Of a DNA stretch of 64,000 nt, positions 1-64,000 are shown in pieces. This DNA comes from Raillietiella orientalis (Eukaryota). Each line of letters opens with the position of its first letter. The first letter of the stretch is position 1. Below the pieces are notes generated by a model. It saw nothing but the letters and a program-made list of their open reading frames with translations. It ran no database searches and had not been told where the DNA came from. The stretch spans positions 496,001 through 560,000 of the forward strand of contig JAYWIR010000032.1 of assembly GCA_036172245.1 (NCBI GenBank), written 5' to 3'. The translations under genes and the position numbers were made by a program.

Positions 1-18
1 ACTCACTGATTGTTGTAG

Positions 19-437
19 GAGCCATGGAAAACTGGGGTTTGGTGACATATCGAGAGACATGTCTCCTTGTGGATCCTAAAAATACATCCGCATGCCAGAA
101 GCAATGGGTAGCACTGGTGGTTGGTCATGAAATAGCCCATCAGTGGTTTGGCAATCTAGTCACCATGGATTGGTGGACTGATTTATGGTTAAATGAAGGC
201 TATGCTACTTTCGTGGAGTTCCTATGTGTGGATTACTTGTTCCCAGAGTACCACATCTGGACCCAGTTTGTGGCCCAGGTGTATTGTCGAGCTCTGGAGC
301 TAGACAGCCTCCATAGCAGCCATCCTATTGAAGTGCCAGTAGGCCATCCCTCTGAAATTGATGAGATCTTTGATGATATCTCATATGATAAGGGTGCCAG
401 TATCATTCGCATGCTGCATCAGTACTTGGGTGTTGAG
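19..437 (+). CDS. NPEPPS: Aminopeptidase exon (catalytic GAMEN/HEXXH)
   Basis: Acceptor ttgttgtag ends at 18; donor GAG|gtaaaag at 438. Confidence 0.93.
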
Positions 438-1994
438 GTAAAAGCATTGATGTTCAACCCAATAAGATGATTTACATTAATTTTAGAATTTTCGCTTGGG
501 AATGCATACATATCTTAAGCGCCATCAGTATGGAAATACATGTACCGAGGATTTGTGGACTGCTTTGCAGGATATCAGCAAGAAACCTGTGGGGCCAGTG
601 ATGTCAACTTGGACTAGGCAAAAAGGCTTCCCATTAATCCACGTGGCTTGCAGTTCTGAGGGAACAAAGAGAAAATTGGTTCTCAGCCAGGAAAAGTTTT
701 GTGCTGATGGCACAAAAGACAAGGAGGGCACTCAGTGGATTGTGCCTATTAGTATCATGGCATCATGCTCTGGTGTTGTAGAATGCACCTCTCATCTCAT
801 GGAGCAGGCTACTCTGGAAATCACACTGGATGAAGTCGATGCAGACTCCTGGATTAAGCTTAACCCTCAGGCTGTGGGTTTTTTTCGAGTTCAGTATCCT
901 GGAGAAGAGCTGCAAAAGCTACTGGCTGCTGCCAAGGATCACAAATTGCATCCACTGGATCGTCTTAATCTGGCTGATGATCTCTTTTCTTTGGTGCCTG
1001 CTGGACATGCAAACACAACTGATGCTTTAGAGCTACTGCTTGCTTATGCTAATGAAGACAGCTACCCTGTGTGGTGTTGTTTATGTGCTATGCTGGAGAG
1101 ACTCTCCTTACTTTTTGATTATTCACCTTTTCGAAAAGCCTTCCACCAGCTGGGCTGCCGTGTGCTGCTGAACATAGCCAACCGTTTGACGTGGGATACC
1201 CATCCTGATGATAGTATGTGGATTTAGCTATAGATTGTAATTCTTGTTGCAGCCCATCAGGACAAGCTGCTGCGCAGTCTTGTATTACGGCGATTGGGAC
1301 AATTTGGGCACAAACCAACAGTAGAAGAAGCTCAGAGGCGCTTTGTTAAGCACTGCAGCAAGGAACAGATATTGCCAGCTGATCTACGTGGACCTATCTA
1401 TAGCATTGTGGCTCATCATGGGGATGCACAAACTTTCAAGGACCTTGTGCAGGTGCGTTAGTTGTGTTGTAAGAACAGAGGGCATGTAGAACATACTAGC
1501 TATATCGAGAAAGCGACCTTCAAGAAGAGGAGGATCGCATAGGGAATGCCATGGGTGCTCTGCATCATCATGATCTTCAAAAGCAAGTGCTGGACTTTGC
1601 CATGTCTGAGGATGTCCGCTCACAGAATTCCGTGTTCATTGTGGCAGGTGTGTCTGTGACAAAGGAAGGGCGTGAGCTAGCATGGCGATTTTTCTGTGAT
1701 AACCGGAAAGAATTTGCTCATCGATACCCTGTAAGCATAATCTGTAATAGGGGGGAGTGATGATAGTGCCTGTTTTGCTAGTCTGGCTATTTGCTAATGC
1801 GGATGCTGAAGAATATCTGTGAAAATTTCGCCTCTCTTGAGAAAGCAGCAGAGATCGAACAGTATTTCCAAGAGAACCCCTTAAAGGGTACAGAGCGAGC
1901 TGTGAGCCAATCTGTGGAGAACATTCGTTTAAATTCAAAGTGGCTGGACAGAGATCGGATGCAGCTCGAAAAATTTTTTGCTTCCCAAAGTTAA
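19..1994 (+). CDS. NPEPPS: Puromycin-sensitive aminopeptidase (M1 family), 3' part; exons 19-437, 487-1213, 1253-1452, 1500-1730, 1782-1994; 5' exons lie upstream of the window
   Basis: [G]AMENWGLVTYRE (GAMEN motif), HEIAH...E zinc motif (126-140), FDDISYDKGASIIRML, WTRQKGFP, ERAP1_C-like C-terminus (DLRGPIY, SEDVRSQN, ERAVSQSVENIRLN). GT-AG introns 438-486, 1214-1252, 1453-1499, 1731-1781 restore one continuous frame; TAA at 1992-1994. Confidence 0.95.
487..1213 (+). CDS. NPEPPS: Aminopeptidase exon
   Basis: Acceptor ttttag ends at 486, reads NFRLGMHTYL...; donor A|gtatgt at 1214. Confidence 0.9.
1253..1452 (+). CDS. NPEPPS: Aminopeptidase exon
   Basis: Acceptor ttgcag ends at 1252, reads THQDKLLRSLVLRRLGQFGHKPTVEEAQRRF; donor CAG|gtgcgt at 1453. 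Confidence 0.9.
1500..1730 (+). CDS. NPEPPS: Aminopeptidase exon
   Basis: Acceptor tactag ends at 1499, reads LYRESDLQEEEDRIGNAMGA; donor gtaagc at 1731. Confidence 0.88.
1782..1994 (+). CDS. NPEPPS: Aminopeptidase terminal exon
   Basis: Acceptor tttgctag ends at 1781, reads SGYLLMRMLK...FFASQS*. Confidence 0.9.
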   Translation, partial: SGYLLMRMLKNICENFASLEKAAEIEQYFQENPLKGTERAVSQSVENIRLNSKWLDRDRMQLEKFFASQS

Positions 1995-2068
1995 TTCCTG
2001 ATATCTCACTGCTGATACATGTTTACCATTTCTGACATTTCTCATTATGTGCTGATATCTGTGAGTGT

Positions 2069-2074
2069 AATAAA
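2069..2074 (+). promoter_or_regulatory. Candidate polyadenylation signal AATAAA of the aminopeptidase gene
   Basis: AATAAA 75 nt after the stop codon; a second AATAAA lies near 2135. Confidence 0.55.
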
Positions 2075-5000
2075 AAATTGCAAAAGCACACTTTCATGAT
2101 AGACATGGAAATGTAGTCTTAGCCCAAAGTTTTCAATAAAACATTCCACATTAAATGGAGGGAAAAATCTATCACGTGCTCGGTTATGGTGATCAGCAAA
2201 ACGTAAGCTCATCAAATACACGAATCATTTCAGACTTTTCTTTAATGAGTACATTCTGATGCAGCTGAAAGGGCTAATAAATAAATATTGGCAGGGAAAG
2301 AACAAGCTGATAGTGCATTCAATTTACAACAGAACAGCTTTCGAAAAAAAGAAAGAAAACTTTGGTTTTTTGATTAAAGATGCTTTACAAAGTCCCAGGG
2401 CAATTGACCTCGTGATCAATTATAAAAAAAAAAAAACCCGATTCCTGAGCTCCAGACACTCATGATATTCTAAACCTTTTTTTTTTTTTTTTTAAACGAG
2501 CCAAGCATTATTTTACACAAAAATATCGTTTCCTTATTGAAAAGAAAATCCTACACACCTCCAATTATACCCGAAAATATGCATTTTGGAGCAAGATTTT
2601 CCAGGTTTAGCCCCCAAACAAAACAATTAATTATACATGCACGCTAAAGACACCATCAACGCAATAAACCATGGAAAAGAAGAAAAAAATCTTTATCAAC
2701 GATTTCTTTCACTCACAGCCTTATGCGACAACTTTGCAAGATAAGGCTGCTGGTTTAGCTTGCGGTCATCTGCAGCTTTAGAAAATTACGAAATTTTTTA
2801 CGCCAATGCCTATCTAAATGGGGAGCCGAATTTTCCAGAGGGCACGCTGACAGGGAATCCCGTTTTACGGTCTCTTCACCCCGCATCCTTGGATTCACGG
2901 AGTTTCCGGGAACAGCTCAGACGTCCCGCTGCTTGCAGAGCGCCAGCCTCCCCTCTGCCAGGAGCTCGCAGCGTCTCCGAGGGTGCTTCCCTGTGGGAAT
3001 ACTTCGTACCTTTCGTGCTTCAGGAGCTCATCCAAGTACCTTTTAAGTGTATGTGCTTGAGTGGGAAAAAAAATGAAATACGGAACGGCGTGAGAAAAAC
3101 TGTGAAAAATACGCTCGGGAAGAAGACTGAAAGCACTGAGGCAAGCTCTTCGGGAAGTGAAGTTACCTCAGAAAAAGAATGAACCCTCCATACTTCCCAA
3201 ATTAAAGACCATCAGTCAATAAAGAGTTCCTTCCTCCGTTTTTCAGCTCTCCATGTTAGTGTGACTCCTTGAGAGTTGAATGTCGCGAGCAGAAATACGA
3301 AAGTGGGGGCTAAAAGACCTAGTTCTCTCAAGTACCTTCTTTTTGAATCTCCATGAACAGGTTTTCTTTCTAGTGTCGTCTCGGTCGACTACTCAGCTGG
3401 GAAGCACCAGTGAGTCCACCATCTATCAAAGTTCTACTATATTTGATAGCGAGTGAATTCTCATTAGTGCCAATCCGTTTCCTTCTTCATTTTCCGTATC
3501 GAAAATGTGACTTGAATACGAAATGTCTTTTCTCTTTTCCTCTTCAGAGTCCGTCCGATCCGTCCTCTCCGCCCCCGGCTGCTAAGCCTCTTGACGTGTT
3601 TCCAATGCTCTGTTTTTTAACAGCAAATCTCACTCACATCAGTCATTATCGAAGTTGGCAGCAGCTCACCTTCGATGGCATTCTCATGTGCAGTGTTGAT
3701 TTCATGTCAAACTAAAAATTCGTTGCACAGTCCCAGTAAGTTTGCCTTCAGAAGCCCTTTATTACAACAAGTATTAACACAGTTGCAAAAGCCAGGGCAA
3801 TTGGACGAAGCATCTTGTGGACTCAACTACAATCTTGTCTGCCTATATATACTTGACCTGCCTTTTTGCTTTGGAGCGATGCCTTCCGGAGATGTGTGCA
3901 CCCACCGCAGACAACACCGAAGCAGCCAGAGAGACACCGATCGCCACAGGAGGTGTGCTGTAAGGTACATCCAAGTCACACACCATGCCTTGATCTCCGA
4001 TGCTCTTCAGGAAATCAACCTTACGGGCCGGAAGTGTCAAATGCAGCGCGGCGAAAATCTGGCAGAGCAATCTCTCTCTCTCTCGCACAGTTGGTTTTTC
4101 ATCATCTATTGGGTGGTCGTCACCTTACTGCTTTACGTGAATTTCATGGCAAATCTCGCGCGTCTTGAGATCTTTCGTTTCTTAGGATACGTCCGTGCCT
4201 CGCGAAGTCCCGGGCCCAGGAGTGGAAAAAGTGGATGTTTTCTGCAGAGGTCACGAAGGTGCAAAGTTTCCCTCCCTCCACGGAATGAAGGAAAAGCAGC
4301 TCGGTGCAACGCACGCACAAGAGCCCTTCTAAAGGGAGAGCTGATTAAGTTTTCAGGGGATGAAATACGAATGAATGGGGTTTGTGGTAAGAACAGTATA
4401 GGCACGGAAGGGACAGTGAAACATGTGAAGCTGAGTTTCCACTGCAAAGTTCCTCGATATCACTTGATCTTAATTTTTTATCTCTTGCAGCCTCGAATAC
4501 AGTAGGTGAGGGGCAAAAAAAAAAAGGGGAGAAAGAGAGAGATCCAGAAAATCTGCTGATTCGGAAATGCGATATCGTGGACTGACTTTCATTCTGCGGG
4601 CAGAATTAAGTGTGTCTTCTTGCAGATACGATTCTGCTGCTCGGAGGCTGGAGTTGTTTGCAACAGCCGATCGAAATCTTCAAGAACTAAAATTCATGCT
4701 GCTCCCTTGAGGAACTTTTATTTTTCGGTGGTTCGTACGAGCCACATATCAATGTCCCAACATTCACAGTGACTTGTGGGGGGTGTCACTGGCTCCACTT
4801 GCATGTGCTTGAAGAATATCCAGGACCGTCCATTATGCACCCGTGTGGACAAAAAAAAACCTACCATCCTATTTTAAACCCGTTGATTAATAGCCTCAGA
4901 ACAAATCTAACAAGTTCAAGACAGCAATCATTGCAAATGCAAGCACTCTACGTTCAGGTGGTGCAATCGCTTTCTTGTTTGTCCTTTCGGCTGGGAAAAA

Positions 5001-7289
5001 AAAAATCCAAGAAAATATAGTCCGGCTCCAGGGTAAGGCATGGAATTCTAGGAATCCTGGCAGGGACGCAAAAAGAATAGGCGTAGCAATGGTTTTAAAG
5101 GTTGAAAAATAGTAACATCATACAAAGAATGATAATAGCGCACACGATAACGAGGAAGGATTCGTGCAACCTCGTGTGTTTTCAACTGTATAGGTTTCAG
5201 CTTGATTCCCATGGAAAAGTTACGGAAAAAGCGGAAATGCAGGCGAAATAACACCGCAGATCCAAGCGGCAGCGATGCTTAAGCCAACAGGCGTATCTTC
5301 ATTCTTCTCCTGCTATAAATCCGAGAGGGATGGGAGGCCACACAATTTTTTTGTGTTCATGCTTCTTTCCCAAACCATGTCTAAGCGATAATCAGTTACA
5401 GGCGCTGCGGAGCCTCTGATGAGCAGAGCGTCCGCTTGCTGTGCTGTGCTGAGGGTGTGGCGGTTGAAACCCAATTCCTCGCCGTGCCGGTCGCCACTTT
5501 CGACCGGTGGGGATCGTCGATGGAACCGAGCCCGACCACTTTACCTCTAGGCTCTTTCTGTCATTCCCGCATCACACGCAGAGGTCGGGGATGCTGTCCC
5601 GGGGGGGCATCCGGTCCTCCGATTGATTTTTTTTTTTTTTTTTTTCCGATCCGGGAAGATCATTCTCTGCAGGGGCGAGCGTCCGCCCGCAGCATCCGGC
5701 ACGCGAAACTTCTTGAACGTCTTTGGCGTCGCTCGCAGCATCGGAACGTCCGATTCGAAGGGTTTCGAGACCGTGCACACCGGGTGGGAGGGTCCGATCT
5801 TCGGTGGCACCGCAGCCACGAGTTTTGAGCCTGACTCTTTCCTGAGCACGTTCGCTGACCGTTAAGCATGTAGCAGGCACATCGGTCACTAAACCTTTGT
5901 GCACAGTACTGCCCCAGCACGATGGTATCAGTGCTTCCGATCATTCTTTCACTGTGCATTTGTGCTGTAATCTCAAGACGCCCTCATGAGCCACTGCCAT
6001 TTCAATTCCAGAAGGAGGCATGTCGCACCGACAGGGTGACTGCTTTTCTTTCTGAATGCGACCATCCCTGCAGCTTCACTGCGGCCTGCTTGATAAATAA
6101 ATAGTTGGAAATGCCTTACTTAAATCGAGCTTGCGTCCGTAAGCGCCCCCAGAGGAGAATGCAATTATCATGTACGAATATCACGTGACCACTTGCCCGA
6201 CTTGTCCACCTTGCAGGTATCATGTGGCATAAATGGGCATGCGTATTCAACACTTACACGATCGGCCTGCTAATTGTGGTCATACGGTGGAAAACGCATG
6301 CAACGTAAAATGCGCTTGGATAAAAGTGAACAGTAAGAGCACGCTGCTCTACAGAATGTGTCTTCCCCGTTTCGATGCTGAGTTTCCTTCGCGACGGGCT
6401 CGTTCGGAGTCCCATTCTGAATAATTACAAAGCATCGTTGAAAAACCACATGGATTTCACAATTCGGTAATGAGGCCTTCAGAGTGCCAGTTAGGATGCG
6501 TTAGTTATCATTAAGGACAAAGGATTCGCTAATCACGTGGTTATTCCAGGTGGCTTAAGAGGGTAATCATCATGCTGATGACTCAGCATGATGATTTTTC
6601 TGCTGTCGGGAACGTTTGAGGGTAAATGTCCCCAGTCGAAAAGGAAGCCATCAAAAGCTGAATTGTTCATCTATGAAACTGATTCTGTAGTAAGGGATGC
6701 GGATCATCGCCTATAAGGAATGGAGAACAGGCCAGCAGGGAAAGGAAAAGAAAGGGCATCGGTGACGTTTAATGGGATCCAGTTCGACCTGCTTCAACAG
6801 GGGAACAGAGGGAGATAGGGGGAGAGGGTTCAACCCCGCTGCGGACGTATAGGAACAGAGGGGCATGCAATAGGCTGGAGAAGGAATGGCTGAGGCAGCA
6901 GAGCAGCTGATATGAGAATCCTATCCTAAGAGAACGAAATTCCAGCCCAAACTGCATATTCCTTGTTCTGCCGAATTCCCGAAACACCTGCCGGGAAGTT
7001 CAACCACTAGTAGAAGCTGGAAGTTTGCGAAAGAGTTGAACTGGGAAAAGAGATTTATGTTCGTCACTATACGCTAAATCTGGAAAATGAGAACAATGAA
7101 ATGGAAAATAGGAACAAAAGTAGCAATATTGAAAGCAATGAGAAGGAAAATGATAATAATGACAATCTGGAAAATGATGGAATGCTTAAAGCACATCTAA
7201 ATAGAAAAAAATCTGGATAATACTGATTTGTTGAAACAAAAAAACACACACGCAGAGAAAAACCTCCTAATGGTTCTCAACAGTGGCGA

Positions 7290-7760
7290 AATCTTTCTGC
7301 TGTCGGTGAGGACAGCTGTCTTGCCTGTTTTACCAAAGACCAAATTTGTGGATACGTTTCGCCACGGTTCACTCTGATGCCAAAGTATCAAAGAGCCAAA
7401 GCATCCACTTGCTAAGAGAAGTTTGGTGAAAGCAGATAGAACTTCAAATCCGCGATTCATCAGGAATAAACCAATGCATGTGAAGAGCTCGCGACAACCC
7501 GGGGAAAGCAGCAGCGAGTGGTGAGCACCCTTTGATGCAAGGGGCAGTCAGTTGTCAGGAACAACGCTTCCATCCTCACGAAAAAGAACTGTTTGTTTGA
7601 TTTCCGATTGGGAGAAAAACCGAGTTGGCAGTGGAGGAGGCAAGCTCTGACCACGATTCGGGACAGGCTGCGGATGCTTCATCAGGAATCTGCGCCCACG
7701 TAGAAGTTGCAGTTAAGAGCTTCCTGGATCACAAAACGAGCGGTTTGCCGACAAGGAACG
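7290..7760 (-). mobile_element. Possible heavily decayed non-LTR reverse-transcriptase fragment
   Basis: LLHCQLGFSPNRKSNKQFFFVR resembles the RT domain 2 motif (QxGF..R), followed by ISPLL; broken by stops. Confidence 0.3.
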
Positions 7761-8702
7761 GATGACAAAAGCTTTCGATCGAAGTTCTTGGCGAATGCAC
7801 TCACAAGAGGAGCAGAGATGGAATTTCCCTTGTCGGTAGGAAAGCCACAAGGAACCAAACGCACTAACTTTACACTGGAACACTGCATTCGGCCCCCTAC
7901 GGAGTTCTAAGGTGGATGGTCATTCCTTACAAATCTAAGATGCAGCCTACTACGAATAAGGTCAGGAAGTTGATCTAACAGAAATCGCCCAGCTGAACCA
8001 ACGGAATCCTTTTATTATCTGGGATTTACCTGCGTAGAATCCCGAGGTGGAAGGTACCAGAATGATGGAAGAACCTCCTTGCATTCGTAGCACCAAATTA
8101 GACACGCACTGTACGTATGCCACTGCGCGTTCTGTCTGCGGGTGCTTTCGACGGCGCACTTCAAGGCACCCCCTGGCAAAGAAGTTGATGGCGACACGGA
8201 GCCATTCTCGGCATATCCATAATGGAGGATGGGTTGACGTCTTATGCCAGCCGTCGAGAGCTTCGAACCCGAAGGGAATTTTCTCCCCGCATTTTCCGAG
8301 TGTTCGTTTTTCGCTTTCCACCGCGGCCGAGCTCGTGGGTTTCCTCTTGTCGTCGCGCATCTGCCGACACGGAAGGGTGGAGAAGGTTGGGCGCACGCAG
8401 TCGGATGTGAGAACACGGGAAGATGAATCCGCTCACGAGGATTCGGCGCGAACACCTCCTCATCGGTGCCTTCGTGGACTTCCTGCACCCGACGCGCAGA
8501 AGACACGCTTCGAACTCTGGCAACGATCTTTGCAGTCGCCTTCATCCAGGCTCTGCGCATTCCCAGAAAACCTCACCTTGAACAGCAAGCATGTCAGTGG
8601 ATTGTGCTGCCTCCCCTCCTTTCCCCTCCCCCCCGCCCGCGGTTCAAGGGAAGGTTTCGCTGCGGGTTCCCAGCTCCCGATGGACAACAACCCCAGTGAC
8701 GT

Positions 8703-9422
8703 TTTTTTGGTTCTCAAAGAGTGCTGAAGAGTCGTTCGGCTCCTTAGGTGGGTTCACGGAACTCTTGACCACTGTCCACGTCACCCGAGGGTGCGGATAA
8801 CTCTTCAGGTTAGGGGGAAACCCCGGAGGGACCAATCTACGAATCCAGGGAGAGTCTGAAGGAGGCAGGTCGCTACTCTTACGCTTGATAGGGAAACCTC
8901 AAGGGAGTCTCTTCCTTATTCTCTCCGGAGGGACCCTCCGTAGGGGACCGTGCCTCATTTCTTCTCCAAGGGGGTCTCGAAAAAGATCCGCTCCCGAATT
9001 TCTTCTCCGGAAAAATTTCTTCTCCACATTTGTCACTTCTTCTCTCACACACTCTGGAAGAATCGGGAGGTATCGGGATCTACCAGCTCCATAGTACGAG
9101 ATGAAGGAAGTGCCTCTCGAGGAGAACGGCTCCATTTTCACAACTGGAAGAGAAACTGCAAAGGGAAACGGCTCCTTCATTCCTTCATTCCTGGATCCCT
9201 GGAGGGTCAACTTAAAATTCCGGCCAGTCAACGTGGGCATCCGGTTCTCGCCTTCCACCAGTAGCGCACCCGAATAGGCCAATCAGCGTCATCTTGTGGG
9301 GGTGGCTCAAAACCCATGACGCATCCCCCATTTCTCAGCGCTTATCCTTCCTCGGGAGGGATTCGAACACGCAACGCTTGGTGTCACGAGTGGAGACGTC
9401 GTTGCACGTCCGTCAACGCGGG
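8703..9422 (-). mobile_element. tRNA-headed SINE-like element, near full length, empty LINE target site
   Basis: B-box-like sequence (+ strand gggattcgaac, ~9358-9368), body shared with the 25032-25869 copy, A-tail (T7 on + at 8702). Degenerate TSD cccagtgacgt (8692-8702) / cccggtggcgt (9423-9433). Confidence 0.8.
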
Positions 9423-9889
9423 CCCGGTGGCGTATCAAAGCTCCTCTTTGCGCGTAGGGCAACGCCACCTGCCACCGACTTCGTGGGATGGTCGCAGCAC
9501 GGCACGCAGCTGAAACAGACGAGAGAACAACAGGGACGCCGTCCCAATTGTGACCTGCTTACTAAGAAGGACAAAGAGAATGGCCCCGATGAGAGAATGC
9601 AAAAGGAGTTCCTTCATCCTTCAGAGGACTGAAGGAATACCCTAGTAAGTTCCCCCTACTGCCATTCTTTTTAAACCGTTGCAACGCCGTTCCCGGACAC
9701 GAAAACGCCAGTAGGCAGAAAGCGGCCTTTCGTCTTGGACGAGCGCCAGCTCTTCTAAAATGAGGATGGTGACAGTGGTTGGTGATGGCGATGATGTTCC
9801 TGGTTGCTGGTGCTTCCAGTGGACTTTCTCCAATCAAGCCCACACCATTTCTTGGCTTCCACCACCCATTTCTCGGCTTTCGTGGCCGT

Positions 9890-10090
9890 GACGGGAGGAG
9901 GAAAAAGAGGAAAGGGAGACGAGAAAGGGAGGAAGAAATGAAGAAGAGGAAGGTAGTAGGAGGAGGATTGTGATGACGAGAAGGAGGAAGAGGAGAAGGG
10001 GATAACAGAGACTGCAAGGGCCATGACTGCAGGGAACTCAACGATGGTGACAATGAGGAAGAGGATAAGAAAGGCAGAAGGAAACTTCGG
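9890..10090. repeat. GA-rich low-complexity tract
   Basis: Purine-rich gga/aga repeats. Confidence 0.6.
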
Positions 10091-10774
10091 AGAGGACCAG
10101 CCACAAATGGTTCGATTCTTCTTTTGACCAGCTCCCATCTTTTAGTAAGAGGACGATGAGATGGCCCCAGCTGGGGAGGAGCGAAGAGGAACTGTCCCTC
10201 ATTCTTCAGAAGACGCAAAGGACTTGAAGAATCCAACCGTGAGACTGGGCAAGGCATTATTTTCTCCCGAAGCACCAGACGAGCGGCTGCTTTTCTTTTT
10301 GTTTATTCCATTCCCCTTTCCGCCTTCTCAAAGCGGACCTCGCAGGTCGAGGTGGCCGTGGCAATGCATTGTCCTCTAGCGGCTAAGACTTACCAGGGAA
10401 TCTTGCATATTCACTGGTGACAACAAACGCTACTGCGAGTCCAGGTTCAAACCAGGAACCTATGCTGAACTAACGGGAATGGGCTTTTCTCTTGTTGGTG
10501 CCTCCGGCTTCCGGAGTCTCGATGGCCGGAAGCTCTTCGGAGGTTCCGAGAAAGATATCGTGCTGGAAACTGGTGACCAACCTTTCATGTGGACGCTGGG
10601 ATGCACGGGAAAGACTTCGGAAGAAGTTTTTCGGGGAAACACTCAGGAAGTTTGACGACCTGCGTGCGAAACACGTTCAGAAGACTAATCTGAAGACCAG
10701 GCAGACAGCTGATCAATGTATGTTAAAAATAGGGAGACGTGGAGGTTCGCGATACCAGAACTGGAAAGCTCTGA

Positions 10775-10925
10775 TTCCGGCTTCCACTAGTGCGGCACGC
10801 CAATAGTACAGGCCAGCCAGCATCAACCTACGGGAGGGGGCACCTCCCATTTCTTGGCTTCCATCCTTCCCCAGGCGGGATTCGAACCCGCAACTCTTGG
10901 TGCCCAGAGCGGAGACCGTCGTCAC
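10775..10925 (-). mobile_element. SINE 5' fragment (head plus empty target site)
   Basis: gggattcgaacccgcaactcttggtg head match; target tccactagtgcggcacgc at 10783-10800. Confidence 0.7.
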
Positions 10926-12199
10926 TGGAAGGATGCAACAGGAAAGTTTTCATTTCCTTAGAGCACGGTTTCTTTGAGGCTCAATTCGGAACAGAGCCAA
11001 ACAGAGTGAATGGCAGCTTGAATAATTCGGAATCTTGAAATTTATGGACCAATTCGTGTAGCTGTACTTTCCAAGAGCACGGCTTGGCTTAGATCCCTAA
11101 TTTTCCATTATGGCATCCCTTATCTGGAATGCTAGCTCCTCGAATGGCACTCATTTTGCGGAGAAAGCGTGCAGTCATACATTTGCAACCGTAATCAATG
11201 TTGCCACTCTCCTCGTCCCTTATTCCTTCCACTTTTCACGGAAAGTTCATTTGGACTGCCCGCGATGCCGGCAGCTGGGAATTTCTCGTTCCATGTGGGA
11301 TTTGGAATTGTTTTCTCCGTTTCAGAATATCTATAAGCTTCCAAGTGTTCGCTTTCGTGATGCCATCCCGGAGCTTGCAGATTCCCACGGCATTCTTGCA
11401 CCAGGTAGCCCGAGAACCTCAACAGAAGCGCTTTAGACTAAACAGAGACGATTCCAATCTATGTTTCTGATCTTAGCGGAGTAGGGAAGGCAGTTTTTGC
11501 GGTGCCACCTTTTGCCTCCCCCGCAAGATGTCCGCCTCCATGCAGCATTCGGGGCGAAACACGCGCCCTCGACGGCGTGGAGCGCTCTGATTGTTCTCAA
11601 ATATCCTCCATAAAACCCAACACTTGCCCTATGGAACCGCCGTTTGTTTGGTCTGATGGAAGAAAAAAAAAAAAAAAACTCTGGAGAGTAGATCTTTCCC
11701 GTCAAGATTTATCAGCGCACAGGGAAAAAACATGTTTAGGAACGAGCCCCTTTATATCAGGGGGACCAAAGCACCCATAAAGGTGTAAGCGCCCCATTCG
11801 TCTGTTTACGTGGAGCACTAATCAAAGTATTTATGTCTCCATGTATCAGTTTTAACATGTCGTCCATTTCAAACACGGTTCGCAGAAGCCCATGATCAAA
11901 ACTACCAGTTCCTCTCCCCATGATGGATAACTGATACTTAGTAAACTTAGTAATAAATTTCCTTGTATCATATCTTAACATCTTAATTGTCAACGTTGAA
12001 GGTGCGTGAGTCTTCAGGATCGTTCGTAGGACGAGGTCCTGGAGCGCGTCCCGCACCGCTCGTGAAAGCTCTGATGCGTTCTGTGATGGAGGAGCCTGGA
12101 ATTTTTTCCGCCTTCAACAGGGAGGGGCATCCATGCTGTTTAGATAATTTTGGAATGCAAGAAGGCATTCTTTTTTTGTTTTCTTTCTAGCTCGTCGTC

Positions 12200-12960
12200 G
12201 GCGATGAAACGTGCTCTTTTCGGCGGGAAGATAAACGTCCCTTACCGAATGGCGCTGACCCAGAAGAAGATGAGGAAGATGGATGGACTTGCTGAGTTTA
12301 CACCGCTTCCACGAAGAAGTGAGTCGGGAATGAATTCTGAGAGCATTCCCGAATCCAAATTTTATACAGAAGGCGCAAACAATGGCTGCCAATTCCTCGA
12401 AGACCTATTACAATCAAAAGATTCCCCCTTTATTAGTTGAATCCCATCCGTCTTTACAAACGAAATGATTGCGAGCTGGCTGGCGGCTCGAAGCTCTCGT
12501 TCCGCATCACGTCTCTGCCTCCAGCTTCAGAAATTCTGGACCTCCGGTTTCGTCTACTCGGTTCGCTGAACTACCAATCCGCAAGGATTCCCGGTTTGCG
12601 TTTCCTGAAATGCCGATTCTCCCTATGCTGACGGGGGAAATAAACAAATGTTCTGGAAGAGCTTATTCGCATTTTCAAGACTGGAATTTGCTACACGACC
12701 TCACTTCGTGCTTCATGCTCCATTTCTGGGACGGAGTTTCTCTCCCGATCGCGAACGGGATCGGACTTGATCTTCACCTTAACGTCTGTTCCGAAGGCTG
12801 CTCTATACGCTGATGAAGATGAAGTCTTGGTCCAAACCCACATCTGGGGTTCTGGAGTTTTCCTGCGCCAACGCCCTCTTGAGCACGGGCTGATCAGCGT
12901 TTCACTTTGCCGATGCGAAACGCCCCTATGCGTTCCATTCCGGTACGGTGTCCTCAAGAA
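12200..12960 (+). mobile_element. Possible decayed non-LTR RT remnant
   Basis: Motif-like strings in the expected order across frameshifts: LTQKK...LAEFTPL, LPIRKDSRFAFPEMPILPML, PKAALYADEDEVLV (YADD-like). Confidence 0.35.
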
Positions 12961-14790
12961 GTGCCTTTTCTAGTGAAGGATGGGACAGTTTAACATGTAC
13001 TGTTGCGCATTTTCTCGACCTCCGATATTTTGCCTTGAGATCGTAATTCTAAGCTTTCTGTTACAGACAGGCGTGGATTTTCGGAGCATCTCATACCAAG
13101 TGGCCATGCGAAATGTTTTTTTCTTTTTTCCTCTTTCCTTCTCTGAGTTACCTCAGAGTTCATCTTGATCGCTGTGGCTGTCTTCGTAGCGAGTCTGCCA
13201 TCAGCTACAATTCAATCCGCTGAATCGCGCCATCTATGGAACTTCAACTCAAGCTTCCGAAGAAGAAGAACGGGAAAATCTTCCAGGATTCCGCGCCTGC
13301 ACGGGCGGTCTTTGGCCGTCGGTTTCCCGCTCCATTAGTGAATCCATTTAATTCCCACCGCTTCTGTTTTCCTCCGTCGTTTTATGGAGGTACCTACTTC
13401 CTTAATGGAGAATCTACCAAGGCACCACCGTTGCCATCCGGATTCTTGGGACATCACGCTTTGAAGGCGATGAGAACGATGCCGACGATATCGGGCAGTC
13501 GGTGGGTTGCTGTTACTTGCTGTCTCCCCCACGAAAGAGGCGGCCCTTATAAAACATCCCCACCATTTTTGCTCGTAATAGCTTCATCTAATAAAACAGG
13601 ACAAAATGAGTCTGCGTGTTGCCCAGGGCACAATAGTGCGCTGTAAACTACTCCGTTTTCAGCTTCCGAAGAAAGTCGCTGATCTCAAAGAAATGCTCCA
13701 CCTCTATTGCCTTCGATCCGCGGACTGCCTCCAGGACCGCCATTTAGACGTTCCAGCCAGGAAGGTGGTTTGCTTTCTACGAGGGATTCTTTTCAATTAA
13801 CGGGTCCAAAGACACAAGCCGTGATTGCCTCGGGAGTCTCAAAAGTGGCCGCTTTCCGATTTGGAAGCGTCTTGGTTCCATCTCGGCAGGAAACGAGGTC
13901 TCCTTGGGAGCGCGCGTCTCTTGACCTCCCTCCTTCCGAATCGAATCTGGAGGGGATCCCATTCCCGAAAGATGGCTGATTTCATTTCGAAGAGCAAACA
14001 TCCACTGCGAGAGGAAAACAAACTCGTTGCTGGATCAATAAATGAGCGAAAGTCCCTGGTAGCGTTCTTCGAGCGTCCACGCTCCTCAGCAGGATGTTTG
14101 CGCTGTGATGAAATCCAAACAAAATTTTCGGGATGGGGGAAGGTGGGGGATGGAAGCGCGGTGTGCGCATACGCATTCTGCGGTCCCCCGCATGATCCCC
14201 CTTCGGAGGTCACTGTCGGAAGAGCGAGGCTTCCTCCGGCAGTGATCAACATGAAGCAGCAATGACCACCAAGAAGGGGAAAAAAAAGCCGCAAACACAC
14301 AAAGTTCCTGGAACGAGGTCCGCCCCGCTCCACCCCGGACCGACGGCCGACGCACGAACACCTGCTAAAGGGAGCCGCGTCCGGAGAGGTGCAGCAGCTG
14401 GGCGGAGGCGAGATCGGAGGGCCGCACGGAAGCTTGGAAGAGCAGCAACGGACGACCTTCGAAGAGAAGCATCGGGCGGTCGCGTCGACCGTAGCCACGT
14501 CACCGGACCGGATCAACCAAAAGAGTGCGCCGAAGAGAGGGGAAGGAAGCTGCTGATGATCTTTCGGCCAAGCCCGTGATCCTTCGCTGCTGGGAGACCG
14601 ATGCCTCCAGTCGTCGTCACTGCCCCCATCTTGGAGGTGCGTCGTGGGAAACTCAAATTCGTTTGCGGTCAAGAAACCCAGGTTTATGGTCCACCGGACT
14701 GTTGCTCCGCATCTGTGCAACTCGGCTCTCCCTATCGCTCTCAAAGTTGAAGTGATCCTATGCACTTTTGCATGCGGCTCAAACGCACAT

Positions 14791-16160
14791 GAGACTCGCG
14801 TTGGCAGCCGCGCGTGGCGTACCAAACGTTGCGAGTTCAAATCCTGCCCAGGGAAGGGCTCACTCCAACAGATGGGTGCGTCGTGGGTTTCGAATCCCCC
14901 CTCAGGATGACGCTGTCTGGTCTGAAGGCTTCGGATGCGACATTGGCAGACACCCGGTCACGGTGGGGTATTTACTTATGAAATAAACCTACATGTGTGT
15001 GGCAGGACGTCTGATCCTGCCACATTACTTACAACTACGAGAAGGAACCTGCCGGGATTTGGTACGCAGGTCAGCCGGGGTTCGCTTCGACAGCACAGGA
15101 GAAGGGCAGACAAACAAAAAGAAAACATAAAACAAAAAACATCAAGTCAAAAAAAGGGGAGGGTTCGGGAAGGGATCCCCGGGTTCCAGAGGGCGTCCTC
15201 TGCATCCTTGTTAAGGATTCCGGCAAGTTCCTGTTTCAAGACTCCCAGATGGGGCCATCGTGATGCCATCCTCATGAAGCGTACAATAAAATAGATGGCG
15301 TCCCTGTCGTTCTGGCCTCCTCTGGCGTTGCTGCTCCATGCAGACACGGTCCCGCGTAGACAGCAGCAAAGAGCTGCTAGAAATGCGGCCAATGTGAGGG
15401 CGTCGCACAAGAAGAGGCGCTTCAAAACGCCTCTGGCGTTGTTGCCAGGGGTACCAAGGATCGCTGCAAAGCATCCCCAGAGAGGCCAGAGGGCAACACT
15501 GTCCACTAGGTGGTGCGAGAAGGATTCCCGCTCCCTGAACCTTGCACAGTTTGGGTCTATCCCTTCTCCCTGTATTCACTGATGCCGGCGGGCGTTGCAT
15601 GGGAGTCTCCAGTGCAACAGCATCAAGGTCGATTCCTGCCACTTCAAGGGGAGAGTGCGGCACTGGTGGAAGCCGATGACCCCGTTGACTGCCGAAATTG
15701 GAAGTTTTCCTTCCGAGTCCTTCCAGGAATCAAGGAGCCATGGGGTTCCCCTTCGGCTGGGAAGAGCTGTCCCCTCCCTCTCGGGGAGGGACCTTCCATC
15801 GAGATGATTGATAGCCCTCCAGGATGTCAGAAGCACTCTGCTCCCTTCGGGTGCTCTTCAGGGGAGGAAACTAGGATCACTTCTTTTGCAGGTTGCCTCT
15901 GGAGAGGAAATTTAGGGGCGCGGATCCTTCAAGGGGGTCCCTCCGGCGAGAATAAGAAAGAGGTTTCTTCGGGATTTCTTTTCGAGCGTAAGAGGAAAGA
16001 ATCCTACGAATCCTCAGCCTTCCTGGATTCGTAAGGTGGTCGTCTCCCGGGTCTGCTCCCCAGCTGAAAAGTTAACGCGCACCCTCGGGTGGGGAGGACG
16101 GTGTTGAAGAGTTCCGTGAGTCCTGGGTTTTTGAATACTTAGCGGACCAAAAAAAAAAGA
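14791..16160 (+). mobile_element. SINE copy (head 14791-14950, body 15653-16160) split by an antisense LINE insertion
   Basis: Head gagactcgcgttggc...gagttcaaatcc; the body resumes at 15653 and matches the other copies; ends ...aatacttagcggaccAAAAAAAAAA. Confidence 0.8.
14951..15652 (-). mobile_element. 5'-truncated L1/Tx1-like LINE (ORF2 C-terminal zinc-finger region plus 3' UTR), copy A
   Basis: LKWQESTLMLLHWRLPCNARRHQ*...DPNCAR...HHLVDSVALWPLW (zf-RVT-like), T-rich 3' UTR, terminal GTGACCGGGTG, 18-bp degenerate TSD at 14933-14950 / 15653-15670. Confidence 0.8.
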
Positions 16161-16219
16161 AAACCCGAAGGAAAAAAAGCGGCAAGGAAGACTGCGAAAG
16201 CAGAACTCAAAAGGATTTC

Positions 16220-18135
16220 CATGTCCCTGAGACGCATGGGATTTCCAGCCGTCTTCCCGGTCTATCTGCACAATTTGTTTCATCGGCCATACGTGTGCGG
16301 CGTGCCCGTCCGCTGCGGCGTAAGGCACGGTGATGTGACAGCCTGGGCCCCCTGCTCTTCAGCAACTACTCGAGTATGGCGCTGCGGGCGACTCTGGAAA
16401 CCCTGCCGAGCTCGTGTCCGGGCAGGCCTGCCATGTCGACCTAAGTGGACGATCTTCTGCTGCTGTTCCTCATGACCACTCCGGTGTCAGCACTCGAGGA
16501 CTCTGAGTTGTTAAGGAGGGGCGCAGACCCTGAGGAGAACAGGGAGAAGTCGTCCTCGGTGCCTGTCAGTGCGGCGTAGGCTGGATGGTCGGACTGGATG
16601 CTCTCGGGGATCCCCACGAGTGAGTACTTCAGGTACCTTGGCGTTCCGTCGGGGAACTTCTGCGCTGCAGAAGCTTGGTCCGACCGTCTCCAAAAGTAGA
16701 GATGGAGCTTGGCCCGTTCCAGAACAGCGAGTTTTGCTTCCAGGAACAGGTCGCGGTGTGGAACGCGTTCGCGGATCTCCTTCTCTTCCCCCTGCTTCTT
16801 TCTTGCCCCCCTTGCTTTTTCTTCTTTCTTGCTTTTCCTCCCGAGGACCTCGTGAGGAAAGCCCTGTAGGGCATAGGGAGGTCTCAAAGACTTGTGTGCT
16901 CCGCGTAGGAATAGTGGACTGGACATCCTTACGCTGGAGTGGATGGAGCGTCAGCTCCTATTCAGAAGACGCCCTCGTGGCGAAACCGCGGACAACGCAT
17001 ACCAGCACGGCTCTTCGCGAAGAAAGCAACTGTCTGCGAGGAACTCGCATCCCTCCTCGTTGCTACAGAGAGATTCTTAAGGCGTTGCGGATACCAACTC
17101 CGCCAGATGGTTTCCCTGGTGGAGAAGAACAATTGGATCTCCTGACTCCACGAGAACTGCACTGACTGGTTCCAGGAGTCCATCTTTGCCTAGAGAAAGA
17201 TCCATGGCGAGAGCGAGGTAGGCCTGCCTACAGCGAGGCGTCAACGCTCTCAAGACCCTGGAGGAGATCGTTCGCAACCCGTAAAAGATGCGGTGGGCCT
17301 CGTCTATCCCCCTCACCACAGTGTTGTCCTCATAAGGCACACAAGGGACAACGTCATTCCGGCAAGGTGGAGAGTGGCGTGCTGCATAGCAGCAAAGAAG
17401 AAACTCCTAGGGGCGTTGACAACTCCCCTAGATGTCCCACCCCAAGGAATTCCACGCTAGGACTGGCTGTCCGATATCCCTCCGAAGGACGCGAATGCTG
17501 GAACAGTAACGCCTTTTCCCTCAAGTGGCAGTGGTTGGCGTTGTGGGTAGTGCATTGGGGTCTCCCGTGCAACCCCCGCCGATGTCATTGGACACGGAGG
17601 AGTCCTAGGTTCCTAGGTTCCTGTCGCGATGCTCAGTGCGACAGGCGCGGGAAGAAGGAGACCTCCCGCACCTGCTTTTAGACTGTTCTGTCCTCTGTCC
17701 CCTTTGGGATCGCCTTGCGACGGCCCTAGGAATTCCAGTGGGCGGCCCCCGGGGCATTTTCAGACGCCTCTTCGTGCCTGCGGCATTGCTGCCAGCCGCG
17801 TCCCTCGTGGTTCTCTGCTGTGTTCGCGAGATCACCACGGCCTGGAACAGCAGAAGAGGCCAGAATGGCAGGGACGCCATCCACCAGGCGTGGGTCTTCC
17901 TGTAGACCGCCTCGAGATGGCCCCACTTGGGCACCATCCGAACGGACCTTGCCGTCATCCTGGACAGAATGCAGAGGACGCCTGGCAGTATGCTGTGATC
18001 CCTTCCTTCCTCATGTGAAATTCCCCTTCTCTGTTTTTGTTTGTTTATTTTTTTTTGTGTTTTTGTTTCCTCTTCCCCCACGCTGCCGAAGGGGACCTCG
18101 GCGGTCTGCTCACCGCTCTTCGGCAGGTTCATTGC
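16220..18135 (+). mobile_element. Decayed L1/Tx1-like LINE ORF2 (RT to C-terminal zinc finger), related subfamily, copy D
   Basis: MGFP...PVRCGVRHGD (GVRQGD), T*VDDLLL (YxDD with a stop, ~16442-16462), FRYLGVP, WVVHWGLPCN...PHLLLDCSVLCPLW, then a T-rich UTR homologous to copies A-C; extreme 3' end is missing. Confidence 0.8.
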
Positions 18136-21100
18136 ACGTGGTAGAACCCAGAATTCTACCACACCAATGCATTCTTGTATCTTCACGTAATAAGTGCCCC
18201 AGCATAACCGAGTGATAAGCATCATCAAGAGTAGCGATGTTCCTGATTGTAAGTTTATAAAAGTTCAGCTGTACAACAGGTCGATAGAACAGAAACGGAC
18301 GCTACCATGGAAGATCCAAGACTCTTTGGATTTGGTTGCGAATGGAGAGGACAACCGCAAGTTGTCGATGAAAAGACGAAGGAAATTGCCTAGGATGTTG
18401 TTTCATGGATCGGCTGGGTTATGGAGAGGTATGTAGCAATCATCCGATATTTGGCCACTGCAGGCAGGCGGTGAGATTGTTCTCGTGGACCACGTCCACC
18501 AACTGTGGACCCTACGCGTTCGATGTTTTCGGCTCGACATCCGGTCCGCAAGAAGGAACGGTCGATTTGCCCTGCAGACGCGGAACTCAGGTCAAGCACC
18601 TATCTCTGAGTGCTCGGAAAGAGGCGACGTTCGACATGTGGGGTTTCCTGTTGAGCCTTTCTATCCCTGTCCATCGGGCAGGAATCTGTGCTCCTCCCTT
18701 CAAAGTGACGCCCGAATCTTATGCAAGAAGGCGAAACATTCGCCACAGTACCTCACATGCGCAACAAGTGAGGTGCGATGCCATCGGGACCACAGTGATC
18801 TCGCTTGCATCTGTGAATTCACAACACGATCGCTGAAGATTTGAAGATCAGCTACCAAAAGATATACCAATCCTCGAAAGGAACGCAGTGATGCTGATAA
18901 TTTTCCCAAATGAATCAGACAAAAATTTACAGAACCTGGAATCCTCTACGACATGGAATCACAACATGGAAATATTTTAAAAATCTAGACACGGACGTTA
19001 CAGCTGCCTTTTAAGGTGACGGAATCACAAGGTTTTATTTTTTTCCAAACGAAGTTGTTTAGTTGACATCCAGAACACGAATGTCCTCATAGCAATCGTA
19101 GCCGTTTTTATCGACGGATCTTGTGGCTGATTAAGTAATTTCGAAATTAAGTGATGATTGGTGTCGCAGCCACGCAACGAAATGAAACCCTCATTTCCGG
19201 AAGGGATGTTTGGAGAGATGAGTTCATCCCTCCATGATGACCGGGAGGACTCTTCACTTCACGATAAGGGAAGAACCTCTTTTTAGCCTGTGGACGCTTA
19301 GTTTCTCTAGGATACCGGTAATTCAGCGGTTTACTCAACAGCCCTAAATGCATCTTGACGATTTTCTTCTCGCAGTTTCTGTGGACCAGAAAATTCAAGG
19401 AGGAAGAATGCCCCCCCAAGCTGCGAGTTAAAAGTGAGGGCGGATATCTGTGAAGAAATGGTGCAAAAATCAACAATTTTTTTTGTTTGCCGCTGTCCTT
19501 TTCTGAATCTCTCGTTCGTAAGCGTGATATATCGTTTCACCGCAGCTTTGGTATCGAAAAAAAAGAAAAAAAAAAAGGTAAATGTGTTCTTGCTCACTTT
19601 CTCGACGATAGCCTTGGCTTCTCTGGTGAGAATCAAATGAGGAATATGGAGGTTCCTAGTACCATTCGAGATCCTTGCTCGTGCTGCTTCCGCAAGAGAG
19701 CAAGGCGGCGTTGATGTCCTTGATGAAAAGGCTGAAGAGGGAAAAACTACAGTCCTCTATCAAGCAGCGGTGTGTTCGGTGGATGATCACCGATTTTGTA
19801 ATTTTTTCCTCCATAAACCTTTATTCATCAGCGGAGCACGCGATACATTTCCTAACTTGGAAAATAGGTGAGTCCACAGCTCTCGCAGGAAAACTGCTTT
19901 CACTTGGCACCTTTCTGCTGGACATCCTTCTCGAATCAAATTCCAAATGATATGAATTGTGCAAATTACTATGTGTTTTTTCGTCCATTACACGCCTGCA
20001 GGACTGGGCTCACCTATTTTCCAGGTGTGCTCAAGGATGACCTTTCGGGATGAATTATACGTGTTATCTGTTTTTAAGAGGGAACAGTAACAACATGATG
20101 AGATCAAAATCATGCTTTTGTTCCGAAGCAAACCTTAGTGCTCAAAGGAGCGAGCAGCCAATCCACTCTGCCAATGCCATGTTGCGATGTCCCGAGACTG
20201 ATGTTTGCTGTGGCAACCTCAGCAACGCTTTTCATGTCAAGGAAATTAAAGAAAAAGGTGGCAAATAAGGAACCTATTTTTGAAGCTGCCGTCAGCTGCA
20301 AAGTATCCGACTTGCAAATGGCGAGTGATTCCCGAAAGGCACGAAAGATACGCAGAGATGAAGAATTTTCGAAAAGCTCGAATCGTACGTTAATCGTACA
20401 CTACCGTTTATGTGTGCGTTTGTTGTTTCTTTGGATCGCTGCTAGGCAAACCTTTTAAAAACAGAAGAACAAACTACACAGAGGTCGGCATCCACAAGTA
20501 CGCCTTCGGCTAGCCAGGGACAATCAACGAAAGACAGATTCTCTGTTCTGCCATTCCTTGTAACGATAGGGTAAAGGTCAGTGGACCCCCACGCCGTCCA
20601 ACGCCAGCACAGATTTCTAAAGTTACACTCTGGAAGGAAATATTAAAAACGAAAGATTCCCCAATCCATGAGTTTGCCTTAACCACGGTGTCCTCGAAGC
20701 CATTAGAACGACACGAAATGGTTGGTGCGCAGAATTTTGAAACTGCTTCGATGATGTCACTAGACAAAATAGAAAGTCTCTCACCGTCTACTTACAGACG
20801 TGCCGTCACAGGAAAATGCATTTCGTCGAAAATAAATAAATAAATAAATCTATGAGTGGGGCTTCAGCAGAGCAAGAAGCTGCGCTTTGGTTAAGGAAGG
20901 CATTGGATCGAAAACCGTGCAAACCTTGGTCGAGTGACTCAAGTAGAGATTCCCGTGTTTGCCAAGAAACATTATGTAATTTATGTAATATTTGCATCAT
21001 GTACACTTTTGTTTTCTTTCTTTTTTTTGAGAAATTCCGGCATTAAGCAGCATTGTCCTTCAGCACTTGCATGTCCAGCCACCATTTGAATCGTCTAAAA

Positions 21101-24100
21101 GGCAGTCCTCGTGTCAATGTCAGCCTTCGATCAAACGAAGGCAACACTTTTATTTTCTAGCTTTTATTCGTTTGGAAGCACGGAATCAGTACCCTGGCCA
21201 TAGACAGGAGGGGTCTACTAGACTGGCTGCAAAACCTTTGGTGGATCCTCATGGATGAGGCTTTCAAGAAATCTTTATAATTCTCTTCATGCTGTCCGCC
21301 ATGTGCAAGCCCAGAAAGTAGTAGTACGAGTAGAATTTCTCACACAAGAAGCAGCCGTCTTTTTTTTTTCTTTTGCGCAGGGGCATCTCCCTTTTTCTCC
21401 TTTGTGTGACGAAACCTTCACCTCTCTTGTTTCAGAAGTGTCCACCATGGCGGAACGAAAGCACGAGTAGCCTGAAACTGACAAAATCAAAATCATTCAG
21501 GTTCACCAGGACTCATGAGGAGCATGGGACAGGGAGATACCAAGCGGAAACTGTGGATTTGGATCCAAAAATTCATCCTCTAGTAAAATATCTTAGGGAC
21601 GTCTCGAATCCTTTGAGTTCTTCGGGCGCTATGTACGAATTTCTTTCACTTTTTCTTCTCACCCATGTGTGAAAAAGACTCAGCAGACATTCTGATTCCA
21701 TTTCCTCCCTCAAGTCAGAGAAACAGTTTCCCTTTGCCCCTCCTCGAAGATATGTGATTTTAGCTACAGATGTTAGGGAGCCTCCGCTACCCTCGCCATA
21801 ATCTTCGATAAGATTGAGTCAAGAATAAGGGCACCATGAGAAACCGTGCTCCACAGGTACAGTACATAAGCAAACGTGGCTGCGAACCAATCAGGTGGTG
21901 CTGTGGTTGAAACAGCACTGGTTCCACTTCAGAAGTCGGGCAAAGAACGAAGAGGATGATCAACAACAGATTCTAAAGAGCGATTCCAAGACAGAAGGAA
22001 AACATCCATTTCAAAGCAATAGTTAATCACCAATTAACGCGAAGGTGAGTGATGAAAGAGCGACCCACTTGTAGCCTTGATTACATTCAGGAAACGTGAA
22101 AAGATGACATGCAATAGGGCACTTTGCACATGTACTGGTGACCACTGTTTCAAGAACGGAAAGGATGGACATTAGGCGTTCGTGTCCAAGACGCACTCTG
22201 TCCTTGGAGCCGGTGAGAAATCAGAGACATGAAATTGTCAAGATGATGCCGTTATACCACGTGGATGTTCGATTCTTGTAAACAAGTGGTGACAAAGACA
22301 CCACGGATGAACGGAAATGATGAAAGGACGGATCAGATTCTTGCAAAGATAGAAAGTTTCAATCATAGAGTGAACAGTCTGAAGGATGAGAGTACAGACC
22401 GGTATGCAGTGGTGCGGAAGAAACCTAAAAACCAGATTTGATGCTGGGGTCTGTGATGAGAGGGAGCTTGGATTTCCAAAAACAAAAAAAACGAATCCAA
22501 AGTTGGAATGTGTCTGGGAAGATGATCTGTTGATCCATCCACTTGAAAATAAGTGGGTGGAATGAAATTTCTTGCAAGTCCCGTTCTCTTTGACCTGTTT
22601 CTGAAGAATCCATTAGATCCTGCCTAACGAGCTGCGGATTTTCCATGCTTGTTCCTCTTTCGCTGAAGAACCGCCCAACTCGAACCAGCCATTTCAGACC
22701 TCGAATTTGAGGTGAGCCCTTCGGAAGTTTCGGACGATGCATTTGGACAGCAATCCAAGTTCAGATCATTTCCTGAAACGTCCGAGAAGAGGTGATCAGC
22801 GTCTCTCAGCAAAGATTTCCAGGGATCAGGCAAATGGACTTTTGGAGAAAATCCTTCCAGTGAAATGGCTTGCTGAAGGGAAATCACCTAGCATCCCGAA
22901 GGATAAGCCTCTAAAACACCTTGGGAGGAAAGGATTATGGATTGCAAGAGAAGCAGATGAGCTGAACATCATTTGCAGTCAAAGTGCCATCTCTGTTCAA
23001 CCCTTGGAAAGCCATCCTGCTCTGACATCTTCCTGCTTCGCACCCATAGAACGGTAGAGTAGCTCAACAGGAATTCTTCGAAAAAAGATCATTCATCGCG
23101 GAATGTCTCCTATGATATCATTTTATAATATAAATATCGAAAACTGTTAGGAGGATTTTTAATTTGAAAATTGGTGGCAATTCAAAGCATTCCTTGTCAG
23201 TAATGTAGCACATTATGTATTTATGGATAATCTAAACGCTTGCTGGTATTCCTGAACAGAAGGAACTCTCCCTTGAAGACATTTCTTTTGAATCCCCGGT
23301 TCCATGTCATCTGCAATATGAATATATCCATTAAATAGTAATCGATTGATCGAAAATTTATCATGCCACATTATATACTCGAACTCCCGATGCAACCAAA
23401 TCAACCGTTTTTATAATTTGGAATGTACAAATTAAATACAATAAAGCAGTGCGAAAATCCCACGGAACCAGCAGTCCCCTAGGAAATTCTTGCTCACAGG
23501 ACTGCTAATTTGCCTCATTCCCACAGGTCACGTTAAGCGCTGCTGAATGTCTGCCCATCACACTCCAGATGCATGCATGGAAAAGAAGGCCTGTCAAACC
23601 AACGAATGATAAACAGTGTTTGGATGGCCTGTTGGCTCGGGAAACACGTGACAGCAGGGTTCTCCAGCTAAGAGGGTGTTTCTCGTTGCTGACGAGCGGT
23701 CTGCATTACGAATGCTGACCGCTGGGTTGCTGTTGGACACGCTTCGTTTATAGGTTCTTTCATAGGGTGCTATCACGTTAAAGGAAATGGACGCACAGTG
23801 CTGATTATACACGTCCAGGAGTCATACAGCAAAACTGAAGCGATGGTGTTAATGGACCAGGGATCCAAATCGAAATCGTTCTTCTGGAGCAGGCGATCTC
23901 AGAATACTTTAGAGTTTCTCTTTCTTCGTGTCTGCCCATTGTCCGTGTAACCGGGCAATGTTCCAGGAGCTGGAAACACGTGTGATTTCATCCAGCAGCC
24001 TGATGAGCGGCTCTGAAGGGCAAGTTCATCGGGAATGGCAGGTGCTCTTTGGCGCTATGCCGTCCCCAGCCGTGGAAAACGCCAGCCTGGTTTGTTTACC

Positions 24101-24589
24101 AGGAAGGCAGGCACGGGCATCCTTAGCAGATGATTTTTTTCCCCACTCGAGTGCAGTGGATCCCCGTATTCGAAGGCGACACCGCTCGTGCGGCGCGGCG
24201 AAGCAATCTCTCACGGCGCTGAGGATGAATCTTCATTTCGTGGCACAGAAGCTCGGCTGTTTCCTGGAAAAAGGAATCCGTGGGCCGAGTAGGCTGAATT
24301 CCGCTTCATTCCAAACTTCGTGGACGAAGTAGCGCGGGAAGATGCCTATCTCCGACAACGACAGAGCTGAAACTGCAAAGTTGCTTACATCCATCAGATG
24401 TGAGCAAAATTCCAAAAGCCTTTCTGAAGAGCAGTTTTAATAATGAACAAACACTTTTAATCCTTTCCTTCCGTTTTAAAGTGACATGCCAACCATTGCA
24501 ACGTCACATCTTTTATATATTTCCTTGCGTTGTCCACGTATAACCTTAGGGTCTCATAACGTTCGAGGAAGGAAGTTAGAAACTTCATC

Positions 24590-24725
24590 CTTCACCCCCG
24601 TTCCTCATCTTCCTTTACCCCCGTTTCTCGTTCTTTACCTCTGTTTCTCTTCCTCCTTAACCCCCATTACCCCTCCTTCGTTACCTCCGTTCCTCCTCAT
24701 CGTTTACCCCCGTTCCTCCTTTTCG
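24590..24725. repeat. Degenerate CT-rich minisatellite (~22-24 bp unit, TTTACCCCCGTTCCTC core)
   Basis: About six imperfect tandem units visible. Confidence 0.65.
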
Positions 24726-24729
24726 TTTA

Positions 24730-24822
24730 ACTCGGAAAGGATCCTCTCTTGGAATTCCTTTTCCAGAGGGAACCTCCTCGAGGGAATCCCTCCTTGTTTC
24801 CTCCTCTGGAGAGAACCCGAAT
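24730..24822 (-). mobile_element. Internal SINE fragment
   Basis: ggaaaggatcc...agagggaacctc...ctctggagagaacccga matches 25375-25465. Confidence 0.65.
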
Positions 24823-25031
24823 CGTTTGAGAAGTCAGCGGTGGTTGCGCAGCATCTTTCGGTGCTATCCTCTTGGAGCGGAAAAAGCTCGAGCGGTGTAT
24901 TTGTGCAAGGAGTACCTCAGGAACCTAAGGTTTCTGCTTTTCATCTTCCAAGAGTTTACTTTTAAGCGCCTTCAACAGAAGTGGTCAGGAAGGTAGAATA
25001 TGGAAGCTGCAGAGATTAACAGTAGAAGCCT

Positions 25032-25869
25032 CGTTTCTGTTTTTTTGGTTGGTCAAGTGCTGAAGAGCCGCTCGCCTCCTCGGGGGAGGACAAAGAACTT
25101 CCTCTTTTACATTGTCCACTCCACCAGAGGGTGCTTGTAACTCTTCGAGTTATAGAGGGTGTCCCAGGATGGGACCACCCAGAAGAAGAAGAAGTAGAAT
25201 CCAGGAAGACTCCAGAAGAAGGAGTCCGTCCTTCTCACGTCTGGGAGGGAATCCCGAAGGAAACTCGCCTCTCTGGTTGTCTCCGAAGGGAGCCCCGAAG
25301 GGAACCTCTTCACTATTCTCTCCTCAGCGACCTCCTGGAAGGAGCTGCGCTCCTGAATGTCTGCCCTCCCTTCCCGGAAAGGATCCGCTTTTCTGGGATT
25401 TCTTCTCTGGAGGGAACCTCCGCAAGGGAACCGTTACTTATTTCCCCCTCTGGAGGGAACCCGAAGGCACGCTTCCCAATTTTCTCTGAAGGACGCTTCT
25501 CCGAAGGGAGCCGCGCGCTTCCTGACATTCGGGAGAGGCGTCATATCCCCGAGGGGGATGTCAACCTGCTCCATGGAACGGTTCCATTTTCACAACCAGA
25601 GGGAAACCACGAAGGGGTCCTTGATTTCTGGAAGGACTCCGGAGGATCAGCTTCCAATCACGGCCAGTCATCGGGGCCTTCCGGCATCCACCAGTGCCTC
25701 ACCCGGAGCCCACAGGACCAACCAGGGTCAACTTGCGGGAGCCACATCGAAACCCTCGACGCACTTCCCGTTTCTCTGGAGTCGGTCCTTCCCCCTGGCT
25801 GGGTTCGAACCCGCAACGCTTGGCACCACGCGAGTGGAGGCCGCAGCCAAAACGCGGCCGACGCGGGCT
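25032..25869 (-). mobile_element. Best-preserved full-length tRNA-headed SINE-like element (~840 bp)
   Basis: Perfect 12-bp TSD CAGTAGAAGCCT (25020-25031 / 25870-25881); B box GGGTTCGAACCC near the 5' end; A-rich 3' tail; internal degenerate GGAGGGAACC repeats; empty target at 25687-25704. Confidence 0.88.
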
Positions 25870-26384
25870 CAGTAGAAGCCTGGTGAGTGGTCCGAACTTT
25901 AGTCTGCATTATCTCCAAAGATCTCGAGGCGTTTTTTCTTTCTTGCAGTAGTCCAGAGACGAAAGTGGCACCTTCAGGAGGCACGAACTTGATTCTTGCC
26001 AGAGAATGAGGCTCGTTCTTGGAAGACCGTTTGGTCAGTTCTTTAGTGGACGAGCGGGAATTCCTAGCCCGCAGTCCCAACGTCCAAAGGACTGTCCTGC
26101 TACGAGGCCGGTGGGCGGAGCGAAGTTTTCCCTTTTTTTTTTCTTTTTTTCTTTCAAGTGGGATCTTCGAGTTCAGACAGGTTGAAAGGGAGGCTAGTGG
26201 TTACCCGACAATTCGCCATTTGTCCGTCGGTTCCCGACACGCAAGTGACCGTTCGCTCGCCCATAAAAATAAAAAAAAACTCACACAAAGAAAGGAGAAT
26301 ATGCTGAGATTTCTTCGTTCAGGATGCTGCAACCCAGTTCTTGAGGAGGATCAATCCGCATATTCCGCAGAAGGCGGCGCTGAT

Positions 26385-27245
26385 GAATATATATACATTT
26401 ATGGGTAATTATTATATGTTAGAGAGATTATGCAGCATCCTTCTGATGGACTTGCTTCAAAACCCCGAATGTCCAAATCTCAAAAGATCATTAAAAATCA
26501 ATGCATGTGTTAATTAATCTATATTTACGTATAGATTAATATATATTATAAACCTTATTAAAATCACGTGTGTTTACTGTGCATATTAATATATATATTT
26601 ATATATTTATGCACATAATGCACACATATATTTATTTTTAGAATCTTTTTAATATGCATTAATCTATTTTAGAAAGATTACTCAGCATCTTTCTGAGGAA
26701 TTTGATAGATGGGGGTCTTTCAGATTGGCTGGTTGCTACGGGCGCTTGCCAAGTTCATAGCATAATATTTATAAGCAGCGATATTTATAAACATAATTAT
26801 ATCAATATATATGATGAATACACATATATTAAAAAGTATAGAATACATATATATTGAAATCAATCAATATATATATATATATTGAAATATATACATATAT
26901 TTGATATATATATATATATTGACATTATACATGATATCTTTGATGAATACATATATATGATGAATATATATGTTGACAAATATATAAAAAATAAATGCAT
27001 GAGTTAAAATAATATGACCATTAATAAGATGTACATCAATCAATATCAATAGATACGTATGTTGAAACCAATTCGTATATTAATCCATATATAAATGTAG
27101 ATAATAACATACGTAAGAAACAAACATATTTATTTTTATAATCTTTCCAACATGCAGTAATCTCTCTAGATTAATAAACCTATGTATTAGCTTTCATGAC
27201 CTTTAGGGATTTCGACCAAACCCCTCAGAAGGATGCTGAATCCGT
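26385..27245. repeat. Very AT-rich island with imperfect inverted repeats (MITE- or foldback-like)
   Basis: cagcatccttctga (~26433) is inverted at ~27225-27238; tagagagatta is inverted at ~27158-27168; third partial copy at ~26675-26700; (TA)n-rich interior. Confidence 0.5.
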
Positions 27246-27289
27246 GGATACCTGACCAGCACGAGAACCGAACGTTTCACGGTTCGATA

Positions 27290-27580
27290 CTTCTGAAGGA
27301 CGTATATCCCTCCAGAAGATGCTGGAGGAGCCGAAGAATTGGGTCCGTCCGTGGGTTTAGGAGGCAGCTCTGCCTTCCCTGGGGGAAAACAGAGGCAGCT
27401 GCTAGCCTGCAAGCGCTGCCTTTTTCGACACGCGACGGACGCCTGCAGGGAAAGTTTCTGGGGAAAGCACGCAGAATACCTGGAACGGTGGTGCACTATT
27501 CCCACAGTTTCCGCAGCACATGGTTTCCTCCCTGTTTGCTGGTGGTTCACATTCGGAAACCCATCTTGTGGTTCCAATAT
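27290..27580 (+). mobile_element. Highly decayed fragment of the Tx1-like ORF2 C-terminal region
   Basis: SLQKMLEEP...EAALPSLGENRGSC*PA aligns by eye to TLREILEDP (33430) and AALSALRARNDSSQPARW (50710). Confidence 0.4.
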
Positions 27581-30183
27581 GTCTATCGTGGGAGTTGGAT
27601 GCTGCGGCACACCACTTCCCCTTTCAAGTCCTCCGCCTTTCCCTTCGAGTTCTTCTAAGATCTTTTCCCTTTCTTATGCACTCTCCTTTGTTTTTCTGTA
27701 GTCTTCTAGAGCAGAGGATCTGCTCTCAAAAATGCCTCAAACGCGACGTCCATGATGGTCGTTCTCGTCACCTTGAAGGATGGGTTGATCGGAAGCAGAT
27801 GGATGGCCATTCACTGCCTGCCGTGGAAAGATAATGATACAATTTCAGGGATATGCCTCGAGAATCGCGTCAACAGTGAACGGTGCGCGCAGTCTTCGGA
27901 AGGATTACCCCAGAGGCAATCAGGATGGCAGGCAGGAGCCGATGAAATTCGCTTCATCTCTATGAAATACCTGTCAATCTCTTCGTCACGAAACTGCCAA
28001 ACTGGTTTCGTTCTACCGTGCCTGCCGCAGGAGACCGACTTCAGAATCCTGAGAGAAAACACATCTTTGTCTCGACGGAGGAGATTTTAGGAACCGTTGC
28101 AGATGACTTTCGTTTAGGAATTGTCACCACGGTCATCTTTCACACCACGCGGACTGTTTGCCGCATTCATTACAGGAGCAATCTCTGGGGCGTCCTAAAG
28201 GACCGAAAGAGCTGGTGCTTCTGTAAGAAGCAGCATCTCAGAGTGGAGCTCATTTGGAGCAGAAACGTCTCAGCACGAAATCGCGTGTGCACAGAGGAGC
28301 GACAGCACAGAAAACTCGAGTGGTGTTCGATGACAGTGGCTGCTGAGTTGAGAGGGTTGAGTTGTCTCGGCGAAGGAAGAAAGGCTGAAGCAGATTTGCA
28401 AGGCGGACGGATGAAGAGATCTGCCGGGCAACCCGGTGGGTGACCAACTTATCGCAAGATCAGACGATCACGGAGTCAGAACTTATCTGACGCTTTCCCA
28501 CGAGTCGACACTGGGATAAACATTTGAGACTGTTAATGATATTGTGTATGAATGAGAATGGACTTGCCTTCTTTAAGAGGATGGCGGAAAGAAGATTGCG
28601 CCAACAGCACAGAAGAAGCGGCGAAGATTTTTTTTCAGGGGCAGGGAGGCGACGAAAATAACCAGGACTCTTCTCTATGGGAGGGTGGGCTCCCAGTATG
28701 TGGGAAGGTGAAAGGATAAGATCGTGCTTGCTCTCTGGTTGCATGAAGCGAATTACGAGTAGCAAAAAAGGAAAAAGAAAAAGAAGAGAAACAGAGAGAT
28801 GAAATGGGTGTAGGTGCTGAGTTAAGCAAGAAAGAAAGAAAGAAAGAACTGCAAAAGATCCTTTCGTGGATTCTTTGTTCAGTTTCAGACTAAAGATGCT
28901 TGGGTGGCCCAGCAAGCGAGGCAGCATACGGGCGCCTCTTGAGAAGAGCACATCGGGTGCGCGTCGTGAGGATGGAGGGATGCCAAGGGAGGACAGCTGG
29001 ACAGCCGCTCGAGCGTGCTCCGTGGAGGGCGCGAAGGCGCCATCGCTGATCCAGGCCGATTCCTTCACCCCGAAATTCCACCCGCACACGCGGGGAAGCC
29101 ACCGTGGCTCGTTTCGGAGCTCATCTGTGAGTACGCGAAGAAAGGAGGTCTTTGCAATTCGCCTGACGGACACGTCCGCCTTTCGTTTTTTCGCAAAAAG
29201 AGGGGAAAAAAAAATCAAGGCATGGATCGAAGCATTCGAATAGCGGGAATTCTCACGAAAGCTCCAGCGTCCAGCCTCATGTTATTTGCTCACTGAATAC
29301 TCGGGCATTTGCTACCTGGGCAGCCATGCTTGCGTCCCAGGAGTGCCAGCGGCTTTCACCCAAAAAAGTTGCATTCTTTCCCGGAAAAGCCATCCTCCAA
29401 TCCGGCAACAAGCATCTTGACTTTCAGAAAGAACTAGTTGCATTATTTTTGGTTCCTCGGTTGGTTTATATTGAGGTGGCAGTCTAAAAGTCAACATGGG
29501 GCCACTCTAGAACTGAGGAACATGGGGCAAATGTTTACAGAATCCAAAGTCTTCACGGAGCCTTGCAGCTGCGGCGTTCTTCGCGGGATCTTCCTCAGAG
29601 GAAACCGAATTTGCCTGCTCCGACAGAGTTCTTCCAGTTCTTTTTCTCCGGAATGCCAGAGGCAAAACCACTTCATCGGAAGCAGTGAGATGCCGATCCG
29701 AGGAGCCGCACACAACTAGGTGATACGTGAATGAATTCATCCAGCGAGGAATTCTGTTGGTGGAATAAGCCCGCATCTCCTCCGCTTTCCGGAAGCGTTT
29801 CTGGCTGTTGGATGGACCCGCTGAACTGATAAAAAGCAGGTGCTAAGGAAGAATTGGCGTCTCCTTCGCGCTACTTGGTAGTGGAATCCATCGCCTTTTC
29901 TTTTCATCTTTCGTTTTTCTCTTTTCTCCCATCTGGAGCAAAAAAAGTTTTTTTTTTTTTGCAAATCTAAAAATTATCTCATGGATTGAAACACAATATA
30001 CGTGCAATCGCTGGGGAGAATCGAGCACGAGCTGATGATACCCATCTTCGCTCCGTGCTTTAGCAAGCTCGAGCTTCTTGCTCCGCATGCTGGAAAGAAA
30101 TCTGCACGACTGCGAGCGATCGTTTCTGCGGATTCAGAAGAATGCGAAAGATTCGACCCGCCGCATCGGAATGCGAAACCGCG

Positions 30184-30215
30184 CACATACACACACACAC
30201 ATACGCACACACACA
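30184..30215. repeat. (CA)n microsatellite, imperfect
   Basis: cacatacacacacacacatacgcacacacaca. Confidence 0.8.
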
Positions 30216-30479
30216 ACTTTGGTCACTTTCACTAGCCGAAGTAGAGGAGTACTTCCACCAAGGACGGAGGAGCAGTGACTTTTCGATTATGGGAGTCTGC
30301 ATGCGACAAGCTCAGGAAACAACCGCGGCATCCCACATAAGCAAACAGATCCCCGGCCATGTGTTCCCGGTCAGATAGGGGACTAAATTATGCAATCGGT
30401 TTCCCTGAGGTAACCCGCAATGATTCCATTGCTTTGCAAGATTGATGCACTTCTTCCAGAGCAGGTTTTGTTTTCAGAT

Positions 30480-31015
30480 TCCATCGTCATGAAGGATAAA
30501 GGTCGTTCGTCTGAAGGTAACTGAAAAGTGAAGTACCTTCATTGATATTTCTGGATACGATTCCAACGCGCAAGCACTTCTTGCAGAACAGGTCCATGCA
30601 TGTCTTCAGTTGGGCGCTGAAGACATGCATGGACGTAGGTAAGAATAGGGTCTCCGGAAATACACCCTACGAGCTAATTCGAGTATCCACTGCATCCAGG
30701 ATGGCAGAGTTGTCATTTGCCGAGAAACCTCCCCATGCTAATGCCTCCAAATACGTCATAGTCAGATCCTAAAACGGTGAATCAGTTGTTCATGACATCC
30801 AACGATATCACTCTGGGAGTTAGAGCGTTGAGGGTTTTATTAATGATTTCTGCTGACTCTTGGCATCTGTCATGGGTTTGCTTGCAATATGCATACGTGA
30901 CATCACAACTGATCAGAAGACTTCCCCTTAATGTTTTTTGATTAATTGAGTTTCCATAGGGAAACGAGCTGATTTTTTGTCCTGTTTTCAAGTCTCCGGG
31001 CCATACGAGATGCAC
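30480..31015 (-). mobile_element. Decayed Penelope-like (PLE) reverse transcriptase remnant
   Basis: GSLLISCDVTYAY (xLxSxDVxxLY), NN*FTVLGSDY..GISMG (NxFxF.G..Y...GxxMG), VLARWN...YFTFQLPSDERPLSF (LN...FT.E...LPFLD) appear in PLE order. Confidence 0.55.
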
Positions 31016-32149
31016 GGGTTTGGGGCCAGTTTTTGGATGGCATGCTTGATCTCTAGGTGGAGATCTGCAAAGTCCGAAGTGAAGGCCAACATTATTTCTA
31101 CGAGGGAACCCGCTTTCAGGGGGAAGCCTACACCGCTAGAAGTTTTACTAGACTAGAAGGAAAAGCACACACACAAAAAATGAATATCCGTCAGAAAGAG
31201 GTCCGTCCGGTCACCCTGAAATACTCATGTGGGAGCAGCTCGTAGGTCGAGGAAGAGGGTGGTGTCCGTTAAGCAGTCAGACAACTTCGAAGTGCTAAGA
31301 TCTGCTCGAGATGCTCGATTGCTCAAGAGTGCAAGACTTCGAAAGGACTCAACTGCTTCATTCGGGAAACCAAGATCTGTCAGTCACGTGACTCTCGGGA
31401 CGATCTGTCGGAAGACGGCAGCAGAGAAGAACATCCTGTTCACAGTTAGTGGGCCGCAGAGGATGTCGCAGCCGATGGAAGGCAGTCGGCATCCACGGGA
31501 TGGACACGAGGACTTGTGAAATCAGCCCACAGAGCGAGTGCTGTCGAACCGATCAACGGCCGCAGCTGAGCAAGAAAGTGACACCCATAATCGCCGTGTT
31601 TTGGATCGTGGAGAGTCGTGCGATGGAAATTTCGAGTTGGCTGATCCGAATTTTGGCGTCACTTCCATGACTCTATTTTTTTTTTTTTTTTAACCTTGAC
31701 GCTTTCTCATTTGGAAGTGTTCAGGAATCTTCCAAAATGTAGCCGAAACTTCACAGCCAATCGGAAGTCATTTCCGCGAGGCGGCTCGCTCCAGACTGGC
31801 TTTCCAAATCTTTTCCACGGTCAGCACTGGCTGCTGCATCATGGAATTCTGCTCACAGAGCCGTGTTTTTTAGACAACAGCTTGAGTTCTTTAGAATCCC
31901 AAAGCGAATACACACGCTCGTGGGAACTACTGGACAATGATTTCTGCACTTCCCGTAAACCCAGAAAAGTCCTGGAGGCATTGATTCCACGGGCCAGGCT
32001 TCGATTCGTGCCATTTTTTTCTTCTTCTTCTCCGTTTTCTTCTCTGTTCTCCCATGATGTTTTCCGATGCTTCACGCACACTCATGATCATTCAGCTCGC
32101 TAGGTGAATCGGTAACGAACTGGCACTTTTGCAAGTGGACATGGCCCAA

Positions 32150-32347
32150 ATGGAGAATCTGATAAGAGAAGTTTTTTGATCACAGATCAGGATTGGTTCA
32201 TGGATGTCAGTGCACTCTCTGCATGACGACCTCTCCATGCAGTTTAAGTGAGGTACATCAGAGAATGAATATGATGGCTCTGGACCATCTTACAGTTCTT
32301 TCTTTCCGAACATCTTGCAGTTCAAATAGAATGCTTGTTATCGTTTC
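32150..32347 (-). pseudogene. Cytochrome P450 fragment (I-J-K helix region), duplicate 1
   Basis: Reads TITSILFEL... then EL*DGPEPSYSFSDVPHLNCMER; direct repeat of 38025-38272. Confidence 0.45.
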
Positions 32348-32994
32348 TTATTAGTGAAACGGCGCAAAGGAGTCTGGGAGGGGGGGATGCTGCGTTCGTG
32401 GATTCTGCTGTTTTAAGCATCCGAGGCGGACGGACTCTGCTCAGTGCGGATTCCTTACACATGCCCGTGGTTCGAGTCCCAGACGATGGAATCCCATCCG
32501 CAGGACCGGGTTAATGGATCGTGATGGCTACACCGAGCATTATGATTACCGGTTCGGTGAATGGTACTTTTGTCTTGTTCGTTTCGATGAGAGCGTCTAA
32601 GAATTGCCCGCTTCCATCTCCATCTGGGTTCATTCTTCTGCTTGAAAGAAGACAGTTTCATAATTCAGTCTGATGTGCACTCGGAAAAGAGAGGGCAGGT
32701 CAATAATATATTTTAGTTTTTTTACGCTTTTAGAGTAGATGAACAAGAAACATATCTTCGGGGTTGCTCAACATTACGAAACCGGGAAACCATTTTTAAA
32801 AAGTCGCGAATATTTTTTTTTGCAGCTGCCCATTATGTTCTTGGATTTTGATTTCCTGAGGGCCTCACTAATCGGAAGCATCTCTGAACTTTTTTATTCG
32901 CTTTTTTCCAGAATCAATTGCAATGGTGTTAGCCCTACTAGGATTTCAGTGTTTTGGGGGGTTATGACAGCAGGCGTCGTATATTCTGAATCTC

Positions 32995-34608
32995 TTTTTT
33001 TTCCGGTACGTTAAGTGCTGAAGAACCGTTCGCTTCCCTATGGGGGGCTCAGAAAGTTCCTTACCACTGTTCACACCACCCGAAGGGTGCGTGTAATTCT
33101 TCAACATAGGGGGTAGTCCGGGAAGGGACCACCCTATGAATCCAGAAAGTTTCCGGAGTCTTCCGTTCCTCTTACGGTTGGGAGGGAAACCAGCTCCAGG
33201 GTACGTGATGGTGCGGCTCCATTTTCATAACCGGAAGGAAAAGCTCCAAAGGGATACGGCTCCTTCATTCCTGGAAGGGCCACCGGAGGGTCAACTTCCA
33301 ATCCTGGCCAGTTAACGGGGTCATCTAGTTTCCGGTTGCCACTTGTACCTCACCACCTGGTTGCAGGAGCAAAGATCCAGGAGCCAAGCGCGGAACAGGT
33401 GCGACGTTTCCTGTACTCGCGTAACAGCTGCACGCTCCGGGAGATCTTGGAGGATCCTGCGAAGAGTGCGTGGGCAAGCAGAACCTCCTTCGCAGCCGCG
33501 GTGCCCTCTCCTAGAGAGCACAACAACAGCAGTTTTACAGATAGATGGGAGGTTAATGTGAAAATTTCCAGGAAAAGGAGAGGACTGGGAGAGTGGACGA
33601 CAGGCCAGCTCACCGACACTGCGACCCCGAGTGCTCATGGACGCTCGACCTCATGGACTTTGGCGCTGGGACGTGCTGCTGGGTATTCCGGAGTAAGACC
33701 TGCAGTGATCCCCAGTGCTCATGAACACTCGCACCATCTTCTTAAAGTTCCAGGAGTCGGCATAGATGCTGCTGCCCCGGGGGCTCCCGTGCAACGCCTG
33801 CCGGCATCACTGGCCACGAGTGTGGGTGGATCCAAACTGCGCAAGGTGCAGCTAGTGGGAATCCCTCCCTCATTTCCTAGTGGACTGTGTTTCCCTCCGG
33901 CTCCTTTGGGGAAGCCTTGCCGCAACCTTTGGATTCCTCGGTGGCAACCTCAGAGACGTTTTAAAACGTTTCTTGCTAAGCGACACCCTCACACCTGCCA
34001 CATTCCGATCAGCACTTTGCGGCTCAGGCAGCGAGACCATGGCTGCATGGAGCAACGCCAGAGGAAACCAGGACGACAGGGACCCCATCTCTTTTGCTGT
34101 ACTATTCATAAGAACAGCGTCAAAATGTTCCCATCTGGGAACAGTGATTCAGGAACTTGCCAGCATCTTTACAAGGATGCAGAGGATGCCCTTCAGCACA
34201 CAATGATCCCTTTCCGAACCCCCACCTCTTTTTTTTTACTGTATGTTTTCTGTTTTGTTTTTTTCTTTTTCTTTGTTCCCTCTTCCCTTGTGCTGCTGAG
34301 GCGAACCCCGCTGGCCAGCGTGCCAGATCCCGGCAGGTCCTTCTCGTAGTTGTAAGTAGTGTGGCAGGATCAGACGTCCTGCCACAGACAAGTAGGTTTA
34401 TTTTATAAGTAAATACCCCGCCGTGACCGGGTGTCTGCCAATGCCTCACCAGAAGCCTGTAAGACAACCAGCGTCATCCCAAGGGGGGACTAGATACCCA
34501 CGACGCACCCATTTCTCGTTGGCGATTTTTCCCCGAGCGGGATTCGAACTCTCAACGCTTAGTCCCACACGCGGAGAGTCTGCAGCCACACAGTCGCCAA
34601 CGTGAGAC
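32995..34608 (-). mobile_element. SINE copy (body 32995-33355, head 34434-34608) split by an antisense LINE
   Basis: T-run plus aagtgctgaagaaccgttcg 3' end; head gggattcgaactctcaacgctt at ~34539-34560. Confidence 0.8.
33356..34433 (+). mobile_element. 5'-truncated L1/Tx1-like LINE, copy B (about 390 bp longer than A and C)
   Basis: Homologous to copies A, C and D (GLPCNA...DPNCARC...DCVSLRLLW); 3' hairpin and GTGACCGGGTG end; TSD at 33338-33355 / 34434-34451. Confidence 0.8.
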
Positions 34609-36146
34609 GTATGGCTACTCCATTCTGAACCTTTTGATACATGAAACTGACCTATCGAGGAAATAGTGGCGGACTTACTGCTGAGGGCGATGTGGATTTG
34701 CCTGCAAGTGGTAGCCTTTCGGAGAGAACACATTCGTGCCTCGGTTGCCGCGCGCATACACAGGTACATACATACACCTACATACTTACATCCACCCACC
34801 CGCTCATTCAATAGCTTCCTATTGGTGAGGCAGGCGTTATTTGAAACCAATCTCCAAGAAGGAAGTCGAGAGTCGGCAGATTAGCCATAGTTTTTCTTCG
34901 CTTCTTAGGAACTCGATAACGTTTCGCTGAGATAGGAGATGGTGGCATGTGACCCGATGGTCATGCCAATAAGAATGTGTGCAAAACTTCCCAATTTCTA
35001 AGAAATGGCCTACGAAGTAGAATACAGGGCTGCAGCGGGGATCTCACATTCCTTTGTCTCTTAGACAATCTGGAATGATTGAAAAACGAAGCATTTTCAG
35101 CAGGAATGTCCGCCAACGGACACATCATCCCTGGAGCAGATAGTGGATACGGCAACCGTGCAAAACTTCAGGAAGTTGGTGTATCACATACTGAAGAAAA
35201 TCCACAAGCGGGCGAAATCTTAAAGAATCGGGGGAGGTTATTGACTGCTTTTTGCAAGGATCAACCTTTTTCTGGGCGGCAAACAGTGTGCTTACGACAA
35301 ACAGATAGTCTGGAGCGGCAGCCAGTAAGGCTTTAGACATGCGGGCCTGGAGCTGCTGGAGACTAAAGAGAGGCAAGGAAGCCATTTCGGAACAGCAGCA
35401 TGTTGAAAGGCACGCAGCTTCCGTGGATCCATGCCGAAGAAGGTTACTACGAAGATGAAAATTGGCCACGGTGCAATAGCTGAAAGCGCTCCAGCGAAAT
35501 ACCAGCAAGGCAATCGTCAGGAGAGGAAAGTGCTAAAGGTAATGTCATCAGAACTTGGGCAAGTGGCTGTTCAGTATGCGAGAAAGTTTACTGCCCCATC
35601 ACGACACTGCTTCACGCAGAGAGACAGCGAAGGCTGTCCATCATGTGCACAAGATGCCTATGCTAATTTTGCATATTTACGGTCAATCAAAGAACACGGC
35701 AGGGTACGCTGGATAAATTCCACTGTCAGTGACCATTAGGGACCATGAACACTACGGTGAGCCCACGCTTGTTTCTTATGCGCATTACATATCAAGTATT
35801 GTCTCTAATTTGTTTTAACAGGGTAATAGATCTCCATGGTGAAAGTAATGATGGTTCAAATCGAACGGATCAAGAGTTGTTATTGCAGTCTCATCTCACG
35901 CCCTGGGTGTGGCCTACGGGAGGCAAAGAGACGAAGGGTTTCTTTGCCTCTTTGAGATGAGTGATTCCGATGAGGATGCTGGAAGATATATGGCTTAAGG
36001 ACAAAAGCAATGGCAGACTTTTGTTCGCCAAGCTCATATCATTGTTTCAGATGCCATCTTTTTGCATCAAAAGGTATATTTTATTTATAAGCAAGGCAAA
36101 TCCCTAGCATTAAGTAGAAAATAAATAAAGCATACACAATAAAAGT

Positions 36147-37228
36147 TCAATATTTATCTTCGACTTCCCCATCTTCAACAGAGTCCATCCTCATCTCTTC
36201 ATAATCTTTCTCCAGAGCAGCAAGATCTTCCTGGCCTCCACAAATCCTCCATCCTCCATAACATCGCCAACATGACAGTGAACCAAAGCCCGTTCAGCAC
36301 ACATCAGATCAAACTTATGGTCCAAATGAGCACACGATTCAGCAATTGCTGTAGTGTTGGAAAACATGCAAACAGCTCTTTGCACTTTGTCAGGAACAAC
36401 TGTAGGTGACTGATAATTGATGCAAACTTTGAAGCTGGTAAGGTACCAATCCACAAGATGCATAGAACGTTTGGTTTTGATGGTAGCACTTGCCTCATCC
36501 ACATCCTTGGGCACAACATCTCCCCTGTACAGCATGCAGCATGCCATATGCACTCCACTTTACCATTTGATCTGCTGGTTGGAAGCAGGAATTGGTAATC
36601 TCCGATACCCTCAGTTGCGCCTCCTCAGCAGAGATGTCTGGTGCACAAGCAACAAATGGGGAACAAATCAGTGGGCGTGGCACGAATTTCGTTCGAAATT
36701 CTTGACAGAATTTCAAACGAATTCCCCACATCCGGAGCACCATCAGAACGCATGGAAGCTGTGATTAAAGAAACAGTCTGCCTGATTAGTCTGTTCAGAC
36801 TGGTGCAGGCTGGCCTTTCAACGTCAGGATTGCGGCGACAAATGTCATAAACTGGCTCATTGTCCACCATGGACGCGCAGTCGGAATGCTCCAAGGCGGG
36901 GCGCGCGTCGTAAGGTTGAGTGATATCGTTCCGCAAGTGCAGTGGACGCTTGAGGAGCTGGCCAAATAGCAAATTCCAATTTCGACTGCTTCCCGCAATC
37001 CACACCGAGTCATGCATTAAGCAGATGCGCAAAACCAGAGCCAGAAAACTCCCCTCCTCCAAACGAGTGAAAAATGAAATCTTATAAAGCAGTGCACTGA
37101 TCCTCTAGCTTGCGAATACGATCTAAGATGCGGTCTGCGATTTCCTTGCCAATTGTGTGATGCCCACGAGCATGGTCGCTGGCTGCATCCTATCCATCAG
37201 TTCCCAGTTGCTCAGGATGAAACAAGCC
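36147..37228 (-). pseudogene. Processed alpha-tubulin pseudogene, 5'-truncated (from about residue 85 to the C-terminal Y)
   Basis: LFHPEQL...[31 protein letters not shown]...[31 protein letters not shown], ...EVEDKY*. No introns; multiple stops, frameshifts and deletions. Confidence 0.93.
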
Positions 37229-38024
37229 AGCACTTGCACATGGCATTGCGTGTCAGCGGTGGAGCGTGTCATTTCATACCAAGAAGAAAAGCAAAATCGA
37301 GGTACGATGGCAGTAGCATGCATGACCTTTATCAAGTCTGACTCGATTTCAGATCACTGCATCTGGGATGAAAACGCTAAAACGCGCACCAAATTTTCTG
37401 GGAGGAAGAAATGAAGAAAATTCGGGGCTCGTCACGCGGTGGGGACACTGGACAGAGAAAAAAAGGCAGTTCTACTGAAAATCCTCTGCCGATTGCCAGA
37501 GTTTAAAAGACTGGACTAACAAGTCCCGAGGAGAGTTTCTATCCATTATGCTTTGATTCCTGCTTCCCCCTTTCTGTAGAAGAACTGAAATTGGGTGCGC
37601 ACTTTCCGTTCTTCGGCACTTCTAAGCGTCTTTTCAATGCACTCTTCCGTTTCTCCATTGGTTTCTTTCCTCCTTTTTGACAGCAAGGACAAGTAACCTT
37701 TACCGATGCTGACCCTCATCAGCATCGATAAAGGTTACTCGGGCCGTTTCTTGGTTACAGTTTCTTGGGTGACCAGGGTGGATCTACTGCGTAATCGAGA
37801 GACAAAGATATGATGACTTTCGATCGCTGACATTTGTCAGTTTTTCTACTCGTGCCTGCAGAGACACAGCGTTGATTTTGCTAGAGGATGGCACGGACAC
37901 CAGAGCAACCGGATCTCTGCTTGGCTCCAGGTCTTCTTTCCGGAATCTTTCAGCGCCTGTGGTTTAAACCTCAATGCTGGACGCAAGCAGGGCTGCGATT
38001 CTTCCTCCTTTCCTGCTGCTGCTC

Positions 38025-38272
38025 AGAGAATCTGATGAGAGATTTTTTCGATCACGCATCAGGATTGCTTCATATGCTCTCTGAATGGCAGTGCACTCTG
38101 CATGACGATCTCTCCATACAGTTTAAGTGGGCTACATAAGAGAATGAATATGATGGCTCTAGACCATCTTACAGTTCTTTATTCACCATCGTACAGTCCT
38201 TTCTTGACGGTCGTACAGTTCTTTTTTTCAGAACATCTTGCAAGTTCAAATAGGATGCTTGTTATAGTTTTT
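38025..38272 (-). pseudogene. Cytochrome P450 fragment, duplicate 2, with internal tandem duplications
   Basis: TITSILFELARCSEK...EL*DGLEPSYSFSYVAHLNCMER; extra copies of a tacagtt/cctt motif at ~38170-38225. Confidence 0.45.
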
Positions 38273-39450
38273 TATAAATGAATATTACTCTTCTCTTTCT
38301 GACCGCTGCCCTCCGGGCTTGCATCTATTGCTTGGGGTTTGAGACGCCATCAGGTAGGGATCCCAGCTCAGTCAGTACATGTCACGGCTGCAGCGGATAA
38401 ACGATAAAACCATGAGTTGTCACACCTTGATTGCTCTTTGGCAGCACTACTTCTGGTTGTAGGTTGGATCCCACCAATGTCAGGGACGCATCGGTTGGCT
38501 GACATCACAGGCCATTCAGCAGTCTTGGATGCGGCATGTTTCAATTTCTCGACACTTGCGGCATGCTCAGCAGTGTACAGAGATAAGTGCCTCGTGCAAT
38601 GATTCATTATGTAAGGCAGCGTCTCATCCCAGGAAACACGTCGTCGGCGGGAACGGTCCTCTTCTTGTAGCTCCCGTACGGCAATCGTCAAGCTCCATTT
38701 GTCCGGTGAAGTCCTACTCGGCACATGGGTTTTCATCAGTTCAGGTGATTCTTGATCGAAGATTGCAAGCTGCAGTGCAGAGGTGAATTTTCTTCGCAGT
38801 GACGCTTGAAAAAGAAGGTGCTTTGGATCCGTCTATCATTCCAGATCGCGGCCATAAATTTCGTGATGGACAGCTGTCTTAATGCTCCTGGCTTCGCCTA
38901 CACCAGCCGTACATGGAATTCATCACAAAGAACTCCACACTCGGTGTTCAAAGGACGAGTTCTGATGAATCCTTGTTCTGAAGATTCAAGAGGACATCGA
39001 GAGCACCTGGTAGAGCTGAGGTGACCTGGACCTTATCTCAGAGAGAACAGAAAACGATTGACGGGAACAGAACGCCTGACCTTAACATTAGGAGGAAAGA
39101 AACATGGCTCGTTGCATTGCTGCGAACGCTGCAATGCAACGAGCCATGGGGCTGTGCCTGATAAACGAAAACAGTAAGGTAAGGCGGACTCATCTCATGA
39201 GTTGGGCTGTATCATCTCATGGAAAGGAAGAGCCTTCTCTTCCTTTTCATCGGAGGGCATTTGAAGCTCAAAGACTGCTAGGACATCGTCAACATAGCGC
39301 CCCACACAAACCACGCCTTCCTGGGACAGCGTGGATCTAATGTGCCGAAGGTGCGCAGCGTGGAAGCGGGAAGCAGCACAGATTTCATAGAAACGTCTGC
39401 TGCCGGACAACGGAGGCATCCGGTTTCCGGCCTCTACCAACGTCCTACCC

Positions 39451-40154
39451 TTAAAGTATCAGGAGTCGCCGCTGCTGCTGCTGCACTGGGGCCTCCCTTG
39501 CAGCGCCCGCCGGCATCAGTGGATACGGGGAGAGGGGGTGGATCCAAACTGCGCAAGGTGCAGGAAGCGGGAATCACTCCCTCACCACTTTGTGGACTGT
39601 GTTGCCCTCCGGCCCCTCTGGGGACTCTTTGCCGCGACCCTTGGAACCAACGGCGGCAATGCCAGAGACGTTTGAAAACTCCTCTTCCTGAGCGACGCCC
39701 TCACGCCGGCAGACCGCAGTTCGATCAGCACTTTGCTGCCCAGGCAGCAGGACCGTGGCTGCACGGAGCAACGCCAGAGGAGGCCAGGACGACAGGAATG
39801 CCAGCCATCTATTTTACTGTACTCTTCATGAGGATGGCATCAAGATGGCCCCATCTGGGAGTCTTGAAACAGGAACTTGCGGCATCCTTACGAAGATGCA
39901 GAGGACACTCTCCAGCACCCAGTGATCCCTTCCCGAACCCGCCATCCCATTTTTTTGACTGTATATTTTGTGTTTTGTTTTTTTCTTTTTGTTTGTTCTG
40001 CCTTCCCTTGTACCGCCGAGGCGAACCCCGCCGGCCTGCGTACCAGATCCCGGCAGGTTTCTTCTGGTAGTTGTAAGTAACGTGGCAGGTTCAAACGTCC
40101 TGCCACAGTCGTGTACGTTTATTTTATAAATGAATGTCCTGGCGTGACCGGGTG
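39451..40154 (+). mobile_element. 5'-truncated L1/Tx1-like LINE, copy C, flanked by SINE remnants (39405-39450, 40155-40210)
   Basis: Long near-identical stretches with copy A (YFTVLFMRMASRWPHLGVLKQELA); GTGACCGGGTG end; TSD tctaccaacgtcctaccc / tcaaccagcgccgtaccc. Confidence 0.8.
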
Positions 40155-40734
40155 TCAACCAGCGCCGTACCCGAAGTCTGTACTATCCTGCGAAGGGGAC
40201 TGGAAACCCCTTAATCGGCCTCGATTCTTTATTTTCACCCAGTCACGCCGGAACAGTTGAAAATTGGAAATTGGAAAAAAAAATATTTACAAAAAAAAAA
40301 ACAGTCGCATAAAATATAAAAAAAACGTCTTCTCAGTGGTTTTAAATGACCACTACGAAGAAAAATGCCTCGGAGGCGCTGCCTCTCGTGAGCAGCTCTT
40401 TTGATGAGGTCCGCACAGAAGTGGGGAAAGGGGTAAACAAAAACAAAAAGCAAAACTCAAAAGAAAACACGAAAGTAGAGTTTATAAAATGTGTTAGAGA
40501 GGGAAAGGAAGGGATCATAGATTACTCCCTGGTGTCCTTGGCAAACCCTGGAAGATGTTGGCAACTTCCACGTTTTGCTGGCAGAGACGTGACCATCTTG
40601 TCGCCTTCCTCACGAAGTAGCAGACGGTTCGGGATGACCTCACTGTTCGACTGGCCTCTTTCGGCGCGACCACTTCTCGCCGCCACCATCCCTGCGAAGG
40701 CAGCACGGAGCTGCAAGGGAAGCTGCAGCCAATC

Positions 40735-40772
40735 CTCCAAGCGGAGATTCGAACCCGCGACGCTTGGCACTG
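40735..40772 (-). mobile_element. Isolated SINE head fragment
   Basis: gattcgaacccgcgacgcttggcac matches 25803-25826. Confidence 0.6.
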
Positions 40773-42739
40773 GGCTACGAAAATTTCACGGAATGAGGTT
40801 TGTCATGATGGCTGGCGGAAAGCCACTGGCATCCTGCTGTTCGTCGACGAGTGGGTGTCGGTCAAACGCGGTTTCTGCACCGAAGACCTCACCTGGACGC
40901 CTACCTTGAGGTTTCCTCAGTTCGAGAGTATGAAAGAGAATTCGGACAAGGCGTCGAATGGAACAGCTCATTTGACTCTGATGCGACGTGAGTATCTGCA
41001 GAGCATTTGCTGTTCCTATCTCTTGAAAGGTGGCAACAGTTTTAGGTAGCCCCCTACGGAGCAATCTTCTTGATGTTCCTGCTTTTATTGGTGAGAAAGC
41101 AAAGACTGCATGTTGAGGCGAAAAGTGAAAGACCTTTCCATCCGACCAAGAAGCACCTCCAGGGGTGACGAATGCTTGATTGGGATTTCTTTTTGCCCGT
41201 GCAAATTCAGGGAAACACCTCGGCGGCATTGGGCAAGTCGGAAGGGGTCTCTCATCCACAGCGGTTGGAGCAGCATCTTAGGCTGGAGTTTTGCTAATCG
41301 AAGACGTGCACCAGCACGCCCGAAGACTTGGAATGCTTCGTGAAACACAGGAAAGCACGCAAGAGGTCTGTTTGTCCACACTTGCAGGGTCTTCACAGGG
41401 CGGTTTTTCCAATCGACAGAAGAAAGTCGTCCACTGGTCCTTTCTCGTTGACTCCATAACAGTGAAACGGTATCAGCGCACCCTCCAAGCTTGCATTTCC
41501 AAGAGTTGTTCCCAAATCAGGAGTGATGAAGACCACGAACGTTGGTCTCGCGTGGCAGCGAAGGAAAACGCAAAGCGAAACTCTCGAGCGATGGAGCTGC
41601 CATTCAAAGAACAGGTGCAGAGTTTAGAGCCGCATCAGAGGAAAAGGGGGGACCCTTCGCGCTCATTCGATTAGCTGGTCGAAGAGGCCCGCTTCGCTTA
41701 TGGGAAAGTGTATGCAAATTTAGGGCCTTTTCGAATCAGACGATGTCCTTCTTGCTGACACGGTTTCGGAGGGAGGCGAAACAGCTTTCTTAAGCAGCGG
41801 GCCATGGGCGCGAGGGATTTTCGAGAGAGCGAGCCAGAGGCAGGCGGTCGCCTCGCGCGCAGCCCTCGTTTCCGCCATCTTCCCAAGTTGCAGCGCGGCC
41901 CACTGACGAACAGGGAGGGTGCGCTCGTACACGTGCGGTACATGGAAGCCGCCTGCCTTGTACAAAGCGAATTCGCCGCAATCGTGACGCTCGTGCGTCG
42001 CGCACAGCCTTTTTGTGTAAAGGAGTGTCTTCGGGGCACGCTGCAGCTGCTGTTTTTATCCCTGAGGAGGGATTCGCCACACAAGGAGTGCGGTGGCGAA
42101 GCTGGTGAGATCGACTGTAAAACTGCAACGCCTCGGTGTCATCTACTGAAGTCACCGATGCCGTCAACACTGGTGAAAGGTGGCGTCGGCGATACTTTCT
42201 GCGTGTTGACGCACGCGCAGGGTTCTCGAAGGGTGGAGTCCGCTGCCTACTTGGCACTCCGGAACGGATCTCCGATGCTGCGGGCAGGGCCACAGTTCTT
42301 TGCGTTCATCGCTGCTCTGGGAGAGGGCGGAGGGGGGGGGAGGGTTGTGAAGAAACGAGTTTGCCGAGGTTTGCGAGGGTCCGAGGAGCTGGGAAGGGAT
42401 CGGTTGAGATTCATACTCACCCGCTCCTGCGAGAATCGAAGGTCGGCTCTTCCCGGAGAGCTGGCTCTTTATCCGTCGGGCGGCGCTGCGAGCGGCAACA
42501 CACAGAGAGAGGGAGGGGAGGCGCTCGACGGCTTTGCGTCGCGGAGCAAAGGATGTCGTCCGAGCTCACGCGCGTGCGAACGCCTGCGTCACGGCTCCAA
42601 AAGATCCGACACGCAAAAAAAAAAAAAAAGAAAGAAAGAAGAAACGCTGCCTCATCACCAGTTCTGTCTTCCAGATCGCGATCCGTGATTTGTCGACGCG
42701 GGAAAACGACCCGTAGAGGAGGCAGGGCGAAACTACCGC

Positions 42740-43400
42740 GGGACGCGATGAAGGTGTGGCTTGTGCGGCGAGAGGCGAGCAGCGCGGCTATCTCTTCCCT
42801 GTCCAGCGATGCTCGCCGCCGGGTTCGGTCGCCTCGGCTCCCCGGTTTCGCCTGACGAGAAACACCGGTCGACTCTTCTTTCGTTCTCGAGAGGCTGCAA
42901 CGGAGGGGCCCTCGGATGAAGCTCGTTTTCGCAGGAGAGAGGTCCGGGTGGCGAGCCCTATTGGCCACCTACCACGAGGCTGGAAACCTCCAAGACATTG
43001 ATTTGCGAAACGGAACGACTTTGGGCTGCTTCCGGAGTTGCTATGGAGGCGTCGGGGACTTGTGCAAGGGAGCGCCTCGATCCTCGTGGGCGGTTTAGCT
43101 GCTGCTCGGCACGGAGGATGTTCCCCTCGTAGGGAGTCGTCTCCTAAGAGACGGACGAGTTATCGGAGGAGACCGAGGCACTGCTGCTGCTGATTCTCAT
43201 CGGGCAGCTGGTGACTCAACCAGCTGCGGGCTTTGAGGTCCTCTCTTGCCCAGAACCCGGGAACAGACTCGGGATCTCTCTCTTTGACGGCAGTCGGAAG
43301 CTCTCAAGAGTGTCCCGGGTTCTCGGAGGATGCCGATCGGTTAATGGGGTTCAGCGATGCGCGGTAGCCAGCTTCCAGTCTCGAAGCGCAATCTCCCGAA
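42740..43400 (+). mobile_element. Possible decayed non-LTR RT remnant in a GC-rich block
   Basis: AAISSLSSDARR, PGFA*RETPVDSSFVL, GLVQGS appear in RT domain order; weak similarity. Confidence 0.3.
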
Positions 43401-44766
43401 AGGGGACCAGAAGGCGAAGGAACCGGTGCTTCGCTCGTCCTCGGGAGAAGGGAGGAAGGACGAAGAAAGACGCCCTCGTTTTTTATTCTTTTTTTTCGCG
43501 AACGCGGAAGGAGGGAGCAGGAGGAAACAGATGTCCGCCGGTCCGTTGGCCAGAATTCTTGACGCAAGAACGCCGCATTTTCCGCTCGGTCCCCGTCTAG
43601 CCGTCTGACCGAGGGATGACCGGGAAGTCTCAGTCTCAGTCTCAGAGCTCCCCTGCTGCCGCTCGCTTTGCTCTCAGCCCACTCGTCCGGGAGCCGCTAC
43701 CCTGGATTCGGAGACCCTTCCTCGGTCGAAGGTGGCGCACCTCCGAAGAAAAGATGGCAGCTGCCTCGTTCCAATGCAGGCAGTCGCGTCGCGCGGCCCG
43801 AAACCACAAGGTGAAGAGGCGCCATCCATTAACTGGGAGGGCCGGAGCAGTCTATCGATAGGAGTGAAAGTCGAGCTCGCTGGACGGCGGCGGTGTCCCG
43901 GGAGCCAGGCCGGCGACCCCACGCCGATTCAAATCGTTCGGAAAAATTGACGGGCCCTGCGGACCATGAACTCGTGAGGTACATCGCGGCTTCCTATCAA
44001 ATCTCATCGAGTCATCCGTTCGAGTTCGAGTCCATCGACTTGGAGGACGGATGGGAACGTCTTCTGCTTTGATCGAGTTCAATAGCGGAGAACCGCCCCA
44101 TAGAAGACAGCAGCCACGCCGGTTCCTATTTATTTTTTTCCTACCCAAGACGAGGTTTGAGCACTGGCCAAAGAGAGGCTACTGACCGCTGCACATTCAC
44201 GTAAGACATTCAAACCTCGAACAGAACGGTACGAAATGAGCCGAAAGACAGAGCAGATGCATGCGCTCACTGGAGTGAAAGGATGGAGATGGGTCAACCC
44301 TGATGTCAATTTCAAGAGTTATCCGAATCCGCAAACGAAACGCAGATGCGGATAGGCGAGGACATGACAGCTCAAAACATCCCCAGCGAGTTTGTGGTGA
44401 GAGTCGGCAGCAACCAAGCTAGCGAAGGTTCTTTTCATATCCCCGGCGGTTTGCGGCCGCTAGGTAACCGCCAAAAGCTCTTGATTCTATTCTTGAAGCT
44501 GCGTTCCTCTCTTTCTTTGCCATGTCGCACTGCTATATTCTATTTTTTTCCCTTCTGTGTCCTATTCTAAGTCTTTGTATCCTTTCTTTGGTGCATCGTT
44601 CTTCTATTCTGATGAGGTGTATGAACGCCTCACGGTTCAACCACTTGCACTTACGCTGCTAGACTTGCCATCTTCCCGACTGCGATCGGATTAGCAGCCA
44701 GATCCGTGCCGCGCAATCTTAGCTGCCCAGAAACCGTCTCGGTTTCCTTCTCTTGAATGAAACACC

Positions 44767-45388
44767 GAGTGCTCAAGAACTGTTCGTCTGGGGACTCACG
44801 AAGCTCTCCAGCACTCTTTCAAGCCATTCGAGGGTGTGTTGACTCCTTTGAGTTGGGGGGGGGGGAGTACCTCCATAGGAGAAGAAGGTACCTCCATAGA
44901 AAAAGGTTGTGGAGAAAGGAGTCCTTTCCTCTTAAGCATGGGAGCAAGTCCCGAAGGGAACTCCAAAGGGTACCGCTCCCTGTTTTCTTCTCTGGAGAGA
45001 ACCCCGAAGGACGCTTCCAGATGTCTCTGAAGCACGCTTTTTGCACTCTGGAGAGGCAACTCCCGAAGAAGGTATCAACTGGCTCCTGGTACGCGGGGGC
45101 ACAACTCCACTTTCACAACCGGAGGGAACCACGACTCCTTGATTCCCGAAAGAACCACGGAAGGTCAACCTCCTGATCCCGGTCAGTCGACGGGAGCATC
45201 CTGTTCGCGCCTTCCACCAGTGACACACTCGAACAGGTCAACCAGCATCACCCTGCGGGGGGTACTCAGCGACTCCGACACGCCCATTTCCCGGAGTCCA
45301 TCCACCCTTCCCTTGGGTGAAATTCGAACCTGCAGAGCTCGATGCCACGCGCGGAGACTTCAGCAGCCACACAGCCGCCAACACAGGC
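44767..45388 (-). mobile_element. SINE copy, near full length, empty target site
   Basis: gagtgctcaagaactgttcg 3' end, body matches 25032-25869, head aattcgaacctgc; target at 45213-45230. Confidence 0.78.
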
Positions 45389-45959
45389 GTGAAACTCCAA
45401 TCCGCATTCCTAAATGCCAGACATCCCAACCGCTTCGCGGGCCCAATCATCTCTTCAGAGATTCTCCTGAAAGAACCAGAAGCCAAGGACTCCATCCTGG
45501 TCCTTCCTTTCCTCCTTGTCCCTTCTTCCACTTCTTCCCTCCATTGCTCTCAATGTGCCTGCCCGAACGCCGTCTGCGGTTCGCTCCTCACGTGTGATGT
45601 CGAGGGCGGCAGAAGCGACAGTCGATACCCGGCCGTGGCTGAGAGACGCAGAGTTCAGTCTTCGGCTCTTTAGCGGGAGTGTTTCAAGGTGTCTTCCGCC
45701 ATCGAATCACTCCTCTTTCCTCTCACTGAGCGCGCGGCAAAGAGCACGGGAATAGTATTCAGCCACCGTAGGATACAGAGAAGAAACGGAATAGAATGGA
45801 CAGGATGTGGCAAGAAATAGCATGGAAAAGAACAGGAGAATTCCTCAAGAATAGAGTGTGGCAAAAGAAATCAGAAATAGAGAGCGAGAGAGAAAAACAG
45901 ATAAAATACAACAGGGAAAGAATGGAAGAATGCCATTGCAGCAATAGAATCGGGAGAGT

Positions 45960-46260
45960 TGGAACGTGCCGACTGCCCGTGTCTTGAACTTGGTCATTGT
46001 GTTGCTCGAAGCGAGAACTCTTGGGATCGGAGGATGGGACGGATCGCTCCAGAAGGAAAAGTGTCAGCGTTCGAGACGCCCTCTGAGGTGCGAAGCGCTC
46101 GTAGAGGAACGGACAGAGAATTTCGGATAGGAGGGTAACTTTCTCCTTCCAGAAGAATGTCTGGAAATGGGAACGGCCGTCGGAGAACCGAAGCCGAGGC
46201 TTCCGCAAGAGAGCAGGCAGCACCGCGGCTCTCAACTTCCTGAGGCAGTCGCGCACCGGT
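45960..46260 (-). mobile_element. Non-LTR RT N-terminal (domain 0-1) remnant
   Basis: SDGRSHFQTFFWKEKVTLLSEILCPFLY (PGxDG..FF) and SDPKSSR...SNTMTKF (RPISLxNxxxK). Confidence 0.45.
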
Positions 46261-46864
46261 CCAGCTCGCGGTCATGCTCACCGGTGAGCCGGCCCTAGAG
46301 AGCATCTTCTGAGTGGCCGGTGGCGGTTCGCGCGCGTCGGCCCCGGCGGGTCGGGGAAAGAGAGGCCCCTTCGTCTGGAGACTCGCGACAGAAAAGCGTT
46401 CTCGAGAAGGGGAGTGGCCCACTTGTTTGCTTGGGAGTCGCAGGATGGGCAACCGCCACCTCCACCAGCGCAATGAAAGGAGGAGGAGGAGGATGGCGGC
46501 GACGAAAACAAGAGAAAAGCGAGCGGAAGAGCAGCTTCTTCTCTCTTTGCAGTCTGAGGCTGAGGTCGCGCGCCGACGTTACTCCCGCCTTTGCCGCCGG
46601 GCGATCCCCCAGAGAAGCGGCAAGAGTCACGGCCTGAGGTCCGCACTCGCGGGAAAGGCTTCCAGGTTGGGAATGTGAGGAAGAGAGAACGCGTCCAGGA
46701 GGGAGAGCAGCACCAAAAGAGCCGCATGGGTCAAACGACCACATACGAGGCGGGGCACGGGTGATAGGAAGCCCGAGACAAAAACGTCCGAGGTCCGTAA
46801 GAGGCTTCAGCGACCTCAGCAAATAGAAGAGGAGGAGATCCGGAAGATTTGAGGTCCTCCGAAG

Positions 46865-46990
46865 CGCTTTTCGTCCTTCTTCTTCCCTTTTCTTCCTCAT
46901 TTCTTCCTCGTCCCTTCCTCTCCATCCTTCCTTCCTCCTCTTCCTTTCCTCTTTCTCCTTCCCATTTCTTCCTCCCTTCCTCCTCCTTGC
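46865..46990. repeat. CT-rich low-complexity tract (similar tracts at 48185-48355 and 49735-49855)
   Basis: ttc/cct repeats. Confidence 0.7.
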
Positions 46991-47399
46991 ACCTGTGCTT
47001 CACCTACCCGAACATCACCCGTTGCGCTGAGTTTGCCTCTTTCCTAATAAATGGATAAAAGGAGACGGGAAACCTCAGGCTACTCCAGATTCCGGGTTCC
47101 TGGCAGCGACCAACAGAGGTCCTTCTTCCCTTTTCCCGGAGGGACGTCTACAGCTCTCTCTTAGCAATCCCCGGACTGCGGACTGTCGGAGGGTTCGTAC
47201 CCGATTGAGCGCATTCCTTCCTGCCTTCTTCCGATGAGGAAAGGACACCCGCCGGCTAGTTGGTTGCAGCAGTCTTTCTCGGGACTACGGGAGGCAGCTC
47301 TACCGGGAGAGTTCCGTATCGAAGGGCATCGCGGAGCGGTCGGAGCGGGCCTCCCTCGAAGGGCGACCTCATGTCCGCAGAGCACTCCAGTCGCTATGA

Positions 47400-48100
47400 G
47401 TCAACGCTACCGGGACGCCCCGAAAGCGAAAGTCTCTTACGTCGCCCTTGGAAAACGACAGGTGGCATCCATTGGGTTGGGATGCTGGGTCCCCTCCGGC
47501 CGCTTCCAGACCCCTTGCAAAGGAGGCGCGAGGATGGAGACCTTTCCCCCTTCCAGTCTTCCACCCCACGCATCCAGGAGGTCGAACCCCCCCCTCCACC
47601 GCCTTCCTATCCCGCTACGGTTCCGAGAGGACGGAGAAGGGAAGGAACGCGGGAGCGGCGAGGATGGGAGGGAAGCGGAGATCGTTCAAAGGGATAGGGG
47701 GAGGCTGACGATGAGGGAGGAGAACGTTCTTCCGTTCCGGGGCTGAAGATGCCCTGAGCGCGACTCCTTCAGGAAAGGGAGGCTGGACGCTCATCGCGTG
47801 TCTTTGGAGAAGCAGTACTGTGCAGGACCGCTTCAGGGCCACTCCCTCGAGCAGGCGTTCCCAAATCTCCACCTCCTGCCTCTACAAGAAGGAAAACAAG
47901 AGTTCGTGGGGGAGGCAGTAGCACACACAGCAAGGCACAGCTTCCAGCTGCCACCTGCGTGCCCCGTTGTCACAAGGAGGAGCTCAGCAGGACGAAAATG
48001 GAGGATACAGAGTGGAGGATGCCGTGGAGCAGCAGCCCGTCCGGAGGTCTCCCGGAGCTGCCGTCGGTTCTTCGTCCATCCCTGAGGTCTCGCTTTCCAT
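47400..48100 (+). mobile_element. L1/Tx1-like ORF1 (gag knuckle) to endonuclease-start remnant; inverted homolog of 52400-52700
   Basis: 47440-47550 is a close reverse complement of 52590-52697; downstream LPLQEG and SGGCRGAA resemble APE motifs. Confidence 0.45.
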
Positions 48101-49899
48101 CTCAACTCCCCTCCAAAAGACGACTTCCGGTTTGCACGGATCCCTCTCCCGGTTTCGCATGGACCACCGCAACTTCGGCAGGATCTTCCTTTTTTTCCTT
48201 TTTGCTCTCCATCTCCCAGATTCCTTCTTCTCCCTTCATCCATCTCCTCTTTCATCCTTCTTCCCCCCTATTCCTTCTCCTTTCCACCGCACTTCCTCCT
48301 CCCTTCTTCCTCCTTTTCTTCTCCCTCCGTCCTCCCCCTTTTGCTCCTCCCCCTCCGTGCTCCCGTCTGCGCCCGCGCACCCGAAGGCGAGGCGTGAGGC
48401 CGGTTTCCGTGAAATCGTGGATCGGACGCGCCACGGGGAGCGTCCAATCCTCCCTGCATCCTGTTGTTTTGTCTCGACGCGCCCAGAGCCACCAATAAAT
48501 TTTTCCTCCCGCCGCCTCCTCCAGGCAGAGCCCGACGTTTATTGCTTTTTGTTCTCCGCCAGCCCATTGTTCGCGCGTCCGCCGGGCAGGGCGGGTTCCC
48601 GGGCGACGGAGGAGCGTCCGCGAGCGATCCGCGGCGCCCGTCTCCCTGCGCCCGTCCGAACCCAGGAGAGGAAGGCGGCGGAGGGTGGAGTTCCCGCGGA
48701 GCTCCCGCTCGCTCGTGGGGGAAGGAGGCGGGGCGCACGGGCTCTCTCCCGGCCTCTCCCCCTTTCCGCGCTTCCAGGATAGGATTCACTTCGTGCTCTC
48801 CTTCCCTCCTACGGAATGGAGTGGGAGGGACGCCCACCGCCGCCGTCTGAAAGGGTGGGGACGTCCTCGCTACCGGGTAGGGTGGCCGAAGGGGGAGGGG
48901 GGAATCTGCCCTGTTCCCCCTCCCCTCTCCCCGTCCGCCGTGGCGGGTGCATCCAGACGGCTCGCGGGGTTTCCAGGTGCCCTGCCTCCGCGCGTTCTCT
49001 CGTGGTGCGGGGGAGGGGCGGACCTTTTAGGACCTGGAGGCGCTGCGCCGGCCGCTTCCGGAGCGTCGGCGTCCGCGTGTGCGGTCCTCCGGCTGCCGGG
49101 CGCGCGCGTCTCCCCGGAAACTGAGCGCGGCTCGCGCAGGTCAGCTGTACGCGCCGCTCCACCGTCCGAACTCCGTGTTCCCTCTCCTTCTTCCCGCCCT
49201 CGAGGGCGAGGCAAGAGGCGTCCTCGAGAGGCGCCCCACCCCTCGCGAGGACCGCATAAGGGTGCAACATTGGGCGGTAACCCCGTTCGATGAACTGCCT
49301 GTCCCCCACGAGCATGACAGGACTCATCTTTCAAAGCCGCGAGGCTGGCCGTCCCGGGCAGCTGGCGAAGAATGACTTCCTGTATACAAGTATCCTGGAA
49401 GATGGTCGGGACAAGACTACCCGATGCAGATTCTTCTTCAGCGGGCAGAGGAGGGGCGCCCCAGGCAGGAGAGCGTGTGCAGGGGAGGAAAAGTCCTCCG
49501 GAAGGCGACGTCTCCGGGCATGGCGATCAGAGGGAGGAAAGACGAGAAAGAGAGGGAGCTGAGACAGGAGAAATGAGATCATCTTTGCTTCTCCTTTTTC
49601 CTCTTTTTTGAGGCGGCTGCATCTCCTCATCACAGAACTCAACCGCGCCCTTCCATCCCCAAAGAATTCCTATTCTTCTCGGAAATCATGGTGCATGCGA
49701 ATAGGCGGAAGAGGATCGCATCTTTTCCCTTGTGCTCTTCTTCCATTCTTCTTCCTCCTCTTCTTCCTGTTCTTTTTCTTGTCTATGCCTCCAGCAGCTC
49801 TCACCTTCATCTTCACTTTCTTCTTTCCCCTTCTTCCATTCTCCATCCTCCTCTCCGCGTTCACTCGGTCTCAGGCCCTGCCACTCTCTGTGCTGCCGT

Positions 49900-52800
49900 C
49901 GAGGGGTCCTCGGACTACTCTTCGTAACTCTGGAACAAGATGGCGCTCGGAAAGGGCTGTGGAGAGTGTGCTGCCCCCTCGGTCTTTTCCCCGTGCCGAC
50001 TCAGGCGACGCGGCGAGAGGGAGGCTGCCGAAAGCAGGCTACCGAACAAGGAAGGAAGAAAGGAACAGCTGAGGGAAGCCTGGACACCGGCTGGAAAAGG
50101 CCGCGACTTCGGGAGACTGTTATCTGGAACACTTTCGTGGTCCCCCTCCTCCGCCCCTTGTTTTTTGTTTGTGCACCCTTCTACGAGGCCAAGCAGCGGG
50201 CTCAGCGCCTTCTGAGAAACGCTCTTTGGGGATCCGCGAGCTCCAGGGTTCGCCTCAAGGACTTGGAGGCTCTATATCGGGATGCTGGCTTAGGCATCCT
50301 GACGCTAGAGCGAATCGGTCTGCACGTGCAGTTTCGAATACTGGCACTCGGTGCCCAGCTGTGGACTTCTCCGTTGTGTGAGCCTGCACGCATCATCCTG
50401 TGGATATGCGCCGTAAGCGAAGGATTGCTCTCGCGGCTGCCGAGCTCGCGTTACAGGATGCGGGGGTTCGACTTCACCCTCAGGCAACCCGCCTCTCTGG
50501 TGGAAGCCCAACAGTGGATCTCGTGCCGCCCAACGAACTTCAATGCCTGGCGGCAGAAGGCTGTTGAATCCTGGACTGCATTCCAGGATCTGAAAGAGCC
50601 TGAAGATTCGCTGAAGATCTTCACCCTCTGGGGTATCTGTTGCCACGACCTCCGGAAGTGGGGATACAGGACGCGGTGAAGTTTTCGATCCTGGACTCCA
50701 CACTCCTCATCGCAGCGCTGTCTGCCCTCAGGGCAAGAAACGACAGTAGCCAACCGGCGAGGTGGAAGGTTTCCTGCACTATTGCCGGAAATACGAAACT
50801 CCTCGGTGCCTGGAAGACATGTGAGTTGGTGAACACTGCCACTCCGCGTTCTGTGGCGAAGGGACTCCTTCGGTGGGAGAACTTTTGAGTGTTGTCCCTG
50901 AAGAACTTGTGGTCCTCCCCCATTATGTGGATGGTTCGTTGTTCGCTCTCTACTGGAAGCAGGCCGTACTGCTCTTCATCCACTGGGGATTCCAGTGTAA
51001 CCAGCGACGGCAACACGTTTGCGGTGGGGTTGCGTCAACGAACTGTGAGAGGTGCGGGTCGATCGGGCCGATCCCGCACCTGCTCTTGGACTGAGTGCCC
51101 TCCAGAAACTGTGGCGGAGGCTGACGACAGCACTCCTGCACCAGGAAGATACCGCCTAAGACCTGCTGAGACTATTCTTCGCTCAGAGAGGCCTCTGGTC
51201 CGACGGGCACTGTTATTGCAGCCATGGTTTGCATCCGTGTCATCGTTGGGGTCAACTGGTGTTAGAAACCACCACGCAACGAAGGGAGGATGGCAGCCAC
51301 CTACATCAGGATGGCTGCAACGTAGCCTCACCTGGAATAGGAAGCCAAGGGGGAGGCCACCGGCATCCACCGCCGGCTGATGGACGGTTAGGAACGGCGA
51401 AATCGGTGACCCTTGTCCCTCCCCTCCCTTTGTTCTTTTTTTTTAATATATATATTCCCCACCCCCATTTTGCTCCTTTACTTTGTTGATGTTCTTTGTT
51501 TTTATCTTGGTGCATACGGAGCGCAACTAAAGACCTCTGCCTCTTCCCACCCATTTTGTTTTTTTGTTGCCCTATTGTCCCTCTCCCCAATTCCGGACTC
51601 TCTGTTGTCCCGGCCTGCGTGCCGGTGGATCCTCCTCATTGTTTCTTCTAGTGTCGGTTGGGAACTTTGTTGCCAACTGGTTTATTTTTATAAAATAAAC
51701 TCCCCAGGGTGACCGGGTGAAAAACTTCGGGAGACCGTGGTGAGTTTGGTCGCGGCTCTCGAAGCAGGGCAGGGTACGAAGGGAAATCCCGGCCCCCAAA
51801 ACCGCGTGCCTCAGTGCTGCTGCAACCTGCTTGAAGACATGGAAACACCGTCTTCTCTGATCTCCTAGGGCACTTGAAGACGAGGGAAGTTCTTGAAGGA
51901 AGGCTCAGCAGCAGAGGAGAGCGAGCTTCCTTCCCACGCTCAACGGAAACGGGATCGGAAGGCACTTCCCGGAGATCCTTAAGGATGGGAAGTGAGGGGA
52001 GGGAAAAGTCCCAAATATCCCAGAAGAGGACTGCGCACGGGATTGTGGCGGGGCATGCTCGCAGGTGTGCAGTCGTCGATCCGATCTCACGAGTGCACAG
52101 CACGTTTTAAGAGCGTTCGTTCTCGGAATGGAAGGACGCTGCGTATCTCGGAACAAAGATGTAACCAAGGACCGTGGCTTCCGTGGTTCGCAGCGAACAA
52201 TCCCTTCCACGTTCCCTTAGTCGATTCGACTTCAGTGCTACCGAGAAAGTTGTCATCCTCTGGTTCGGGAGACCAGTCTCAGGGAGACCAGAGTGGTCGG
52301 AGTGGACCAGAGTTGTCCTCGCTGGGGAAGGAAGAAAGAATGGTGAGGCCGCGTTCCTTCGCTTTTGTTAGGTTTTGTGCCTGGGCATCGCCTCCTCTTT
52401 GCATAATCTCTGTTCCTCTTCCGTCCGTTGCCCCAGCAACAACGCTCTCCCGTCCTCGTTGCTCCCACGTTCCACCCTTTTTCCGTCCTCCCACCCCTTT
52501 CCGTCCACTTCCAACAGTAGTGGGAAAGGAAGGCGTCTGGAGGAGGGAAAGTTCGGCCTCCTGGAAGAGTGCAATAGAGAACCGGAATGGAAACAGGTCT
52601 CGTCCTCGAGTCTCCTTTGCAAAGGTTCTGGAAACGGCCGGAGGGGACCCAGCATCTCATCCCAATGGATGCCACCTGTCGTTTTCCAGAAGTGACGGAT
52701 GAGGACTGGGCACCCTGGGCATCAGGACATGCTGAGTTTCGGGGACGGGTAGGGCTCTATAGGTTTCAGGAAGATCTAAAGGTTACTCCGAAAGGTCCAC

Positions 52801-52950
52801 TCGCGGAAACGGGAGACCTCCCATTTTGCGAGCCAGCCACTCGCTGTCTGTCCTCCAGAACCTCCTCGTGCAAAAGGGATGACGCTCCCGGATCGGTTGT
52901 TCGGCGACCCCCCGGATCTCTTCGCTATCAGAATCAGGAAGGGGAAGAAG
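49900..52950 (-). mobile_element. Decayed L1/Tx1-like element (ORF1 zinc knuckles, then APE start), interrupted by copy E
   Basis: TCFHSGSLLHSSRRP and YCWKW..G (degenerate CCHC knuckles), then VLFWDIW, AFLQEL, SSTEARG (APE WN/LQET/RG motifs). Confidence 0.5.
50121..51723 (+). mobile_element. 5'-truncated L1/Tx1-like LINE, divergent subfamily, copy E, with a 15-bp TSD
   Basis: TSD ACTTCGGGAGAC(T/C)GT at 50106-50120 / 51724-51738; LYRDAGLGILTLE (GGLG-like) and NCERCGSIGPIPHLLLD (zinc finger); ends GTGACCGGGTG plus a short A-run. Confidence 0.82.
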
Positions 52951-54561
52951 TTTGAAGAGAGAGAGGTGCGTGAGCCTCGTCGGGCCGGCAGATCTCTCGA
53001 GAAAGAGCAGAGGAGCCATGGCGACGACTCTCTGAGGACGAGACGGTTTGAGTTCGGGGATAATCCCAAAAGGAGCGAGAAACTGAAGCAAGATTCACTT
53101 ACTGGAAATGTGGCAGATAGGTGACTTTTATGTAGAAACTTTTTCTGCCGCCTTCGCATGGCAACGGACATTTTATTTAGTTTCTGGAGCATCTCTCGTA
53201 GCGAAAGAAAAAGGAACCCAAATGAAAAGAAGAGCTCACCACGCTTTATTGTTATTATTTCTATTTTCCGTTGGATAAATCCCCAAAAGCTTGTAAGGGC
53301 ACACGCGTTTCCCAAAGAGTGAAAGGTGACAAGGAAGAACGAACTTGTTTCCTCAGCAGAAGACAAACTGCCAGAAGGAGTCTTTTTTCTAAAAGAGTCG
53401 GTTTCGCTTTCTCGTCAGCGGAGTCAGAGACGGAAAGATAGTGAAAAGAAGGAAAGATGGAAAGATGGTGAGTTCTGCATGCTGCCCAACGAGAGACGAT
53501 TCTGCTCGTGGTTCATCCGACGCGCAGCCTCGGTTCTTGTGAGCAAACCGTCTTCTTGAGGGCACCTTACTGCGGAAAAACGATCTCAATATACATATGC
53601 AGTGGTAGCGACTTCCAACCGGCCTGCCCCAAGTGCGGCTTCGTGGCGTGACGTCAGAGCGCGCGATCGGCACGGCGGCTAACAGTGCGATCGAAAACCA
53701 CGGTGGTAGAGACTTCAGGCCGACCAGCCTCGAGTCCACCTTGGCAGGAAACGTGGAGGCTTGAAGCGATCTGGTGTCGAGTCACTCACGCTATGGAAAA
53801 AAAGAATATTCAAGATAAGTGCAGTGGCGGTCTCTCTGAAATATCCACTGGGAACGTAGTGGTGATCTGGAGCATCTCCGCTTATGGTAACCTGTGACGG
53901 CCATCCTTACTCTCTCCTCTTTCCCACCTCAGAACGTGCCTCTGAAACTCGGAAGTTTGAACATGAACTAGTTCATAGTTCATGTGTACCACATTTTCGC
54001 CATGTCGGTAAGCGATGGACTCGGATCGAGGCATGAAACTCAGATGTGATACGTGATGAACTCTTAACTGCGGCTCCAGAACCCATCTAGATTGGATTCA
54101 TTGACTTCACTTTCCCAAATGCAATCGTCAGAGTTCGCCCACAACTTCTGCCGTGGAATGCCAGATCAAGGAAGGGCGAGACAAAAACAACCTCTCGCTC
54201 ACACGGTCGCACCCGTCCGTAGCCACAGGCTTCAGCGGTGGCCGTTGCACTCCTGAGTGGGGCTCCGGAAATGCTCCGAGTAGAAAGGAGAAGCTCCTGA
54301 GAGGGTTGCCGGAGAAACAACGAGTGAAGTAGAAAGAGAGAGAAAGATAAAAGGACCTCTCGCATTCAAGGAGCACCGAGAAGGGAATATCCATTTATTG
54401 TTTTGGGGATTTCAAAAAGGGAGGCGTTTTCTGCTGCTTCTATGACCTATAGCTTCGTCGTCATCGTTGTGAGAGAAGATCTAGTTTTCATTTTGATCTA
54501 AGCCAAAAGAACGGACTGGTTTTCAAGAATGTTCATGAGTGAAGGTGTTGCTCTTGCAGGG

Positions 54562-54634
54562 TGAAACCGCCAGGATTCGAACTCGCGAACTTCCAGCGAA
54601 GCACTGGGATCTCCTCTGTACGGACCAGCTCGCC
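54562..54634 (-). repeat. Degenerate tRNA-like sequence (pseudo-tRNA or another SINE head)
   Basis: Minus strand GAGTTCGAATCC B box; no convincing cloverleaf. Confidence 0.35.
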
Positions 54635-54639
54635 TGCTC

Positions 54640-56420
54640 AATATTCCATGTTGCACGAGGACTCAAGGCTGCTGCATCTTTTGGAGTCTTGCTCTTTGAT
54701 GTTTGAAGTATGTCCTAGCCAGTGACTCCAGTAGAATTTTGGCTCTTCTGAGTCATTGGAATCCTGGCTGTGTTGGATCCTGGATGGTGCCATCACCATC
54801 CTGAGGTGGCTTGCGTACCTTTTCCAAATCTCCAGCTCTTGAAGAACATCGTGGTGCTTGGAATCCCAGGATTGCAGGGAGTTTTGGTTTCCCGTGAGAG
54901 AAACCAAAACGCCACGAGCGTTGCCACCTTCGCGTGACTTATGGAGCGCTGCCGTTGCGTCTTTGAACCAGCAGTATGCATGGTGCAGATGGCGCGGTTC
55001 CTTCTTTTCAGAACGGAGTCGATTCACTAAGGTGACTCCGCTTCGAACGTCCCTCGGCTTCTCTCCAGCATCGCTAACTTTCCACGCTCTGCCTTTCATG
55101 TGGCAAGTGTGCTCCGCTCTTGACATCCGCCATCTCAAGCGGACTTAGAAGAGCTCTCCTGAGTGAAGCTGAGTGCAAGACTATTGTGGTCACGCTTCTG
55201 TCCTGTGCGATGGAGAGATGCTCACTTGCATCTGATCGTCTATGTGGTACGGATTACGACTTAAACAGATCTGTGCCTGAAAAGAACGGGAAAAAAGCAG
55301 AAGCAAGCAACTTGTGCAGAGGACTTTGAAGTTCTTCCAAAAGGTATGCTGAAAGTGTCTTCAACTGTCCAAAGAGGCGAATTGGGTGGTTAGCTCGTCT
55401 CTCCTGTGTTTGAACGTGAACGCATGAAGCATTGCCCAGCAAGACACTTGGCTCCCATCGAGACATTTTTGTAGCAGCTCCTCGATTTCTGCTGCTTAAG
55501 GGAAGCGGCGCAACTGTGCCTGAGCTGGTGGAGTCTGTCTGCATCCTACCGATCTGTCGGAAAGGGGAGAGAGACCTCCCGTTCCAGTATCGATGGGCTC
55601 TTGAGTTCCTCCAGTGCTTTGGAAACTCTCATCCAATAAGGTTCTTTAGCCCTCCAATCCTTTATTCTCATTGATTCTCTCAGCTGACACGAGCTATCAC
55701 GCCTTCCTGAATGAGAAACATCTTTTGTTTTCCAACCCAAAGACCCACGTGTCTTTTCTACTGATGCTTTATCCTGCCCATGATGTTGGTTCTGCAGTCA
55801 CCGATCTCCTTTCAACCTCTTTGCAATCGTGGATCGGTGGATCTCCGCACTAAAAGAAACTATCAGTCCCTCCAGCCATTCGTTTGCAGAGGATGAAATT
55901 GCGGTTTTCCATGGAAGCCGGTGGCTAAACCAGCTGATCTAGTACATCCACCACGAATGCTGAATGTTGAAGCTAATCATCTCCTTCTTTGGATGTTGCT
56001 CTTTCATGCTGGAAACGTTGAGCACCATGAAGATTTCGTCGCTCTTGGGATTCCAGAATTACCAGGACACTACGTCCAGAGCGGGCACGGAGGCCAGCTG
56101 TAAGACAACTAAGGAAGACATAAGCTTTCCTTCCTCCGTTTCACTTTCTCCAAAGCTATCGGATGAGCTTCCTTGTTGATATAAGAACTTGTTCCTTAAC
56201 TTAGAAACATGGTGCAACTGGTGTTTGCAGTCGATTCCCGGCGTTGGTTGGCTGGAGGTCCCTGTTTTTGCGTCTTCCTTTCAAAATAGTGCATTGGAGC
56301 GTCTTGTCTCCTGGTGGTGGTGGGTTTCCATGTTTGTAGATCAAGAATGCATAGAAGAGATTTCCATTTAACAACGCATCTTCTGAAGGTGTGGTCCATC
56401 ACGAACCTAGTGGGTGTTTC
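54640..56420 (-). mobile_element. Decayed Ty3/Gypsy pol remnant (RT, RNase H, integrase order)
   Basis: KSLLCILDLQTWKPTT..DAPM (RxCxDYRxLN..T..D.P), KALEELKSPSIL (AFxxLK), QTDSTSSGTVAPL (TDAS), LKTLSAYLL, then an integrase-like stretch at 54640-55140. Confidence 0.5.
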
Positions 56421-57099
56421 TCATACCGGTAGCCCATTTAGCCTCGGACCACCGACCAAGAACAGACGATCTGATAAGCTCAAGGGTTCTTCAAAAAAGA
56501 ACTAGTCTACGCATGGTGATGGACTAGTGACATCACGTTCCTCTGATTCGTTGTGTGCTTTCGTTTCTGTGCCTTGAACCGTGCAGAAGCTCCAGGTGAA
56601 TTTCGGTCTCGTGATGCCACCTAAAGTGGACAATCTAACGGTTGTTTTGAGTTTTTCTTTCTCGGTGGTTCAATGAGTATGCAAAAGACAGGATGCCTGA
56701 CACCTATCTATGTCATGTGTTTCTTATATCGTTTCTTGCCCTGCTGAGCTTTTCGGCAACCACACTGGACATGAAAATCTCCTAGGTTTCGGTCAGCAGG
56801 GAGAAACTCAATTGTTTTTTCCTCTCGTGAGGCGCAGAATCTCCCGGAAAAGGTCTAGAGATGTTGAATTGAACAGCTTGAAGCAGTCATGTTGCCAATG
56901 ATACTACTTTTTCATCTGCCACTGGTTTTCTTCTTCCATCTTTGTGGTTACAGATCAACAGCCTCCTTCTCGGCAACAGATTCAACATCAAAATTCAACT
57001 GCAAAGTTATCGTTGGTGCTCTTGGGCGAAAGTCGGATCATTACAGCGGACGTTGCTTGTCCAGAACCCTGCAACAACAGTGAAGGATTCAAGACAGCT

Positions 57100-57420
57100 C
57101 CACAAGAGGAATGCCTAACAGTGGATCTTCACTCTTCCGAGGGAGTTCCCGTGTCAGCTCAAGCGCTTACAGTGGAATCACTGAACCCAGGAACGATAAG
57201 GTGTAGAGAGAACTAGACATTCTTAAGAGCCAAGTGGAGCACCTCAGAAGAGTGAAGGCATGTTCCACATCTGACATTCAGTCCGCATGAACTGGAAGCG
57301 AGACCCACTGTCCGTGATGAGCAGCCCAACGAGAAGCATAGAGACTTCCTAAGGATAAGATGGAAAGGATGGCAATGCTTCCGAATGAGGAGATTTTCTA
57401 CCACATCACTGGTTCCGCTG
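57100..57420 (+). mobile_element. Possible BEL/Pao LTR RT remnant
   Basis: VDLHSSEG...ESLNPG, ACSTSDIQSA (ADIxxA), EKHRDFLRIRWKG..FRMRR (DRDxLRFLW..YRxxR). Confidence 0.4.
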
Positions 57421-58770
57421 AAGGGGATGTTTCTGGAATCTTTTCACATGCTGATGTTCTGTCGGTGGTCTCCATACAACACCATCAGAAGCGATTCAGT
57501 GTTCTTCTGTGTTGTTTGTAGGTTGCCTCTCGAGTTGTTACTCTGAATCGCAGAACTTCCACTGTTTCGTCAGCGAGCGAGTAAAGATGTATCTCGTCTC
57601 GAGTCATTGGTTCCAGTTTCGAATTTCTAACACGCTTTGCATAAGCTATCAAGCAAAGAAATTTACGCCTTCACGCTCCGCCGTTGGAGGTTATCTTCCC
57701 GAATTTTCCAAGATTTTGACTATTCGTCTGTTCAGAATCATTGGTTAGCGATTGATTTAGTGGAGTCGGAGGGAAAGCGGTTTCTACCGCGGAGGTATAG
57801 GAGCTGCAGGAAGAGAATTATAGTGAGTGGATGAAAGAATGAATGAGGGAATGGAAGTTTGGATGAATTCCAGGTGCCGATTATTTAGTGGACGGAGACT
57901 AATGTGCAAGAGTTTGTGATATTAGTAAGGATGTTAAAATGAATAGGCAGACGATGTCATAACCACTGCAATGTAGCCGTCAAGGAGGATGAAGTGTTCC
58001 ACGATGGAGGGTCACTTTTGGTATGCTCAGATGAGATGCCTTGCTTCTTGTATCACTCCACGGGCTGCTACGTTATTCTTCATTCATTGCCTCAGTCATT
58101 TTCTACGTTGCTCTTGAAAAAATCAGCGTAGAGCAGAACTTACGTTTAACGGCAGCATTTGAGTTTGTTTTGTGCGCTCGCTTCTCAAAGAACCATTTTC
58201 TCAATGTTTCCTTTATCGTCCTTACAGAATTGTCGGTCACGTGAAGCTTGATGTCGTGCTGTTAGAGTGCATCAATCAAGGCTACTTCTCTTGGAGGCAT
58301 GAAGCAGGAAAGGCTTCGAATACCACATGGAAACTGTAAGTGCACAAGCAACTCCAGAGTCCTTTCTTCGTTTTCTCGGTTCCAAGTCACCGAGAAGCGT
58401 TCTAGAGCCTTCTTGGCGTTCTCACCCGTTTCAAGGGCACGTTTTCAAAGAGCTGTTGCAGCGTGACACTCTGGCGTGTCTCTTGTGCTGCTTCTCTCCA
58501 AGCATTTCTCCGGATGAAGGGGATTCTGCTTTGAAGGAAGCTGCTTACAGGTCGATCACCTGCTAAGGATGTGGATGAGGTCTCTGAGAAAAAGAGAATG
58601 AAAAGAGAAAAAGAGAATTCGTCTATTCCGTTGTGCAAATGAAGATTGTAGGGGACTCTTAGGAGTGCATACATATGCGTACAGCGTGAACCATCGCAAC
58701 GTTTCGCCATGAAGCTGAACTTACTACGGGTCGGTTTGAATTCGCTCGCCGTTTCAAGGGGCTCGTCCAA

Positions 58771-58810
58771 CATATATATATACATATACATATATATATA
58801 TATATATATA
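58771..58810. repeat. (TA)n microsatellite
   Basis: catatatatatacatatacatatatata... Confidence 0.85.
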
Positions 58811-59659
58811 ATTGTAGGTATTGAGAACATGAGAATGAGGTTACCATAGATTTGGTTGGGAGGAATACATGGTGCGGATTACCTCTGATGAGCATTGGGA
58901 ACGCGAATGTGCGTGTACAAGTGAGCGAAGACAGGGGATGCGTAGAGGTAACGATCCACTGAGCCATTATGAGCAACCATAGTAATCATCTCGTGAGAGA
59001 GGGTCAAACCAGGGCCATAAGCAACGAGTTTACATGGGAAACGATATTGTTTGAAAGTTCTGCAACTGCTCTTGGAAGCTGTGCGGAGCTCGAGATGCGC
59101 ACCTTTCACGTCTTGCAGATGGACTCGAATCGCGACGAGCCCAGCCAAGAGGGTTGCACAGGACAAAAACTGGGACCACAGAGTGCTGACAAAGAAGCCG
59201 CAAGGTCGACGTTCCAGGAGCAGGAAAAAAGAACGCCTGAGCATCTTTTCTTTCCCACGCCGTGGAAAGAATCTCCCTCTGCGATCTTTACGGGAGAACC
59301 TCCCAACCCATTTCGCAAGCCTTTCGAGTGACTTCTTCAACACCGACTCGCGTGCCCAATTTTCCGCAGCATCACCTTGCTAAACGAGTCGTTCCCCTCC
59401 TCTCCTGCTGCAACTCCGAGAAGGGTGGGGTGAGGTGGAGAACCCAACCTACTGCTTGTTGCTACGGGACATGGACTCACCTAGCACCTGTCGTGGTCCA
59501 CTTCGCCTGCCAGAGCACGAGTTCCACTTTGGTGAGGGAAGTCTGAAGGTCTGTAGGGGTCGGTCCGTAGGGGTCAAATTTCCGTCAAACCGAACAGAGC
59601 TCTAAACTCGGGGAGCCTTCGTAATGCGACAAACTGATCACGTCACCCGAGGAGCCGTG

Positions 59660-59730
59660 TGTATTGGGCTTCGAACCCACTTCTTTCTGTGTGTGCGCTG
59701 AGTTTTCACTCGCTACTCCAATGAACACCA
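59660..59730 (-). repeat. Degenerate tRNA-like sequence
   Basis: Minus strand GGTGTTCATTGGAGTAGCG...GTGGGTTCGAAGCCCA; A- and B-box-like. Confidence 0.3.
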
Positions 59731-60329
59731 TAGGTGGGCTAGGGGGCATACGTAGAGGGCGCTATTCAGGATATTAATGGATTTGTGGGATCTGCTGGCC
59801 TTCAGCCTGTTCATTCCTGTCAGAAAGACTCGGCACTCCAAGAAAGCTTTGCATTATGGAGTTACATACGAACACTCCTTCACAGCATCAGAAGACTGTA
59901 GGTAAAGGGAGGAGAGCAAATGTCTTGGATTGGATCTTCACTTTGACTCTTAAATAGTCCGGAAAACCGTGAAAACGTGTTGTGGAATGCCTGGAATCGT
60001 GGGAACCCGTGTATGACTGCATGCCGAGGACACCAAGGATCCCAAAGAAGGAAGCTGATGACTTCAAGAAAGAGCGGATGCGCACAATCATCCAATATAT
60101 AAAACATTTTCTGAAAGACCGGGATGCAGTTCATCTTTATCAAAAGAATGCAGGTCTAGCTAAAGAGGGTGATCTTTTCTGAATTATGGGCGAAAAGGAA
60201 GGTTTCAGCATCCTTTGCCGTGATCAATTGTTAATAAAATTCTCCGGATGCACTGCGGACTACCTGCTGCCTCTGCTCATATCGTCGCTGGTGCCTATCT
60301 GGTGCTCTAGGTGCTTCCTCTGGTTGCTG

Positions 60330-60800
60330 CGTTAGGAACACAGTCCGTCTGTGCCGTAATGCTGGAGCATCCGATTTGGCTCCTGGTTCGGTCTGCCTGT
60401 TCCGTTGTAGGGGATCTCGAGCTCGTGTTGGGTTTCCCTCCAAGCCACCTGCTGCCGATGCCTGGAGGAGCGATGGAGAGTCACTTCGCGATGTCTGCTG
60501 CTCTTCCTCTGCCGCGTCTCTCTGAGCGCCGTGCACGATCCTTTCAAAGGGGCAGCAAAACCTCCGGGATGGATCTTCTAGTGTTCCCTTTGGAAGACCA
60601 GCCAGATCGCGTTGTCGTCTTGTCACAAGCCGCCAGCTCACAGTCTCCTCGGCCCACTTGGCTGCCTTTGGTTCATTTTGTACCGCAGCGTCTCGTCCGA
60701 CTCCGCGCATCTTCTGTAAGGGCGATCAGAGCCTTCCCTGGGAAGCGCTGATCTCAAGCCTCGTGCGTTGAAGAATTCAGAATGCGGAGACGGTCATAGG
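60330..60800 (-). mobile_element. Possible RLE-type (R2/R4/NeSL-like) non-LTR C-terminal remnant
   Basis: RTRLE, YRRCAESDETLRYKMNQ (CRxC..ETLxH), DNAIWLV (RHN-like), ELEIPYNG. Confidence 0.3.
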
Positions 60801-62774
60801 ACGCAGCGCTCACGAAGACAGGCCAAGACAAGCAAGGGCAAGAACCCTTGAGCAAGAACACCACAAGAACTCACTTAGTCTTGAGGCATCTGGCCCTTTC
60901 ATCTGCCCGAGAGAGCAGGGAGACTTCAGACGGATGCAGAAAGTCGTCGGACTCGAGAGAGCAAAATCCAGGGCTTTTCTGGGATCTAGGTAACTCCCAG
61001 ACAGCGCGCTCTGTTCGCTCGACCTATTGATCAGCGTATTGCTAGGAAGGATCTGCGTCCCTGGATGGGCGGTTTCGCCATTTGGAAACTCTCGCGACTG
61101 CGGTTCGGGAAGGGATCGTTTCTCACCTCCGCGGCGGTCCACGGTGGAGAAGCCTTCGATGAGAGACGAAAGATCGCAAGCATCTAGCAAAAGTTAAAAG
61201 TAGACGCAAGCGCTGCACCCCCCGTTGCTGAGAGCAGTTTAGTTCTTTCTCTGAGGAAATCACAGCATCGCGTTCCAGCTCGAAGAAAGGGAGGATTCAT
61301 GAGCACCCCGATGAGACTGCGTGAAACCCGAAGATCGGCAGGAATGGCGACGGAGAAACAGGAGTCCCTTAAGTGACGGGTGTGCTCCTTCTCGATACCT
61401 CCACCACTCAGGAGGCGACACAGGGAACGGAGCAGCCATGGTCACGGGTGGAGAGCAGACGAAATGTGCCGTTCTTCTGCACAGCGAACAAAGATCGAGG
61501 GGCAGGAACAGCTCTGATGCTCCGCTGCCTGCAATCTGCGCTGCCATCGGTGGAACGCACTGGGTACGTTGCACGAAAGCGCGCGAAACGCTTGCGTGCG
61601 CAAGCCGAAGTCACTGATGTCATAAGCGAGAAGCCAGCTCTCGCAAACCCGGAGGTGTCTCTTCCGCCATCAAGGGGTTCGTGAGGAGAACAACGGAGAG
61701 GACGAGATATTTGGAGAGGACCACCTAGCTACGATGTTTTATCCTTCGGCATTTCATCTGTCTTCTGTCAGTGAGAAGCGAAACAGATACAGAGACTCCT
61801 GCTTCCTTCGGTGTCGGGTATAGTGGTTCTTGCACTTGGAAGGGCTGATCGCTTCCAGAACCACGGAGAGAACGAAGTGCAAATGACTCTTTCGCGAGAG
61901 CGGGAAGTCGCAGTACTGTTGTGGCATCTGTCACCCTTGCACAAAGAGAGAGCACAGAAAAAAGATCCAGATGTGATTTACGATGCGAGGTGGCCTTCAT
62001 TTCTTTCTTTCTTGAATGCTGGAAGCTGTTGACTGGGTGTCGAGAAGCCTTCTAGTGAAATGGTCGGCGTACTGAAAACGATAAAGAGATGATTTTCTGG
62101 TGACTTGGAGAAGTCCTGCATTTGAGGGATCTCACATATACATTCACAGAAGAGCAAAACGCGGCAAAGCAAGAGTACCGTTCAATGGGTCTTGGGTTGC
62201 GGAAATTCACGTAGATGACAAGTGCCAAACATGTCAACAAACAGAAAGTGAGCAGCCGAAACGTCTACTGTCGAAATCCATAGCGCAGACAATCTTGACG
62301 TACATAAGCAGAAACGGATGCATTCTGCCAAAAATGAGGAAGACATGCAATGCTTGCTCCTTAAAGACTAGTGGGATGAATAGAATGGAGTCAACTGATC
62401 CTGTGCGTCTTATAAGAATACTGAAAGCGAGGAGATTGACTGTCAACTCGAGAAAGCTGTTCCGGGGCTGAACACCACTAAAGAAGACCATGCTCGCTGC
62501 CAACAAGCAGAGGATGGCAAGGAGCAAAGCTGGTACTAGGCAGCGGAAATGAAAACCTGAGTTGTTCTCTTGGGTAGTTACGGGGATAATCAAAGACTTT
62601 GGGGAAGGAAAGGTTGGTTAGCAAAGAGCGGCTGCGAAAGTTACGGAGGAGGTGAGGTGAGTCTTAAAGCCCGCGTCTTAGAGAAGTCTTAACGGAAGAG
62701 GGACGATAAGAATATGCGAAGATCTGATTCATCCCACGTGCAAAGGAGACAGAATAAAAGTCCACAATGAATAG

Positions 62775-63906
62775 GAGCGTACTCGCCCTTGGCTGTTAGT
62801 ACTGGTCAACTCGAAGCAGTTGGAATGGAACGAGATGCGCAAGAAGCTGACCCCCATTCTCATGAAGCCGGCAAACGTGTAGCAGTACTTGCTCGAGCGG
62901 AAAGCCATCTGCGGCGACCTCTTCCGCCTGCCGCTGGCCGGCATGAGCTGCGGCGGCGTGAACCGCGTGTGGTAACTCGTCTTCATGGCTATGAAGTTCA
63001 TCTGCCTGGTGTGCCTGGAGCGCCTCATGCCACACTCCTCCTGTCTCCGATGGCCCTGAAAAGCCCTCAGTTTCATCGAAGTTGTGCAACAGATGTGGAA
63101 GTACTACCAGAAGCTCTACTTCGGCTTCCTACTCTGAAAGTACCTGACCATGGAGGCCTGCAAAAAGTTCGCCAGGAACGAGACCTACATCTATGACATG
63201 TGCAACAGGTACATTGAAGAGTCGGTGGCTCTGATGAGGCGGGGAGGGAACTTCAGACCCAATCTCCAGGAATGCGAGATCAGCATCCTGAAGGCGTTCA
63301 TAAGCACCTTCGACCTGGACCCCGGAGGTATACGCACAACGATGATTGACTTCATCTCTGCAGGGATCGACAACACCGTCAACACCATCCTCTTTACGCT
63401 GTACCAGCTGGAGAAGAATCAGGAGGACCAGGAGAAGGTCAACGCAGAGATCCGCACTATTATGAGCCCCCAGGACTATATGGACGTGGCATCCTCAACG
63501 ACGCCACCTGAAGCACTGCATCAAGGAGACGTTCAGCTTGATGCCCACCATAACGAACATCGCGCGGGCGCTTCCCGAGGACGTCATCATCCAGAACTAA
63601 CACATTCACGCGAAGGTCCTCATATGCTGCCACACCCATGTGGTCTCTAGGACCGAGGTCAACTTCAAGGACGCACTGTGATTCGTGCCAAAGCGGTGGG
63701 CCTGAGAGCCGGCCAACCCGTTCCCGGGGCTGCCTTTCGGCTGGCGACCCCGCATGAACGTAGGCAAAAGGATCGCCGAGCAAGAGGTCTCCGTGCCCCT
63801 AATCAAGGGGCTGCTCCACTTCCGGGTCTCCTACGAGGGTAACATGGACACCGTCCGCCAGTTCCTCGTCATCCCCGAGACGCCGCTGAGGTTCCTTTTT
63901 CTTTGA
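62775..63906 (+). pseudogene. Processed mitochondrial-clan cytochrome P450 pseudogene (CYP314/shade-like by eye)
   Basis: LVN...EWNEMRKKL (WxxxR), DFISAGIDNT (I-helix), CIKETFS (ExxR degenerate), FVPKRW (PERF), PFGWRPRMNVGKRIAEQE (heme Cys replaced by Asn). Intronless, with several stops and frameshifts; TGA at 63904-63906. Confidence 0.88.
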
Positions 63907-64000
63907 AAGGTCGTAGAGTTCTTGAGGAAAAGACCTTTCCAGATCGCGGAGATTACTCCGGATCCCAACTTGGATGCATCCTCTCAGATCTGTTTCCGGA

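Follow-up and report, generated by a model that had tools for sequence, protein, structure and literature searches.

Results

A dispersed repeat with filled and empty sites

Analysis of the window, the whole 64-kb stretch of DNA studied, with an nhmmer profile of 743 positions revealed a repeat of ~740 bp, whose copies covered about 4 kb of the sequence. Seven dispersed copies with unrelated flanks carried the site considered here; homology between the loci stopped at the repeat edges, and they were therefore not segmental duplicates. Three of the seven were filled by LINE copies (A, B, and C) and four were empty, as determined with nhmmer and an 18-mer search, and all three LINE copies lay antisense to the host repeat; both observations agreed with the initial annotation. 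The host of A (14741-16157, plus strand) was split by the LINE into a head (14741-14950) and a tail (15653-16157), detected as nhmmer hits at 14741-14947 and 15651-16157 that matched profile positions 2-197 and 181-733. The host of B (32997-34635, minus strand) was divided in the same way into a tail (32997-33355) and a head (34434-34635; nhmmer hits 32997-33354 and 34435-34635). The host of C (39402-40770, minus strand) was broken by LINE C and by a further LINE tail, G, into pieces at 39402-39450, 40155-40235, and about 40730-40770, which were located by nhmmer (39456-39402 and 40770-40738) and by reading of the sequence. The empty sites, identified by nhmmer and the 18-mer search, were all in minus-strand copies: E1 (8691-9440, site 9254-9271), the fragment E2 (10773-10919, site 10783-10800), E3 (25030-25888, site 25687-25704), and E4 (44739-45388, site 45213-45230). 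One more repeat fragment found by nhmmer (24732-24864) did not contain the site. E2 was also considered as a filled site, and this was rejected: SINE sequence continued to the left of its 18-mer and no LINE 3′ end adjoined it. When the insert and one 18-mer were removed, the repeat became continuous.

The repeat was a short, non-coding, dispersed element with a defined 3′ end, as expected of a SINE. The 3′ end was a run of 7-9 A in four of the five aligned 3′ ends, that of E4 being degenerate, and no Pfam domain was found in the stop-free frames of at least 120 aa overlapping repeat copies. The length of ~740 bp is long for a SINE. The description of the SINE as tRNA-headed was not confirmed, as ARAGORN detected no tRNA gene in the window and the Rfam tRNA model gave no match at E≤1 in the whole window, nor at E≤10 in two repeat heads. 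Only a T-arm-like motif was present: GCGGGTTCGAATCCCGC, with a box-B-like core, occurred in five of the six aligned heads and in the head of the C host, and the A host had GTTCAAATCC. The idea that the SINE shared its tail with the LINE as a partner pair was rejected because the SINE ended in the A-run and showed no similarity to the LINE 3′ end.

The inserted LINE copies and their relatives

Copy A (14951-15652, minus strand) was a 3′ fragment of 702 bp comprising the end of ORF2 and the 3′ UTR and terminating in GTGACCGGGTG (blastn; nhmmer with the LINE profile, positions 3-710, E 1.5e-215; motif search). Copy B (33356-34433, plus strand; blastn, nhmmer, and tblastx against copy F) and copy C (39451-40154, plus strand; blastn and nhmmer, E 3.2e-219) were 3′ fragments of 1078 bp and 704 bp. 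Pairwise identities, obtained by blastn of each copy against the window, were 80.9% over 719 bp for A-C, 77.0% over 723 bp for A-B, and 80.1% over 734 bp for B-C. All three were old, with private divergences of about 6-11% (n=3). In the window, GTGACCGGGTG occurred four times exactly and once with one mismatch, compared with 0.66 expected, and none of 100 shuffles reached five; three of these occurrences were the 3′ ends of A, B, and C, at the coordinates first assigned to them. The terminus was thus constant and had no poly(A). By blastn, motif search, and direct reading, the three copies were located at one SINE nucleotide, as originally claimed.

The 5′ ends of A, B, and C fell at three positions, consistent with variable truncation. 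A began 5 nt (TCCCC) before C, and B contained 375 bp more LINE sequence than A and C. Within this extension, positions 33447-33629 were ORF2 sequence upstream of the A/C start, with 36% identity over 61 aa to copy F (tblastx, E 4.9e-10), and the match of protein P0005 began at profile position 108, upstream of the A and C starts at column 143. A hairpin was found in the 3′ UTR about 45 nt before the 3′ end and was preserved in family D, where both sides had changed at three pairs. A short non-autonomous element with a natural 5′ boundary common to A, C, and D was also considered; it was rejected because D and F were collinear upstream for at least 850 nt and B continued as ORF2 (tblastx).

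Three related LINE tails were found in the window. Copy D (16747-18214, plus strand), from a related family, ended in ATAACCGAGTG outside the SINE and showed 40-46% amino acid identity to A and B (tblastn, nhmmer, and tblastx, the last collinear with F). Copy F (50113-51719, plus strand), also from a related family, ended outside the SINE in GTGACCGGGTG followed by AAAAACTT (tblastn, nhmmer, motif search, and tblastx). Tail G (40236-40729, minus strand), from a related subfamily, ended in GTGACTGGGTG (nhmmer, E 1.8e-27; motif search and sequence reading) and shared its host SINE with C, lying elsewhere within it and in the SINE sense. D, F, and G ended at ...GTG, then ran into A-rich sequence, without an 8-nt target-like tail. 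The A/B/C site was used by three of three copies of the A/B/C subfamily and by none of the three related copies. That D, F, and G had the same terminal motif yet were not at the site counts against a site-targeting reading.

The assignment of the LINE as Tx1-like was left unconfirmed by the domain searches, because the window contained no reverse transcriptase (RT) or endonuclease domain and only a weak zf-RVT match. Among the stop-free frames of at least 120 aa in the window, 119 in total, Pfam gave no RVT_1 match, and among 43 frames lying upstream of copy F it gave no RT or APE at E≤1. All copies were truncated 3′ of the RT, so this absence applies to the window and not to the family. The Cys/His region at the C-terminus of ORF2 matched zf-RVT with E 0.0098 and 17 bits, below the 27.5-bit cut-off. 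The proteins P0005 and P0006 had the same Cys/His spacing as the LINE ORF2 C-terminus (pairwise BLASTP E 8e-11 and 6e-11), and in our reading they are probably LINE ORF2 C-termini. A profile search of 1.84 billion proteins returned three short unnamed metagenome matches, P0005 and P0006 among them; no full-length relative was found in the protein collections, where the 324-aa frame of F retrieved no longer protein, and the ESM Atlas returned unnamed clusters only, with low recognition. Searches of metagenome contigs with a three-row protein alignment and with the P0004 query gave pattern matches and no tblastn-confirmed relative. The LINE 3′-end DNA pattern was found at no locus in viral contigs, and its two loci in genome contigs, both in Streptomyces (L001 and L002), were taken as chance matches.

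The flanking 18-mers

The 64-kb window was searched for the 18-mer consensus TCCACCAGTGCCNCACCC with up to three mismatches. Six matches were found, compared with 0.07 expected, and all six were inside repeat copies: the four empty sites, the copy at the 5′ side of A, and the copy at the 3′ side of C. The other four flanking 18-mers had 4-5 mismatches to the consensus and were read directly. In the LINE sense, A (minus strand) was flanked by TCCACCAGTGCCGCACTC at its 5′ side (15653-15670, one mismatch to the consensus) and by TCTGCCAATGTCGCATCC at its 3′ side (14933-14950). B (plus strand) was flanked by GCCACTTGTACCTCACCA at its 5′ side (33338-33355) and TCTGCCAATGCCTCACCA at its 3′ side (34434-34451), and C (plus strand) by TCTACCAACGTCCTACCC at its 5′ side (39433-39450) and TCAACCAGCGCCGTACCC at its 3′ side (40155-40172). 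Each LINE 3′ end therefore adjoined the same 18-mer, with a diverged second copy at the 5′ side, and the left and right copies agreed at 12/18 (A), 11/18 (B), and 14/18 (C) positions, exactly the values of the initial annotation. A 3′ end that does not vary, 5′ ends truncated at different points, and a duplicated target site are features of LINE insertions, and A, B, and C had all three.

Independent insertions or common descent

A common site could also reflect descent instead of targeting, if one or two original insertions had been multiplied together with their SINE flanks by composite retrotransposition or by gene conversion between SINE copies. The truncation of A and C within about 5 nt of each other fits this explanation, and the right 18-mers of A and B shared the derived T3, G4, and A8, which neither their own left copies nor any empty site had (P 6e-5 to 1.3e-3 under independence); something therefore links A and B on that side. 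A-B was also the top pair for exclusive shared head-side flank sites (9, versus 1-6 in other pairs), but without the three 18-mer positions this excess (6) equalled that of the E1-E2 pair. On the tail side, A and B had only two exclusive shared sites and were not the top pair. The local identity of the A and B flanks (77-81%) was close to that of their LINE parts (77%), which favours common descent; in global identity matrices of the SINE flanks, where the left flank of B was 6 nt short, the noise was too high to tell the hypotheses apart. Against common descent, the LINE parts were star-like, with no A+B clade: the site patterns were 43 for AB|C, 76 for AC|B, and 66 for BC|A, and 8, 16, and 17, respectively, when polarised by D. 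The additional 375 bp of B were genuine LINE sequence that started exactly at the SINE/LINE boundary, and a deletion giving rise to the A/C form would need to begin precisely at that boundary. Furthermore, variants present in both 18-mers of one insertion and nowhere else were found in B (position 18 A) and in C (positions 9 C and 14 T), and when a single ancestral insertion was simulated, at least three such private variants arose in just 0.3-4.4% of runs (P 0.003-0.044). We therefore regard common descent as unlikely, and the A, B, and C insertions within the window look independent from these patterns.

The proposal of a fixed-nucleotide landing site in an interspersed repeat was thus supported as far as 64 kb allows. 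Amplification of one insertion, an outcome that the initial annotation had set against its own proposal, was disfavoured, as there were three different 5′ junctions, no tail-side clade of host repeats, and private 18-mer variants in B and C. Nor were the 3′ ends mostly outside the SINE, the other such outcome, since in the window three of three subfamily copies were at the site.

Independent insertions might also have been guided by homology and not by endonuclease specificity, if transcripts from SINE-embedded sources with a SINE-derived 3′ end (a read-through flank or the 8-nt tail TCTGCCAA) primed at the corresponding point of other SINE copies. Over positions 1-8, the right and left 18-mers differed at 11 of 24 positions where 4.3 mismatches were expected (Poisson P 0.0045), far beyond what a duplication would give, whereas positions 9-18 differed at 6 of 30 (5.3 expected) and fitted a duplication; the contrast between the two segments was only suggestive (Fisher P 0.075). 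The initial 8 nt of the right-hand copies behave as a target-like LINE tail, and the duplication may be 10 bp plus an 8-nt LINE tail rather than 18 bp. The right-hand variant TCTGCCAA was common to A and B, and such a tail was missing from the A-rich junctions of D, F, and G. A precedent is R2Hm-B, whose 3′ terminus was interpreted as including 15 bp of 28S sequence (PMC5035012). However, the right copy of C differed from those of A and B at three of the eight positions, and A and B were not sister copies in the LINE part, contrary to the prediction of a shared source lineage. Under the standard target-primed model, moreover, a tail that resembles the stretch upstream of the nick would be unable to pair with the priming strand. 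Guidance by homology consequently appears improbable.

Chance, or a general preference for repeat-rich DNA in this LINE group with no particular site, is highly implausible even though a fourth LINE tail (G) was also in a repeat copy, at a different position and orientation, because two further hits on the same nucleotide and strand have a P of about 1e-8 by our own arithmetic (uniform over ~4 kb of SINE DNA, both strands) and because a precise event is evident from the 18-mer duplication and the empty sites.

Discussion

The best reading of these data is that the LINE is probably site-specific or strongly site-preferring. A, B, and C would then be three separate 5′-truncated insertions of one poly(A)-less non-LTR retrotransposon subfamily into three already dispersed copies of the ~740-bp SINE-like repeat, each entered at one fixed nucleotide and invariably in antisense orientation. 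In the proposed mechanism, the endonuclease of the element would nick the SINE-sense strand either immediately beyond the 18-mer or within it, between positions 8 and 9. The element RNA, recognised through the conserved 3′ UTR hairpin and the terminal ...GTGACCGGGTG, would be reverse transcribed from this nick, and a cut of the other strand 10-18 bp away would create the duplication. The truncated cDNA would finally be joined at short homologies with the constant target end; such microhomology joining would account for the close start points of A and C, about 5 nt apart.

Stringent-type LINEs, such as UnaL2 of the eel, have an RT that recognises a stem-loop in the 3′ UTR. The LINE studied here resembles them in the conserved hairpin ~45 nt before a fixed non-poly(A) 3′ end, with compensatory changes between families. 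Unlike it, they are not known to be site-specific and have a tail in common with a partner SINE, whereas the SINE here had an A-run and was not similar to the LINE tail.

Families of the Tx1 clade insert into interspersed Mariner, Harbinger, and LTR elements at fixed positions (PMC4494074), and their targets include the piggyBac-type Tx1D for Tx1L, Mariner-N4_AMi for Tx1-Mar, Harbinger for Tx1-9_AMi, and the U2 snRNA genes for Keno. The LINE described here is similar in occupying a fixed position in an interspersed multicopy mobile element, and its duplication of 10-18 bp is comparable to the 16-bp duplication at the Mariner-N4_AMi site (PMC4494074). Many 5′-truncated copies are a further similarity to Tx1-clade LINEs, and an ORF2 ending in a putative Cys/His zinc-knuckle region may be another. 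Target specificity is defined in the same source by more than 20% of the flanks lying in one kind of sequence (PMC4494074), and here three of three copies did so, with n only 3. The target, in contrast, is a SINE-like retroposon, a class absent from the target list of PMC4494074, which comprises DNA transposons, LTR elements, snRNA, 5S, satellites, and microsatellites. In addition, no poly(A) was found here, unlike in the SINEU elements mobilised by Tx1-Mar, which have poly(A) (PMC4494074). Strict single-site insertion with no need for poly(A) is also known from R2 of the 28S rRNA genes, and R2Hm-B may likewise have a target-derived stretch at its very 3′ end that shifts the apparent 3′ junction; R2 differs in having a gene-array target and a restriction-like endonuclease, whereas the target here is a dispersed repeat (PMC5035012).

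No report of a LINE with a SINE as its fixed target was found in the full-text literature, Repbase and subscription journals lying outside this search. The targets already known for site-specific LINEs are genes for rRNA, snRNA, and tRNA, as well as microsatellites, DNA transposons, and LTR elements. Such LINEs serve as study models for how an endonuclease/RT pair locates a single target and are examined as starting points for targeted gene delivery. The present case looks like one mobile element aiming at another, a habit already known but here with an unusual target. Nested pairs of this type could be misread in repeat annotation as composite repeat families.

A family that aims at a SINE, if real, would add a new target class consisting of thousands of dispersed, harmless landing pads. 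The close relatives D, F, and G, being off the site, would form a natural pair with it for mapping the residues or RNA features behind a change in specificity. Tentatively, and with less confidence than for site preference itself, the LINE lineage may have had relatives that inserted next to A-rich sequence, with one subfamily having switched to a single 10-18-bp SINE site, always antisense, its own 3′ end bearing an 8-nt imitation of the sequence adjacent to the cut. If this switch is true, it would represent a recent change of target specificity within one family group, by which a retrotransposon came to use a pol III-type retroposon as genome-wide safe landing pads.

Three LINE copies at one position of a host repeat

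Comparison of the LINE fragments A (14951-15652, minus strand), B (33356-34433, plus strand) and C (39451-40154, plus strand) by blastn within the window revealed that they were mutually 77-81% alike over about 720 bp. All three ended in GTGACCGGGTG, which was present in the window in four exact copies and one copy with a single mismatch, against 0.66 expected. The consensus of the 18-mer target site, searched with up to three mismatches, gave six matches against 0.07 expected in the window, all within the host repeat; the other four flanking 18-mers were more diverged and were identified by direct reading of the sequence. The similarity, the common 3′ end and the flanking 18-mers bore out the proposal of the initial annotation that three LINE copies lie at one SINE nucleotide, and the agreement between left and right 18-mers took the same values as reported there (12/18 for A, 11/18 for B and 14/18 for C). 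A repeat profile of 743 positions recovered four empty copies, three filled copies and one fragment without the site, in keeping with the claim that 3 of 7 site-bearing copies were filled, and the LINE was antisense to the repeat in every filled copy, as described. Because homology between the loci ended at the repeat edges, the A, B and C loci were not segmental duplicates. The presence of three LINE copies at one repeat position is thus confirmed.

The LINE profile recovered three further tails of related families or subfamilies: D (16747-18214, plus strand; ending in ATAACCGAGTG, then ATAAGC), F (50113-51719, plus strand; ending in GTGACCGGGTG, then AAAAACTT) and G (40236-40729, minus strand; ending in GTGACTGGGTG, then AAAATAAAG). 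D and F were outside the host repeat. G shared a SINE copy with C but was inserted about 80 bp from C, lacked the 18-mer and ran in SINE sense. Since none of the three was at the 18-mer, use of the site is a property of the A/B/C subfamily. Unlike A, B and C, these relatives adjoined A-rich sequence. At their ends (18210-18225, 51709-51730 and 40225-40246) the terminal GTG was directly followed by the A-rich sequence, which may represent either a short A tail or an A-rich target. G and C were arranged tail-to-tail, their 3′ ends separated by 81 bp of SINE, and the fragment-like look of C's host was due to the G insertion.

The host repeat and its surroundings

The host repeat was about 740 bp long and terminated in 7-9 A in four of five aligned 3′ ends. 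A T-arm-like GCGGGTTCGAATCCCGC was located near its 5′ end, and no tRNA was detected by ARAGORN or Rfam in the window, or by Rfam in two repeat heads; the tRNA-derived head proposed in the initial annotation is plausible but unproven. The tails of the LINE and the host repeat were unrelated in sequence, and therefore the two do not form a LINE/SINE partner pair. The middle of the repeat consisted of loose units of ~40 bp resembling CCGAAGGGAACC (8900-9100, 25200-25530 and 15760-16000) and differed in length among copies, with B's host lacking profile positions about 370-535. Weak plus-strand matches to the LINE profile at 9423-9636 (E 1.5e-8), 10150-10233 (3e-4) and 10291-10348 (0.026) began directly at the 5′ end of E1, an empty SINE copy, and probably represent remnants of older LINEs.

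Elsewhere in the window, which is of eukaryotic and probably animal origin, Peptidase M1/ERAP1_C exons were found at 3-1224 on the plus strand (Peptidase_M1 E 5.7e-60, ERAP1_C E 1e-28), with a mostly arthropod nearest Atlas cluster as a weak lead. The M1 aminopeptidase had two long coding stretches ~20 nt apart with a frame change between them, so that either a frameshift or a very short intron lies in this gap. Also present were isolated fragments of a tubulin C-terminal domain (36194-36559, minus strand, E 6.9e-23) and of a cytochrome P450 (63138-63647, plus strand, E 7.5e-10), which may be exons or parts of pseudogenes. The TA dinucleotide was strongly depleted over the whole window (observed/expected 0.52), and TAA and TAG were at about half of expectation. 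This depletion produces many stop-free frames (61 with a length of 150 aa or more, the majority lacking a Pfam match), so open frames in the window were not taken as evidence of genes.

Features of the LINE insert

The correct frame of the insert encoded an ORF end with a CxxC...H...C region, which matched Pfam zf-RVT with an E of 0.0098, under its cut-off. A three-copy profile searched against 1.84 billion proteins gave three matches. One was an unnamed 87-aa metagenome protein (E 1.4e-17); the remaining two were short unnamed proteins with the same Cys/His pattern as the insert, which from this pattern we read as putative LINE ORF2 C-termini. The Pfam domain search found no RT or endonuclease domain anywhere in the 64-kb window, and neither a search for homologous proteins nor the Atlas yielded a longer relative. 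The A/B/C element had no poly(A). Its 3′ UTR contained a hairpin, GTGGCAGG...CCTGCCAC, ~45 nt before the end of the element, and hairpins with stems of 8-10 bp were located in the LINE group at 34361-34385, 40083-40107, 14999-15023 and 18138-18162. The diverged family D retained the hairpin through compensatory changes on both sides at three pairs, a conservation that fits an RT recognising a structured 3′ end.

Separate insertions or a copied insertion

The single-origin test named in the initial annotation was run on the window, and four lines of evidence favoured three events. In all three copies the common homology began in a single region, at 15653 in A, about 33730 in B and about 39445 in C. 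A common 5′ junction was considered and rejected, as B ran 375 bp further and A and C were offset by ~5 nt. Within B, 33447-33629 matched F (36% over 61 aa, E 4.9e-10) in the part of ORF2 that precedes the zinc region, and D and F were collinear with each other for at least 850 nt upstream; the extra piece of B is therefore of LINE origin, and the truncation point of B is a different one. A opened with TCCCC followed by TTGAAG, the latter corresponding to the first bases of C, TTAAAG. Since TCCCC (TCTTC in B, TTCCC in D) preceded the start of C, the 5′ ends of A and C are about 5 nt apart. The LINE sequence at this truncation region (CGCACCATCTTC in B) resembled the target end CNCACCC. A constant target end might repeatedly capture cDNA at such CNCACCC-like microhomology, which would account for the nearly equal truncations of A and C.

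The 18-mers carried private variants on both sides of the inserts. Position 18 was A in both 18-mers of B, and positions 9 and 14 were C and T in both 18-mers of C; none of these states was found in the other eight 18-mers in either case. If a single ancestral insertion had been copied, each such variant would require a parallel change on both sides, and at least three of them arose in 0.3%, 1.6% and 4.4% of 400,000 single-origin simulations at per-site divergences of 0.15, 0.225 and 0.30, respectively. The LINE parts were star-like, with site patterns of 43 (AB|C), 76 (AC|B) and 66 (BC|A), or 8, 16 and 17 when polarised by D. In the tail-side part of the repeat, only two exclusive sites were common to A and B, below several other pairs.

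The 18-mers to the right of A and B pointed in the other direction. Both contained TCTGCCAATG at a place where their left copies and all empty sites had TCCACCAGTG or close to it, and three such shared right-only changes have a probability of 6e-5 to 1.3e-3 under independence. On the head side, A and B also had more exclusive sites in common than any other pair (9 vs 1-6), a count that fell to 6, the same as for the empty copies E1-E2, without the three right-hand positions. These shared states and the head-side excess would be expected from composite amplification or conversion, which we nevertheless consider unlikely given the differing 5′ ends, the two-sided private variants, the star-like LINE parts and the tail-side counts.

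The mismatches between left and right copies were concentrated at 18-mer positions 1-8 (11/24 vs 4.3 expected from the private divergence of the copies, P 0.0045), whereas positions 9-18 fitted a duplication (6/30 vs 5.3 expected); the direct contrast between the two parts of the 18-mer was only suggestive (Fisher P 0.075). From these three copies, the duplication proper may comprise only the 10 bp TGCCNCACCC, and the preceding 8 nt on the right may be a target-like tail of the element, similar to TCTGCCAA. The R2Hm-B element, interpreted in an extract of PMC5035012 as ending at its 3′ terminus in 15 bp derived from 28S, would be similar in its target-derived end. The same clustering could reflect homing guided by homology, by way of a target-like tail or a read-through flank, which we regard as improbable, to about the same degree as composite amplification. 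A target-like tail still requires separate insertion events. Chance is a very remote explanation.

The site-specific landing proposed in the initial annotation was thus supported in part: the 5′ ends, the 18-mer variants, the LINE site patterns and the tail side argued for three events, while the right-hand states shared by A and B did not. On balance, three decayed copies lead us to favour, with some reserve, independent, site-specific insertions of A, B and C.

Relation to known target-specific LINEs

According to an extract of PMC4494074, Tx1 families insert at fixed positions within interspersed Mariner, Harbinger, piggyBac-type and LTR elements, with a 16-bp duplication at a Mariner-site insertion, and their targets also include snRNA, 5S, satellite and microsatellite sequences. 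The behaviour of A, B and C was of the same kind, and the Tx1-like identity given in the initial annotation is a candidate one. No report of a SINE-targeting LINE was found by full-text searching of the open literature. The targets listed in the extract of PMC4494074 differ from that of A, B and C in that they include no SINE-like retroposon, which as a fixed target of a LINE is probably an unreported target class.
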